Below, piece by piece: positions 1-54,674 of a DNA stretch of 54,674 nucleotides. Numbering within the stretch: position 1 is the stretch's first letter; every line of letters begins with the position of its first letter. The notes under the pieces are model-generated. The model was not told where the DNA came from, searched no databases, and worked only from the letters and a program-made list of their open reading frames with translations. Both the position numbers and the translations under genes were made by a program. Source of the stretch: an uncultured virus (IMG/VR IMGVR_UViG_3300027851_000013) (lineage: Duplodnaviria; Heunggongvirae; Uroviricota; Caudoviricetes); the IMG/VR virus record IMGVR_UViG_3300027851_000013; one strand, written 5' to 3'.

Positions 1-2
1 TG

Positions 3-1118
3 TTTGTGGGCATACATCCCTACAAAGGAAAGAGCAGCAAGTTCAAGTCTCTAGAGGACAGAATGAAGCACCACGTGAGTGTGTTTGATTCTTCTGTGTC
101 TATTCCGAAAGTATGCTACTCGTTGGACGTCATTCCTGACGTATATCGTTCTTGGTTTCGCGCTGTGTTTCAGGACGGTAAGCGTCTTCCCCCTCCAGAT
201 TCGATGCAGGCTACCGCAGTTCTTGCTTCGATTCTGCGGACGGTAGTTTCTTCGGGTAACTTGGATATTTCGGAGGTGAGTAAGCTAGCTTCCACCATTC
301 GATCGTACCACTACGTCAACAGCTCGAAAGAGTTCTTTCACTGTGGAGGATCTGTAGTCACAGGGACGGGAACTAGTCTTTTCTCTTCTGATAGCAACGT
401 TCACGTAGGAACTACACTAACGGGCGATGTTCCTGTGTTCGCCTTCACTCAGGGGTTGGACGTATCTCTGTGGGCCGAAGGAAAGAACGTACCTCTTGCT
501 ATGCACGCAGAAGATTTGTCCTCCTACGACAACAGGCTGTACGTGAAGAACCGCGGGAAGGTATACGAAATTCTTCTGCACTGTGCTCAGAATATGGACG
601 GCACCAACAAGGTGTTGGCCTCCGCCCACTCTCTCGCCTCTGTCCTAGAAAATGCGAGCAAGCTGTTTCAGGGCGGTGTGTATCAAAATATGCTAGGTTC
701 TTGCTTTGTTTCCTTGTTTCCTCGGTCTAAGGCTGCCTATCAGGTGCGTATTCCTGAGCTGGACTCGGTTAAGTTTTTGTCGGCAAAATTCGACCGCGGT
801 GTACTAATGGTCCTAGGTTCGAAAAAGGGAGTCTATTCTCGCTTTATTTTCAGGTTTACGGATGACTTTACGTCATATGACGTAAGAGAAGTAGAGAACG
901 TGACTCCTACCGAGCTGAACTTTGTGACCATGGACTCTGGCGTTTGCGTATCCCTTACGGAGGACGAAAACCTTGAGTTGTTCTCCTCGAAGAAGGGGTC
1001 CACTTCCGTAAAGGTGATAGAAGACAGTATGCTAGGCGGAGACATGCTTCTTGTGAAGCGTGGGCCCAAGCTAGGGTTTATCAGAGGAAACTCTGTATTT
1101 GAAATGAAGATGAAGTGA
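3..1118 (+). CDS. 5'-truncated large protein, probably C-terminal part of a Ser/Thr kinase-like phage protein
   Basis: Frame open from window edge; FVGIHPYKG resembles kinase C-lobe GxHPF/Y; catalytic motifs would lie outside the window. Confidence 0.45.
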   Translation, partial: FVGIHPYKGKSSKFKSLEDRMKHHVSVFDSSVSIPKVCYSLDVIPDVYRSWFRAVFQDGKRLPPPDSMQATAVLASILRTVVSSGNLDISEVSKLASTIRSYHYVNSSKEFFHCGGSVVTGTGTSLFSSDSNVHVGTTLTGDVPVFAFTQGLDVSLWAEGKNVPLAMHAEDLSSYDNRLYVKNRGKVYEILLHCAQNMDGTNKVLASAHSLASVLENASKLFQGGVYQNMLGSCFVSLFPRSKAAYQVRIPELDSVKFLSAKFDRGVLMVLGSKKGVYSRFIFRFTDDFTSYDVREVENVTPTELNFVTMDSGVCVSLTEDENLELFSSKKGSTSVKVIEDSMLGGDMLLVKRGPKLGFIRGNSVFEMKMK

Positions 1119-1129
1119 GGAAATGACCG

Positions 1130-1342
1130 ATGCTTACTGAAGCTGTGACACAACCAAGACTTGTACTTTTTGCGTCCAAAGATGAGTACGATACGTTGTG
1201 TAGAGAAACGGAAAGCACCCGCCAAGATCCATTCACCCTAGGAGCAGCACGTAGACTTGGTGTTCCTTACGATAACGTGACGCCGTGGCAGCGTAGCCTG
1301 ATGAAGGTCACCTTCATGCACATTCTTTTGACCTCTCACTGA
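1130..1342 (+). CDS. small protein with degenerate PolA fingers-like segment
   Basis: GAGG RBS; DPFTLGAARRLGVPYDNVTPWQRSLMK. Confidence 0.55.
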   Translation: MLTEAVTQPRLVLFASKDEYDTLCRETESTRQDPFTLGAARRLGVPYDNVTPWQRSLMKVTFMHILLTSH

Positions 1343-1359
1343 TTCAAGGAGACTTACAC

Positions 1360-1770
1360 ATGCCTAAGAGAATTTCAGTCAACGTTGGTTTCATCACGAA
1401 TTCTAGTTCTTGCATCTTCTACTTTCCTAAGGAGGTGCTTGAGGACGAAACCGTGAAGGACTTTATGCAAAAGTACGAGCTTTCCACTGGCTGGGTGGGC
1501 TACGACCTGTGGGCCCGAAGTTCTTGTGATTCCTTCCTGGTCACCAGAGAACAAAAGGAAGAGGCTCTCTCCCAGTTGGTAGATGAGTATTATTCGTATG
1601 AACATCTCAATGGAGTAATCGATCCAGAGAGTGAAGGAGTCTACATCATCTATGGAGACGAGTACGAGGATACCGTTCACTTTCTCTCTAGAATTTTGGG
1701 CTCTGCTCTCAGGAAGCTGCAAGAGGCAAACCCCGACCTTCCTGGCGGCTACATAACCGACTATAATTGA
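1360..1770 (+). CDS. conserved phage hypothetical protein (N-terminal GFITNSSS motif)
   Basis: AAGGAG RBS; GFITNSSSCIF resembles the recurrent FxxNSSS N-terminal motif of phage hypotheticals. Confidence 0.75.
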   Translation: MPKRISVNVGFITNSSSCIFYFPKEVLEDETVKDFMQKYELSTGWVGYDLWARSSCDSFLVTREQKEEALSQLVDEYYSYEHLNGVIDPESEGVYIIYGDEYEDTVHFLSRILGSALRKLQEANPDLPGGYITDYN

Positions 1771-2096
1771 TGATCTGCATATTCATTTCTTCGGACAGGT
1801 ACATTCCTAGTATAAGAGATGACGTACCTGATCACGGAGTAGTGTATGATGAGAAGGCGGAGACCATCACCGTATGTGTACGTGCAGACCTTCCTTCTCT
1901 TGCCTTGGTAGACCTGAGGAACTCCTTAGAGTGCTTACAGGGATACGCATGGCATGACAACTACCCCTTGCTAATAAGCAAATTGGTAGAGTCTCACCTA
2001 CGTAGCCGAGTCCTCTCCGGGTCTTTGCGGTTTGACCGCTACACAAATCAGTGGAGATGGCTTGGCCTTTCTTTAGAAAACACGAGGATAGGATGA
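1770..2096 (+). CDS. hypothetical protein
   Basis: TGATG coupling upstream, ATGA coupling downstream. Confidence 0.6.
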   Translation: MICIFISSDRYIPSIRDDVPDHGVVYDEKAETITVCVRADLPSLALVDLRNSLECLQGYAWHDNYPLLISKLVESHLRSRVLSGSLRFDRYTNQWRWLGLSLENTRIG

Positions 2097-2266
2097 GCAG
2101 AGTCAAAACCAAGCGTGAGCTTATGGTTCTGGTAGGTAACGCAATAGACCATTGGGAGCAGATGCCCAACGATTTGAAGGGCGAAGTCAACGAGATCACC
2201 CCAGCCTTCTACCAGGCTATGGAGGAGTTGTGGCAGGCGGTAGAACCAGTCGGAGAGGAAGATTGA
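2093..2266 (+). CDS. hypothetical protein
   Basis: ATGA overlap, GAGG RBS. Confidence 0.6.
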   Translation: MSRVKTKRELMVLVGNAIDHWEQMPNDLKGEVNEITPAFYQAMEELWQAVEPVGEED

Positions 2267-2357
2267 AGGGGACATCAAGGAGTTCGAAAACTGTGTTGAC
2301 CTAGCCAGCACGCCTTTTCACAAGTCTTATGTTGGCATTTCAGTGTGACATTCGTAA

Positions 2358-2663
2358 ATGGCTAGTATCTTTATAGACACGCTCGACGTCCTAACTCGAT
2401 TCGAATATGTGACTGTCAGAGCGCGCCAGTTGAACCTAGTTGTTGACGAAACCTTTCTAATCATGGCTCACGAGGTCTTAAAGCCTAGCATGGCGTTCGA
2501 CCCACTCTTGTTTCGATGGGAGCATCGTCCCCTAGGTAGCAGCATGTATGCAACAGTGTACGAAGACGGGTGTGATGCTGCATTGCAAGGGGAGCAATCT
2601 ATCAGGATTCTAGCATATCCACAAGGCCGAGTCATCATCATAGGCGGCAGAGTCGTTTCGTGA
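2358..2663 (+). CDS. hypothetical protein
   Basis: ORF fills + strand tiling. Confidence 0.55.
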   Translation: MASIFIDTLDVLTRFEYVTVRARQLNLVVDETFLIMAHEVLKPSMAFDPLLFRWEHRPLGSSMYATVYEDGCDAALQGEQSIRILAYPQGRVIIIGGRVVS

Positions 2664-2701
2664 TTTTGAGTTGCATACAGTAACACCATAGGAAAATTGA
2701 A

Positions 2702-2911
2702 ATGGACATCAACACAGTTTTTGACCTCATAGTTCAAGCGTATCCGAAGGCAAGAGAGGGCAAGACCCTTGGAAAGAAGCCCAAGTCATCCTTAGCCTGG
2801 ACCAAGGAGACGGACTCTTCTTATGTGGCTCAGGGTCCGCGTGGAGGAGCGATTAGGATTCGCTATAGCGAGAAGAGCAATAAGATTACCATAGGCTACA
2901 CTCAGCCATGA
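2702..2911 (+). CDS. small basic hypothetical protein
   Basis: AGGA RBS; GPRGG turn motif; ATGA overlap downstream. Confidence 0.6.
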   Translation: MDINTVFDLIVQAYPKAREGKTLGKKPKSSLAWTKETDSSYVAQGPRGGAIRIRYSEKSNKITIGYTQP

Positions 2912-3192
2912 GTGCGGACGTGATGGTCGTGGATTCAGTACCTTCTCGCGGCGGGGATCAATGGACTGGTCTTCCTGTTCTATTGGACAAAGAAACCATT
3001 GAAGACTACCGAGAAAGACTAATCTCTTGGGTGGCTGAGCAAATAGTTCGTGGAGAATACGGTGTGTCTGATCCTGGTAACATATTCTATTCGGAACGGT
3101 CAGACCCCTCAGAGGAATATATTCTCGCCACAGTAATGGTTGAGGGTTTCCCAGACGCGCGCCTCTACGATTATTCAAGGATTCTTCGATGA
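2908..3192 (+). CDS. hypothetical protein
   Basis: ATGA overlaps at both ends. Confidence 0.6.
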   Translation: MSADVMVVDSVPSRGGDQWTGLPVLLDKETIEDYRERLISWVAEQIVRGEYGVSDPGNIFYSERSDPSEEYILATVMVEGFPDARLYDYSRILR

Positions 3193-3350
3193 ACGTAGAG
3201 GGAGGAGAAACATGTTGGGTTTGTGGTGACGAGGTCTTTCCAGAGGTGTTAGTGGAGGGACAGACTTGGTGCTGCGAAGCCTGCGGAACAGATTATGTAA
3301 CTTGTCCAGCAATGGTTGATGGCTCCATCGTATGGCAGGTAGCCCCATGA
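3189..3350 (+). CDS. 53-aa zinc-ribbon protein (not in ORF track)
   Basis: MNVEGGETCWVCGDEVFPEVLVEGQTWCCEACGTDY...; CxxC..CxxC; ATGA overlaps at both ends. Confidence 0.65.
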   Translation: MNVEGGETCWVCGDEVFPEVLVEGQTWCCEACGTDYVTCPAMVDGSIVWQVAP

Positions 3351-3583
3351 AGACTGCACGGTGCCAAGCGCGAGAGCGTAGAGCTAAAAACAAAGCGAAG
3401 CGCAAACGTTACGACTTGTACCTCTCACGCCACAGGAAGAGAGTGTGGACCAGTCGAGAGGTCAACCGTAAACTGAGAGAGCCGTGGTTCTTGAACATGC
3501 TGCGAGAATTAGGTATTTCACGCAAGCAGTGGGCCAGAAAACTAAAAGCCTGGGCAGAACACCAGGATGAAATGACAAGATGA
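3347..3583 (+). CDS. small Arg/Lys-rich protein
   Basis: ATGA overlap; very basic. Confidence 0.55.
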   Translation: MKTARCQARERRAKNKAKRKRYDLYLSRHRKRVWTSREVNRKLREPWFLNMLRELGISRKQWARKLKAWAEHQDEMTR

Positions 3584-3591
3584 ATGGAACC

Positions 3592-3607
3592 AACCCTGGT
3601 CATAGTA
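3592..3607 (+). promoter_or_regulatory. repeated motif ACCCTGNYCATANTA, copy 1 (putative phage promoter)
   Basis: AACCCTGGTCATAGTA, intergenic upstream of Thg1-like gene. Confidence 0.7.
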
Positions 3608-3635
3608 ATTGGCAGCTGATTTAAAGGATTGACCG

Positions 3636-4409
3636 ATGACTCAAAAAGATTCTCTTGGCGACCGAATGAAGTCCTACGAAGCAGTTGTGGACTATACCCT
3701 GCCTCCTCGTCTTCCTGTGATTCTGCGTGTGGATGGTAAAGCCTTTCACTCGTACACACGAGGACTAAAGAGACCGTGGGATCCCTCTCTCGTAGAGGTG
3801 ATGAATACTACTGCCATTAAGCTGTGTGAGGATATCCAAGGGGCTCAGATCGCTTACGTCCAAAGTGACGAGATTTCTATCCTGGTACATGGGTACAAGA
3901 CATTCAACTCTCAGCCGTACTTCAACGGCCGAGTTCAGAAGACCTGCTCCGTTGTTGCTTCCATTGCTGCGGCTACATTCACCTCTTGGTCGTGGACGCT
4001 CTTTGATAAGGAATCTGTGCCTAACAAGGCATCACTGATTCGACCCGCCTATTTCGACTGTCGTGCCTTCGTTCTTCCCGAAGCTGACGTCTGCAACTAC
4101 TTCTTGTGGCGACAGCAAGACGCCGTCCGCAACAGCGTGCAGTCTCTTGCGCGTTCCTTGTACTCTCACAAAGAGTGCAACAACAAGAACGGTTCCGAGC
4201 TACAGGAGATGTGCTTTCAGAAGGGCCAGAACTGGAACGACCTGCCCGTGCAGCAGAAGCGGGGAAGGTGTGTACTGAGAGAAACTTACCCCGTTGAAGG
4301 CTCAACTGGAGTTGTCCTCCGAAGCCGTTGGACTGTGGATGAAAACATTCCTACATTCTCTCAGGACAGGGATTACATCAACAGGTTCCTGGCGTTGGAG
4401 GAAGAATGA
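3636..4409 (+). CDS. thg1: tRNA(His) guanylyltransferase Thg1-like protein (3'-5' polymerase)
   Basis: RVDGKAFHSYT, YVQSDEISI, FDCR, YFLWRQQDAVRNS family motifs. Confidence 0.93.
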   Translation: MTQKDSLGDRMKSYEAVVDYTLPPRLPVILRVDGKAFHSYTRGLKRPWDPSLVEVMNTTAIKLCEDIQGAQIAYVQSDEISILVHGYKTFNSQPYFNGRVQKTCSVVASIAAATFTSWSWTLFDKESVPNKASLIRPAYFDCRAFVLPEADVCNYFLWRQQDAVRNSVQSLARSLYSHKECNNKNGSELQEMCFQKGQNWNDLPVQQKRGRCVLRETYPVEGSTGVVLRSRWTVDENIPTFSQDRDYINRFLALEEE

Positions 4410-4600
4410 GTCAGCCTGATACTTCTAACAGCGCACCCTTAGATGCTGACGAGCTTGTTGCCCTTAAGGCTTTGCTTACCGAGGCAGGTCTTTCCTTTAT
4501 GCATGCTCGTGAAGGATCCATTGCAGACGTGCTTAGAGGTCATGGCGAGAAGGCCCTTGCGGGCTTGAACAAGTTGCGAGCCCGGCTTGCTTCTTGTTGA
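4406..4600 (+). CDS. hypothetical protein
   Basis: ATGA overlap, GGAGG RBS. Confidence 0.55.
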   Translation: MSQPDTSNSAPLDADELVALKALLTEAGLSFMHAREGSIADVLRGHGEKALAGLNKLRARLASC

Positions 4601-4621
4601 CTACAACAGAGAGAAAGAATC

Positions 4622-4915
4622 ATGTCAAACGACAATATAATTCTTGCTTCCATTGGGTGGTGCATCTCCACTCTGGGAGCCGTGAGTATCGCTCTTCAAG
4701 TCATGGGTTACTATCCAGACAAGGTAGCCATCTATTCTTGGGTAGCCAACGTATTCATGCTTTTGTTTGGAGTCTGGGCCTTTCTTAGAGAGTTTCACAT
4801 TGCCAAACGCCACACCCAAAGAACTGCAGACAAGTACATGAAACTCTATAGGGAAAACCGAGAGTTGCGCTCTCTCCTTCGAAAAGCAGAGACGACAGGA
4901 TCAGACCATGAGTAA
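4622..4915 (+). CDS. two-TM membrane protein with basic C-terminal tail
   Basis: Two hydrophobic segments followed by charged helix. Confidence 0.6.
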   Translation: MSNDNIILASIGWCISTLGAVSIALQVMGYYPDKVAIYSWVANVFMLLFGVWAFLREFHIAKRHTQRTADKYMKLYRENRELRSLLRKAETTGSDHE

Positions 4916-5117
4916 GTGTCGGTGCGGGTGGGAAGGAGAAGGCCAACACCCTTGTCACGGCAAGGGATATCAGTGTAAGTCTCCTGCGCTCCCCCGTTTT
5001 GTCGCCACTTCTGGCGGTCTATCTGGAAGTCAGATCAAGACAGCTGCCTATCAAACTTGGGCATGCGATTCTTGTTGGGAAGAGTTCAGGGAATTTGCAA
5101 AGAAAGAGGGTGAGTGA
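4908..5117 (+). CDS. small Cys-rich (zinc-binding) protein
   Basis: CRC, HPCH..C, CDSC. Confidence 0.6.
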   Translation: MSKCRCGWEGEGQHPCHGKGYQCKSPALPRFVATSGGLSGSQIKTAAYQTWACDSCWEEFREFAKKEGE

Positions 5118-5704
5118 TGGGCTGGTGGTCTTCAGCAGTAATGGGAGGGGATCCCTCTTTCGATTGGTTGATTGATTTTGAGAAGGCTTTAGGCCTGGAC
5201 CCGGATCACACGAGAGACGAGGCTGAAAACAAGGTTATCGCAAAACAACTGGAGCAGAAGGAATCTGACCTGGTCAGTATTCTTGGTCTTCCCTCTGAAT
5301 ACAAGGACGAGCAGGAGTATAGAGTAGGTTGGCAAGTGCTTGGATACCTCATGTTGAGGTGTGGTGCCTTTTTTACTAAAGAAACGAGAGACCGCATAAT
5401 CGATGCAGCGATGAAGGACGATTCCTCTTTGTTTCTTCGTCCGCAGCTTCGAAAACTCTTCATGCTAGATCTGATAGAGAAGGTGGCGAATCACTCTCCT
5501 GGGCAGTGCACTGAGCTGGCAGGAGACATGGACGACTTTTCAGACAGCACCCCTTCGGTCAGAAGCATTTATACCGCGCTCGTTAAAGAGCGGGATGACG
5601 TTGTGGATCGCATGATGAGCGTGGCTCAGTTTCATGGTTACACGTTCGACGCAGATAAGCTGCGCAGGATGCTTCAAAAGGTAGCCCCTTCCAAAGAAAG
5701 CTGA
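5117..5704 (+). CDS. hypothetical protein (DUF4259-like N-terminus)
   Basis: MGWW...D..FDWL N-terminal pattern; TGATG coupling. Confidence 0.6.
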   Translation: MGWWSSAVMGGDPSFDWLIDFEKALGLDPDHTRDEAENKVIAKQLEQKESDLVSILGLPSEYKDEQEYRVGWQVLGYLMLRCGAFFTKETRDRIIDAAMKDDSSLFLRPQLRKLFMLDLIEKVANHSPGQCTELAGDMDDFSDSTPSVRSIYTALVKERDDVVDRMMSVAQFHGYTFDADKLRRMLQKVAPSKES

Positions 5705-5707
5705 TTT

Positions 5708-7459
5708 ATGTTCAAGTCTGGGGATAAGGCCCTTCTTCCCACTGGAGAGATTGCTGATGTTGTAGAGGCTGACCCCTCAACAACTGTAGTGGTCACAACT
5801 TTGGGGTCCTTCGAGGAGAGCGAACTTCAACAGGGGCACCCTTCGGTTATTGGTGACCGAACCAGGAAGCGAGTTGACATCAAGGAGATCTTGTCTGACC
5901 CTGACTTGCGTGAAGACCTGATGGTCTCCACCATTCAGGCGGTCCAATCCGTTGGAGGAGTTGACACAACAAAGGATCAAGCTCTTGACGCCTACAAGGC
6001 GGCACTGGACGCGCAGGACGCCTTATCTTCTCTTCTTGACAAACTAGAGATGGATTATGCGGGCCACTGGAGAAGTGGGAGAGACAGTAGCGATCATTTT
6101 CTACCTATGGTACTACAGAATCTTTACTGCCACCAATTTTTAGTGCCCAGAGAACAGCTTGATGAACTGTGTCACGCTCTGCGCGAAAAGAAGAGTCTAG
6201 GCCGTTGGGTGCCTGTAGCGAAGTGCAACATGGCCACTCTAGGAGGTGGTTGTGGTTACTGTGGGGCAGAGAAGTTCGAGCTTGAAACGGACGGTCTGTC
6301 CGTACGATTTAGTGGCGAAAGGTGTCCTCTTCCAGACGGGTTTGAGCCCAACGAGTGGGAGCTTAATGTTCCTAGCGGAAAAATAGCTGTAGCGAATGAC
6401 TTGCGCAACTGGTTTCCTCTTTCGTTTGGTTCAGAAGACATCCCCAGTGTTAACTCTGTCATTGGGCGCAGAGCAGTAGCACAAGCTTACGCACAGGTGG
6501 GCCTTTCTCATGCTTCTGTTGGAAACACCTGTCCTTCTGTGTTCAAGCTGAGCGACTCTTCCTTCAAGATTTCCTGTGGACCTTCGGAGGAGGTCTGGAA
6601 CGGTGAGGAATGGGTAGACAGAGAAGAACCCATTGAGCCGGAAGGTGAGGAAGTAGCCTTTATTTGTACGGACCTGTGGTGGTATTCTTTGTGCGACTTG
6701 GAAGAGCTGGAAAGGCGCTTTGCCAGGTTTGGAAAAGAAGAAGACAAAGATATCACAGTGATTCAGGTTAAACCTGGGGTATACAAATTCCTACACAACG
6801 ACAGCATTGATGAAAGCGCTGATGAGGTGGTGTTCTCTACCTTTGAGTGGGTTAGAGACCCGGACCCAGTCAGGGATTTCGCAGGAGAGTATGACAGCCT
6901 AACTGTAAACCCTCATGCGTTTGTGCAAGCTAAGGTAAAGAGTTGGCCCACTCTTTACGGACACACTGACAGGACTACGAAGACTGTAATCTCGTGGTCT
7001 GAGATGACGGAAGAGCAGCGACATCAATCCTGGGCTTCGGTAGCTGACCACGTGTTTCTCGTGATAGGTTCTGGGCAAGAGTGGCACACAAAAGGCTTTC
7101 CTGTTACGTATGTAGACTCTTCAATTCCGGATATCGAGCCTCCAGAGTTTCGGTTTCAACATGGTTGGTACCCATTTTCAGAACCCTACGGAGGAATCCA
7201 CAAACAAAATTTGGATCCGTCTTGGGCTAAGTTGGCCTTCCGAGTATTGGAGTCCATCATTTCTTTTGGAATGTCAGTAAGTACCATCCGAGAAGAGAAG
7301 CAAGTGCGCAGTCTTATGCGTCAAGCGGCCCAAAGGTACCTAGAACTAGCTGCTATACATCCTTCTGAGGCAGACACGAACTATGTCAAGTGGCTGTCTC
7401 AAGAGGAAAGAGTGAAGGGGTGGGTAGCTCGCTTTAGCTTTCAAAGGAAACACACATGA
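5708..7459 (+). CDS. large multidomain hypothetical protein
   Basis: 583-aa ORF; CGYCG, VPSGKIAVANDLR, ICTDLWWY segments. Confidence 0.8.
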   Translation: MFKSGDKALLPTGEIADVVEADPSTTVVVTTLGSFEESELQQGHPSVIGDRTRKRVDIKEILSDPDLREDLMVSTIQAVQSVGGVDTTKDQALDAYKAALDAQDALSSLLDKLEMDYAGHWRSGRDSSDHFLPMVLQNLYCHQFLVPREQLDELCHALREKKSLGRWVPVAKCNMATLGGGCGYCGAEKFELETDGLSVRFSGERCPLPDGFEPNEWELNVPSGKIAVANDLRNWFPLSFGSEDIPSVNSVIGRRAVAQAYAQVGLSHASVGNTCPSVFKLSDSSFKISCGPSEEVWNGEEWVDREEPIEPEGEEVAFICTDLWWYSLCDLEELERRFARFGKEEDKDITVIQVKPGVYKFLHNDSIDESADEVVFSTFEWVRDPDPVRDFAGEYDSLTVNPHAFVQAKVKSWPTLYGHTDRTTKTVISWSEMTEEQRHQSWASVADHVFLVIGSGQEWHTKGFPVTYVDSSIPDIEPPEFRFQHGWYPFSEPYGGIHKQNLDPSWAKLAFRVLESIISFGMSVSTIREEKQVRSLMRQAAQRYLELAAIHPSEADTNYVKWLSQEERVKGWVARFSFQRKHT

Positions 7460-8418
7460 CTTGGTACGCCTTTGCTGCAAAGAAGAAACCTATTGTCACT
7501 AGTCCAGATATTGTTCTCTTGTTCTTGCAAAAGAAAGCATCCTCGTGGGACCAGACAGGTCGTGCAGATGACAAGGTATACGTAGGATCTTTTGGAGAAG
7601 GGGGCGTACGGCGCATTCTTCAGAGCAAGAAAGAGATAGTGCTTTCTGGGGACGTTTTGGTGTTAGACCAAGCTATTGAAGTAGACGAGAATACAAGAGC
7701 CCTTGTAACTCCCTTCCCTAGCTTCTCGGCTCTGCGGGATTCTGTTCTCTGGGCCGAGCAAGAAGATTGCGACTCACCTTGCCTCAAAGAAGCTATCGAT
7801 CTGTGGGCATATGCCTCACAGTACAAGATATCCTGCAACGACCTTATCTCGGCGTCTCTTGCTCTTGAGTCGATAGCCAAAGGACACTCCTCCATAAAAT
7901 TCGTGGAGGTAGATGGAGTCACTCTATTCTTAGGTCCCTACGAAGATCTAAAAGATCTCTGGTATACTTTTGGGTTTTTGGGTGTTCTTGGGACAGTGTA
8001 TGAGAAGTATGCTAACCCTGGCCATACTAACGTGAAAGATTCCTCCTCCTCCACTAAGGATACCTCTATGGAACAATCTCCCACTTCTGAAGAAAAGGTG
8101 TTTGAAGCAGTGAAGACCGACCCGATTCAGTTTGCACTCGAACACTCCTTTGGCATCTCTTTGCTGTTTGGTGGTGACCCTCTTGTAGTTTTGCGCACAA
8201 AGGAAGCCTCGACCAAGGATTACGACAGGATTTTGAGTCTTCCGTACAAGTTCTTTTGTGCGTTTGAGACCAGTCTCTATGTTCTTCCGTTTGTTCACGG
8301 TGGGACTATAGAGTACTCTTTCTTTGTTCACACAAGTGACATTAAGGAAGACCCAGAGTTCTTGACTACAGCGGAATCGTGGATCTCTGGGTTTCTAGAG
8401 GGAACGGAAAAGATCTGA
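7456..8418 (+). CDS. hypothetical protein, probable two-gene fusion with internal start at 8068
   Basis: ATGA overlap; internal repeat motif plus AAGGA RBS before in-frame ATG 8068. Confidence 0.65.
   Translation: MTWYAFAAKKKPIVTSPDIVLLFLQKKASSWDQTGRADDKVYVGSFGEGGVRRILQSKKEIVLSGDVLVLDQAIEVDENTRALVTPFPSFSALRDSVLWAEQEDCDSPCLKEAIDLWAYASQYKISCNDLISASLALESIAKGHSSIKFVEVDGVTLFLGPYEDLKDLWYTFGFLGVLGTVYEKYANPGHTNVKDSSSSTKDTSMEQSPTSEEKVFEAVKTDPIQFALEHSFGISLLFGGDPLVVLRTKEASTKDYDRILSLPYKFFCAFETSLYVLPFVHGGTIEYSFFVHTSDIKEDPEFLTTAESWISGFLEGTEKI
8014..8029 (+). promoter_or_regulatory. repeated motif copy 2 (inside CDS)
   Basis: AACCCTGGCCATACTA. Confidence 0.6.
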
Positions 8419-8420
8419 TT

Positions 8421-8975
8421 ATGTCGTATGCTAGAAAAAGTGACGGAGACGTATACGTATACAGCGACGTACACGACAGAAAGGGAGAGATACGCTGCTG
8501 CGATTGTTCTCTTCTGTTTGCTTCTATGCCACAAGGTGGTCGGTGGGAAGGACCGCTTAGCTTCATTGCCGACGGGCCTCAGGAGATGTTGAATCATCTG
8601 AGAGAACATCAGGTGGTGGGGCATAGAGTTCCGCAGTATGCCTTCAAGCGTCTGAAGAAAGAGGCGGCTTCATTCAAGCCACCCAAGCATCCTGTACACG
8701 TCAGAACTAATCTTCTTCATACGGACAAAGGAGAGAACGTAGATTCGTTTGGGCCTTTCCCGCTGTGTGGGTGGATTTATGGGACCATAGGAAACTACCT
8801 AAAACTTCCTTCGGGATTTGCCCACCCCAGAGACACTCTGACGCAGGACCCTAAGCAGGTCACATGTAAGCAGTGTAAGAAGCGAATGAAGGCAGGTCTT
8901 ACAGCCCTCTACGAACCTATGCCCACTAAGTCGCAAACCAAGAAGACATCAAAGAAGACATCACATGCAGCTTGA
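8421..8975 (+). CDS. Cys/His-rich phage hypothetical protein
   Basis: MSYAR..DVYVY..CCDC..HLREH; C-terminal CKQC. Confidence 0.7.
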   Translation: MSYARKSDGDVYVYSDVHDRKGEIRCCDCSLLFASMPQGGRWEGPLSFIADGPQEMLNHLREHQVVGHRVPQYAFKRLKKEAASFKPPKHPVHVRTNLLHTDKGENVDSFGPFPLCGWIYGTIGNYLKLPSGFAHPRDTLTQDPKQVTCKQCKKRMKAGLTALYEPMPTKSQTKKTSKKTSHAA

Positions 8976-9429
8976 GTTCAAACCCTCCGCAGGAGACCTT
9001 GTGGAGTGCCTTCATGAGTTCAAGTGGGTTCCTGGACTTGTTCTACGCGTAACAGAACGTTCTGGAGGCTTTGGCATACTCAGCATGATTGACGATTCTC
9101 TCGTTGAAGTTGTACTCGATGAGGGGTGTGTATTCATGTTTCCTGCAACTTACGTTAGGTTTAGGAAAGAGGCTCGCCTTGTGATAGAAGAAGCGCAGCA
9201 GACGCTGAGCAGGCTAGAAGAGGCTCAGCGTCTTGCCTTTAGGGCCCTTGTGACATGGCGAAAGAAAGTACTTTGGGATGACGCTAAGTCCATCGTGGAG
9301 ACGCACAAGGAACTAGTAAGACTTACTGACAAGTTCCTCATGGAAGAGGATTTGTTGGAACAGAGTATACAGAGGATCCAATCCCTTATCCGAAGCAAAC
9401 CCAAGACAGAGGATCTTATTTCAACATGA
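8965..9429 (+). CDS. hypothetical protein (SH3-like N-terminus, coiled coil)
   Basis: GDLVE..GLVLRV pattern; helical C-terminus. Confidence 0.6.
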   Translation: MQLEFKPSAGDLVECLHEFKWVPGLVLRVTERSGGFGILSMIDDSLVEVVLDEGCVFMFPATYVRFRKEARLVIEEAQQTLSRLEEAQRLAFRALVTWRKKVLWDDAKSIVETHKELVRLTDKFLMEEDLLEQSIQRIQSLIRSKPKTEDLIST

Positions 9430-9749
9430 GCACGAAGAAAGATCGTTCTGCTTGGCTGGCCCGTTCGGCTGAGGGACCTACTCTTCCGCACGGGCTGCTT
9501 GCTGTTTCTCCCTCCGAATCTGGAAACGATATGGACAGACACTTCGAATCAATGGATAAGTGGGTTGACACCATCTGCGTGGAGAGGGACGAGGCAGTTT
9601 CTGAAAAACAAAGAATCATCACTCTGTTGGAGTCTCTTAGGGACGAATTGATAGCTAAGTATCCTGAAGAAGGTCTTTTGACCGAAGAGCGTCGTCTGCT
9701 TAGGGATATTTCTGAACGAATTCACTCCATCGTTTGCTCTTCCAAATGA
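9426..9749 (+). CDS. hypothetical protein
   Basis: ATGA overlap. Confidence 0.55.
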   Translation: MSTKKDRSAWLARSAEGPTLPHGLLAVSPSESGNDMDRHFESMDKWVDTICVERDEAVSEKQRIITLLESLRDELIAKYPEEGLLTEERRLLRDISERIHSIVCSSK

Positions 9750-9851
9750 CTCCGCCTCTACAAGAGTTTGTCGATTTGTTAGACGAAATGGAGGACTCCA
9801 TGACTCTAACAGAATTCGAGCTGGAGCTGGGACTTTACTCAGAGACGAAAA

Positions 9852-10226
9852 ATGACAGTAGAAGCGGAGTACTTTCGGAAGCACGCCACAGTTCTTGTTC
9901 TGCGCAAGACAAACCACAAGCTACCTAATCCATCGCAAGAGATTCGGATGGAAAAGAGGTCCTCAGATCTGTGGGCCATTTTCTATTACGGAGTCATGAT
10001 CAACAGAGTGGGAAATTCCGAGTGGGACTATCTTCCGTCTTCTCGCGATGAAGACCATCTTAGCCTGTCTCGTTTTACTATCGAGGAAGCTAAGGAAATA
10101 GGAGACCTATGGCTTCTCGGTTCTCCTTCTTTTCTGGACGAGTGGACAGAGATGGTGAAAGAGTCCGTTCTTAAAGTTACAGGAGGAAAGCGTCTCGTCC
10201 TCCCCAAGACGGAAGATACTGTATAG
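9852..10226 (+). CDS. hypothetical protein, paralog of C-terminal half of 29733..30347
   Basis: Shared LPxPxQEIRME..WA.FY.G..DYLPS.R..RF..EA. Confidence 0.7.
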   Translation: MTVEAEYFRKHATVLVLRKTNHKLPNPSQEIRMEKRSSDLWAIFYYGVMINRVGNSEWDYLPSSRDEDHLSLSRFTIEEAKEIGDLWLLGSPSFLDEWTEMVKESVLKVTGGKRLVLPKTEDTV

Positions 10227-10249
10227 GTTATGTACTGAGTAAGGAAATC

Positions 10250-10753
10250 ATGTTGGTAACCATATTCACAGACGGTTCCTACAACCATCACAATGAAACA
10301 GGCGGATGGGCTGCCTATGTGGATACCGACAAGGGTCGTCTGGTACATTATGGTGCGTGTCCCGATTTTGTTTCCTGCTCCAACCATGCAGAGATCTTTG
10401 CTATCTACATGGGAATCTCTCTTGCTATCCGAGAGTGGGGAGAAGAGATTCACGCCTTTCGAATACGATCAGACTCGGAGTGCGCTCTTCGTCACGTAAA
10501 GAAGGGCCCTCTCCGGTCTAGAGTAAGAGATCGTGAGATGCTGAAGGTTAGGTCGTGGATTCACGACCTTTTTCGTAAGTGCGGAGCCCAGGTCATCACT
10601 GAGCATGTAAAGGGTCATCAGGACCCGTCCCTTAGTCATGACTTTGCTATGAACAACAAGGTGGACCGTATGGCCTCTCTTGGTAGAAAGGCAGTCAAAG
10701 GAGCTGGCTACCTCAAGGTCTCGGAGGCCATGGAGATAGGCCAAGAAGAATGA
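10250..10753 (+). CDS. rnhA: ribonuclease HI-like protein
   Basis: FTDGS, NHAEIFA, SDSE, HVKGHQ, NNKVDRMA give the D-E-D-D tetrad. Confidence 0.88.
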   Translation: MLVTIFTDGSYNHHNETGGWAAYVDTDKGRLVHYGACPDFVSCSNHAEIFAIYMGISLAIREWGEEIHAFRIRSDSECALRHVKKGPLRSRVRDREMLKVRSWIHDLFRKCGAQVITEHVKGHQDPSLSHDFAMNNKVDRMASLGRKAVKGAGYLKVSEAMEIGQEE

Positions 10754-11505
10754 GTACCTGCTATGTGCAGTGTCATGGAAACGACTGGCTGAACGATACC
10801 TGTTACTCTGTAGCTAAGGGTCTATTTCTTAGAAAGCATGAAGTAATAGGGTTTCGTATTGACCAGTTAAAAGACCTTCCTCTTACCAAGAACACCGTAG
10901 TCTTTGGGGAGGCAAAAGCCGTTCGTGAGGCTCTTAAGTTGATAGGTGCTCGTCTTCCCTATCCTGAGAGTTATCCTAATCCGCTTCGACGTTACATGGA
11001 TCGATCTCCCTCGGAGCCGTTTCTATCTGACATCCGAGCAGAACTGCACGCACCTGGGTTCCGACCTGTGTTTGTAAAGCCTAGTAGGGACCCTGGGTTG
11101 TTCGAGGGTCGAGTCATCTCCATGATGGACGATTTTCTTCCCCTGGCCCACTTGCCCCCTAAGACTCTGGTTTGGAGAATACCTGCGATATCTTTTGTTT
11201 CTGAGTTTCGAGTTTTTGTTCATCATGGAGATATCGTAGGAGTCAAGCATTATGCAGGAGACCCACTTGTGTTTCCTGACCCGCCGACAGTAAAAAGGGT
11301 GGTCACAGCCTCCAAGAGTCTTGGTTACGTTTCATACGGAATTGACATAGGCGTAGCCATTTTTCCGGAACGTCCAGAACTTGTGCGCACTCCCACCTTG
11401 GTAGTGAAATTCAACGACTCTCATTCTCTCGAATCTTACGGACTAGACCCTTACGTCTTCGCCTCTATGGTGGAAGACAGATGGAATCAAATGGTAGGCT
11501 TATGA
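10750..11505 (+). CDS. ATP-grasp domain protein (DUF4343/R2K-like)
   Basis: VFVKP, SEFRVFV..G.IVG, IDIG, FND..SL..YG. Confidence 0.75.
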   Translation: MSTCYVQCHGNDWLNDTCYSVAKGLFLRKHEVIGFRIDQLKDLPLTKNTVVFGEAKAVREALKLIGARLPYPESYPNPLRRYMDRSPSEPFLSDIRAELHAPGFRPVFVKPSRDPGLFEGRVISMMDDFLPLAHLPPKTLVWRIPAISFVSEFRVFVHHGDIVGVKHYAGDPLVFPDPPTVKRVVTASKSLGYVSYGIDIGVAIFPERPELVRTPTLVVKFNDSHSLESYGLDPYVFASMVEDRWNQMVGL

Positions 11506-11840
11506 ACGAAGTTAGGACCTCCATGACTACAGCCAATGACTTGTTGCTCGATGACTTCCGCGGCAAAGCTGTGGTTGTATCCTCACGCTTTTCCACGGAC
11601 AGGATAGAGCAAATCAGGGAAGACATCCGACATCACGCAATTCAGCAGGATGATGGAACCTACCTAGTTTTGGGGTTCGCTCTTGGACGAGTGGTGGACC
11701 AGTCTGTACATGGATTTTACTGGGTGGAGTTTGACTGGAGTCCCTCTCCGGTAATTGTCCGTAAGGACATTATACTCAGGTTTCTTCTTGATGATGAGCC
11801 AGAGCCCGATACCTGGGATAATTTGCCTAGGCTCATGTGA
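11502..11840 (+). CDS. hypothetical protein
   Basis: ATGA overlap. Confidence 0.6.
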   Translation: MNEVRTSMTTANDLLLDDFRGKAVVVSSRFSTDRIEQIREDIRHHAIQQDDGTYLVLGFALGRVVDQSVHGFYWVEFDWSPSPVIVRKDIILRFLLDDEPEPDTWDNLPRLM

Positions 11841-12676
11841 TGCGATCCAGGGTAAACGACCACATTCTATTCTATTCTACCAAGGGTCCATACGGTTGTT
11901 TCTCTAACTTCTCCACTCACTCCATCCTGGTGAAGGGAAAGAGATACAAGACGTGTGAACACTTCTACCAGTCTTCTAAGTTCAACCCCACAGACCTTCT
12001 CTACGCCCATAAGATTGCCAGCGCTAAGACTCCTAAGGAGGCTGCCTTGCTGGGAAGGGATAAAAAGAGAAAGCTCTTACGTCCAGACTGGGAAGAAGTA
12101 AAGCTAGATGTGATGAGATCGGCTCTGCGGCATAAGGTAGAGCAACATGAAGACGTCAAGCATACTCTTCTTAGAACCGAATACAGGAAAATCATAGAAG
12201 ACTCTCCTCACGATTCTTTTTGGGGCTGGGGACCTGATCAGAAAGGGGAGAACTGGCTTGGAAGATTGTGGATGGAGATCCGTGCCGAACTGAGGGGAGA
12301 AACAGAGGAGACCGAGGAAGAATTCCTTGACGCATTTTTCTCTGATAGAACTCCCAAGAGTCTCATTCCTCGTGTGTGGAATAAGAGGAGTGGGCACCCT
12401 CAACCGCCTAAAGGCATTCCCTCTGTCTACGTAGGACGTCCCTCCAAATGGGGAAATCCGTTCAAGCTAGACCGTGAAGAAGATAGAGAGGAAGTTCTGA
12501 GACAGTATGAGGAGTGGCTCCTCTCTCAGCCTCGTCTGGTGCGAGCAGTGAAACGAGAACTCAAGGGAAAGCACCTAATTTGTTGGTGTGCTCCGAAAAT
12601 CTGCCATGCCGATGTACTTTTAAGAGTAGCGAACGAAGAGGACCACATGCAGTCTGACATGAAAAACGAAGACTGA
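11837..12676 (+). CDS. NADAR (YbiA-like) domain fused to DUF4326 domain
   Basis: FSNF, EHFYQSSKF, RPDWEEVK, IEDSPHDSFWG, GENWLGRLWMEIR; then VYVGRPSKWGNPF and LKGKHLICWCAPKICHADVL. Confidence 0.9.
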   Translation: MMRSRVNDHILFYSTKGPYGCFSNFSTHSILVKGKRYKTCEHFYQSSKFNPTDLLYAHKIASAKTPKEAALLGRDKKRKLLRPDWEEVKLDVMRSALRHKVEQHEDVKHTLLRTEYRKIIEDSPHDSFWGWGPDQKGENWLGRLWMEIRAELRGETEETEEEFLDAFFSDRTPKSLIPRVWNKRSGHPQPPKGIPSVYVGRPSKWGNPFKLDREEDREEVLRQYEEWLLSQPRLVRAVKRELKGKHLICWCAPKICHADVLLRVANEEDHMQSDMKNED

Positions 12677-12688
12677 AGGAGATCAGGT

Positions 12689-13096
12689 ATGCCGTGCAGT
12701 TATTACCTTCCAGGCGAGAGAGAAGCCATTGATCGGGCCGAGGCAGAAGCCAAACTGAAGGAGTGCAAAGATCAGTTAGACAGGGCTACTGCTTTGCTGT
12801 GCGACATCTCCAACATACCCGAAGTTGCGTCTATAGTGAGAAGTAGACTTCCTGCTTTTTCTGGCTGGGAATCTGCCCATAGACGTATGGATGAGGAGAG
12901 ATTGGCAGCAGAGGACGCCAAGAAGAGAAAGGAAGACCAGGCTAACCTGAAATTGGTGGAGCCGCTGGTGAAAAGGCAGCAGGCGCTCAAAAAGCTTAGC
13001 TCTGATGAGGCTAAGGCTCTTGGTGTACGAAAGCTGACACCGGAGGAATTGAAGCTAATCAAGAAGTACAAGCACCTTCTTCCCAAGAAGGTCTGA
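12689..13096 (+). CDS. hypothetical protein
   Basis: AAGGAG RBS; MPC start; coiled coil. Confidence 0.7.
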   Translation: MPCSYYLPGEREAIDRAEAEAKLKECKDQLDRATALLCDISNIPEVASIVRSRLPAFSGWESAHRRMDEERLAAEDAKKRKEDQANLKLVEPLVKRQQALKKLSSDEAKALGVRKLTPEELKLIKKYKHLLPKKV

Positions 13097-13100
13097 TGTT

Positions 13101-13916
13101 ATGTGGGGCCGAATCGTCAAGTTCGCCAGAGAATCTCTTCTTCCGTCCTTCTCTGGGTCTCTACTGTCCATCCCTGACAAAAGTGGAGTAGGCTACCTGG
13201 CTCGATTGGAGTGGTGGCGCAATGAAGTTCCTGAACTTGGGTTTGTTATTCGTGTACCTTCTACACACCGAGAGGCCATACTGGAGGCTTACTTCTTGTG
13301 GGTGGGGGCTCACCTGTGGGCAGCCAAGGTAAACCCTTCCGTACACAAGCTTCTTAGAAAGATGGTGGGAGTACCTGACTACGCCTTGGGCCTAGCTTCT
13401 ACTCCGTTCGATGATTACGAGGCTTCCGTTCGTGTCTCCCGCATAGAGGGAGACCCCTTTGTGCTCTTATGGAAGTGGGGTCAGCCTGTCTATGAGAAAC
13501 AGAGTGACGAGCTACCCCATCACTTTAGCTGGTCATTTTCTGACTGGTACACCAAGTACCAAGGAGAAGAGGAGCTTCATTACCGGGATGTGGTCATACA
13601 CCTTCCAGAAGGTCCCTATTACTGGACGCAAACGACCTACTCTCATGTGTGGAAGACCCGTCTTGGTTTTGTTGGCAGAACGTTTGAGGTAGTTCTTGAC
13701 GCCGAGCAGGGAGAAGAGATACCTGTTCCTAGTACAAGCAAGGACCCATTGCTGAGTGAGCCTTCTTTCATTCACACACACTCTGTGGATTTCGACACAG
13801 AGGAGGTGTACCCTGCAACGATCTATTCCTTGCTAGGAAAGGTTCTGTACATGAGGGGAGCAGCACCCGCGTATACCGGTGCAGGTAAATATTCCAAACC
13901 TATGAATCAAGCGTGA
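13101..13916 (+). CDS. hypothetical protein
   Basis: 271-aa ORF in tiling. Confidence 0.7.
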   Translation: MWGRIVKFARESLLPSFSGSLLSIPDKSGVGYLARLEWWRNEVPELGFVIRVPSTHREAILEAYFLWVGAHLWAAKVNPSVHKLLRKMVGVPDYALGLASTPFDDYEASVRVSRIEGDPFVLLWKWGQPVYEKQSDELPHHFSWSFSDWYTKYQGEEELHYRDVVIHLPEGPYYWTQTTYSHVWKTRLGFVGRTFEVVLDAEQGEEIPVPSTSKDPLLSEPSFIHTHSVDFDTEEVYPATIYSLLGKVLYMRGAAPAYTGAGKYSKPMNQA

Positions 13917-14392
13917 CCACGATGATGAAAACTTACGAAGTATCTTCTGAGCCTTATGAAGAATGCGTGGAGTGGAGTGACGGCCATCCCCGATATGAAA
14001 CAACCGCATTCTACGAGATCATAGAAGCAGAGAGTAGAAGTAAGGCGAGGTACAAGGCATTGAAGAAATTGGGTATATCTGACTTTAGAGATGCCCCTAA
14101 GCTTTCTGTTCGCTTGTACAAAGAAGACGCAAGTGAACACATAGAAGAAGAGCACGGCGAAGAAGATCTAGATGCTGCGCAACGCTTCTTTCGTCGGTGG
14201 AATGAACTGGAGGATTCCCGACCCAGAACAATACATAGTTTGTTGGAAGAAGAGGTGAGAAATCTTACCAATGAACTTGCGACGTATAAGCACAAGGCAA
14301 GTTACTACGAACACAAATATCTCTCTTTGTCTTCGAGGCTGACAAAATTGATTCCTTATCGTATGGTAAGAGAAATGCTTGGGCTGGCATGA
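13913..14392 (+). CDS. hypothetical protein
   Basis: GTGA overlap; AESRSKARY motif. Confidence 0.65.
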   Translation: MTTMMKTYEVSSEPYEECVEWSDGHPRYETTAFYEIIEAESRSKARYKALKKLGISDFRDAPKLSVRLYKEDASEHIEEEHGEEDLDAAQRFFRRWNELEDSRPRTIHSLLEEEVRNLTNELATYKHKASYYEHKYLSLSSRLTKLIPYRMVREMLGLA

Positions 14393-14928
14393 GACAAGCA
14401 TCTTGTGTTGTGGTTGTAGACAAGAATAGTGGATATGTCTTGTCCATATCTAGAAAAGACAACGCGAATGATCTTGGTCTTCCCGGAGGAAAGCTAGACG
14501 AAGGGGAGACTCCTGAACACGCGTGCGTTCGAGAAGTTGAAGAAGAAACTGGACTTTTAGTAAAAGACCTCGTCCTGCTATACCAAGGGGTGTGCCTTTC
14601 TCCTCAGGGCGAGCCTTTTTGGACCTACTGCTTTTTGGCTCTTCGTCATTCAAACGAATTAGTACAGAAGGAGGGGGAAGGAATCATTCAGTGGGTTCCT
14701 TGGACACGTCTTCTTCATACATCTATGACGTTCGCAGAGTACAACTCACAGGTTTACTCTCAATACCGCAAGTACAAAGAAGAGCAAATTCAATCATATT
14801 GGACCCAAGCTTCTATTGAGTGGAGGCAGGCGAAAGAGATGGCCTCCTACGGGAAGCGTGGCATGTCGAGGATGCACGATAACATCGCACGCACCCTACG
14901 AGAACTTTTGAACGCATGGAGATACTAA
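14389..14928 (+). CDS. Nudix hydrolase
   Basis: Nudix box GGKLDEGETPEHACVREVEEETGL. Confidence 0.92.
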   Translation: MRQASCVVVVDKNSGYVLSISRKDNANDLGLPGGKLDEGETPEHACVREVEEETGLLVKDLVLLYQGVCLSPQGEPFWTYCFLALRHSNELVQKEGEGIIQWVPWTRLLHTSMTFAEYNSQVYSQYRKYKEEQIQSYWTQASIEWRQAKEMASYGKRGMSRMHDNIARTLRELLNAWRY

Positions 14929-14964
14929 GCAGGGGAAATTCCTGACGCCTTACTCTTATCTAGA

Positions 14965-15303
14965 GTGGTGAAACGTTTCGCTCCAGACCTTGACGACTTG
15001 CCTACTCTGGAGATTCCCGATCTCAGAAGAAAAGCTCAATCTTTACTACACCTTCTTGTCTCTGCTGACATTACCCCAGAAGAGTACGTAGAGAAGTTGG
15101 ACATCATTCAGGGTGTGCTCAAAGAGGTGTATCAAGAAGCGGTGACTTTGGCCTCAATACAGCATGAGTGGAAATATTCTGGCATAAAAGAAAAGATGGA
15201 ACGAGCCACTCAACGTCCTCCGCCAGATCCTGCTCCCGATGAAACAATTACGGTACAGGACTTAGATATAGACTGGAGTGACTTTGACGACATAAAGGAT
15301 TAG
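14965..15303 (+). CDS. hypothetical protein
   Basis: ORF in tiling; acidic tail. Confidence 0.6.
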   Translation: MVKRFAPDLDDLPTLEIPDLRRKAQSLLHLLVSADITPEEYVEKLDIIQGVLKEVYQEAVTLASIQHEWKYSGIKEKMERATQRPPPDPAPDETITVQDLDIDWSDFDDIKD

Positions 15304-15305
15304 TT

Positions 15306-15857
15306 ATGGCAGAGCCAGATAACAAGATTATCCCCCTTCTAGAGTTCATGGTTAAAAGGGGCATGATAGACGCACAGGACGGCGCTGCCCTCGTGTTCTG
15401 GGCGATGAAGGGAAAATCACCCTCACCAGAGTCCATTTTGAAATACGTTGACAACGGAACACTTGAGTTTGTGGAGACAAAGGGTCCTCAAGATTTTTCT
15501 TGGTTGGCTGAGCTGCTGACAAGCGGAGACCTAGAGCTGGCTACTCTAGCGAAAGACCAAGATCAATTGCTTTCCATGGTGAACGTGAAGCTGCTTGCTA
15601 AGATATTCTTGGAGGCAGAATCCGACATCGATCCCAGCGCCTCATTCCCCGAAAACCAAAGGGACCACATTGAGTCGCTAAAGTCGATGTCCCAAGAAGA
15701 ATTGGCGCTTCGTGCCTTGGATGAGATTTATGATCCTGACGTTCTTCTGTCCACAGTAAATTTGTCTCAGGTGTACAAGGTAGGTCTTTCTCGAAATATA
15801 TTCACCGCGCCCTTGTCTTTTGCTGGTAAGACCTGGATTGCGGTGAGAAAGTCGTAG
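15306..15857 (+). CDS. hypothetical protein
   Basis: AAGGA RBS. Confidence 0.7.
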   Translation: MAEPDNKIIPLLEFMVKRGMIDAQDGAALVFWAMKGKSPSPESILKYVDNGTLEFVETKGPQDFSWLAELLTSGDLELATLAKDQDQLLSMVNVKLLAKIFLEAESDIDPSASFPENQRDHIESLKSMSQEELALRALDEIYDPDVLLSTVNLSQVYKVGLSRNIFTAPLSFAGKTWIAVRKS

Positions 15858-15860
15858 GTT

Positions 15861-16127
15861 ATGGGCCACAAGCTTGACTGGTGGAAAGGTCTTTTGACAA
15901 TGTTCAAGAAGAACGAATCTTCCCCTCTCACTGAGGAGGAACAGTTTTCTAAGTACGTTGAAGAAACAGAGCACCAGATCAAAGTCCTCCGATCTACGGC
16001 TGACGTTCGTTGGGCAAGGGGAGACAAGAAAGGATCTGCCGAGCTTCATGACAAGGCAAGAGAACTGGGAAGGGAACTATTGAACGCTGTTCGCTCTCGC
16101 ATTAAGGGACAGAATAATGAAATCTAA
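15861..16127 (+). CDS. hypothetical protein
   Basis: Tiling. Confidence 0.6.
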   Translation: MGHKLDWWKGLLTMFKKNESSPLTEEEQFSKYVEETEHQIKVLRSTADVRWARGDKKGSAELHDKARELGRELLNAVRSRIKGQNNEI

Positions 16128-16299
16128 GATAAAGCTGCGCCACGTAAAGAACCCTCCGTCTTTTAACACGGAGGGTTCTTTGTCAGGTGCCGTGGCCTCT
16201 TTGGTGAGGTTCTTCAGTACTTCACTCGTCCGTGTGTCCTTGTCTAAGGAAAGTACACCAGAAGACCCTGTACATGTTGGAGAAAAGTCTGAAAAATAG
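16117..16299 (+). CDS. hypothetical protein
   Basis: Stop abuts convergent stop at 16300. Confidence 0.4.
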   Translation: MKSKIKLRHVKNPPSFNTEGSLSGAVASLVRFFSTSLVRVSLSKESTPEDPVHVGEKSEK

Positions 16300-16923
16300 C
16301 TACTTGGAAGCACTTCTTTTTCTTTCTCTGTACCTCTTGTTTCTTTCTCTTGACTTCTCTCTTTCCCTTTCTCTCTGCCCCTCGCTCATTTTATTTCTCC
16401 AATTTCTCTTGTATGTAGAGTCCCTCTCAATTTCATCCTTAGTTCTAGACATTCTCCTACTTCGTGCGTCCTCGTTTACACATGTCTTACACAACTTGCC
16501 CGCAGTTTTTTCATGTCCCCTGTAACAGGTAGAAAATAATATATCTTTGTCCTCCACCTTATGAGGAACAATCCCTGCACTGGCTTCTGCGTACACTGAG
16601 GCTCTTTCCAGCCAAGCCTTGTCGTCTATCCCTGCAAGCAGAGTATTACATCTTCTACATAATAGTCCACGAATAACGCCATCATCATGTCTGTGGTCTA
16701 TCATAGTAGGCTCTCTGTCACACAACGCACACGTTCCTTTTTGTTTTTGTAGAAGATCCTCCCACTGCTTTACGCCTATCCCATAAGTAACAGCACGCGC
16801 CCTCCATCCTGAAGTCGGTACACATTCACAACACCATTTATGGTTTGCCGCTCTAGGAGAAAATTCTGTATCGCACAAATGGCACACCCTTTTTTCGTGG
16901 AAGTTGTGCTTTCCGCCACTCAT
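16300..16923 (-). CDS. endonuclease VII-like (HNH/beta-beta-alpha) nuclease, possible homing endonuclease
   Basis: YGI..WEDLLQKQKGTCALC..IDHRH..G.IRGLLCRRCN; TGATG coupling to amidase stop gives start 16923. Confidence 0.85.
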   Translation of the reverse strand: MSGGKHNFHEKRVCHLCDTEFSPRAANHKWCCECVPTSGWRARAVTYGIGVKQWEDLLQKQKGTCALCDREPTMIDHRHDDGVIRGLLCRRCNTLLAGIDDKAWLERASVYAEASAGIVPHKVEDKDILFSTCYRGHEKTAGKLCKTCVNEDARSRRMSRTKDEIERDSTYKRNWRNKMSEGQREREREKSRERNKRYRERKRSASK

Positions 16924-17636
16924 CAGTACCCTCCAACTCCATTGGGGTCCCACTGAATCGGTAGAGGTTTTCCATCGCGACGCGTCTCCTGCGGGCGAGT
17001 CTTCAGACCAAGAACCGGAACCGCGTAATCAATGACTACGGCCTTCCACAGGGCCTCTCCTGGGTCGGACGGCTTGTCTCCATTTGTTTGCCTGTGTGCG
17101 TACGCCCATTCAATTGGCGCACCCATGGCCCTAGCTTCCTCCACCACTCTTTTTGTCAGGTCTCGGTAGCATTTAATAGCTACCTCTGTCAATGGGGTGG
17201 GTTCCTGTCTTTTCCAGGTAGTACGAATATCTTCACGTACCGGCGTTGTTGGGTCATCTAGTATGCCACTAAAGTGACCCTCAAATTCCAGTCCTAGTGT
17301 GTCTTCGTTGAACTCATTTCCGTGATACACATACCAGGATAGTGGACAAGGTAGAACAGCCGTTCCATCCAGGAACCCTACTCCATGACACGGAATACTG
17401 AGGGCTCGCCTGTACTTAGAGTCAGGATCCTTCTTGTTAGGAGTTCCGAATACACAGGCTGTCTGATGGAAGCATATGCCTGTAATCAGGCTCATGTCTC
17501 TCTCAAACACCTTTCGGTTCTTTCCCTTTTTGCACAAGTTATAGGTTACTTTTTTTCCTCCTCGTTGTACTACCTTCGGAGGAATGGGGTTTTTCTGCTG
17601 ATTTCTCAGGTCGATGAATCTGGTCATGACCTTCAT
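16923..17636 (-). CDS. N-acetylmuramoyl-L-alanine amidase (Amidase_2-like, putative endolysin)
   Basis: ICFHQTA, YHGNEFNEDTLGLEFEG, AHRQ..KPSDPG: Zn ligands H/H/D and catalytic E pattern. Confidence 0.8.
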   Translation of the reverse strand: MKVMTRFIDLRNQQKNPIPPKVVQRGGKKVTYNLCKKGKNRKVFERDMSLITGICFHQTACVFGTPNKKDPDSKYRRALSIPCHGVGFLDGTAVLPCPLSWYVYHGNEFNEDTLGLEFEGHFSGILDDPTTPVREDIRTTWKRQEPTPLTEVAIKCYRDLTKRVVEEARAMGAPIEWAYAHRQTNGDKPSDPGEALWKAVVIDYAVPVLGLKTRPQETRRDGKPLPIQWDPNGVGGY

Positions 17637-17650
17637 ATAAGGAGTATATC

Positions 17651-18403
17651 ATGAGCGTTGAAAAGGCATTTTTAGTGGAGGAAGAGCCGGTGGACCTAGG
17701 CAGGGATTCCGGTAGAGATCCTCGTCCCAATAAAATGCTTGTGGCCAGTGTTGACGGAGATTTTAAAGTTCTTTACCTGCAAGGAAATGGACTAGCTGTA
17801 GCTGAGGAACTTGGAGGTATTCATAACTATATGGGTTCTCTTCCTCCTCCGGATGGGCTTCTCGTGTGGGAAGGAGAGTGGTCGTGGGAGGAAGACCCTG
17901 AAGAGAGCCTGCTGACAGGAACTTGGCGCCCAGTTACAAAAGAGGAGTGGGTGTCCTACCTGAAGGGAGAATATGTTTGGGATGTGTGGGAAAAAGAGGA
18001 GCACGTAAAGCTAGGTTCTGAAAATCTTGACAAAGTAGCAAGCGAAGCAACCTTCTTAGATGACCACCAAGAAGACAACTCTTCTGACTCAAGTTTGTAC
18101 TTGTATGCGGTGACTGTCATTGTTCCTGGAAGTTCCCTGTTGGAATGTGTGTGCACATCCTTTGAACGCGCAAAGGAAATAATCACCACCAACGAAGGGG
18201 ACCTGCAAGAACGCTGGGCCAGTTTTGCCATTATAGAAAAATTTCCTGCCAATTCTCTTTACTCTTTTCCATTTCAATTTTGGTACGTTTGGGTGGAAAA
18301 TGATTGGAAGAGCCAAAACGTGAAGCCTACCAAGTATGGGGATTTCAAGCCCATAAAGACTCCTGAGGAATTCCGGAGTGACATTGTGTCGTCCATCTTT
18401 TGA
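17651..18403 (+). CDS. hypothetical two-domain protein; N-half paralogous to 47389..47736
   Basis: AAGGAG RBS; RDPRPN..DG..VWEG.W..GTWR..T.EEW..YL..E.VW. Confidence 0.75.
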   Translation: MSVEKAFLVEEEPVDLGRDSGRDPRPNKMLVASVDGDFKVLYLQGNGLAVAEELGGIHNYMGSLPPPDGLLVWEGEWSWEEDPEESLLTGTWRPVTKEEWVSYLKGEYVWDVWEKEEHVKLGSENLDKVASEATFLDDHQEDNSSDSSLYLYAVTVIVPGSSLLECVCTSFERAKEIITTNEGDLQERWASFAIIEKFPANSLYSFPFQFWYVWVENDWKSQNVKPTKYGDFKPIKTPEEFRSDIVSSIF

Positions 18404-18415
18404 CCTGAGCATACG

Positions 18416-18616
18416 ATGAAAGAACAAAAAGACCCTAAGGTTCCGGTGACCATTCCTGCCGGAAAACCTCTTCAACCAGGTTTGGGCGGGCTGATTTATG
18501 CCTTTCAGATGTTGGCAGAGGCTGGCTATTCAAAGGAAGAGCAGCTCACTATCGTAGAGGACATCTGTAGCGGCAAAGAGGTTACGCTGATGGTTCCTGA
18601 ACATATGGTTGGATGA
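18416..18616 (+). CDS. hypothetical protein
   Basis: Tiling. Confidence 0.5.
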   Translation: MKEQKDPKVPVTIPAGKPLQPGLGGLIYAFQMLAEAGYSKEEQLTIVEDICSGKEVTLMVPEHMVG

Positions 18617-18631
18617 ACCCTGGCCATAGTA
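18616..18631 (+). promoter_or_regulatory. repeated motif copy 3
   Basis: AACCCTGGCCATAGTA followed by hairpin GCTGTC-GTGA-GACGGC. Confidence 0.7.
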
Positions 18632-18695
18632 ATAGACTTGCTGTCGTGAGACGGCCCTTACCTTCCTTTGACTTGTAAGCCAAGGAAAGAAGAAA

Positions 18696-18977
18696 ATGAA
18701 GGAAGACGCAGTACAAAATCCTTTACGTGATTTTGTGGACAAAATCACTCGCAGGGATTCAGATACGGTGGAGAAGGTTCTTCTACACATCTTGGACACC
18801 TCTCGACGAAGGTGGAACGAAAAAGCCTCTGACCTTCTTCATCAAATCAGGGATGCTAGGGGGATGGACCCTGAGACCCTGGAGTCGTTAAAGAAGGAGT
18901 ACAGGGACGCGTTCAACCACGTTCATCGCCTCTCTCAAATGCGCTATGGAGTGACCCGGCGCAAAATCCGTTCTTGA
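18696..18977 (+). CDS. hypothetical protein
   Basis: AAGGA RBS. Confidence 0.6.
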   Translation: MKEDAVQNPLRDFVDKITRRDSDTVEKVLLHILDTSRRRWNEKASDLLHQIRDARGMDPETLESLKKEYRDAFNHVHRLSQMRYGVTRRKIRS

Positions 18978-19005
18978 AGCAACAACTATCCAATAGGTAC
19001 TGACA

Positions 19006-19776
19006 ATGGGAAGAGAAATCAAGCGAGTTGCCCTGGACTTCGACTGGCCTTTGGACACCCGTTGGCGCGGGTTTCTTCCTCCGGATGATGGCACAGAAGA
19101 GTGCCCAGACTGTCGTGTTGGCTATGGGTATTCTGTGGGATACAATCGTCTAGGGCGCATACTTTATTCATTGGCACACTACGATGTCAACCCCGCCCTG
19201 TTTCCCAATACTGAGGCTCTCACTGACTTCGACAAGTTGTTTCTGCAAAAGCTGGCCGAAAAGAAGTGCCCGGAGAAGCTTAAGAAGGGCAACAACGTCC
19301 CCTTTCAGATTGGTGGCATCAGCACTGTCATTGACAGTCGCCTAGTTATGTATCATCTCATGCACTTCATTGCTGAGAGCCTGGGTCTTCCTGAAGACTC
19401 GTTCCTTTGCGAAACCTGTAAGGGAGAGGGACGAGTCGTAGTTGACGAATACCTTAACCGTCTCCGTAAAGAGTGGAAGCGGGAAGAGCCTCCTGCAGGG
19501 GAGGGATGGCAGGTTTGGGAAACTGTTTCGGAAGGAAGCCCCATTACTCCCGTTTTCGCTACAGCGGAAGAATTGGTGGACCATCTGTGCACCGTAGGAA
19601 CAGTGTGGGACCAAAAGACAATGAGGGAATCTTGGGGGCGGCGAGACCATCGTCTTCCGTCCAGAGAAGCAGCAGAGGCCTTCGTCATGGACGGGTGGGC
19701 ACCTTCTATGGTCATTGTAGACGGCAAGTCTTACACTGGTATCGAATCCGCATCTATCCTCTCTACTGAGAAATGA
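19006..19776 (+). CDS. conserved phage hypothetical protein with CxxC/CxxCxGxG motifs
   Basis: MGREIKRVALDFDWP, CPDC, CETCKGEG, EPPAGEGWQVWETVSEGSPITPVF. Confidence 0.8.
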   Translation: MGREIKRVALDFDWPLDTRWRGFLPPDDGTEECPDCRVGYGYSVGYNRLGRILYSLAHYDVNPALFPNTEALTDFDKLFLQKLAEKKCPEKLKKGNNVPFQIGGISTVIDSRLVMYHLMHFIAESLGLPEDSFLCETCKGEGRVVVDEYLNRLRKEWKREEPPAGEGWQVWETVSEGSPITPVFATAEELVDHLCTVGTVWDQKTMRESWGRRDHRLPSREAAEAFVMDGWAPSMVIVDGKSYTGIESASILSTEK

Positions 19777-20105
19777 TGGACGGAACTCCTTACTACAAAC
19801 TAGAGCATGGGACTTACTACTTTGTAAGGCCCACTCAACGTACTATGGTGTGTCCTAACGGAGAGCAACTTCTTTACGCCTGCGACCAAGTTGCCATGAT
19901 GTTCGACTCTGAAACAGGGACTCTATACAAGCATGGAGACCCTGTCAGAGTAAATGAGCAAGCAAGGCACATCTTGACAAGCTCTTTTGGCGAATCGGTT
20001 CGGACAGTGGTCTTTCCACTAGAGTATCCAACAGAAGAGATCAATAAGTGTTTGTCTCATAGCGGGTACATTAAGCTTCTAGCAGCTAACCTAGGACTGT
20101 TATGA
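19773..20105 (+). CDS. hypothetical protein
   Basis: ATGA overlaps. Confidence 0.65.
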   Translation: MMDGTPYYKLEHGTYYFVRPTQRTMVCPNGEQLLYACDQVAMMFDSETGTLYKHGDPVRVNEQARHILTSSFGESVRTVVFPLEYPTEEINKCLSHSGYIKLLAANLGLL

Positions 20106-20335
20106 CTGACACCTCTAAAGTTAAGGCTCTCATCACCGTCAATGCGTATGAGGACCAAGGTGTTTGGATACTTTACGTAGAGTCCGACCGAACATTTCAT
20201 TCATGGGCTGACACGCAAGAAGAGATCTCCACAATAGCCCAAGAACTCGCAGAACTTTACCACGAAGAAAACTCTTTGCTTGGATGGCCCGAGGCAGTTG
20301 TGGTCCGTCTCTCCAAGAAACCCGAGGAATTATGA
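20102..20335 (+). CDS. hypothetical protein
   Basis: ATGA overlaps. Confidence 0.6.
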   Translation: MTDTSKVKALITVNAYEDQGVWILYVESDRTFHSWADTQEEISTIAQELAELYHEENSLLGWPEAVVVRLSKKPEEL

Positions 20336-21099
20336 GTCACTTTTCTGTTTCTGTAGTCACGGTATCGGATGATCAAGCGGAGGTAGCAAGGGCACTTCAA
20401 CCTTTTCATGAGTACGAGTGCACCGGCGTAAAAGATGAGTTTGTTGTCGAAGTCGACGTGACTTTTAAAAAGCAATCAGAATACCAGTCGGCTCCTAGTT
20501 ACCTTGTGGATGGACCGGGTGGAAGGCTGCTCAAGAGGTATGACAACTTCTTCTACCGGACTCCCACTCCAGAAGAATCCAAAAAAATCGGACCCTATGC
20601 AGGTACAGGTGGCGGATATGGAATGTCCTGGGCCTCTCGCGATTGGAACGACGGAAAGGGATACTCCACTCGTATTCACGAGATTCCTGAGGGATGGACA
20701 GAAAGGCTAGATTTTGCCAAGAAATACATGTCCTTCACTGAGTGGGTAGAAGAGCGAAAGGACTCTTGGTCCTGCCAAATTACCTACAAGGAAGATGGCA
20801 CCGTAGACAAGATCGTTGACCTTACGAATCCCAATGCCAAGTGGGATTGGTATTCTATCGGAGGCCGCTGGAACAATCTATTTGGCGGCAAAAACACCTG
20901 TACAGTGGCCGAGCTTCTGGACCTGAGCGTTAGTACCTTTGCCGTCCTACTTCCTGGCGGGGCGTGGGTCTCTCGGGGAGACATGGGGTGGTGGGGCAGT
21001 GTCAGCAACGAAGACACAAAGTGGGAAGAAAACTACAAGAAGCTCATGTCTTCTTTGCTTCCTACTTTGTATGTCACTCTCGTAGATTGCCACATTTGA
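20332..21099 (+). CDS. conserved phage hypothetical protein (NPNAKWDWY family)
   Basis: MSHFSV, NPNAKWDWYSIGGRW, GDMGWWG, terminal VDCHI. Confidence 0.82.
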   Translation: MSHFSVSVVTVSDDQAEVARALQPFHEYECTGVKDEFVVEVDVTFKKQSEYQSAPSYLVDGPGGRLLKRYDNFFYRTPTPEESKKIGPYAGTGGGYGMSWASRDWNDGKGYSTRIHEIPEGWTERLDFAKKYMSFTEWVEERKDSWSCQITYKEDGTVDKIVDLTNPNAKWDWYSIGGRWNNLFGGKNTCTVAELLDLSVSTFAVLLPGGAWVSRGDMGWWGSVSNEDTKWEENYKKLMSSLLPTLYVTLVDCHI

Positions 21100-21100
21100 C

Positions 21101-21475
21101 ATGAAACCTGAGACCAAACAACTCAGGGACTTTATCAAGCACCTGAACGAAAATTTCAAGGGAATCCTTCTTGAAGAAGACCCTGGATTGGAGACTGACC
21201 CACCTCCTCCCATTAAGTATGAGGTAGTAGAGTTCGTCAGGTACAGGTATAACCCATCAAACCTTGGGCTTGTAGAAGTAGACATGAAGCTGCTTCATTC
21301 CTTTAACGTGGTCTTTGGTTCTCGTGTCCTAACTTCGTGGGAAAAGGGACGTATCTATGGCCACGTATTTTCGGTAGAAGACCTTCAAACCCTTTTTGCT
21401 GGGGTACCCTTGACTCGCATCTCTCCTGTTCACACCGAGTTCTGGAGAGTAATCCCTAAGAAAGAAGAAGTGTAA
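21101..21475 (+). CDS. hypothetical protein
   Basis: Tiling; TAATG coupling downstream. Confidence 0.6.
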   Translation: MKPETKQLRDFIKHLNENFKGILLEEDPGLETDPPPPIKYEVVEFVRYRYNPSNLGLVEVDMKLLHSFNVVFGSRVLTSWEKGRIYGHVFSVEDLQTLFAGVPLTRISPVHTEFWRVIPKKEEV

Positions 21476-22197
21476 TGTCATATAGGAAGCCATACTCCAA
21501 AAAAGAAATAAAGGGCTACGGGAGGAAGGATACAGAGTTCAAGGAAGAGCATGAATCCTTTGGTATGCTCTCCATCTTTCGCACTCAAGGGAGCACACGA
21601 CTCTTTGGTTCTCACCTAGATAGCCTAGGTAGCTTCATCACTCTTCGAATTAATGCCGGGTCTGTGAGGCACTCACTGAGTCGAGACTGGTACAGCGAAG
21701 AAGAGCAGCTCATCGAGATTCATATGTCGGCGGCTCAATTTGCGGAAGCAATCACCACACTCAATACGTCTCCTAGCACACCTTGCACTGTGGTTCGTGT
21801 CCTAGGGTCTCGCATGGAAGACGTGCCAGAAGATCGTAGGAGCGAGAAGGCTGCAATTGAGGACGGGTTTAGGGAGGACGTAAGGGGTCTTGTGTCCAAG
21901 TTGGTGGAGGGCCGCGATAAGGCGCTGGCACTTCTGGACAAGAAGACTCTCACCAAAACCGATAAGCAGGAACTTGTTGAGGTTTTCCGTGTAGCCATCC
22001 AAGATGTAAAGGACAATCTTCCTTTCGTTGTGAAGTCCTTTCAGGAGAGCACACAGAAGACTGTCACACAGGCCAAGGCAGAGGTAGATGCCTTTGTCAG
22101 TATGGCTGTACAACTTGCCGGGTTGGAGGCTCTGCAGGGTAGGCTGCTGCCTTCTGTCGAGGCTCCCGCATTGACTTCTGGAGAGGATGACCGATGA
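21475..22197 (+). CDS. conserved phage hypothetical protein
   Basis: HESFG, LFGS, RDWY, IEIHMSAAQFAE, PCT. Confidence 0.8.
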   Translation: MSYRKPYSKKEIKGYGRKDTEFKEEHESFGMLSIFRTQGSTRLFGSHLDSLGSFITLRINAGSVRHSLSRDWYSEEEQLIEIHMSAAQFAEAITTLNTSPSTPCTVVRVLGSRMEDVPEDRRSEKAAIEDGFREDVRGLVSKLVEGRDKALALLDKKTLTKTDKQELVEVFRVAIQDVKDNLPFVVKSFQESTQKTVTQAKAEVDAFVSMAVQLAGLEALQGRLLPSVEAPALTSGEDDR

Positions 22198-22490
22198 TTC
22201 TTGTAACACTTCAAGTTGACTACAAAGACCACTACTTTGAGGTTCACCATCTTTTCGATAATTCTCTGAGAAAGATTTCTTGGCAGAATTCAGTCCAATC
22301 CAAGCTAAACCAGCTGAAGATGGACGGTGCCGAGGTAAAAATATGGGAAAGGGAAACGGACCACTTTGTTGTGGAGGGACCTCGCAATACCTCTCTTCAC
22401 ACGGCTGTTTCCTGTTGGACCGTGGACCCCCTAGATAAGAGGCCCTTGTCCAAGGTACTCATGGAGTACCCATCTAGGGCGGTCGTCTAA
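22194..22490 (+). CDS. hypothetical protein
   Basis: ATGA overlap, GAGG RBS. Confidence 0.6.
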   Translation: MILVTLQVDYKDHYFEVHHLFDNSLRKISWQNSVQSKLNQLKMDGAEVKIWERETDHFVVEGPRNTSLHTAVSCWTVDPLDKRPLSKVLMEYPSRAVV

Positions 22491-22530
22491 GGCAGCAGTC
22501 TCCTTGTAAAGAGCACCCTAGAGGTGCTAC

Positions 22531-23097
22531 ATGCGATTGGTTGTCATAGAATCCCCTTATGCTGGGCTTGTGGACAGAAATGTAGATTACGCACGAGAGT
22601 GTGTTCGGGATTGCTTGCGTAGAGGAGAGTCACCCTACGCAAGCCATCTGTTCTTCACTCAACCAGGAGTTCTGAATGATGACATTCCTGAAGAGCGTAC
22701 ATTAGGAATTGACGCGGGGTTGGCGTGGGCAGCCAAAGCTGACGCCTCGGTTCTCTACATGGACCATGGTATGAGCAGGGGAATGGTCTATGGCATCCGC
22801 AACGCGGTGAAAAGCGGACGAAAAATAGAGATCCGCAGACTCTACAGTGACGTAAAAGAGCTGGACCACGCGGCGGTCGAAGATGTCGTTCGCGAGGCTC
22901 TAAAGGAAAAGCAAGAAGCTTTTCTTCCCAGCCTAGACAAGGTTTCTCCATTTCTTCGAGATAAGGTAGAAGAAGTAATAACCAACTTGACACAACGTCC
23001 CCTTTCTGTGTTTGACATTGCCTCCTATGAGAAGGCTGCCACGGCCAACGTAGGAGAAGTGCCTGACGTAAATCCTGAAAAAGAACCCATCTCTTGA
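22531..23097 (+). CDS. nucleoside deoxyribosyltransferase-fold protein (DUF4406/DUF7768-like)
   Basis: VVIESPYAG..RN..YAR, PYASHLFFTQ, LNDDIPEER..G, SRGM. Confidence 0.75.
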   Translation: MRLVVIESPYAGLVDRNVDYARECVRDCLRRGESPYASHLFFTQPGVLNDDIPEERTLGIDAGLAWAAKADASVLYMDHGMSRGMVYGIRNAVKSGRKIEIRRLYSDVKELDHAAVEDVVREALKEKQEAFLPSLDKVSPFLRDKVEEVITNLTQRPLSVFDIASYEKAATANVGEVPDVNPEKEPIS

Positions 23098-23104
23098 TGG
23101 ATCG

Positions 23105-23129
23105 AACCCTGCTCATATTAGTGAGCAGG
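23105..23129 (+). promoter_or_regulatory. repeated motif copy 4 within 8-bp hairpin overlapping RBS
   Basis: AACCCTGCTCATATTA; CCTGCTCA-TATTAG-TGAGCAGG overlaps AGGAGG. Confidence 0.75.
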
Positions 23130-23139
23130 AGGATTTTCT

Positions 23140-23871
23140 ATGGTTGCCATCTTTGCCACCAAGTCTAGTAATACAAAAATTTCTGGTGAGTCCGCAGTAT
23201 CGGCCACCTATGCTGCTACTTCTGTTTCTTGTCCTTCCACTTGCAATCTCCGTGGTTCCGGCTGTTACGCAGAATCAGGCAGGGTTGGCGTTCACGTAGC
23301 TGCCCTCAATACTTCTGCTCCCGAAGGAATCCGTCCAGAGGCAATAGCCAGAAAAGAAGCAGGCTTCATTCGTGCTGCGTTCGGGAAGCGCCCCATTCCT
23401 CAGGATGGAGCACGCGGCGGACGGGACCTTCGTCTCCACGTATCTGGAGACTGTCGAACCAACAAGGCAGCTGAGATTCTTGGAAAAGCTGCTCTCCACT
23501 GGAAGAGCCGAGGCGGAGGAGCAGTGTGGACGTACACACATGCTTGGGCTACGGTTCGACGTAAGTCGTGGGGCAAGGGAGTTTCTGTCCTCGCTTCGAT
23601 GGAAGACCCCAAGTTGGCAGCAAAGGCTCGGCGTCAGGGGTATGCTCCTGCCCTGGTAGTGCAGGAACACCCGAGCACCAAGGCCTTTACTCTTCCTGGG
23701 TCTACAGTTCGGTGGATTCCTTGTGTAGAGCAAACTCATGGCATTCCTTGTGCGGATTGTCGTCTTTGTATGGATGCAGACGGTCTGCGTCAACGTAACA
23801 TGGGCATTGCGTTTGCAGCTCACGGTCCTACACGAAAGATTCGAAAGCACCTTCAGGTGCTTTCGAGCTGA
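23140..23871 (+). CDS. Gp88-like Cys-rich protein (radical SAM-like fold suspected)
   Basis: N.K, SCPSTC..GCYA, LRLHVSGD, WTYTH, PC..C..CRLC. Confidence 0.7.
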   Translation: MVAIFATKSSNTKISGESAVSATYAATSVSCPSTCNLRGSGCYAESGRVGVHVAALNTSAPEGIRPEAIARKEAGFIRAAFGKRPIPQDGARGGRDLRLHVSGDCRTNKAAEILGKAALHWKSRGGGAVWTYTHAWATVRRKSWGKGVSVLASMEDPKLAAKARRQGYAPALVVQEHPSTKAFTLPGSTVRWIPCVEQTHGIPCADCRLCMDADGLRQRNMGIAFAAHGPTRKIRKHLQVLSS

Positions 23872-23904
23872 CGTACGAACTCACATGAGGTCTGGCAGGT
23901 TGAT

Positions 23905-24483
23905 ATGAGCGTCACCCACGAAGATAGAATGAGGGCTCATCTGTGGGTAAGAGAAGCTCTACACACTGCGGTGCGAACAGAAGCCCTCAAGGCAGGACTA
24001 GAATCCCCTCTTCTTCATGTCGTAGACCTATACTGGTCGGATCGCATGGGTAAGAGCATGGGACTAGCCTCCTATACCCTAGACCTTTCTTTCGTTAAGC
24101 TCTCTACCGTGCTTTGGAAGGTAGCGACAGAGGAAGACAGAAGGGAAACCGTATACCACGAAGTTGCTCATCTCATAGTGTACGACAACCACTTTAGGAG
24201 CAATCCTCGTAGAACGAAACTGCCAGCAGGGCACGGACCAGAGTGGAAATGGGTGATGCACAAAATTGGCTACTCCAACCCTTCCTCCAAACATACCATT
24301 CTAAACGAAGAATATGAGAGGGAGAGGGGAAGAGTACCTCTGTTTTGTGGGTGCAGAACAGCTCCTACTTTCTTTGTCTCATCACACAAAGCTGTTGTTA
24401 TGGCCGCTCATACCAAAAAGGGAAAGCCGTATTTCTGCAGAAAGTGTAGAAAACTCATTCAAATTGGAGATAGAAATGAATGA
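23905..24483 (+). CDS. SprT-like zinc metalloprotease
   Basis: ETVYHEVAH, HGPEWK..M, C-terminal CGC..CRKC. Confidence 0.85.
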   Translation: MSVTHEDRMRAHLWVREALHTAVRTEALKAGLESPLLHVVDLYWSDRMGKSMGLASYTLDLSFVKLSTVLWKVATEEDRRETVYHEVAHLIVYDNHFRSNPRRTKLPAGHGPEWKWVMHKIGYSNPSSKHTILNEEYERERGRVPLFCGCRTAPTFFVSSHKAVVMAAHTKKGKPYFCRKCRKLIQIGDRNE

Positions 24484-24832
24484 GTACTTCATGACCTTTC
24501 TGGCTGGTTTGGCTGTTGGCTCGGTTGTTGTTTCTTTAGTCCTCTCCCATGATAGAGGTTTCAACCACATCAGGTATGAGAGGGAGAAACTACGAGAGAT
24601 AACACGTAAGTGGCACACTGCCCTTCATTATGAGAAGCTATCTTTTAGTGATTTGTTGTTGGCTCCTGGAAACGCTGAGAGAGAAGCAGCCTATAAGTAT
24701 TGTCGAAGGGCCAGAATAGAAATAGAGGAGGAGCTAACCTCTTCTTTCGGAAAAAAGCCCTCAGACGAAAAATCTCCCACCACAAAACGAGTTCTGTGGT
24801 TCTCACGCAAGAATCGACCCACTACCTTTTAG
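24476..24832 (+). CDS. membrane-anchored hypothetical protein
   Basis: GGAG RBS; N-terminal TM. Confidence 0.6.
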   Translation: MNEYFMTFLAGLAVGSVVVSLVLSHDRGFNHIRYEREKLREITRKWHTALHYEKLSFSDLLLAPGNAEREAAYKYCRRARIEIEEELTSSFGKKPSDEKSPTTKRVLWFSRKNRPTTF

Positions 24833-24839
24833 GAATGCT

Positions 24840-25280
24840 ATGAAGCACGGAATTGTTACAAACGGAAGGACCACCACATTCTACGGCAATGCTGCCACAA
24901 TGTATGTGGTGCGCCAAGCAATCGCATCCTGCTTTACACTAGCTGAGGTAGAGGAAAGGCTCAAGAACGCTTCTTCAGTTATGCGTCCTTTCTACATCGA
25001 AGAAGCCCTGAGGCAGAAGTGGAAAATCTCAGCAGAGCTTTTTTCTTGGATGGAAGAAGACGATAAAAGGCAAGAGGAAGAGCAGAAGAAGATTATTCAC
25101 AAAAATATTGTTCGTTACTTGGCCTCCTCTACCAAAAAGAAAGCCAAGTCTCGTCTCAGCATTCCATGCTTTCTATGTGGCGGGGAAATCAAAGGAGGTC
25201 AGGAATATCATGCGGTAACTTACGACAGGAAAGCTTACCGCGGCCATAAAGAATGCGTGGCGAAGGAGCCTAAGAAGTGA
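24840..25280 (+). CDS. hypothetical protein with C-terminal zinc finger
   Basis: CFLCGG..HKEC. Confidence 0.65.
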   Translation: MKHGIVTNGRTTTFYGNAATMYVVRQAIASCFTLAEVEERLKNASSVMRPFYIEEALRQKWKISAELFSWMEEDDKRQEEEQKKIIHKNIVRYLASSTKKKAKSRLSIPCFLCGGEIKGGQEYHAVTYDRKAYRGHKECVAKEPKK

Positions 25281-25882
25281 ACAAACTATTGGTCCATAGT
25301 GCTGACGAAGTTGTTGCTCTAGTTCTCAAGCACCTGTCTCACGAAGAATCGTCTAGGTTTCTGTCCATCGAGTTTCAGTTGAAGGACGAAACTGGAAAAC
25401 TTTGGTGGGAGTCTGACCTAGAGGCAGCCATAGACGCGGAGAGTCCAGACTCAAAGATGCTGGATAGGGCTAAGTTTACTGATGTTTGGCGTCCTGTGCA
25501 AAAGGCCTACCTTCCAACTTCCTTTCCCTGCGTAGTTCTGTACTCACTAGGAAATACCTTTGACAGAACGGGAGACGTAACCTACCGACTTCTAGAGTAC
25601 GTAGAGAAAGAGGATTTCTCGACTACGTCTAAGCCTAAGAGAACCAAGAAGTCGACCAAGAAGTCAACCGAGTCTCCGCGCCTATCTCCTCGTCTTGTCG
25701 CACTTGGAGAGGCCACAGACCGACTTCTTAGAAGTAAATCGGAAGTCTTGGATGCGGTGACTGAGTGGGCGTCGATGGGCGAACAGCTACGCCACCTGCC
25801 TCGCCTTTCCAAAGCGGCTGACGAATACATACGGGCCACTGACCAATGGTATCAACTCAATCCATTTCTGGAAGCGCCATGA
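25277..25882 (+). CDS. hypothetical protein
   Basis: GTGA overlap, AAGGAG RBS. Confidence 0.7.
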   Translation: MNKLLVHSADEVVALVLKHLSHEESSRFLSIEFQLKDETGKLWWESDLEAAIDAESPDSKMLDRAKFTDVWRPVQKAYLPTSFPCVVLYSLGNTFDRTGDVTYRLLEYVEKEDFSTTSKPKRTKKSTKKSTESPRLSPRLVALGEATDRLLRSKSEVLDAVTEWASMGEQLRHLPRLSKAADEYIRATDQWYQLNPFLEAP

Positions 25883-26448
25883 GCATGCACTCCCAATTAA
25901 CTGACGATGACATCGGTCCTCATTACCGGCTCAGACATAGGAAATTGTGTAGACTCGGAGATGAAATTTTCGTATTTTGTCACATGCATCCTATGTCTCA
26001 TTCCTTCTACGTGAAGGCTAAGATCGAAGAAATTGTTTACATCTGGAATATAGAGGGTAAGAGCACTGGAGCTTGGCACACGGTTACTACCGAGGAAGAG
26101 TTGCTTCAATTTCCTCATTCCTACTCCCACGACAAGGGAGAATGGACCGAACCTAACCCTATTTCCCTTGAGGAGTTGAACAACCTTAGGCTGAAGGGAA
26201 AAGCCGAGATCGTCAACCAGATGCCTTGGGTGGATTGGCCCCTTGGACATGCTGCGTATCTTGATGACGAGGGATTTACTGACTTGGTTGACGCTAGGAA
26301 AGTTTACGGTAGGTTCCCCATACGTAAACTTGGCAGGAGGATGAAAACCTACATCCGAAATAACACAACCTTCATTCTAAAAACGCATGGAGAGCCGGGC
26401 CCTAAATGGGCGGAGATTAAGAACTACATGCGTAAGGGATACGTATGA
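25879..26448 (+). CDS. hypothetical protein
   Basis: ATGA overlaps. Confidence 0.65.
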   Translation: MSMHSQLTDDDIGPHYRLRHRKLCRLGDEIFVFCHMHPMSHSFYVKAKIEEIVYIWNIEGKSTGAWHTVTTEEELLQFPHSYSHDKGEWTEPNPISLEELNNLRLKGKAEIVNQMPWVDWPLGHAAYLDDEGFTDLVDARKVYGRFPIRKLGRRMKTYIRNNTTFILKTHGEPGPKWAEIKNYMRKGYV

Positions 26449-26636
26449 CCTTTTGGGTCCTGAAAAAATTGAGGGAACTGGTCTTTGGTCCAAGCTGCAC
26501 TAACCTACCTTCTGGGTGTAAGAGCCGTGCAGTGCGTGGTAAGTATTGCTTATACTGCTGGGAGCGAGGACTTGCAGATTCTGTTTGTTACAAGCATTGG
26601 GTAGGTGACGTTTATGAACGTTCAGATCGCACCTGA
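26445..26636 (+). CDS. small Cys-rich protein
   Basis: ATGA overlap; C..C..CLYC. Confidence 0.5.
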   Translation: MTFWVLKKLRELVFGPSCTNLPSGCKSRAVRGKYCLYCWERGLADSVCYKHWVGDVYERSDRT

Positions 26637-27345
26637 GAACTTTGGACATGTTGTGGCCTTTGCCATGAGATACGCGTTAGGGCGCCAGTCCACTGCCCCC
26701 TCCATCGTACAGGAATTCATACGGGATAATCTGGACGTTCTCAGCCCAGAGGAAATCTCTTTGCTCATACTTGATATTGACGAGTGCAGAAATTTTGGAA
26801 GCGACGTGGATAAAGCAATGTGGTTGCGTTTTAGGGAAACGCTACAGCACAAGCTGCATCCTCCAGTTACGAAGATGGTGGTGTACGGAAAAAAGAGTGA
26901 GGATGGCGTGCCTCACGCTCGCCTACTTACTGTCAGGGGACATAGGAACGCCATTGCTCTTCATCTAAACGTTTATCCTCAGGACTCTCTTCTGGAGGAA
27001 TTTGAGGCATACTCTTGGGGTCAGGCTATGACGTATTATCAAGCCAAGTACTTCAATAGGGTGTATACGCCAGACTGCACTGATGTGTGGGAGCCTTTCT
27101 CTACTCTTTCGGAAATTCCGCCGCAAGAGGTTAAAAGCGCACAAGATGCGCATGAGAAGTCGGAGATCATTCAATGGTGTCGAGATGCAAACGGGAACAG
27201 GCTGGAAATTGGCGACACTGTCGAATCCTGTGATAACGGTGAGGGTGGCGTTATTCTGGACCTGACTCCTGACGGTTCTGCTTTAGTCAAGTGGGAGTCC
27301 GGACTAGAAACGACATACTCATGTCCTGGTTTGGTTCTCATCTGA
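26614..27345 (+). CDS. multidomain hypothetical protein with C-terminal SH3-like domain
   Basis: AMRYALGRQSTAP N-domain; DANGNRLEIGDTV..GVI..VKWE. Confidence 0.7.
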   Translation: MNVQIAPENFGHVVAFAMRYALGRQSTAPSIVQEFIRDNLDVLSPEEISLLILDIDECRNFGSDVDKAMWLRFRETLQHKLHPPVTKMVVYGKKSEDGVPHARLLTVRGHRNAIALHLNVYPQDSLLEEFEAYSWGQAMTYYQAKYFNRVYTPDCTDVWEPFSTLSEIPPQEVKSAQDAHEKSEIIQWCRDANGNRLEIGDTVESCDNGEGGVILDLTPDGSALVKWESGLETTYSCPGLVLI

Positions 27346-27358
27346 CCGAGATCCTTCA

Positions 27359-27874
27359 ATGAGAAGAGTATCTGCGGAAACCGTTCGTCAACTCTACGGG
27401 CCTAGACCCTCTCTTCGTCACATCATCAAGGGTCTAGAGCGCCTCTACGAAAACAACCTCGAAGAGTCTTACGATAGAGGAGATAGCGAGGCAGATGACA
27501 AGGTCTACTACGAGCAGTTGCTACACGAGCTAGGGCATTTCTACTCTCTTAGCGAAGAAGTAGGCTCGTCTAAAGATATGACCTTGGCTATTCGCTCCTT
27601 GGGTCCCATGGCTCAAGCAGGAAATGAGGTCGATGCTTTAGCGTTTACTGCCGTGCTTAGTGAATGGCTCGGATATCGCCTGGGAATAGGTCACTTGGTT
27701 TCTATTGGCCTGACTAATTCGCCTCTGATTCCAAGCAGTAAGTTGCTTAGGTCCTTGGTGAATTTGTCTGCCGATTCCCCCAAGATGACACAATTGTGTA
27801 GGGATGTTGCTCGTGTTGTTTACGAGTATGCCTACCTTGAGAAAAAGGAAGAACAGGACAATGACTACTTCTGA
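27359..27874 (+). CDS. putative HExxH metallopeptidase-like protein
   Basis: LLHELGH with downstream NEVDA. Confidence 0.55.
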   Translation: MRRVSAETVRQLYGPRPSLRHIIKGLERLYENNLEESYDRGDSEADDKVYYEQLLHELGHFYSLSEEVGSSKDMTLAIRSLGPMAQAGNEVDALAFTAVLSEWLGYRLGIGHLVSIGLTNSPLIPSSKLLRSLVNLSADSPKMTQLCRDVARVVYEYAYLEKKEEQDNDYF

Positions 27875-28262
27875 TAGGGATCAAGAGCAAGCTGCATTAG
27901 AACTTACGCGCTGTGAGAAAGAGCTACATCGTGTTGTAGGTCGTGCAGCGAAGAAGTTCTTTGATGCATGTGTAGAAGCGAACGAATACGCCAACACCTT
28001 TGTCCAGTATGGAGGTGTAGGCTTCTTATCCAAAGAAGTTGTATCCTTTCGGGTTTCTATGGGTTCTACGCTCATTGTCACTCTTCGAAATGGACGCGAT
28101 GAGCGCATAGACATAGCGGACATCGCCAAGGACCTTGGAGAAGAAGTAGAGAAGTCCTTGGAACGTATGCAGGCTGCACGTGAGAAATGGATTCAAGTAA
28201 CAGCGGGGATGACAACTCTAGATAAGGCTGTTTACTTAGCTGAGAAAGAGTCTCACAAATGA
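27861..28262 (+). CDS. hypothetical protein
   Basis: Tiling; coiled coil. Confidence 0.6.
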   Translation: MTTSDRDQEQAALELTRCEKELHRVVGRAAKKFFDACVEANEYANTFVQYGGVGFLSKEVVSFRVSMGSTLIVTLRNGRDERIDIADIAKDLGEEVEKSLERMQAAREKWIQVTAGMTTLDKAVYLAEKESHK

Positions 28263-28918
28263 CGTTGAAGATTGAAAAGCTACTAGTTACAGAAGAAGAC
28301 ACGGATCCTGATGGGTACCGGTCTCACAGAGGAAGGTGTAAACGTTGTTGGGCAAAGGTAGGAGACCCCCACAAGGACTCCTGCGAGAAGCAAGAAGAGT
28401 ATTTCTGGCAGCAGGTGGTGCCCACTTGTGACCTGCGATCTATCTCCAGAGACGCGGATAAAGTGTACACCCAAGTATTTGTCATTCCTGACAAGTACTC
28501 CCGACATAAGCTTCTTTGGATCTGGGCAGGTCAAGGAATTATGGACCCTCCCAACAAAGACACCGGAATTTACTCCCTACGTGCTTACCTGGGGCGTGGG
28601 GCCACAGACTTTGAGCATGACAGTGCTTATGCGCTGAAGCTCGATCTGTACGGTGTACAGCTCAAACACGTAATGTACCACACCACAATACTGTCGGCTT
28701 TCATACCGCCCGACATTGAACTAGACGATTTCCGTGTCCCTCTTCCTGGGTATGATCCCTTTGTGAAGGATCCCTATATCTGCAAAGAATGTCCGGAAGA
28801 AGAGCATCCTATCGTTCCCGAAGACTGTTACGTTCCTAAGGGTGACGCCACACAGTGGAAAATACTTAGAGGCAAACGAGTAGAAATTCATTTTGGATAC
28901 GTGAAGAAGGAAGAGTGA
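28259..28918 (+). CDS. hypothetical protein
   Basis: ATGA overlap; CKRC..G..H..C. Confidence 0.7.
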   Translation: MTLKIEKLLVTEEDTDPDGYRSHRGRCKRCWAKVGDPHKDSCEKQEEYFWQQVVPTCDLRSISRDADKVYTQVFVIPDKYSRHKLLWIWAGQGIMDPPNKDTGIYSLRAYLGRGATDFEHDSAYALKLDLYGVQLKHVMYHTTILSAFIPPDIELDDFRVPLPGYDPFVKDPYICKECPEEEHPIVPEDCYVPKGDATQWKILRGKRVEIHFGYVKKEE

Positions 28919-28921
28919 CTC

Positions 28922-29482
28922 ATGGGTACTAGGCATCTGACTCGAATTTATGACTATGACGATACGCTTCTTCTGACCATGTATGGCCAGTATGACGGTT
29001 ACCCTGATGGCTATGGAAACGAACTGGCAAAGTTCCTATCTGAGTTTACCTTGGTGAATGGCATCGGAGATCAGAAGTTTAAGATCGCTAATGGCCCAGG
29101 TTGCTTGGCCGCTCAGATCGTCTCTCATTTCAAGGGAGATGGCGTTGGATCCTTCTACATCTACCCACCTGACTCTAGCCCTCAAGAGTTCGAATACAGG
29201 GTACACTGCATTGGATCCTACCTCGGTTCCCCAAAGAAGATTGAGCTGAGGGTGACATCCGTTCATAATCCAAAGTTCTCCTGGGTTGGGGACCCAAAGA
29301 ACTTTGACGGCAAGAAAATTCAATCCAAGATTTATGAAGTCGAGCACGAAGAAGACGAAGTAGAAAACGATAAGACGGAGGCCCTTCTTTCCCAGATGCG
29401 AGAACTAGTACAGGAATGGGACGGAAATGACATTCTTGATATCGCTAAACGACTCGCAGAAGAGAAGATGGCAAACAAGTGA
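28922..29482 (+). CDS. conserved phage hypothetical protein (MGTR..DGYP family)
   Basis: MGTR, YGQYDGYP.G.G..L..FL, NG.GCLAAQ. Confidence 0.8.
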   Translation: MGTRHLTRIYDYDDTLLLTMYGQYDGYPDGYGNELAKFLSEFTLVNGIGDQKFKIANGPGCLAAQIVSHFKGDGVGSFYIYPPDSSPQEFEYRVHCIGSYLGSPKKIELRVTSVHNPKFSWVGDPKNFDGKKIQSKIYEVEHEEDEVENDKTEALLSQMRELVQEWDGNDILDIAKRLAEEKMANK

Positions 29483-29736
29483 GGGATATAGACTTCACCG
29501 ACTTCAAGTTGGTAGCGCACTGCACTTGTCCTTTTTGCGGAAACAAAGTTTCCTGGGAAGTTACTGATGACGTAGAGGCTGTAGATTCTGGTCCTGGACA
29601 GTGGGGTTACCATGAATCTGCTCATGTGGTGTACCCTCCGCCTCCTGGTTGGGTTAAAAGACTTCACTCTACGGTCTATGGAATAGACCACTATGCTTAT
29701 GCATGTTGTCCTCCAGAGGAAGAGAAGACAGTATGA
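29479..29736 (+). CDS. small Cys-containing protein
   Basis: GTGA overlap; CPFCG. Confidence 0.6.
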   Translation: MRDIDFTDFKLVAHCTCPFCGNKVSWEVTDDVEAVDSGPGQWGYHESAHVVYPPPPGWVKRLHSTVYGIDHYAYACCPPEEEKTV

Positions 29737-30347
29737 TAGTGGAAGATGGATTGATAATTGAGGTAGACTACGTTCAAGGACTTGGCACAGTTCAATTGGG
29801 AAGCCGTGCTCTTTCCTTTATGCTGTGTCATTTTGTTTCTGGGTGGCCTGTGTGCAAGCTGGAGACAGGGGATAAGGTACAGGTTAGACTGTCTGACGAC
29901 GGAATGCAGGTGTTGAGTGTAAGGAGAGATAGATTCGTAGGAGGGAAACCTAAGACAGAAGAAGGCGTGGAGATTATCCAGGACTATTTCCCACGAATGC
30001 CCAAGAAGAGCATGACTCCAGAAGAATTCTGTCTTAAATATGCTTCTGTGCTTGTTGTGCGGAGAAGAGAAAGCAGACTTCCTACTCCTACGCAAGAAAT
30101 CCGTATGGAGTGTAGAGGAGAAGACTCCTGGGCGGTGTTTTATGACGGAGAAATGCTGGGAAAGGACGGCAAAGTATCTCCTGACTACCTGCCCTCTAAC
30201 CGGTCTGACAAGGATTACACGGTCCGCCGCTTTTCTTTTTTTGAGGCCATGGCTGTCAGCTTGGCCCTTCTCGACGCAACTAAGACTGGATGGCTGTGGG
30301 ATTGGGAAGAACCTGTAAGGGAAGCTGTTCTAAAGGCACTAGGATAG
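29733..30347 (+). CDS. two-domain hypothetical protein (OB-like N-half; C-half paralogous to 9852..10226)
   Basis: ATGA overlap; shared motif block. Confidence 0.7.
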   Translation: MIVEDGLIIEVDYVQGLGTVQLGSRALSFMLCHFVSGWPVCKLETGDKVQVRLSDDGMQVLSVRRDRFVGGKPKTEEGVEIIQDYFPRMPKKSMTPEEFCLKYASVLVVRRRESRLPTPTQEIRMECRGEDSWAVFYDGEMLGKDGKVSPDYLPSNRSDKDYTVRRFSFFEAMAVSLALLDATKTGWLWDWEEPVREAVLKALG

Positions 30348-30393
30348 GTTGACTTCGTCTTCTTCTCGGTTATTTTAGTGCAGGAGGTGCTGC

Positions 30394-30558
30394 ATGCTGC
30401 CTGCACACATCGTGTCCCAGATTTTGGAACGAGAGCGTCAAACCCGAGACAAGCTCTTCGAGCACCAACCTGTGGTAGAAATGCCCCTTGCCCCTCCGCC
30501 TGGTCCAGTGGAAACTACAGAGGAATCTCACAGAGGCGTAGTCATTATAGATCTGTAA
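30394..30558 (+). CDS. 54-aa protein MLPAHIVSQILERER...RGVVIIDL (not in ORF track)
   Basis: AGGAGG RBS; better supported than the overlapping 30378..30584 frame. Confidence 0.75.
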   Translation: MLPAHIVSQILERERQTRDKLFEHQPVVEMPLAPPPGPVETTEESHRGVVIIDL

Positions 30559-30576
30559 ATAGAAATATTGGTAACA

Positions 30577-31062
30577 ATGTCTGACGATCGCCCAGTATCT
30601 ACTCCCCTCTCCAGAGAAGAAGTTCGTTGTCTTTTAGAGATAGGCAAACAGATTCGTAAAGATGTAGAAAAGCGGTTCGATCAAATGGAGCGTATGTCGG
30701 AAATAGAATCCCCTTCACGTGTAAAACGCGGAAGAACGTTAGGATTGATAAGAAAAGCGTTCTTTAGTGCGTATGAGACACAGTCAACTTCCTTGTATTT
30801 GACTCACAGTTGGAGCTTTGCGAGAGAGTGTTACCACAAAGCCTCCCGCATGTTAACAGACAACTGGTACAACACACCTCCTGACCAACAAGCTCAGGAG
30901 CTAAAGGGGTGGGTAAAGACATACCCAAAACTTTCCTTTCGCCATTCAAATGGAGGTATGGTAACCTTCATGACGTATCCTACTTCCACCAGGTCAAAAT
31001 ACTCCTCTCCTGAGTATGAAAAGTTCGTAGACCACTATGTCTACGAAGCCAGATCTCTGTAA
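30577..31062 (+). CDS. hypothetical protein
   Basis: Tiling. Confidence 0.6.
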   Translation: MSDDRPVSTPLSREEVRCLLEIGKQIRKDVEKRFDQMERMSEIESPSRVKRGRTLGLIRKAFFSAYETQSTSLYLTHSWSFARECYHKASRMLTDNWYNTPPDQQAQELKGWVKTYPKLSFRHSNGGMVTFMTYPTSTRSKYSSPEYEKFVDHYVYEARSL

Positions 31063-31137
31063 CTAAAAGGTTACTATGAATTACACAAGCAAAACACGCG
31101 GATCAGAATTCTAGGTTTTCTAACTTAGGAGCTGAAA

Positions 31138-31878
31138 ATGCGTAAAGACATTGCAAAAGTTATCGTAGAGCGTCCTCGTTATGGCGGCGGCGGTAAGTAC
31201 CAACTTCGTCAAGACAGAAGAAAAGGAAAAGACCCGCTTCAGTGGGAGTCTCTTCCTAAACAAGAATCCCTTAAGGCAGTAAACATTCGTGGGTATAACG
31301 GAAAATACCTCAATGATTACCTTGCTCCCATCAAAGGGTTTCTCAGCAAAAACGTAGGCCGTCCCTGGGATAAGGTTAATTCTGAAATCAGAAAGCACCT
31401 CAAACCCCGTAGTACCATGCACCGTCATGTTCTCGAACATATCTACAACGGATTCGTAGAGCTTCGTCCCATGTTCAAGGAAGATGGGACGGTCCTCCGA
31501 GATGATGGTCGTCCGTTTTATGATGGAAACTGGTACGTAGACAGACAGGGTATTCTTCGAGCGTACAAGGAAAAGAAGCGTAAGAAGGTCAAACCCAAAG
31601 AAGAGATCCTGGTAATCAATGATTACGAGGAGTACAGGAAGATTGACGGAATCTGGTATTACGTCAGGTTCGTACACGCCAATCCCAAAGACTTCAACGT
31701 ATTTGACGTCATCTTCAACAGGACGCTTCCTTTCATTCCATGGCACCTTAGAGGCAAGCATGGGCCACCTAAACACGATGGCGTCCCCATATTTCATCCC
31801 GATAAGGTGAGAGTAGCGGTGGAGAAGAAGCAGCTTTCTAAGAAGCAGCTAAAGGACTTGGGCCTCAACAAACCCTGA
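31138..31878 (+). CDS. conserved basic hypothetical protein
   Basis: AGGAG RBS; MRKDIAKVIVERPR, LNDYLAP..FL...VGRPWDKV.SEI, KKQLSKKQL. Confidence 0.82.
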   Translation: MRKDIAKVIVERPRYGGGGKYQLRQDRRKGKDPLQWESLPKQESLKAVNIRGYNGKYLNDYLAPIKGFLSKNVGRPWDKVNSEIRKHLKPRSTMHRHVLEHIYNGFVELRPMFKEDGTVLRDDGRPFYDGNWYVDRQGILRAYKEKKRKKVKPKEEILVINDYEEYRKIDGIWYYVRFVHANPKDFNVFDVIFNRTLPFIPWHLRGKHGPPKHDGVPIFHPDKVRVAVEKKQLSKKQLKDLGLNKP

Positions 31879-31886
31879 CCATAATA
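31871..31886 (+). promoter_or_regulatory. repeated motif copy 5
   Basis: AACCCTGACCATAATA overlapping stop codon. Confidence 0.6.
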
Positions 31887-31921
31887 GAAAAGGGCCACCT
31901 AAATCTAGGTGGCCCTTTTCT
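31886..31921 (+). terminator. intrinsic terminator, possibly bidirectional
   Basis: Perfect 16-bp inverted repeat AGAAAAGGGCCACCTA-AATC-TAGGTGGCCCTTTTCT. Confidence 0.8.
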
Positions 31922-31936
31922 CATGCAGGAGAACGT

Positions 31937-32182
31937 ATGCCCTACAGAGAACCCTCCCCAACTCTAACCAGATTTTTTGTTTGCGTGGTCTACTTTAACG
32001 ACAACCACAACTCCGCTTCCGTCTATAGATTCATAGACGCTGAAGATAGGCTGAGTGCCCTGGAAAACGTTCTCCACAAAGAGAATGTGAAAAAACAGAC
32101 TGTGTGGTCCTGGCACATAGTTAGCCTCGCTGATTTTGAAAAAGAGATAAGGGAGGATTGTAGTGGAACACAAGGAAAATGA
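31937..32182 (+). CDS. hypothetical protein
   Basis: AGGAG RBS. Confidence 0.65.
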   Translation: MPYREPSPTLTRFFVCVVYFNDNHNSASVYRFIDAEDRLSALENVLHKENVKKQTVWSWHIVSLADFEKEIREDCSGTQGK

Positions 32183-32408
32183 TGTGACCGCACAAGAAAA
32201 GAATCTGGCAGAGGTACTCTCCAACTGGCTGTCAGCGCCTATTAACAATTATGGAACTCCCTTTGTTGGTCATCCGGAAGATTTCTCAGCAGAAGAACAG
32301 GATGTATTCCTGCGTCTTGTACATGAACCTCGCTTCGTGTCCAAAAAAGAGCAAGTAGAGAAGATTAGAGAAATTCTCCTAAACAGACGCAAAGAAGTGC
32401 ATGATTGA
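32163..32408 (+). CDS. hypothetical protein
   Basis: GGAGG RBS before GTG. Confidence 0.55.
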   Translation: MEHKENDVTAQEKNLAEVLSNWLSAPINNYGTPFVGHPEDFSAEEQDVFLRLVHEPRFVSKKEQVEKIREILLNRRKEVHD

Positions 32409-32811
32409 CGACGAACAGGATTCCTATATCCAGGCATGCCGAACAGTCGAGGCACTCACCGAACATGCTTTAGCGCAACGAGAAAAAGCAAAAGCAGCAG
32501 AAGACGTTCTGTGTGCGGTACAACTGTGGTATGAAAAGGGCGACGACGCAAAGTTGGAACAAGCCTGGAGAGAGTATCAGGCATGTTCTCAAAAGGAGGA
32601 AGATGCCAGCTTTTGGGTGCAGCTTCTGCGCGATAGCGCCAACCGGCCTACAGCAATAAGGATTAGCGAGAAAGAATTCAAGAATGACCCTGCAATGGCT
32701 ATCAGAGCAGCGAAGAATGTTCCACACGTAACTGTGACGAATGGCGCAGGACAAGTGAGAATGGTCATTGTCCGACAAAGAACTGACTTAGAAGATACGG
32801 AGGAATCGTGA
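32401..32811 (+). CDS. hypothetical protein with C-terminal Phd/YefM-like segment
   Basis: RISEKEFKNDPAMAIRAAKNVPHVTVTNGAGQVRMVIV. Confidence 0.55.
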   Translation: MIDDEQDSYIQACRTVEALTEHALAQREKAKAAEDVLCAVQLWYEKGDDAKLEQAWREYQACSQKEEDASFWVQLLRDSANRPTAIRISEKEFKNDPAMAIRAAKNVPHVTVTNGAGQVRMVIVRQRTDLEDTEES

Positions 32812-33296
32812 CTCGACGTGGAGACCACACCATAGTTGTTGGAATGGTAAATTTTCCTACGCATCTTCCTTCTTCGCGGGAGGGAGGAACATTTGTTCGG
32901 TTAGTCGTGATCGATACCCCTGGTAGGGAAAACTACGACAATAGGTATGTTCCTTGTTGTGGAGGTGACACTCATTTCCTGATGGACGAATCTTTCCTCG
33001 GAGATGACCTGTCGTCTGATGGCTCTGACATGAAAGAGGTGGAGGATAAATACTTCCCATTTCTAAATGATGACACCAAGGAATTCTTTAACGATTCCGA
33101 TGGCAAAGACAGGTATAGGAAATACTTGTCTTTGGACATTCTCACAGTGGTGCTTATGGGAGCTACAGGATGGTCCTCTCACGAATGGCGGTGTACCTAC
33201 TCTGACCTTACGGAGCATGGTAAGAGGCTTTACGAAATGCTTCAAAACACGTACCCAAAGTGCGAGTTACGTCTTCTTACGTTCAAGGATACCTGA
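32808..33296 (+). CDS. hypothetical protein
   Basis: GTGA overlap, GGAGG RBS. Confidence 0.7.
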   Translation: MTRRGDHTIVVGMVNFPTHLPSSREGGTFVRLVVIDTPGRENYDNRYVPCCGGDTHFLMDESFLGDDLSSDGSDMKEVEDKYFPFLNDDTKEFFNDSDGKDRYRKYLSLDILTVVLMGATGWSSHEWRCTYSDLTEHGKRLYEMLQNTYPKCELRLLTFKDT

Positions 33297-33298
33297 CT

Positions 33299-34681
33299 AT
33301 GGCCCATCTTTCCATCTGTGGCGAGTTTATCACGGACTATGTTCGAGGCCTGGTTCTGGAGGGCAACCCAGAAAAGGCCTGGACCATTCTGGAGGAGTGT
33401 CTCCTCTCTGAAGAGGGAGAGGTGCCCCACTCTGTCCTTGTGAGCATTCTTAACGGGTCTTCTAAGCTAGAGGGTGTAAACGACATCTCTTTGGTAGAAG
33501 AGCAGGATGAAGAATACCGGAGCGAACTACTCCAAACTTATGCGGGGCGCATTCAGTTGGATGGAATGTGGTATCGTCCTATATTGATAATTCCCTCTTA
33601 TTCCGCTTCTGCCTTTAGTACAGTTTCCAGATTTCCTTCCCTCATCCGTGCGGTACAAAGCGACAGGCACATTTTTACTAATGAAGTAGGTGAGGTCGAA
33701 CCTTGGGTTGTGGAGTGGGAAGGACTGGTAGCCCAATGGCACGTGTCTCGACTTCGGGGACACGTTCGTGTGGAAGAAGCACTTGGATTCTTTGTCCTAT
33801 GGGATGTTTGTCCTGGTCGCCCCTTTTGGCTTAAGGGAGCACCCAAAACCTTTGAGGCGGCACTGGTTGAATTTCTGGGAAATGAAAAGACTGTTCCTGT
33901 TGCAGACGAGAATGATCTGTTGTCCTTTTACGAAGACTTAAATCGCAGTAACTTTTATGCAGAGGAACAATTTGACCAGTGGGATCTGCTGACGCTAACA
34001 CAAAAACTAGTAGAATTTGACCAGTGGGATCTGCTGACGCTAACACAAAAACTAGTAGGGCGGAGAAAGAGTCAGAAAAAGTACGAGGAACTGTGTCTTC
34101 TTCAGGAAGAAATCAAAAGAAGATCGGGTTCTGACACTCTTGAGCTGAGGGTTTATTCGGAGGTGTACCATCTTCCTCGCGCTCCATTTATTAATTGGGC
34201 TCTGAGTCGCACCAAGTTCGGCCATCTTGCACCTAAGTGGGAGGTGGTGTGTCCTATTGGAATGAAGATGGACAATGACAACCGCTATCATACAGACTGG
34301 ATGGTAGGAGCGGGCATTCCTCTGCACAAGTCCTACGACAGAGAGCTACTCTTGGCTGCGGCGGATCTGTCTGCCCAGATTCAGGAAGAACTCTGTGGAA
34401 CCTCTGCCCACATTCTGACAGGAGCAGACGGGTACCATCAAGGTGCTGTGGGGAAAAGTATTATGGTTCTGCCTCACCTTGGAGTGGAGTACGCTGAAGT
34501 AGCTATGAATCCTGAGGTAAGAGTCATCATTGCTGAAGAGGGTGGGGCGTTGTCCCATCTAGTATCAGTTGGAAGAGAATCTGGCCTCTGCATTCTCAGA
34601 ATCAAGAATGCTTTATCCTTGTTTCCTCTTGGAACCACCCTGGGCGTGAACCAGGAAACAGGAAAGGTATCTATGCTGTGA
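33299..34681 (+). CDS. protein with C-terminal PEP-utilising enzyme mobile (phospho-His) domain
   Basis: VIIAEEGGALSHLVSVGRESG matches GG..SH...RE; start at MAHLSIC after AAGGA. Confidence 0.78.
   Translation: MAHLSICGEFITDYVRGLVLEGNPEKAWTILEECLLSEEGEVPHSVLVSILNGSSKLEGVNDISLVEEQDEEYRSELLQTYAGRIQLDGMWYRPILIIPSYSASAFSTVSRFPSLIRAVQSDRHIFTNEVGEVEPWVVEWEGLVAQWHVSRLRGHVRVEEALGFFVLWDVCPGRPFWLKGAPKTFEAALVEFLGNEKTVPVADENDLLSFYEDLNRSNFYAEEQFDQWDLLTLTQKLVEFDQWDLLTLTQKLVGRRKSQKKYEELCLLQEEIKRRSGSDTLELRVYSEVYHLPRAPFINWALSRTKFGHLAPKWEVVCPIGMKMDNDNRYHTDWMVGAGIPLHKSYDRELLLAAADLSAQIQEELCGTSAHILTGADGYHQGAVGKSIMVLPHLGVEYAEVAMNPEVRVIIAEEGGALSHLVSVGRESGLCILRIKNALSLFPLGTTLGVNQETGKVSML
33969..34058 (+). repeat. exact 45-bp tandem duplication (in frame)
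   Basis: AATTTGACCAGTGGGATCTGCTGACGCTAACACAAAAACTAGTAG twice; FDQWDLLTLTQKLV twice. Confidence 0.95.
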
Positions 34682-34713
34682 CTTGTTTGATCCTGGTAGG
34701 AGGGTGAGGAAGT

Positions 34714-35103
34714 ATGACCAAGACAATTCAGGTTTCCGTCACAAAGACACGTTGGGCTGAGATGTCATCTCGCACTCTATCCAGAGTATCTAGTCTTACG
34801 CTTGACCATGGAAGCGTGATGAAGGCTCTTATCCGAAGGAAGAACAAGAGTGACCGAATCTTCTTGGCCCATTATCGAAGGCGCATTGTAGGATGGGCTA
34901 CTGTGGACCACTTCAACACAAGTAGTTCCAGATTCTATACTGTAAATGTTTACGTTGAGCCTTCTTTTAGGGGAAGAGGAATAGCCAATCAACTAGTTAC
35001 TCGTGTCAAGGAAGACACTACCCACCTCAAGAAGACAGTGTTGTTTCCTAGCCTACCGTCAAGAGGCAAAAAATTTGAGAAAGAGAAGGCTAAGACTATC
35101 TAA
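34714..35103 (+). CDS. GNAT family acetyltransferase
   Basis: IVGWA, VYVEPSFRGRGIANQLV acetyl-CoA motif A. Confidence 0.85.
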   Translation: MTKTIQVSVTKTRWAEMSSRTLSRVSSLTLDHGSVMKALIRRKNKSDRIFLAHYRRRIVGWATVDHFNTSSSRFYTVNVYVEPSFRGRGIANQLVTRVKEDTTHLKKTVLFPSLPSRGKKFEKEKAKTI

Positions 35104-35271
35104 TTAGGTGGCCAGAAAACCAGCGTGGAAAGCAAATTTGGTTCACCTCAAGGTGGCCATAGAAAGAATAGTACATAATTTTTCTGTTCATGCTGGAGTC
35201 AGTAAAAAGGTAGCTGCCTCTCACATAGAAAATATAGCACGAGAGATACGAGAGAAGGAAGAGAAGAAAGG

Positions 35272-35580
35272 GTGATTGCTTTTTTCAGTGCAGAGTGCAT
35301 CTTTACTAACAGAATGCCTGCTAGATTCTGGAGAAAAGCAAGACAAAACCCTTATCCCTTTTTATCTCTACAAGCTGTGGGCGGAGGAGTAACCGGATAC
35401 TTCAAGGGTATGATGTCTTTTGATAAAGATACCTTGTCTGACGAAGAGATATCTTACGAGATTGCGGCTGCCTTGGTAGACAAGGTGGAAATGTTTTCTC
35501 CTGTAGGAGTTGACTCTATAAACTTTGAAGAGATAACACTTTCTCTGGCAGACGAGGAGAAGCCAACGTCTTATACGTAG
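35272..35580 (+). CDS. hypothetical protein
   Basis: Tiling. Confidence 0.55.
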   Translation: MIAFFSAECIFTNRMPARFWRKARQNPYPFLSLQAVGGGVTGYFKGMMSFDKDTLSDEEISYEIAAALVDKVEMFSPVGVDSINFEEITLSLADEEKPTSYT

Positions 35581-35584
35581 GCCG

Positions 35585-35600
35585 TACCCTGCTCATACTA
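35585..35600 (+). promoter_or_regulatory. repeated motif copy 6
   Basis: TACCCTGCTCATACTA, intergenic. Confidence 0.7.
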
Positions 35601-35669
35601 AGGACTGTGCCTCCTCGACAACCTCATGCTTCTCTTTAATGAGAGGCTCCAGAACAAAACCGCCGAACG

Positions 35670-35882
35670 ATGAAGCCTGAAGATACCTCCGAAGAAAGCA
35701 ACGACTCTTACGATCTCTGGTTGTCCGCTAATTCAGAAGAAGTAGCAAAGCATGTAGGGAAGGTAGTTGCTGTTCATCCTATCCGAGGAATCGTTGCAAG
35801 CACCTCGTCTATTAAGGACACTACCGCCGAGGTGACCCGTATGGGCCTTTTTGACGAGGTAGTGATTCATGTTGTTTCCTGA
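35670..35882 (+). CDS. small protein, DUF5678-like
   Basis: WL..N..E...H.GK.VAV....IVAS. Confidence 0.55.
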   Translation: MKPEDTSEESNDSYDLWLSANSEEVAKHVGKVVAVHPIRGIVASTSSIKDTTAEVTRMGLFDEVVIHVVS

Positions 35883-35898
35883 AGAACAGAGGTGACTC

Positions 35899-36324
35899 GT
35901 GCAAGACCTAGACGCACTAGAGCAAACACTGCGTGCTCATACAGGAGCCAGCAGAATCGCCTGTAAACGTGCTGTAAGAGATGCTAACGGGGATCTAGAA
36001 CTAGCGTTAGAAATTCTCGACATACGAATCCGAAACGGCGAAGTCAGAACCACAAGGGAAGAAAAAATGATCGTAGTCAAGATAGAGATGTGGCCCTTAG
36101 GTTTTGAATCCAAGGCCAGGGAACTGGGACGTATGTACATCACAAACGACGGAACAGGCCACGAAAAAAGAGGAAACTACAACGTGGCAGTGTGCAGAAA
36201 GGGGAGCACCGATAAGAAGTCTCCTCTCCGCACAGGTCGTGTAGAAGATTACCCACGTCTGTCGTACAACGTGTGGCGACTCATCCTGCGTGCTCTTCGT
36301 TCTTCTTTTCCGGAGGAGAAATGA
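35899..36324 (+). CDS. EF-Ts N-terminal (UBA-like) domain fused to phage domain
   Basis: LRAHTGASRIACKRAVRDANGDLELALEIL; second domain from in-frame ATG 36067 (MIVVKIEMWP..NDGTG..GNY). Confidence 0.7.
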   Translation: MQDLDALEQTLRAHTGASRIACKRAVRDANGDLELALEILDIRIRNGEVRTTREEKMIVVKIEMWPLGFESKARELGRMYITNDGTGHEKRGNYNVAVCRKGSTDKKSPLRTGRVEDYPRLSYNVWRLILRALRSSFPEEK

Positions 36325-36896
36325 GACAGGAGAAGTTCTATTGCAGAGCTTACCATCAAGGAAAACAGTTCTGGGAGTTTCTACGTGCTCCCTCTAAAGA
36401 GTTAGCGCGAGAGTGTTTCATTCAAAACTACTCCCTTCCTGACACAGACACCATCACCGTCATTCCTACGGGCGAGGTCGACAAGTTGAGCATTGCGCGC
36501 CTGCTCTATTTTATCCCGAAGGACTTTGATCCATGGGGGTGCAGCGAACCATTTACTATTGATATGGTTCAGACTCTTCCGTCCGGCAAAATACACCAAT
36601 ATGACTACGGTGAGATATCCAACGATCAGTTGGGGCGTCGAAAGCTAGACCCGTGGTGGCATGCTGCGCGAATTAAGTGGATGTTATCTCATCCTAAGGC
36701 TCTTCTGGACCCCATTTCTGTGGATTGCCACTGCAACTACGGAGTGATTTACCCCATTCCAGAAATCACGGATGGATGGCACAGGTTTTTTGCACATAGG
36801 GTCCTTGGAAAACGGAAAATTCCTGCGTTCTTTGCAGGAAGAACGGACCTTCTGGACTATCTGGCGCTAAGGACGAACAATCTTCCTGAGGAGTGA
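36321..36896 (+). CDS. ParB/Srx-like fold protein
   Basis: GGAGG RBS; PISVD..ITDGWHRFFA. Confidence 0.6.
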   Translation: MRQEKFYCRAYHQGKQFWEFLRAPSKELARECFIQNYSLPDTDTITVIPTGEVDKLSIARLLYFIPKDFDPWGCSEPFTIDMVQTLPSGKIHQYDYGEISNDQLGRRKLDPWWHAARIKWMLSHPKALLDPISVDCHCNYGVIYPIPEITDGWHRFFAHRVLGKRKIPAFFAGRTDLLDYLALRTNNLPEE

Positions 36897-36899
36897 TTC

Positions 36900-37493
36900 A
36901 TGTTTAGAGGACAAGATGGTCACCTTGAGCATAAGCACAGAATGGAAGAGGAGGCAGAAAGAGAAAAGAAGCGATCCGCCAAGCAGAGAAGGTCAGAGCG
37001 TGTCAAAAGAACCGCTAACTTTCTATGGAAGGTTTCGGTAACTATTTTTCTGCTGACATTTACTGCTGCGCTCGTAGCGGCACTAGTGTCCTCTCTGCAC
37101 GAGTCTCAAGAGATCGCGAAGGTAAGGGCCAGAGAAACGCATCTTGCACACCTACGCCAAATGAAAGAAAACATTCCTGCGGGTGTCGAGGCAGACACTT
37201 GGATATGGTGTGTAGATCGCTGCGCTCGTCTTGGAACACGCAACGGAGAGTTATACTCTGAAGGTGTGGTGGAAGGACGCCTGTTCAATCACGAGTCTCA
37301 GTTAGAGATGATCTCCGTTTCTGGGCCGTGGCTTACTCACAGCGGACGACGTCACATCACAATAGAGATAACTGATTCTCTTAGAGATCTAAATTCTCCA
37401 CGATTTGACATAGGTGATGTTGTCAGGCTTCACCTTGTTCATGAGAGGAACGGATGGACCATCATGCCCAGAAAGCTTCATCTTCATGACTGA
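36900..37493 (+). CDS. single-TM membrane protein
   Basis: GAGGAG RBS; hydrophobic helix at about aa 40-65. Confidence 0.7.
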   Translation: MFRGQDGHLEHKHRMEEEAEREKKRSAKQRRSERVKRTANFLWKVSVTIFLLTFTAALVAALVSSLHESQEIAKVRARETHLAHLRQMKENIPAGVEADTWIWCVDRCARLGTRNGELYSEGVVEGRLFNHESQLEMISVSGPWLTHSGRRHITIEITDSLRDLNSPRFDIGDVVRLHLVHERNGWTIMPRKLHLHD

Positions 37494-37923
37494 CACATTG
37501 GTTTTCCAAACCGTGCGGGGATGGGACGGAGAGTGGGACGATTCCAACTCTCTTCTTTTTTGTCCTACTCCTGTGATGTATCATGAGGCACATATTTACC
37601 TAGGAATCTTGGTCGAGAAATCTGGTCCTATTTCCTGGACTGCTGAGCTTCTTTCGTGCGCGCCTCTATCCGTTCCTTCAGAGATTCTAGATGCCGCTTT
37701 TGATCTGACTAACAGCGCATACACGTCAGAAGACAGGGTCAAAACAGACTTCATCTCTCTTGTAGACTATGGCGCCTCTGCCCTGCTAGCTTCTTTTAGA
37801 AGCGCCTCCCCTAAGAAAGCAGTTTTTGAGGCACGAGTGGAAGCGAGTATGGTCGCATCTCGTCCAGCTGTGTACCTCGACGCGTTCAAAATGGAAGTAA
37901 TGAAGGGATGTCTCAATGACTGA
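37486..37923 (+). CDS. hypothetical protein
   Basis: Overlap tiling. Confidence 0.6.
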   Translation: MTDTLVFQTVRGWDGEWDDSNSLLFCPTPVMYHEAHIYLGILVEKSGPISWTAELLSCAPLSVPSEILDAAFDLTNSAYTSEDRVKTDFISLVDYGASALLASFRSASPKKAVFEARVEASMVASRPAVYLDAFKMEVMKGCLND

Positions 37924-38155
37924 CGGAAATCTCGGAGTCATGGACTATAACAGCGGCGAGGAGCTTGAAGGCACACCGCATCCTGACTTGACCTTGGCCA
38001 GTTTTGCAGAAGAGCCTACAGGTGCTGTATACGCCTACAATGATGGCAGCATGTGGTTTCACGTTCCGGCAGAGAAGAAAGAGCAGTACGAAAAGATCTT
38101 TCAGGTCCAGGTACGAACGGTGTATGTCGTGGACCTGAACCAATCTAAGTCGTAA
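37916..38155 (+). CDS. hypothetical protein
   Basis: Overlap tiling. Confidence 0.6.
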   Translation: MTDGNLGVMDYNSGEELEGTPHPDLTLASFAEEPTGAVYAYNDGSMWFHVPAEKKEQYEKIFQVQVRTVYVVDLNQSKS

Positions 38156-38184
38156 TTTCGTTTCTACCTCCTACTCATAGCTCG

Positions 38185-38207
38185 AACCCTGTCCATACTA
38201 GACAGGG
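38185..38207 (+). promoter_or_regulatory. repeated motif copy 7 within hairpin next to RBS
   Basis: AACCCTGTCCATACTA; CCCTGTC-CATACTA-GACAGGG. Confidence 0.75.
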
Positions 38208-38219
38208 CGAGGAGGTGCT

Positions 38220-38474
38220 ATGGCTCTTTTAGGAATACGAAGTTCCGTTTTGCTGACCACAGACGAAATGTCTCAGGATCAGTTTCTAGAATTTCGTAAT
38301 GGATGGATTCGGTATGAGGCCCGAAAGCTTCGCCGAGACGGAATCGAATCGACACTCGCACTGCGCACTGCGGAAGAAGAGTTTGAATTCCTTCGCAAGT
38401 CTGGATTCAAGGAATCCAACGCAACGGTTCTACGCAATCGGGAAATCAGAAAGTCTCTTAGAGAGAGCTTCTGA
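38220..38474 (+). CDS. hypothetical protein
   Basis: AGGAGGT RBS. Confidence 0.65.
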   Translation: MALLGIRSSVLLTTDEMSQDQFLEFRNGWIRYEARKLRRDGIESTLALRTAEEEFEFLRKSGFKESNATVLRNREIRKSLRESF

Positions 38475-38511
38475 TAAATAGTCATCCTACCCCAAACAAC
38501 AGGAGGTTCCC

Positions 38512-38832
38512 ATGTGGCTAGTATACATGTTGTATCCGGAATTGAACTCGGACTTCTCTCACAAGAAGGGTGACGTGCTGCTTGCACGTGGTCTTGTCCG
38601 TGTGGACAAGATGCAAGTAGGTCATGCCCGCACAGAGAAGGAAGCACGACAGCAGTGCGTGCGCCTTGCAGTAAAGACCCTGAAGGATCATGGGTACGAG
38701 TCTACGGTGATTGGTTTCGGCATCCGAAACTACTATGCCAAGAAGGGAACAGACCTCTCTTGGCAGCTCAGTCTTCAGCAGGTGCTGGAGAGTCTGATGG
38801 ATCGAAAGAAGCGGAACCAGTCCGCTGCGTGA
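38512..38832 (+). CDS. hypothetical protein
   Basis: AGGAGGT RBS. Confidence 0.7.
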   Translation: MWLVYMLYPELNSDFSHKKGDVLLARGLVRVDKMQVGHARTEKEARQQCVRLAVKTLKDHGYESTVIGFGIRNYYAKKGTDLSWQLSLQQVLESLMDRKKRNQSAA

Positions 38833-38839
38833 GGACCCT

Positions 38840-39601
38840 ATGCTTAGAGACTCGTATCTTCTTCAGCGCCTAGAGGCTCCCCTTCCACACAAAGCGTTGG
38901 CTGGTGAGGTTCTTTCTCACCATATCTTTGGTGGAGGAATGCTTGGGTTCTCCAAGGCGGCATGGGGCGTGCTGGACCCCATTTGCACCGTAGCTTATAT
39001 GGGCGCAGCAGAGTACGAGTTTGGTACCCTTCCTTCTTCCTTCAGTAGAATCGGGGACATGGCAAAGGAGGGTCTCTTGACCACCTTTGCCTTTTCGCTC
39101 TCTCCCACAGAGCGTACGCTAAACTGGCAGAGAAAGTCTCGATTGGATAGGGCAAAGTTTCCTCCGGCACAGTACGTCACCATCTACGGGCTGTGCTCCA
39201 AGAATCAGGTAGCTGAGATTCGTGAACGGGTGGAAAGCTTGTGCAGGAACGCAGACAAGCACCGCTCTAAGGGGGAACACAACATTGACAGCTCCCTGGA
39301 TCCCCTCTCTGACTACCAGAAGCGCACTCTTGGATGGTTGGACGTAGACAATTCCTTTCTTTTCTTTCGCGACGAAACCATGTGGAGGGGGTTCTGCCTT
39401 CTCTTTGGTGTGACAGAACTCTGCGATATTCCTTCCACGCCCACCGTAGTAAACTATGGCGCGATGAAGAAGGATGAACTGGTTCGCGCAGCAGTATCCC
39501 TGGGAGTTACCCGAACTAAATCAGATGCGACCAAGCTTTCCAAGAAAGACTTGGTTTCTCTTCTTTCAGGAGGGACAAGAAATGATCAGCAAAGTCCGTA
39601 A
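38840..39601 (+). CDS. phage hypothetical protein (YMGAAEYEFG motif) with Rho-N/HeH-like tail
   Basis: YLLQRL, YMGAAEYEFG, GWLDVDN; tail MKKDELVRAAVSLGV..KLSKKDLVSLL. Confidence 0.75.
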   Translation: MLRDSYLLQRLEAPLPHKALAGEVLSHHIFGGGMLGFSKAAWGVLDPICTVAYMGAAEYEFGTLPSSFSRIGDMAKEGLLTTFAFSLSPTERTLNWQRKSRLDRAKFPPAQYVTIYGLCSKNQVAEIRERVESLCRNADKHRSKGEHNIDSSLDPLSDYQKRTLGWLDVDNSFLFFRDETMWRGFCLLFGVTELCDIPSTPTVVNYGAMKKDELVRAAVSLGVTRTKSDATKLSKKDLVSLLSGGTRNDQQSP

Positions 39602-39890
39602 TAAGCAAAATACAGAAGTCAAAGAGGTTGCGAAGAGGTGGTTTAGCCAGCTCACACGTGACCCCATGTTTGTCAACTGGAACTCCTTCAACCAGACTCC
39701 TGTCGGAATTGTTGGGGAGTTTATGTGGTCTATCCGATATGCCTTCAACAAGGTAGCCCATGCTAATAAGTGTCCTGAGTACGATACTTTGTCCGAAAAG
39801 GAAAAGGTTGCTCTTGGTTTTCGCTACATCGCTGAAGTGGCTGCGCCTTCGAGAAGTACACGAAGGAAAGAGAGCTGGCCGCAGGAGTAA
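39582..39890 (+). CDS. hypothetical protein
   Basis: GGAGG RBS. Confidence 0.6.
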   Translation: MISKVRNKQNTEVKEVAKRWFSQLTRDPMFVNWNSFNQTPVGIVGEFMWSIRYAFNKVAHANKCPEYDTLSEKEKVALGFRYIAEVAAPSRSTRRKESWPQE

Positions 39891-39895
39891 TAGTC

Positions 39896-40234
39896 ATGAT
39901 GTGGAAACTTTGGCTGGACGACATGAGGAACCCGAGTGTCGAGTGCCCTACGGAAAGTGATTTCATTTGGGCGCACGATTGTGAGCAGGCCAAGTATTAC
40001 GTGAAAATGTGGGGCCCTCCTTCGTTCATGGCACTGGATCATGACTTGGGAGTGACCCTGAAGTCCCACATGATGGGGTCAACCAGAGTAGAGACTGTCA
40101 TGGAGTTTCTTCGCTGGCTTTCGGACAAATATCCCGACAAGGCTCCTGACTACCGAGTTCACTCCGCTAATCCTGTTGGGAGCAGCAACATTGTTTCTTT
40201 CATGGACTCGTGGAAGAAGAGCACACAGATCTGA
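39896..40234 (+). CDS. cyclic-phosphate processing receiver-domain protein
   Basis: LWLDDMRNP, ALDHDLG, VHSANPVG. Confidence 0.82.
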   Translation: MMWKLWLDDMRNPSVECPTESDFIWAHDCEQAKYYVKMWGPPSFMALDHDLGVTLKSHMMGSTRVETVMEFLRWLSDKYPDKAPDYRVHSANPVGSSNIVSFMDSWKKSTQI

Positions 40235-40245
40235 AGGAGGGACCT

Positions 40246-40506
40246 GTGAAGATCACCTATCAAGGCAAGGTACACAAATTCGATAACTACGTCTCTGCGG
40301 CAGAGTTTCTGCTCAAGAGAGCCAAGGATGGTGAAGAGTTTCTCATTGAGTCCACTCTGTGGACCTTCATGAATCTTCCAGAAGAAGGGTGTGGGGAGTT
40401 CAAGGTTTCTCCGTTCGGGTCAGATGGAGACTACGACAAAGATTGCTTCTGGCTGGACCCAGAGGAAGTACAAGACGAACTAAAGTCTCTTTGGGGATCT
40501 GTCTGA
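40246..40506 (+). CDS. hypothetical protein
   Basis: AAGGAGG RBS before GTG. Confidence 0.6.
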   Translation: MKITYQGKVHKFDNYVSAAEFLLKRAKDGEEFLIESTLWTFMNLPEEGCGEFKVSPFGSDGDYDKDCFWLDPEEVQDELKSLWGSV

Positions 40507-40507
40507 T

Positions 40508-40732
40508 ATGTACATGACGCAGAAACCAGACGGAGAAGTGGAATGGAGCAGCTCACCTAGGTGGGCTGTTCCTTTTCTTCTTGTGGCGGGAGTGCTTCTG
40601 TTTTCCCTCCTTCTCCTTACTTCGTACACCTTTCTGACTGGACCTACACTTGAGGAGTGCAAGTCTCTTTGTGGTTCCTCTGGAGTTCAGAACTTCAATG
40701 GCATTGAATGTTCATGCAAGGTAAGTCCGTGA
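40508..40732 (+). CDS. small membrane protein with Cys-rich C-terminus
   Basis: TM helix then CKSLC..CSC. Confidence 0.6.
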   Translation: MYMTQKPDGEVEWSSSPRWAVPFLLVAGVLLFSLLLLTSYTFLTGPTLEECKSLCGSSGVQNFNGIECSCKVSP

Positions 40733-40737
40733 GTCCT

Positions 40738-41082
40738 ATGGATTGTGGCGGTCCCTACAGACGTGGAGTTCTTGTGAGGCAAAGTGAAGCGAAGGCTCAG
40801 CCTCGCAGGAAACTTGATGTAGGCGCCGCCCTAGCCAAGGGAGTTGTTAAGGGTTTACGCCTGACTTTTCTTCTGCTACTGGACTTTGGTCCGCTTGCAG
40901 GTTCTGTTTTAACTTGGATCTACCGCGGTCCCGTAGATGCCGTATTCTCCCTGTCAGCATGTCTTCTCTTCACTGGGATTCCAAACATTGCTATGGATCG
41001 GGTTCCTATTCCCCTTCGTCCGATCTTCTTCTTATGGGAAGCCTTCTGGGCGGCATACAAACGAGATGTCTGGCGCGACTGA
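40738..41082 (+). CDS. membrane protein
   Basis: GPYR start motif; hydrophobic segments. Confidence 0.55.
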   Translation: MDCGGPYRRGVLVRQSEAKAQPRRKLDVGAALAKGVVKGLRLTFLLLLDFGPLAGSVLTWIYRGPVDAVFSLSACLLFTGIPNIAMDRVPIPLRPIFFLWEAFWAAYKRDVWRD

Positions 41083-41274
41083 GGGTAGGGATATCGATAT
41101 GAGAGACACGTGGAGCGTAGGGATTTCTCAGATCTGGATCCCGTATGAATGGGTAATAATGTCCAGAGGAATGAGAACACTCGAACAATGTCTGACTGAC
41201 GTACAACACGTAACCCTGGATGAACAACCAGGGGACATAACAATACTCAGTCTGACCGAGGAAATGGATCTACG

Positions 41275-41682
41275 ATGATTCCTGATCAGTACGTCCTGAT
41301 GATTAAATTCGGGGATAACGATTTTCGTAGCTATTTCTGTGCGGCACTTAGGGTGCTTAGGATGTACCTTCTTTCCGACAAGTACACGTCTCCGTACTAT
41401 AGTGGAAAGATGAATGAGTATTCTCCATGGCAGGACAAGGATCAGGTAGCCAGACTTCTGAACTACATAACTCCAACCTGCTACCAAGTTTCCAACTATC
41501 TTGAGGGAAGACCCGTCGATCCGCAAGATAACAGCCTCAAATACTGCGAAGTGAGTGCGGACGACCTCCTTATTGGAAAAGAGGTGGACGACTATCTCCA
41601 GCTGCGGGCTTACGACGGAAACGGTTCTTGGTTTGTTTTGGACATGCGTCTTCCTGAAGATCAGCAAATACAAGTGTGGTGA
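41275..41682 (+). CDS. hypothetical protein
   Basis: ATGA overlap; FGDNDF. Confidence 0.65.
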   Translation: MIPDQYVLMIKFGDNDFRSYFCAALRVLRMYLLSDKYTSPYYSGKMNEYSPWQDKDQVARLLNYITPTCYQVSNYLEGRPVDPQDNSLKYCEVSADDLLIGKEVDDYLQLRAYDGNGSWFVLDMRLPEDQQIQVW

Positions 41683-41689
41683 GGAATTT

Positions 41690-42811
41690 ATGTCAGAGCA
41701 CAAGGTTGAAGTAGTCAAAGTAGTCATCACACCCCATCCCAACGCCGATGCTATTGAGCTGGCGCAGGTGGGAGACTACCTCTCCGTAGTCAAGAAGGGC
41801 CAGTTTTCTACTGGAGACCTTGTTGCTTACATTCCCGAACAATCCATCCTTCCCACGAGTCTCATTCAAGAGCTGGGCCTTGAAGGAAGATTGGCCGGTT
41901 CTGCTAAGAACCGCGTGAAGGCAATCAAGCTACGGGGTGTTCTTTCACAAGGGCTTTGCTATCCAGCGAAACCCGAATGGAAGTCAGGACAAGACGTGAC
42001 AGAACTGCTTGGTGTGACCAAGTACGAGCCTCCCGTCCCTACTGCTCTTGCTGGAGAGGTCTTTTCCGCAGGTTTGGAGCGATGCCTGAAATACGACATC
42101 GAAAACTTCAAGCGTTACCCCGATCTTCTACAGGATGGAGAAGAGGTGGTGTTCACGGAAAAGATTCACGGTACATGGTGCTGTATTGGGGTACTTGCTC
42201 CTGAACACTCTCATCCTGTGTACGGTGACGTGATCATCACGTCCAAGGGGCTTAGCTCCCAGGGCCTTGCTTTCAAGCTGTTTGACGCAGAGAATCCAGA
42301 ACGTGGAAACCCAAACTCCAATAATTTGTATGTAAGGACCGAGTCTGCCACCAAGATGGTGCAGCGTATAAAGGAACACTGCGACTATTACCTGGACCAG
42401 GGCATGTCTGTATATGTTCTTGGAGAGGTTTTCGGACGAGGAGTTCAAGACCTTTCTTACGGAGCAAGCGCAGACCATGATGAAAACATTGGATTTCGAG
42501 TTTTTGACATTTACGTCGGAAGTCCAAGAACCCCTAATTCTAGGTACTTGGATCATGAGTCTCTTGAGCTGGTGACCTCCAGCTTGGGCCTCAAGCGTGT
42601 TCCTGTGCTGTATCGAGGACCGTTCAGCAAAGAAGTACTTCTCCAGTACACTGACGGTAAGGAGTCGGTTACGGGAAAGGGCGCTCACATTCGAGAGGGA
42701 GTAGTTGTTCGTCCAGTGAAGGAGCGAAGAAGCGATCTTATTGGACGAGTGCAGCTCAAATCTGTTAGTGAGCACTATCTTCTTCGCAAGGATGGAACGG
42801 AGTACACCTGA
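41690..42811 (+). CDS. RNA ligase (DRB0094-like family, N-terminal OB domain)
   Basis: HPNADAIE, KLRGVLSQGL, motif I TEKIHGT, GEVFG, FDI, REGVV, LKSVS. Confidence 0.93.
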   Translation: MSEHKVEVVKVVITPHPNADAIELAQVGDYLSVVKKGQFSTGDLVAYIPEQSILPTSLIQELGLEGRLAGSAKNRVKAIKLRGVLSQGLCYPAKPEWKSGQDVTELLGVTKYEPPVPTALAGEVFSAGLERCLKYDIENFKRYPDLLQDGEEVVFTEKIHGTWCCIGVLAPEHSHPVYGDVIITSKGLSSQGLAFKLFDAENPERGNPNSNNLYVRTESATKMVQRIKEHCDYYLDQGMSVYVLGEVFGRGVQDLSYGASADHDENIGFRVFDIYVGSPRTPNSRYLDHESLELVTSSLGLKRVPVLYRGPFSKEVLLQYTDGKESVTGKGAHIREGVVVRPVKERRSDLIGRVQLKSVSEHYLLRKDGTEYT

Positions 42812-43003
42812 AATGGCTGTATTCGTTTCGCTCGCAGTGCTCGGCGCGCTACTTTCCACGGTGATTCTAATTTGTAGAAACCCTTACTCTTTTGAAGAAG
42901 TAAGAGACCACGACAAACTAGACCACCCTAACGTCTGGCCAAAGGAATGAACTTTTGCAGCCATAGACTGTGAAGGGCACATACCTTTTGGCAGAGTGAA
43001 TTT

Positions 43004-43555
43004 ATGGCCAATCTATACGAGAGAAGTCTTCCGGAAGAGAGTCAGGTTTACGCAGAGTTTATTCAGTCCCAGTATAGATCTGCACCCACAAAACAACAGC
43101 ACTTAATAGAAGTAGAAAAGGCTGTATTGTGGATCTCAAGGTGCCCTTCCCTTTCTACGTTCAAATATACCTTTGAGCAAAGAGACTACATGTGGGACGG
43201 AGAGGTTGCCTCCTTCTGGCAACAAACAGGACCAAACATCTTGCATGACGCAGCACATTGGCTTGTTGCCTCTGAGGTCCAAAGAAGGTGTATAGACTTC
43301 GGCATTGGTGGGGGCCCAGATTCACGTCATGCGGTTCCTGAAAGTCATAAGGGTTATCTGTTCATAGCAAGCGATCAAGAGCTGGACGCATCTGTTCTTG
43401 GCATATCGATTCAGTACGCTCTAGGCTTTCCTACGAGACATACTATGATGTCCCATTCGTGGATGCCGGTGGGCGGCAACAACGATGACTGCGAATCTCT
43501 CTTTCGCTCCGTGTACAAAAGGTTGGACCCCATCTTCGAGTGCCTCTTTTTGTAG
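43004..43555 (+). CDS. EpmC (YfcM, EF-P hydroxylase)-like protein
   Basis: ILHDAAHWLVASEVQRRCIDFG resembles EpmC LHExxHW..A...RR...DFG; downstream E. Confidence 0.55.
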   Translation: MANLYERSLPEESQVYAEFIQSQYRSAPTKQQHLIEVEKAVLWISRCPSLSTFKYTFEQRDYMWDGEVASFWQQTGPNILHDAAHWLVASEVQRRCIDFGIGGGPDSRHAVPESHKGYLFIASDQELDASVLGISIQYALGFPTRHTMMSHSWMPVGGNNDDCESLFRSVYKRLDPIFECLFL

Positions 43556-43560
43556 GGTCC

Positions 43561-43576
43561 AACCCTGTTCATACTA
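43561..43576 (+). promoter_or_regulatory. repeated motif copy 8 upstream of rIIA
   Basis: AACCCTGTTCATACTA. Confidence 0.72.
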
Positions 43577-43638
43577 TGAGATGAGAAACGGGAAGATGCA
43601 CTTCCTCCTGTGCCACATAAACAAAGAAAAGGTGAGTG

Positions 43639-45819
43639 ATGAAATTGCCTTCTACGGCGGCTGCCGTTCAGACGGATGGGTCATTCGATTCTTCCGACTT
43701 TCAAATTGATGTCAATCAGCACGCCTTCAACATCTTGTCCAGTGGTCTGTACTCGGACAAGTATCTGGCCATTGTACGTGAGCTTTGCTGCAATGCTTGG
43801 GATGCTCACGTTGCAGCCGGAACTACGGACAAGCAGTTCGAGTTGTTTCTTCCCAACAGCCTTTCTCCCGTTTTCAAGATTCGTGATTACGGAACAGGTC
43901 TGTCTGAGCAAGAAATTCTTGATGTGTACCGCGTATACTTTCGTAGCACGAAGCAACAATCCAACGAAATGATTGGTTGCTTCGGTCTTGGAAGTAAGAC
44001 TCCCTACGCCTACACCCAAAAATTCACAGTCATCTCCTACCACAATGGCACGAAGTACCATTTTAGTGCCATCATTGGAGACACGGGTCTTCCTCGCCTC
44101 GTCAAGATGGCAGAGATGGAGACTTCCGAGCCGAACGGAATGGAGATTTCTTTCTCCGTGGACCAAGGAGACTTTTGGTCTTTTCGTAACGCTGCAGAGA
44201 AGGCTCTTCGTCCTTTCACCCTCAAGCCTATTGTCAAGGGCGTTCACAAGTTTGAACCCCTGACTTATGACAATCCGATCCTTTCAGGAAAGGGTTGGTC
44301 CGTTCTTCGGAACGAAGCAACTAAGCTTGCTGTGATGGGAAACGTAGAGTATCCCGTTTCCGAGCAGCGAGGATTTTCTCCCAACGCCAAGTACATTCTT
44401 GGCTTAGGTATTGTTTTTGACATGCCTCTAGGATCCTTCCACATGACTCCGAGCCGTGAGTCTATCAAGTGGAGCGATTTCTCCATTCGTAACATCAATG
44501 ATAGGCTAGAGGAAATCTACGACGAGGCGTGCAAGACTCTCTCCACACAGATTTCTGCTGCCACTACTCTTTGGGACGCGAGAGTACTAGCAAACAGCTT
44601 GGTTCATTCCACTGCTCTCCGAAAGCTCCGTGTTTCCGTAGACTGGAGGGGCCAGGCTCTTTCCAGTGAAATTCCCATTCGAGACATCAAGGGGCTGAGG
44701 GTTCAGAAGATCACGGCCACCGTCAAGAAGAGATTGACGGGCCTGGGAAACCACTCTGCTTCCTTCAACATGGTGGACACCATCCTTGCTCGTGATACCA
44801 AGTTTTATCTTGGTGATTTTCCTGGAGCAGACTCTCGTGTAGGAAATCTCGTAAGAGATAAGTTTGATAGCCAGCAATACTGCTACCTGATTAAGGCCGA
44901 AACGCCAGAAGCACTCCAAGAATTTACTCAGCTCCTTGGGTTGGACTCCTCCGCCATTTGTCTGGCTTCTTCGGTACCTAAGCGAGATCACGGCGGAGGC
45001 GGGGGACACACCTCCAGCCTTTCTGGAGTTCGCGAAAAGGTGTTCAAACTCGTTCCTTCTAGTGCTTCTGTGAGGGATGAGTACTGGCAGCCCACCGAGG
45101 TAGACTTCGACGAATCCGATCTAGGGGTATACGTAGAGATCAACAGGTGGGCACCTGTTAATACCTATGTTGCTTCCTATGACCATCCCAAACAACTTGT
45201 TTCTCTGATGTCATCTCTGAGCAAGTTGGGTGCAGATATTCCGGATGGAGGACTCATTGGAGTCAAGACTGCTTATGTCGGCAAGATGAATAGGCACCCT
45301 AATTGGGTGCACATTGATTCTTTCGTCAGAGAGCAGCTGTTCAAGGTCTGGGAGTCGTCTGACAGGTTTAGAGTAGCTTACGAGTTCTTTCACCCTGACA
45401 ATGAGCATGATTACCACAAGGTAGTCATGATTAGGGACTTCGTAGAGAAGGCAAAGAAGAAGAACTTGCTGAAGTCTGATTCTTTCCTGGTGAAATTCTA
45501 TGATGTATTCTCTCCTTATTTTAGTCTTAAGGCTCAGGCATACTCGTTTCACACGCTAGCAGAGCAGTACATGCACCGTTCTGTTGGAGAAGAACACCAT
45601 CCCATGAGTCTTGTTCTTCCTCACAGGAAAAAGGGAACGTCGTACGCCCAAAGAGTGTGGGATAAATACCCTCTTCTTCACATTTTGCTTTCTGCGAATG
45701 ACTCCGCCTTTGCTGCGCAACCGTACACCAGGTATTCCAGTCTTGACGCCTTGAAGTACAAGACTATCTGCTCTTACATCAAAGAAATCGACGAGTCGAC
45801 TGTAAAGACTCCTTCCTGA
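43639..45819 (+). CDS. rIIA: rIIA-like protein (N-terminal GHKL ATPase domain)
   Basis: LSSGLYSDK..IVRELCCNAWDAH, IRDYGTGLS, STK..SN..IGCFGLGSKTPYAY, PSRESI; adjacent to rIIB. Confidence 0.9.
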   Translation: MKLPSTAAAVQTDGSFDSSDFQIDVNQHAFNILSSGLYSDKYLAIVRELCCNAWDAHVAAGTTDKQFELFLPNSLSPVFKIRDYGTGLSEQEILDVYRVYFRSTKQQSNEMIGCFGLGSKTPYAYTQKFTVISYHNGTKYHFSAIIGDTGLPRLVKMAEMETSEPNGMEISFSVDQGDFWSFRNAAEKALRPFTLKPIVKGVHKFEPLTYDNPILSGKGWSVLRNEATKLAVMGNVEYPVSEQRGFSPNAKYILGLGIVFDMPLGSFHMTPSRESIKWSDFSIRNINDRLEEIYDEACKTLSTQISAATTLWDARVLANSLVHSTALRKLRVSVDWRGQALSSEIPIRDIKGLRVQKITATVKKRLTGLGNHSASFNMVDTILARDTKFYLGDFPGADSRVGNLVRDKFDSQQYCYLIKAETPEALQEFTQLLGLDSSAICLASSVPKRDHGGGGGHTSSLSGVREKVFKLVPSSASVRDEYWQPTEVDFDESDLGVYVEINRWAPVNTYVASYDHPKQLVSLMSSLSKLGADIPDGGLIGVKTAYVGKMNRHPNWVHIDSFVREQLFKVWESSDRFRVAYEFFHPDNEHDYHKVVMIRDFVEKAKKKNLLKSDSFLVKFYDVFSPYFSLKAQAYSFHTLAEQYMHRSVGEEHHPMSLVLPHRKKGTSYAQRVWDKYPLLHILLSANDSAFAAQPYTRYSSLDALKYKTICSYIKEIDESTVKTPS

Positions 45820-45829
45820 AGGGAATAAA

Positions 45830-47011
45830 ATGGCTAAGCAAATCGGGTTTTTGTACGTCGGAAATCAGTTGACTCTTGTTCTTCGGGGTCATCCATACGA
45901 TGTTGATCCTCAGCACCCCAAGTTTCACGAAATCGTCGCTACCATGAAGCGTCCGGAGAATGAGACTGACGCTCAGGAAGAGTTTCGCTGCGAGAAGTTG
46001 CTTTCCCTAGTGAGAGCAGACCATTCCGATCTGCGAGCCGTTGCGGCTGAGGTTGGATTTAACGACATTCAGGTCGATCATGGTGTTGTTACCGTGAAGG
46101 GAAAGGCGCTCCACAATTCTCTTACTTCACGCATCGTGGAGCTTAAGAAAAGGGGTCTTCCGTTCGAGCCTCTGGTCCGGTTTCTGGTAAACCTGGAGAA
46201 GAACCCGAGTGAGGCAAGTAAGGAGGCTCTCTTCGACTTCTTGGAAAAGGGAAGATTCCCTCTCACAGAAGACGGTTGCTTTCTGGGGTACAAAGGAGTC
46301 AAGAAGGGCAGGCTCAAGCGAGCTGATGGCACCACCTATGAGACTCTTGTAGACTGTCACTCTGGCAGGTTCGACATGGCTCCTGGAAATAGCCACTCGA
46401 TGCCCTGGAGTGAGGTGGACGACAACCGTAACCAAGCATGCGGCGCTGGTTTTCACGTAGGAACCATCGAGCACGCACGAGGTTTCGGCGCAGTCATGAT
46501 TGTCGTCAAGGTCAATCCTAAGGACTGCGTGAGCGTTCCCCGGTACGACACCACCAAGCTGAGGTGTTGTGCTTACGAGGTCATCAATGTTTACTCAGAT
46601 AAGGACCGCGCGAAGGAGTTCGTAAAGCCTGTCTACTCCACCGAAGAGGTGCAAGAGGAAGCTTTCGAGGAGGCGGAGCAGGAGTATGTCTTGGCTACGG
46701 ATATGCCGGAAACAAGGCGTGCTCAGCTTGAGGCCATGGGTCGAGACGACCTTTGCAGGCTTGGTGCCTCTGAAGGTATCTTCTTGTCCACCAACGAAGC
46801 ACGTTGGCTAGGAAAGGCGCTTGTGCTCGAAGCGCTGATGAAGGGCAAACTTCCCCTGGACCTCATGTCGGCCTCCCAGGTGGCTGAGCTGGCTGCACGA
46901 AGAAAGCTCTATTCTACGGCGACTAACGCATCGAAACGGGGTGTAGAGAATCTCAAGAAGGAGATTCTGGAGGACCACGAGAAGCGCAATGCTCCTATCA
47001 AAGAGGAGTGA
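45830..47011 (+). CDS. rIIB: rIIB-like protein
   Basis: FL.NL..NPS, LFDFL..PLTEDGCFLGYK, VDDNRNQACGAGFHVG, VKVNPKDCVSVP, KLRCCAYEV. Confidence 0.9.
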   Translation: MAKQIGFLYVGNQLTLVLRGHPYDVDPQHPKFHEIVATMKRPENETDAQEEFRCEKLLSLVRADHSDLRAVAAEVGFNDIQVDHGVVTVKGKALHNSLTSRIVELKKRGLPFEPLVRFLVNLEKNPSEASKEALFDFLEKGRFPLTEDGCFLGYKGVKKGRLKRADGTTYETLVDCHSGRFDMAPGNSHSMPWSEVDDNRNQACGAGFHVGTIEHARGFGAVMIVVKVNPKDCVSVPRYDTTKLRCCAYEVINVYSDKDRAKEFVKPVYSTEEVQEEAFEEAEQEYVLATDMPETRRAQLEAMGRDDLCRLGASEGIFLSTNEARWLGKALVLEALMKGKLPLDLMSASQVAELAARRKLYSTATNASKRGVENLKKEILEDHEKRNAPIKEE

Positions 47012-47017
47012 CGCCTG

Positions 47018-47057
47018 ACTAAGAAAGGGAGTGGGACACCACTCCCTTTCTTAGTTT
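47018..47057 (+). terminator. intrinsic terminator after rIIB
   Basis: Perfect 17-bp inverted repeat ACTAAGAAAGGGAGTGG-GACA-CCACTCCCTTTCTTAGT. Confidence 0.85.
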
Positions 47058-47081
47058 AAAGGGGAAAATAACGGAGGATTT

Positions 47082-47399
47082 ATGAACCTATCGGACATGA
47101 CGCAGGAAGAACTAGCCTCCCTACAGAAAGAGCTGTCCAATGAATTGGACGCTAGGCGCAAGAATGAAAAGCTCCTTCTGTTATCAAAAAGGAAGCATGA
47201 AAATAGCATTGTGACTGATCACGCCTGTCACTTGCTACACCTATCCAAGCACACGTATTCTACCTGTGACGATGATGCTCCGATCAATGATCACAGAGGG
47301 TGCCCACGCTGCAACCTCCTGGCTTCTATAACCCAGGGTTCAGTCAGTATCGAAATGGAATTTTCCTTAACCTGTGAGGTAAACCCCATTGACCTTTGA
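47082..47399 (+). CDS. hypothetical protein
   Basis: GGAGG RBS; H...C.D..CPRC. Confidence 0.7.
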   Translation: MNLSDMTQEELASLQKELSNELDARRKNEKLLLLSKRKHENSIVTDHACHLLHLSKHTYSTCDDDAPINDHRGCPRCNLLASITQGSVSIEMEFSLTCEVNPIDL

Positions 47400-47736
47400 A
47401 CAAATGCGGGATAATGCTGCCAGGGATCCTCGACCCAATAGAGTGCTAGCTGTAGCCAAGGGAAAAAAGTTCTTTGTTCTTTACCACGAAGGACAGGCTG
47501 TAGAAGAGGCGCTGAGGGAGGAAACGCTGGATGTCATGATAGAAGACGAACCCGTACTTGACGGAGTCGTTGTGTGGGAAGGTGGCTGGGGCGTAACAGG
47601 AACGTCAGACTGGTCTCCTTCGATTCCAGAATATGGATTAGTAGGGACGTGGAGAGAGGCCACTCAGGAAGAGTGGAACAATTACCTTGCAGACGAATTT
47701 GTATGGGAAATATGGAGGGACGAAGATGCGGACTGA
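47389..47736 (+). CDS. hypothetical protein, paralog of N-half of 17651..18403
   Basis: GAGG RBS before TTG; shared motifs. Confidence 0.7.
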   Translation: MTFEQMRDNAARDPRPNRVLAVAKGKKFFVLYHEGQAVEEALREETLDVMIEDEPVLDGVVVWEGGWGVTGTSDWSPSIPEYGLVGTWREATQEEWNNYLADEFVWEIWRDEDAD

Positions 47737-47998
47737 GGAAACCAAATCGGGAGAGAGCGAACCCACAAAGGAAGAAGTAGTGGCCTTTGTAATGGGAAAT
47801 CGCACCATGCGAAGGATATTTCTTCGCACACGAATTGAAGAAGATGTTCCTCGTGCCTGGGTCCCTCTCACTCGGAAGGAAGAGCAAGAGCTTCTTGAAC
47901 GATATGATGTGGAACTGTGTGAGGGGTGCGAGGCTCTTGCCACGGCTCACGATAGTGAGGGTGTCCCTCTTTGCGAAGGATGTGTGGTGTGCCTGTGA
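47726..47998 (+). CDS. small zinc-finger protein
   Basis: GGAGG RBS; CEGC..D.EGVPLCEGC. Confidence 0.6.
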   Translation: MRTEETKSGESEPTKEEVVAFVMGNRTMRRIFLRTRIEEDVPRAWVPLTRKEEQELLERYDVELCEGCEALATAHDSEGVPLCEGCVVCL

Positions 47999-48117
47999 CT
48001 ATCAGTAAGTCCGAGCTAGTGATGTCGGTGACTTTGGTTTTGGCTTTTCTCGCTGCGACTGTTGTGTTTTCTTTCTTGTTTTACGCGTTGTTCGACCTTC
48101 TAGAGTTCACGCGCTAG
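47995..48117 (+). CDS. 40-aa single-TM peptide (not in ORF track)
   Basis: GTGA overlap; hydrophobic core. Confidence 0.45.
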   Translation: MTISKSELVMSVTLVLAFLAATVVFSFLFYALFDLLEFTR

Positions 48118-48128
48118 GGTGCATCAAC

Positions 48129-48302
48129 ATGGACATACACAGGCTAAGAGCAGCTCAACAGCTTGGTATTCCTCCAGAGGAAGTGACAGCAGAGCAACGT
48201 AACGCAGAAAAGGTACGTACCTTTGCTCGGCTTTACGGGGTTAATACTGTAGTTCCTGTTCCTGACCCTGACGAGCACAGGACAAAGAATGAAAAAGGAT
48301 GA
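48129..48302 (+). CDS. 57-aa stand-alone family A DNA polymerase fingers/O-helix-like protein (not in ORF track)
   Basis: MDIHRLRAAQQLGIPPEEVTAEQRNAEKVRTFARLYG: DIH plus motif B RxxxKxxxFxxxYG. Confidence 0.75.
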   Translation: MDIHRLRAAQQLGIPPEEVTAEQRNAEKVRTFARLYGVNTVVPVPDPDEHRTKNEKG

Positions 48303-48531
48303 GCTGTTGTCGCTCTTGGGAGACGTGAACACAGATATAAGCAATCGATGGGAAAATGGTGTAAAACACCATCCCAAGTCGATAGAGCTAGCAGAGATGA
48401 TAGCAGAGATTGACTTTCACCTGTGTTCAGATTCCTTTGACCTCAAGTTTGGAGGTGACGGGGACAATGGAGAAAATCTCCTATACATCCTCGACATATA
48501 CTTTGACTGGAAGGATAGGACTCAAACATGA
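48289..48531 (+). CDS. phage hypothetical protein
   Basis: RWE.G..HHPKS, KFGGDGDNGE. Confidence 0.7.
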   Translation: MKKDELLSLLGDVNTDISNRWENGVKHHPKSIELAEMIAEIDFHLCSDSFDLKFGGDGDNGENLLYILDIYFDWKDRTQT

Positions 48532-48821
48532 ACGGCCGCAGTTGTTGTCAGTGCAAGAGGCCGGGTGGAGTAGGTAAGAGAGAATTGCGTCCCTACGGAC
48601 CCAACGGTTCTGACATCTGTGCTGGATGTGTTTTTGGAGAAGAGGGAAGTGGGGCCAACCAAGAACTAGTAGATCAGGCCAGATCCCAGCTACAAAGGCA
48701 ACTAGGCAGTGCAGGAGAAAGTGTTATTGTCCTAGACGCAGCAAACCAAGTTGGGCCCAGGGCGCTAACGCCACAGGAAAAAGAAGACCTTCTAGGGCTA
48801 CCATTTGAAGATTCAAACTAG
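48528..48821 (+). CDS. small zinc-finger protein
   Basis: CCQC..ELRPYGPNG..ICAGC. Confidence 0.7.
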   Translation: MNGRSCCQCKRPGGVGKRELRPYGPNGSDICAGCVFGEEGSGANQELVDQARSQLQRQLGSAGESVIVLDAANQVGPRALTPQEKEDLLGLPFEDSN

Positions 48822-48822
48822 A

Positions 48823-49212
48823 TTACAGCATGTCTCGCACCAAGAGCATTGGTTTCCTTCTGTTCTTGTATATGGTGCGAATGCTGTGGTACAGTTCTGC
48901 GTCATAGTCCTTCTCTTTCAGTAGGACTTCTATCTTAAAGTCGTTGAAGTCGTAGTCTTCCTCTTGCTCGCTCCAAAAGCACTTCACTCTTGCTTTGTAT
49001 TTCCTCTTGAGGAAAGCTTCTTTCAGCGAAGATCGTAATAGGTCTGAAGACTCTTTGTCTAAAGGGTCTAGACCTCTTCTATTATGCGGAAATTGCGCAC
49101 TTATTTTTAGTAGTGGTCCGCCCTTTGCTGGCTTAATTAGGGCACTGTAGAGAGTAAGGCCAGCCTCTTCGACAACCCACTCCACAGTAGCTGGTACAAG
49201 TCCTGCAAACAT
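48823..49212 (-). CDS. hypothetical protein (isolated minus-strand gene)
   Basis: 129-aa ORF fills a gap with no comparable + strand ORF. Confidence 0.6.
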   Translation of the reverse strand: MFAGLVPATVEWVVEEAGLTLYSALIKPAKGGPLLKISAQFPHNRRGLDPLDKESSDLLRSSLKEAFLKRKYKARVKCFWSEQEEDYDFNDFKIEVLLKEKDYDAELYHSIRTIYKNRRKPMLLVRDML

Positions 49213-49254
49213 GACTACACTTTACACGATGCTAAATCTGAAGGGGAGACATAC

Positions 49255-49548
49255 ATGACAAAAGTTCAAGAGAGACTAGAAGACCTCATCAAAGAGGTGG
49301 GATGCCAGCAGGCCACCGTGGACTACATGGTGCAGTCAACTATTCCTAAAGAAGTTGCACGTCTCAGATCTCTCAAGAAAGATCTCCAAGAGGCTATGAT
49401 GTATCATGGAAAAGAATGCAAAGATTGGCTGGACCCACTAATTGAGAAGAGTTTGAGGCTTCTTGAGATGGAAGATCCTATCCAACTTGTGATAGGAGAG
49501 CACGTTGGAATGGCGGTCGTGAGTAAGCCTGTTCTCCCAACAAAATGA
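49255..49548 (+). CDS. hypothetical protein
   Basis: GGGGAG RBS. Confidence 0.65.
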   Translation: MTKVQERLEDLIKEVGCQQATVDYMVQSTIPKEVARLRSLKKDLQEAMMYHGKECKDWLDPLIEKSLRLLEMEDPIQLVIGEHVGMAVVSKPVLPTK

Positions 49549-49919
49549 ACGCAGAACGTTACTCCGCGAAAACTTTCGTATGGCTGCGTAAAACGATTTG
49601 GATATACCCTATATGGGTAGTTCCTGACGTGCTTAGGTGTCCTCTCGTGTGTGTCCATTTCAACAATGTTGTGGACAGGGCACCTGATGGAGTGTACAGA
49701 GAACGGGCAGTTCTTCACGTTGGGTCGAACCGTGTCCCTCCACGCCTAAAAGAATGTGGACACTCATTTGCTACAAGTAGCCCTAATTGGTACCACGAAT
49801 CTGGACGAGGAAAAGAAATAGAGGTAGATTCTGGCGTCTGGGAAAGAGAGGACGCTCGGAACAAAATAACTAATAAACCAAAGACAGTACAGCGTGGCTT
49901 TTATCCAGACCAGTGGTGA
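49545..49919 (+). CDS. hypothetical protein
   Basis: ATGA overlap. Confidence 0.55.
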   Translation: MNAERYSAKTFVWLRKTIWIYPIWVVPDVLRCPLVCVHFNNVVDRAPDGVYRERAVLHVGSNRVPPRLKECGHSFATSSPNWYHESGRGKEIEVDSGVWEREDARNKITNKPKTVQRGFYPDQW

Positions 49920-49945
49920 ATTATAGAACAGTGTAAAGAAGTCGC

Positions 49946-50641
49946 ATGAAGATACAGCGCATTTTCTTGTTAAGGCATGGAGAGTCTGAGGGCAACGTCA
50001 ACAGGGAGGTTTATAAAACCATTCCTGACCACGCCATTCCTCTCTCAGAAACAGGAAGAGTGCAAGCCAGAGGTTCCGCTCATCAATTCCTCGCCTATCT
50101 CAAGGAATCTCAAAAAGGAAGTATAGGTAGAATCAGACACTTGAGCGTCTGGACCAGTCCTTACTTACGCACCAGGCAAACCACTTCAGAGTTCATGTCT
50201 GTGGCCAAGGCCGGATTTACCGCGTATGACATCCAAGAAAATGTAATGCTGTGCGAGCAGCAGTTTGGCCTTTTTGACGGAATTCCAGAAGAGGAATTAC
50301 CAGTAAAGTTTCCAGAGGAGCACAAGCACTACAAGAAGTGTGAAGACTTCGAGGGAAGATTCTGGGCTAGGATGCCTCTTGGTGAGAGTAGATTTGATGT
50401 GGCGGTCCGCATTCATCAAATGTTTGGAACTCTGCAACAGGACGCTAAGGATCAAGAAAGAAATAACCTCCTCATAGTTTCGCACGGAGTCGCCATTCGT
50501 GCGTTTGTAATGCAGTGGTTACGATTACCCTTTGAATGGCTTGACTCGGAACCTAACCCAAAAAACTGCTCTGTTCGTCTAATCGAAGCAAATCGTGTGT
50601 CGGGGTACGAAGACAAAGGTTACATAGTTCCTGGGTACTGA
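49946..50641 (+). CDS. histidine phosphatase (phosphoglycerate mutase family)
   Basis: RHGESEGN, SPYLRTRQT, EQQFG, GES, IVSHG, N in PKNC. Confidence 0.93.
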   Translation: MKIQRIFLLRHGESEGNVNREVYKTIPDHAIPLSETGRVQARGSAHQFLAYLKESQKGSIGRIRHLSVWTSPYLRTRQTTSEFMSVAKAGFTAYDIQENVMLCEQQFGLFDGIPEEELPVKFPEEHKHYKKCEDFEGRFWARMPLGESRFDVAVRIHQMFGTLQQDAKDQERNNLLIVSHGVAIRAFVMQWLRLPFEWLDSEPNPKNCSVRLIEANRVSGYEDKGYIVPGY

Positions 50642-50649
50642 AGTAGTTT

Positions 50650-50907
50650 ATGGAAGACGAAAAAGAATACATACGGCCTCGCGATCTGGCCTTCTATGCA
50701 GAAGGCATAAGAGATGTCTTGGACCCTGTCTTAGACGACATGAGTATACCAAGAAAAGCAAAGATCGACCTACTGAAAAAGTTGGGTGATGCATATGCTG
50801 CACAAGAGAAAAAAATAAGGGAAGAGGACCATCCAAGCATTCTTGGTATGCACCGTTCCTTCTGGGACTACATGTGTTGTGCGGTACGACTCGCTGGCGA
50901 TTCATGA
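50650..50907 (+). CDS. hypothetical protein
   Basis: Tiling. Confidence 0.55.
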   Translation: MEDEKEYIRPRDLAFYAEGIRDVLDPVLDDMSIPRKAKIDLLKKLGDAYAAQEKKIREEDHPSILGMHRSFWDYMCCAVRLAGDS

Positions 50908-51051
50908 GTAGTAGCTTTGACATAACAGATCGCCTAGCCGCTATAAGAACAAGCAAAATCTAACAATCTACTTGGAGTGTGCGTGTACCATAAATCCGAC
51001 AAGTATCGTGATACGTGTTTGTTTTGTGGCGACCCCGAGGAGAGAAAATGA
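50904..51051 (+). pseudogene. small gene apparently split by a frameshift (ends CLFCGDPEERK)
   Basis: ATGA coupling at both ends but in different frames. Confidence 0.4.
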
Positions 51052-51491
51052 AACTGAAAAATGCAAGTGAATATGAATCCGTTCAGACCCTACAAACGAG
51101 CTACTTGCAGAAGGCAGGTAAGAGGGATGACGAAGTAGACCTTTATACCATTTTGGCAGACCACTCTAGTCTTAGTGACGAAGATTACGATACACCACTT
51201 AGAGCAGGTGTCTACGCCAAGTGGAATCTAGTAATGAGTTACATGGTTCTGCCATACGATATTCGTTTCGAGGTCAGCCGCCCTGTATACGGAGAGTTTG
51301 ACGCAGACCCTAATCAACTAGGGCTAGATGTTCTCTACCAAGGATCCTTGAAATGGGACGGCTGTATGAACTTTGAGCAGGCAGACCCTAAGTGCATGCT
51401 TCATGTGTGTGGTCCTAAGGAAATTGAAAATATGCAAAAAATGTTGACGCACGTGTGGGAACTAGGTCCCTACATGATGGGTTGGATGTGA
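51048..51491 (+). CDS. phage hypothetical protein
   Basis: GAGGAG RBS; G.LKWDGC.N..H.CG. Confidence 0.7.
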   Translation: MKLKNASEYESVQTLQTSYLQKAGKRDDEVDLYTILADHSSLSDEDYDTPLRAGVYAKWNLVMSYMVLPYDIRFEVSRPVYGEFDADPNQLGLDVLYQGSLKWDGCMNFEQADPKCMLHVCGPKEIENMQKMLTHVWELGPYMMGWM

Positions 51492-51546
51492 TGTTAAAAG
51501 ACCTTGACGCCAACGTTTCACTCTATAGCAAGCATAGGAGTCCTCA

Positions 51547-51843
51547 ATGAAGGTCACCCACAAAGGATTTTGCTGCGACCCAGAAGGATATATCAATGTC
51601 GCCAAGCGTGGAGAGACTATCGAAATCATCGATAAGGATGTTAGTCTCTCACTAAAAACACTTGTCAGCGATACGGCAGAAACCGCGTTAGGTTATGCAG
51701 GAGAGATGTGTGTCCAACAAGATCTTCTAATAATAGCGCTTGCTCAAGGTGACGCACACAGAGCGGGAGAGGCTCTTACTAAACTACTTCTGGCTAGGCG
51801 GAAGTACGACAACGCAATTATTTCCTCCAGTAAGAAGGGTTGA
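51547..51843 (+). CDS. hypothetical protein with Phd/YefM-like N-terminus
   Basis: AGGAG RBS; MKVTHKGFCCDPEGYINVAKRGETIEI. Confidence 0.55.
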   Translation: MKVTHKGFCCDPEGYINVAKRGETIEIIDKDVSLSLKTLVSDTAETALGYAGEMCVQQDLLIIALAQGDAHRAGEALTKLLLARRKYDNAIISSSKKG

Positions 51844-51858
51844 ACCCTGCCCATAGTA
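51843..51858 (+). promoter_or_regulatory. repeated motif copy 9
   Basis: AACCCTGCCCATAGTA followed by CGAGGAA-TTGT-TTCCTCG hairpin. Confidence 0.72.
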
Positions 51859-51901
51859 ATAGAAACGAGGAATTGTTTCCTCGCCGAAAGGAATAATTTC
51901 C

Positions 51902-52483
51902 ATGGGACACTACGTAGAAATCTCTTCCCTCCCCTCTTCCATTCAAGCCGCCCTCAAAGAAGCTGGGTACAACCGCAAGGACATTCAGGTTAACACGGCA
52001 GAAACGGTGTGTCCACGTCCCCCTAGCGCGCAAGGAAAGCGAGGCTTTACGGCGGTATGTGTCCTGGCAGATGACAGTCAGGAATACAAGATGACGTGGG
52101 GATCTTGGGGAGGCAGCAACATGTTCGTCAAGACCATTGACGATGTGCACGAAAATGTGGACATTCCAGAGAACGTGGCTTTCGTCATGGGTACATCGTC
52201 CAGTCCTGGGTATCCGGGATATGCGTACATTTACGTTCATCCAAAGAACATGAATCCAAGTCTTCTCCCTTCTGAGGGGTCCGTGTCGGAACGAGAAGCC
52301 AAGATTCTCGCTATCTTCCGTAGCCTGAAATCTGCCTATCGGAAGGAATACCTGGACGGGATGAAGGCATCCGACGAAGAGATTACCTCTCTCGTTTCTC
52401 GCGGGTACCTCAGTCGAAACAAGGCTGGGGCCACCGCTATCACCACCCAAGGCCGAAATGCCTCAGCAAAGACGTATTACTGA
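51902..52483 (+). CDS. hypothetical protein with winged-helix-like C-terminus
   Basis: AAGGA RBS; GSWGG.N; L...GYL..NKAGA..IT..GRN. Confidence 0.7.
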   Translation: MGHYVEISSLPSSIQAALKEAGYNRKDIQVNTAETVCPRPPSAQGKRGFTAVCVLADDSQEYKMTWGSWGGSNMFVKTIDDVHENVDIPENVAFVMGTSSSPGYPGYAYIYVHPKNMNPSLLPSEGSVSEREAKILAIFRSLKSAYRKEYLDGMKASDEEITSLVSRGYLSRNKAGATAITTQGRNASAKTYY

Positions 52484-53079
52484 TGCACAAATATCTTCTC
52501 CTCTTTCTAGCGGGATGCGCGCTAGATCTTTCTGCACTACAACCAGAGGATTCTGAACCCTCTCTTGACTCTGGAATTTTTGACTCCTCTTTCGACACTT
52601 TTCGAGATGTTCTCATAGAGACGTCTACGGAAGAAGACGCTGGTCCTGACGCATACCTAGAAGATGCCGACCTTGAAGACGCCGGCCTTGAAGATTCCGA
52701 TTCGGGCTTTGACGCAGGTCTGGACTCCGAAGTAGATTCTGGAACTGATTCGGGAATCGACTCAGGAATCGACTCAGGAACGGATGCAGGAAGAGACTCC
52801 GGTTTTGACGCTGGAGTGGACTCAGGAAGGGATTCTGGAGTCGATTCAGGGTCTAGTTGCCCCTGCGCCCCTCCGCTGACTTGTTGTGGCGGGAGGTGTG
52901 TTGACATCCAGACAGACGAACTCCATTGTGGTGCGTGTAATTCCGCCTGCCAAGCAAACAGAGAATGTCGTAGCGGAATGTGCATGTGTGGGAGTTCTCT
53001 GTGCCAACAAGAGTACTGCTCTTGTACATCTTCCCTCATGTGTGAGGGTGCACACCCACTGTGTCTTCCGGGTACCTGA
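52483..53079 (+). CDS. lipoprotein with Asp-Ser-Gly repeat stalk and myxobacterial-type Cys-rich domain
   Basis: Lipobox LAGC; DSG/DAG repeats; CCGGRCVDIQTDELHCGACNSAC. Confidence 0.8.
   Translation: MHKYLLLFLAGCALDLSALQPEDSEPSLDSGIFDSSFDTFRDVLIETSTEEDAGPDAYLEDADLEDAGLEDSDSGFDAGLDSEVDSGTDSGIDSGIDSGTDAGRDSGFDAGVDSGRDSGVDSGSSCPCAPPLTCCGGRCVDIQTDELHCGACNSACQANRECRSGMCMCGSSLCQQEYCSCTSSLMCEGAHPLCLPGT
52672..52855 (+). repeat. low-complexity 12-bp-period repeats encoding D(S/A)Gx
   Basis: For example GACTCAGGAATC GACTCAGGAACG. Confidence 0.7.
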
Positions 53080-53080
53080 C

Positions 53081-53347
53081 ATGAGACTTGATTTCAGAAA
53101 ATGGTCCGAATTCATGTCTCTTCCAGTGTGCCCTCTATGCCAGAGCAGGTCTTGCTCTCGCATTGGAAGCTGTGACCCTCACGCACAAATCGACAGAGCC
53201 ATTGCAGTGTGTGCCATGGCTCACAAACACTTCACTCCTCAAGAACTTTTTCTCTCCGGATCTTTTGCTGGAATGAGCGAACAGCAGTTTTATTTCGCAC
53301 TAAAGGCAGGGGAAATCCTCTCAACCCTAGACGAGGAGGAGACATGA
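53081..53347 (+). CDS. small Cys-rich protein
   Basis: CPLC..C..C; ATGA overlap downstream. Confidence 0.55.
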   Translation: MRLDFRKWSEFMSLPVCPLCQSRSCSRIGSCDPHAQIDRAIAVCAMAHKHFTPQELFLSGSFAGMSEQQFYFALKAGEILSTLDEEET

Positions 53348-53661
53348 ACGACGGCCCCATCTCAGTGCTGCTGACAAGCAGGAGTAAGGGAGACGAAACG
53401 CCTAGATTCGAGGGACTTCTCTTTTCCAAAGGCAACAAGCTGGCTCGCGTGAGGAATGCCGGAACAGGGGGCATGTGCACCTTCGACTGGATTGATCCCT
53501 ACAATAAAAAATGGGCAGAGGATAACTTTCTTCCCTTGATGGTAAAGTATGCTATACTGGACTATCCTGAGTTTGAGGATCTCTTTCGCTGTCACCCCTA
53601 TGAGGCTCTTTCTCTGCTGATTCTTGCTTTTGTAGACAAGAAGCAAGCAAAGGGTGCATGA
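53344..53661 (+). CDS. phage hypothetical protein
   Basis: GAGGAG RBS; ET..F...L...G......N.GTGG. Confidence 0.7.
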   Translation: MNDGPISVLLTSRSKGDETPRFEGLLFSKGNKLARVRNAGTGGMCTFDWIDPYNKKWAEDNFLPLMVKYAILDYPEFEDLFRCHPYEALSLLILAFVDKKQAKGA

Positions 53662-53836
53662 CAGAAATCTTCCAGTGCCCAGGAAGACAGCAGAGGAATG
53701 GGCACTAGATGCGGCAAAAGCGGAAAACTTTCCGTATGTTATCTGGTGGATCATGAACAGAGGGTACATACCTCTACCTAAGGGAGAAAGGCCCTCTTGG
53801 CTCTTTTCCGTTGAGGTAAAGGAAATCCTGCCCTAG
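53654..53836 (+). CDS. hypothetical protein
   Basis: Overlap tiling. Confidence 0.5.
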   Translation: MHDRNLPVPRKTAEEWALDAAKAENFPYVIWWIMNRGYIPLPKGERPSWLFSVEVKEILP

Positions 53837-53849
53837 AAAATAAAGAGAT

Positions 53850-54101
53850 ATGGATTGGCGCAGCCCACTTGATGAATTCACCCTTCGCTTTCTCATTTCG
53901 CAGTTGACTGCGGATAGGGAGCATTACCTTCGTATGGCCAAGGAAGTGAAAACCACCTTGGAAGACGGAGCGGGCGAAAACTTCATGATCAGGGCTGAAG
54001 AATGTGGAAGAATCGTCCACCAGATGAAGAGACAACTGGACAAGTTGATTTCCGTTCCGCCTCCTCCGCCTCAGGACCCACGTGGTCCACGATGGCCTTG
54101 A
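53850..54101 (+). CDS. hypothetical protein
   Basis: Tiling; Pro-rich tail. Confidence 0.55.
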   Translation: MDWRSPLDEFTLRFLISQLTADREHYLRMAKEVKTTLEDGAGENFMIRAEECGRIVHQMKRQLDKLISVPPPPPQDPRGPRWP

Positions 54102-54155
54102 CTTTTCGCAAAATCGTCTATCTTAGAACACACGCCCAGACTACAAATGGGGCCG

Positions 54156-54171
54156 AACCCTGGCCATAGTA
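54156..54171 (+). promoter_or_regulatory. repeated motif copy 10
   Basis: AACCCTGGCCATAGTA followed by GACGGCGA-TAT-TCGCTGTC hairpin. Confidence 0.72.
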
Positions 54172-54255
54172 GATAGGGTCGACGGCGATATTCGCTGTCA
54201 AACTTCAACAGTGCTCTGTTTCCTGTAAGATAGCAACAACAACTGGAGAATGAAC

Positions 54256-54674
54256 ATGGCTAAGAACAAGTCTCAGCAGACCCGCACCCACACCCCGAAG
54301 CCGATTCCCGCCCTCCTGGAGGGTAGCTTCTCGACGGCCGTCGAGAATCGCATCGCCGAGATGAACAACCATCTCGCTCGGGAGGGTCGTCTCACCAACG
54401 ATCCCCTCGCGGTGATGCTGCGTGCCCTTCGTACGGACCTCAAGGCCACCGGGGCATTCAGCTTCGAGCGGGTCCTTCCGGGTACGACGACTCCGATTCC
54501 GACCACGGTCGAGGCAAACGCCCCCCGGAAGAATGCGGCTCCCAAGAAGAACGCTCCCCCGAAGAAGGCGAACACCGTGCAGGTGTCCTCGGACTCCGTG
54601 CGAGTCATCTCTCCAGATGAGATCGAGTCGCTCCAGGTCGAGGGCTCGGTGGACGAGGAGAACGGGGCGCCCTA
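54256..54674 (+). CDS. 3'-truncated high-GC protein MAKNKSQQTRTHTPKP... (not in ORF track)
   Basis: GGAG RBS; open to window end; strong G/C at third positions; NAPRK/NAAPKK/NAPPKK repeats. Confidence 0.8.
   Translation, partial: MAKNKSQQTRTHTPKPIPALLEGSFSTAVENRIAEMNNHLAREGRLTNDPLAVMLRALRTDLKATGAFSFERVLPGTTTPIPTTVEANAPRKNAAPKKNAPPKKANTVQVSSDSVRVISPDEIESLQVEGSVDEENGAP

Follow-up and report, generated by a model that had tools for sequence, protein, structure and literature searches.

Class-1 motif copies in the window

The window analysed here is a 54,674-nt stretch of phage DNA in which a motif, ACCCTGNYCATANTA (class 1), occurs in ten exact copies, all on the + strand, with 0.00 expected from 100 shuffles. 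The original prediction of ten strand-specific copies exceeding chance is therefore borne out; its copies are real, although each start was placed one base too low, and the true starts are those of the ranges given below. Allowing two mismatches added just two matches, both on the minus strand, against a chance mean of 1.55. Because the base preceding the motif is A in 9/10 copies, the consensus was written as AACCCTG-NY-CATANTA. Position -12 is C in all ten copies, and the coding strand 3' of the motif is the + strand in 10/10 cases.

Nine copies had been placed at gene boundaries, and only one was indeed intragenic: that at 8015..8029 (+), within ORF 7456-8418, is either an internal promoter or an unexplained copy. 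The copy at 3593..3607 (+), with a predicted transcription start near 3614, heads a Thg1-like gene at 3636 whose homologue is motif-headed in 0/3 relatives, and that at 18617..18631 (+) lies upstream of a gene at 18696 (homologue motif-headed in 1/2 relatives). The motif at 23106..23120 (+) ends 19 nt 5' of the ATG at 23140 (DUF7227), with an SD between them (2/2 relatives). The copy at 31872..31886 (+) overlaps the stop of ORF 31138-31878 and precedes 31937, and that at 35586..35600 (+) precedes 35670. The same 19-nt distance separates 38186..38200 (+) from the ATG at 38220 (3/3 relatives); 43562..43576 (+) heads rIIA-rIIB (3/3), 51844..51858 (+) precedes ORF 51902-52483 (2/2), and 54157..54171 (+) precedes a gene at about 54250 (3/3). 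Overall, among the relatives the motif also precedes 14 of the 18 first-gene homologues. The window contains no tRNA, and megablast of positions 1-25000 against cultured phages returned no match.

Conservation of the motif in related phages

Over window positions 1-20988, record G001 matches at 100% identity, and it carries 10 further class-1 sites on the same strand. Judged by sequence comparison, the window phage is a member of an uncultured family of ~390-420 kb phages, distant kin of PaBG, Lu11 and RSL1. Phage-specific variants of the motif are present in 59, 75 and 73 copies in the complete relatives G002, G003 and G004, respectively, with reversed control patterns giving 0-1 matches. Motif and downstream genes are co-oriented in 10/10 cases in the window, 13/13 in G001, 57/59 in G002, 75/75 in G003 and 72/73 in G004. 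Random orientation or placement genome-wide had been named as the pattern that would argue against a promoter; the opposite was seen, with copies in the relatives nearly always co-oriented and mostly located at gene boundaries. The -12 base follows the genome, being C in 13/13 G001 sites and G in 72/75 G003 sites. The upstream block also differs between phages (AACCCTG versus AAAGTCCG). No clear class-1 motif was found in fragments G005, G006 and G008-G010 with the patterns tried.

Proposed promoter architecture

Across the pooled sites, -11A and -7T occur in 227/227, an invariance that the seed patterns partly impose. Motif position 22 is a purine in 187/227 sites (background 0.66, p = 4e-8), position 21 is a pyrimidine in 126/227, and in 13/227 an ATG begins exactly at position 22, the predicted +1, as in a leaderless transcript (p = 4e-5). 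In three relatives, no upstream position carried more than 0.3 bit of information, and at any one spacer of 14-20 a TTGACA with at most 2 mismatches turned up in only 5-11 of 226 sites, in agreement with the earlier statement that no consistent TTGACA lies upstream. The earlier reading of a -10 hexamer likewise gains support from sequence statistics, namely the -11A/-7T geometry and the start-site signature 7 nt downstream. We propose a -35-less promoter comprising a -10 box, (C/G)ATANTA, in which -11A and -7T are invariant, and an AACCCTG block at about -21 to -15, from which transcription would start ~7 nt past the invariant T.

A housekeeping sigma-70 promoter does not fit, as there is no TTGACA-like -35 and T stands at -12 in 2/227 sites. 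Sigma-28 promoters consist of a TAAA-type -35 box and GCCGATAA; the conserved -35 is absent in G002-G004, and the window copies have C at -12. An N4-type hairpin or cruciform promoter was rejected, since neither stem length nor covariation differed from permuted controls in any of four sets (p 0.06-0.85); a strict script found no perfect inverted repeat of at least 7 bp within 100 nt upstream of the ten window sites.

The sites within called genes (1/10 in the window, 6-14 per relative) would suit a protein-binding, RNA-processing or recombination site, but strict co-orientation, the start-site signature, ATGs at one fixed position and a non-palindromic sequence render such a function highly improbable. 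Co-orientation, gene-boundary position, start signature, leaderless ATGs and placement conserved before orthologues all point the other way, and the class-1 motif is very probably a real promoter, as originally proposed. No description of it appeared among the papers listed from the literature searched, which covered few subscription titles.

Three probable promoter classes

In zones drawn post hoc, class-1 sites reach 2.7-3.8 per 10 kb in small-gene regions versus ~0.3 in core modules, a roughly tenfold higher density among the small accessory genes. Co-orientation, a -10-type box without a -35, the start signature and the density at accessory genes together indicate a promoter class that is probably early. 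Consensus sigma-70 promoters number 0-2 per genome, equal to the reversed-control level.

The family has two more motifs, class 2 (CTGTAAA) and class 3 (TTATYTR). In the window, class 2 is found at 22504..22510 (+; TTGTAAA), 27 nt 5' of the ATG at 22531; at 30553..30559 (+; CTGTAAA(T)), 15 nt 5' of ORF 30568, which the gene caller skipped; and at 45800..45806 (+), 30 nt 5' of the rIIB start at 45830. A class-3-like TTATCTA at 14956..14962 (+), 9 nt 5' of the GTG at 14965, is a single copy that may be chance. Class 2 matches a 'putative middle/late promoter' annotated in Lu11. We infer that the programme has three classes, of which class 1 is probably the early one.

Sigma-like proteins of the family

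Two divergent sigma factors are encoded in the family, both common to PaBG. The gp118-like protein is clearly a sigma factor, with a shortened region 4; its orthology to PaBG gp118 is based on gene order, since a direct comparison of its family profile with that protein gave a weak match (probability 2.4, E 0.02). A weak sigma-2-like fold was seen in the predicted structure of the gp112-like protein (Foldseek E 0.065 or higher, VIA Z 7-8); it is encoded in G001, and its gene follows a class-1 site in G001, G003 and G004. Class 2 and both of these sigmas have counterparts in Lu11 or PaBG, and class 1 was not found in the stretches of Lu11, RSL1 and PaBG examined (88 kb of PaBG); class 1 would therefore be the younger element.

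A giant protein of 2,400-2,800 aa is encoded among the head genes of the complete relatives; its gene is not in G001, so it is known from relatives and not from the window's own genome. When 45 stretches of the giant protein were aligned to a 17-sequence bacterial sigma profile, only residues 481-690 and 781-990, segments first chosen by eye, scored E < 0.006. These resemble sigma regions 2.2-2.4 and 3.2-4, respectively, in colinear order (profile E 1e-3 to 1e-4), and a reversed-profile decoy never fell below 0.066. For the sigma-4 segment, 16 diverse members gave probabilities of 43-58% (E 1e-4 to 2.4e-4, 84-96 columns); for the sigma-2 segment, the hhalign probability was just 2-18%. A Pfam scan of 16 members gave no sigma match, PDB no sigma match and Atlas no usable match, and a bacterial sigma HMM misses the protein. 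A sigma-4 domain is unneeded at a promoter without a -35, which counts against the assignment.

An insert of ~180 aa, similar to the head protein adjoining the capsid gene (E 1e-6 to 1e-8), stands in place of region 3.0, where recognition of the upstream block would be expected to reside, and this too counts against a sigma role. In 3/3 genomes a class-3 motif is found 709-742 nt 5' of the giant gene; a loose match to class 1, seen in G004 at 122 nt 5' of it, is a further point against the proposed scheme. The place of the gene among the head genes, the class-3 motif ahead of it and the domain held in common with a head protein hint indirectly that the giant protein may be a virion component. 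Identity between phages is 27-32% for the giant protein versus 48-68% for the gp118-like sigma, a divergence that fits a motif whose copies shift together in each genome. An N-terminal motif picked by eye is enriched in head-module proteins (11/108 versus 20/1650), yet it occurs in only 1/3 giant proteins and was given no weight. Modelled together with a fragment of the E. coli beta' clamp, the sigma-2-like segment scored 0.00, which favours neither side. No mention of a virion-associated sigma factor under that name was found among the matches listed from the literature searched, which covered few subscription titles.

Proposed mechanism and alternatives

From the observed motifs, positions and genes, we infer a mechanism of the following timing, packaging, injection and pairing of factors with classes. 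Because no RNA polymerase was detected in the family, the host core enzyme would transcribe the class-1 promoters, and their specificity factor would most likely be a third, highly divergent sigma-70-family region within the giant protein. Recognition of class 1 by such a virion-delivered sigma is a tentative reading, to which we give slightly less than an even chance. The giant protein would be expressed late as part of the head module, incorporated into virions and delivered into the cell alongside the DNA. With a little more reserve, we suggest that the private early promoters would then be read at once without host sigma or phage polymerase, and that co-evolution of promoter and factor would rewrite 60-75 sites per genome. 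Class-1 promoters would express accessory genes and the gp112-like sigma, which would probably read CTGTAAA; the gp118-like sigma would probably read the TTATYTR late promoters.

The original prediction of a phage-encoded sigma may still be right; the two ordinary sigmas, however, more likely read the other classes, and the best candidate is the sigma-like region of the giant protein. Alternatively, one of these two sigmas could read class 1 if a weak host-type promoter drove its synthesis once the DNA had entered, which would make class 1 a middle class. The shortened region 4 of the gp118-like sigma suits a -35-less promoter, and the class-1 site ahead of the gp112-like gene in G001, G003 and G004 could be autoregulation. 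However, region 2.4 of the gp112-like sigma is near-identical between G001 and G003 though their -12 base is C and G, respectively, and regions 2.4/3.0 of the gp118-like sigma barely vary among 33 homologues while the motif varies. PaBG too encodes both sigmas, and the 88 kb of it examined yielded no class 1; two other conserved classes need readers; and no host-type promoter to launch the cascade was found. We regard this reading as rather unlikely.

A host sigma is a somewhat weaker prospect: it could be the primary factor of some atypical host or one of the alternative sigmas of group 2/3, possibly aided by an activator, and differences between phages would then mirror differences between hosts. 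The -11A/-7T geometry is canonical, and relatives fill the early slot with host promoters (Lu11 annotation). GCCGATA within the G003 form presumably resembles the sigma-28 -10 box, and we take the window form to be close to the sigma-S and sigma-G boxes; both were counted in its favour. Against it, T is almost absent at -12, and AACCC-N4-SATANTA occurs, by eye at about control level, in only 59/301 genomes of the phylum to which a Myxococcales genome belongs, and in 211/301 from a second deltaproteobacterial phylum. A genome-collection scan gave scattered matches (best 80 of 121): 22 in G012 were attributed, from the 4 loci examined, to one repeated element with a transposase-like reading frame, and 15 in G013 lie mostly within long open frames. 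For the suggested host alternative sigma, no motif enrichment was seen in the two phyla tested; because the host is only weakly hinted, it may lie outside them. The phage-encoded RNA polymerase of the original prediction fared worse. CrAss-, P23-45- and N4-like polymerases are highly divergent, and the giant head-module protein of the complete genomes could harbour one undetected, but polymerase families, including those of beta/beta'-like subunits, were not matched (PF00562 in 0/3 and PF00623 in 0/10 records, 3 of the 10 complete), no DxDGD motif is conserved across three giant proteins, and N4-like hairpin covariation is absent, which makes a virion polymerase very unlikely.

Phages lacking a polymerase are expected to open infection from host-sigma promoters. 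The window family appears to be without these, yet 60-75 rigid private promoters precede its accessory genes. If the virion-delivered sigma proves true, it would constitute a third way to begin infection, beside host holoenzyme and injected polymerase, would free early expression from the host sigma state, and would provide compact orthogonal promoter-sigma pairs. Even apart from this, the analysis sorts the promoters of an uncultured jumbo-phage family into three mapped classes and points to possible functions for two PaBG-type sigmas.

Comparison with known systems

The -10 part of class 1 is like the boxes of sigma-28 (GCCGATAA), sigma-S and sigma-G; unlike those promoters, class 1 has no -35 box and carries an extra invariant block at about -21 to -17. 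PaBG, Lu11 and RSL1, the Lupandier group or Mieseafarmvirus (PMC7412058), have a capsid protein 33-35% identical to that of the window family and the same sigma-SSB-RecA gene order. The gp112-like second sigma is shared with PaBG, and the CTGTAAAT motif, annotated as a putative middle/late promoter, with Lu11. Lu11 has sigma-70-type promoters (GenBank annotation), whereas the window family has class 1 instead, together with a giant protein that gave no tblastn match among cultured phages.

Promoters without a -35 that are read by phage sigmas include the T4 late promoter, TATAAATA, with gp55, and those of phiEco32 gp36. The sigmas of jumbo phages lacking an RNA polymerase (PMC13282480, PMC7824862) are made during infection and drive middle or late genes. 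Class 1 resembles all of these systems in its single compact box, host core and phage-supplied specificity, and differs in filling the accessory-gene slot and in its 16-bp bipartite form that shifts between phages. T4 Alt and the N4 vRNAP are virion-delivered transcription proteins. The phiKZ/AR9 virion RNA polymerase is another (PMC13282480), and injected polyvalent proteins are also described (PMC7824862). In these systems a late protein is packaged and acts when transcription first begins in the following infection, as the giant protein would; those proteins are polymerases or modifying enzymes, whereas the candidate here is a sigma-like region without a polymerase, paired with a promoter that has no hairpin.

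Class 1 sites in the window and in related genomes

The original prediction placed ten copies of the class 1 motif on the + strand of the window, nine of them at gene boundaries. All ten were recovered on that strand, where none was expected, with true coordinates one higher than predicted (3593, 8015, 18617, 23106, 31872, 35586, 38186, 43562, 51844 and 54157); nine lie at gene boundaries, the copy at 8015 lies inside a gene, and gene-boundary counts are approximate because genes were called with a custom script. The window carries small phage genes on one strand, including Thg1, RNase H, NADAR, Nudix, RNA ligase and rIIA/rIIB. Positions 1–20988 are identical to G001, a further record of the same phage that reaches ~112 kb further upstream and contributes 10 additional sites on the same strand.

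In the window, an Endonuclease VII-like gene and an adjoining ORF (16300–16953 and 16923–17636, both on the − strand) stand against otherwise plus-strand surroundings and are possibly a mobile homing endonuclease. At 31890–31912, directly downstream of the 31872 site and overlapping the start predicted for it, a strong inverted repeat carries a T-rich tail; it could act as a terminator of the upstream gene or as an attenuator. In a sequencing run from a related strain, 38 different letters replace the leader after the 35586 site (35615–35702), while the motif side is retained.

The relatives G002 (388 kb) and G003 (392 kb), both complete, were found through a motif scan and an rIIA search, and G004 (424 kb, with terminal repeats) and the fragments G005–G010 through a sigma search; among cultured phages, the capsid protein places PaBG, RSL1, Sauron and Motura closest (33–35%). 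Position-weight scans identified 59, 75 and 73 class 1 sites in G002, G003 and G004, with 0 in reversed controls, under the genome-specific consensus sequences cCAACCCTGGcCAtACTA, GAACCCtgccGATAnTA and AAAgtCCgncGATanTA, respectively. Fragment G007 gave 20 matches on one strand versus 2 in controls, and the patterns tried gave no clear class 1 motif in fragments G005, G006 and G008–G010. Very dense clusters, with one site per 0.3–1 kb before tiny genes, occur at ~360–368 kb in G003 and ~204–222 kb in G002 and look like a host-takeover region. The G003 region dense in class 1 sites encodes a 109 aa protein (L167:6345–6671, − strand) with a weak Sigma70_r3/HTH match (E 9e-5), a possible additional regulator. 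The G002 major capsid gene (L143:17796 to L144:211) appears divided among several ORFs, an endonuclease-like ORF lying between them, and the interruptions are probably introns.

Promoter characteristics of class 1

Random orientation relative to genes had been named as grounds for abandoning the promoter reading; instead, 204/207 sites in G002–G004 are co-oriented with their downstream genes. Among 227 pooled sites, position 22 is a purine in 187 and the preceding position 21 a pyrimidine in 126, and in 13 an ATG begins exactly at position 22. From this signature, transcription is predicted to begin 7 nt beyond the invariant T, and some sites would give leaderless messages. The absence of a consistent −35 element (TTGACA) was borne out, no −35 information being detectable at class 1 sites, and no hairpin covariation was found around them. 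At seven of the ten window sites, relatives carry homologues of the first gene, and 14/18 of these homologues are also motif-headed, at 30–65% protein identity. Inherited placement, together with motif sequences that shift in concert, suggests that class 1 has co-evolved with a reader acting in trans. Judged from sequence, class 1 is very probably a real promoter class; that it is not a promoter is hardly credible given the co-orientation and the start signature.

Two further motif classes and the probable early slot

Class 2 (YTGTAAA) lies ≤120 nt from a start in 28/65, 28/54 and 42/74 occurrences in the three complete genomes (controls 2/27, 9/81 and 10/41), often before replication and metabolism genes, and it matches the annotated "putative middle/late promoter" of Lu11. 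Class 3 (STTATYTR) does so in 21/45, 17/45 and 22/30 occurrences (controls 3/25, 3/41 and 3/17); the genes behind it are often structural, but it is found elsewhere too. Small-gene regions hold class 1 sites at ~10× the density of core modules, the zones having been drawn after the data were seen. Sigma-70 consensus promoters were no commoner than in controls, and the phage polymerase gene that had been proposed did not materialize, no polymerase subunit being found in the phage family. On these grounds, class 1 appears to occupy the slot that host promoters occupy in Lu11.

Candidate readers

The anticipated sigma gene was found in relatives: sigma (a), 410–450 aa, lies beside SSB, outside G001, and is syntenic with PaBG gp118; its region 4 is shortened, and it has 33 homologues, across which regions 2.4/3.0 hardly vary. 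Protein (b), 354 aa long and homologous to PaBG gp112, occurs in 7/10 records, including G001; its modelled fold weakly resembles sigma domain 2, and a class 1 site precedes its gene in G001, G003 and G004, though not in G002. PMC7412058 terms PaBG gp112 a possible sigma. Immediately after region 2, the gp112-like proteins (L363–L366, alignment A3 columns ~215–240) carry an unusual conserved four-cysteine motif, a probable zinc site.

The third candidate, protein (d), is a giant protein of 2,437–2,814 aa at the head-module end in G002, G003 and G004, also present in G006; its gene is known from relatives and is not within the G001 part of the window's phage. Its family comprises 16 clusters, and protein (d) diverges more than either (a) or (b). 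By eye, sigma regions 1.2 and 2.1–2.4 are followed by an insert and then by 3.2 and 4. Across 45 windows, a bacterial sigma profile scored only its two sigma-like stretches (E 0.0004–0.006; reversed decoy ≥0.066), above protein (b) (E 0.21) and far more weakly than sigma (a) (E 7e-13). With deeper sampling, sigma-4 probability was 43–58%, while sigma-2 remained at 2–6%; searches of Pfam, PDB and Atlas were blank. The insert is related to the head protein adjoining the capsid gene, and a class 3 motif precedes the operon in 3/3 genomes. A separate G003 head-module protein (L162:6055–7485, + strand) has a 2H phosphoesterase domain (weak Acb1 match) and is a possible virion-borne anti-defence enzyme.

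Weighing the possible readers

The original prediction assigned class 1 to a phage sigma factor or polymerase, or to a host sigma factor. A polymerase hidden in the phage is very improbable, given that none of its subunits was found. Reading by a host sigma is unlikely, since the motif was not enriched in the two phyla sampled. The host itself is only hinted at: a cysteine-rich Stig1/MXAN_6577-like protein (window 52483–53079) has its nearest Atlas clusters mostly in Myxococcota (score 0.84, below cut-offs), a possible host group. The 22 loose-motif matches in an archaeal genome are likely coincidence because a single transposase-like element, present in repeated copies, accounts for the four loci examined (L248, L249, L268 and L286).

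Parsimony pairs the two old sigmas, (a) and (b), with the two old motifs, so that neither remains to read class 1; reading of class 1 by an ordinary phage sigma is rather doubtful. We tentatively favor, at somewhat short of an even chance, a virion-delivered protein (d) that supplies sigma function at class 1 and starts a three-class cascade. The sequences show the motifs, where they lie and the genes, whereas the timing, packaging and reader assignments of this cascade we infer. Protein (d) would be made late, packaged in the virion and injected, giving sigma function to the host core polymerase at class 1 promoters; these would turn on accessory genes and sigma (b), which would then drive class 2, including the sigma (a) gene, and sigma (a) would drive class 3.

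Comparison with known systems

Neither the class 1 motif nor a virion-carried sigma was found described in the literature, of which coverage was incomplete. Phage sigmas that direct the host enzyme to promoters of the phage are already known from PMC13282480 and PMC7824862. Behind the class 1 promoters may lie a testable, possibly new mechanism.
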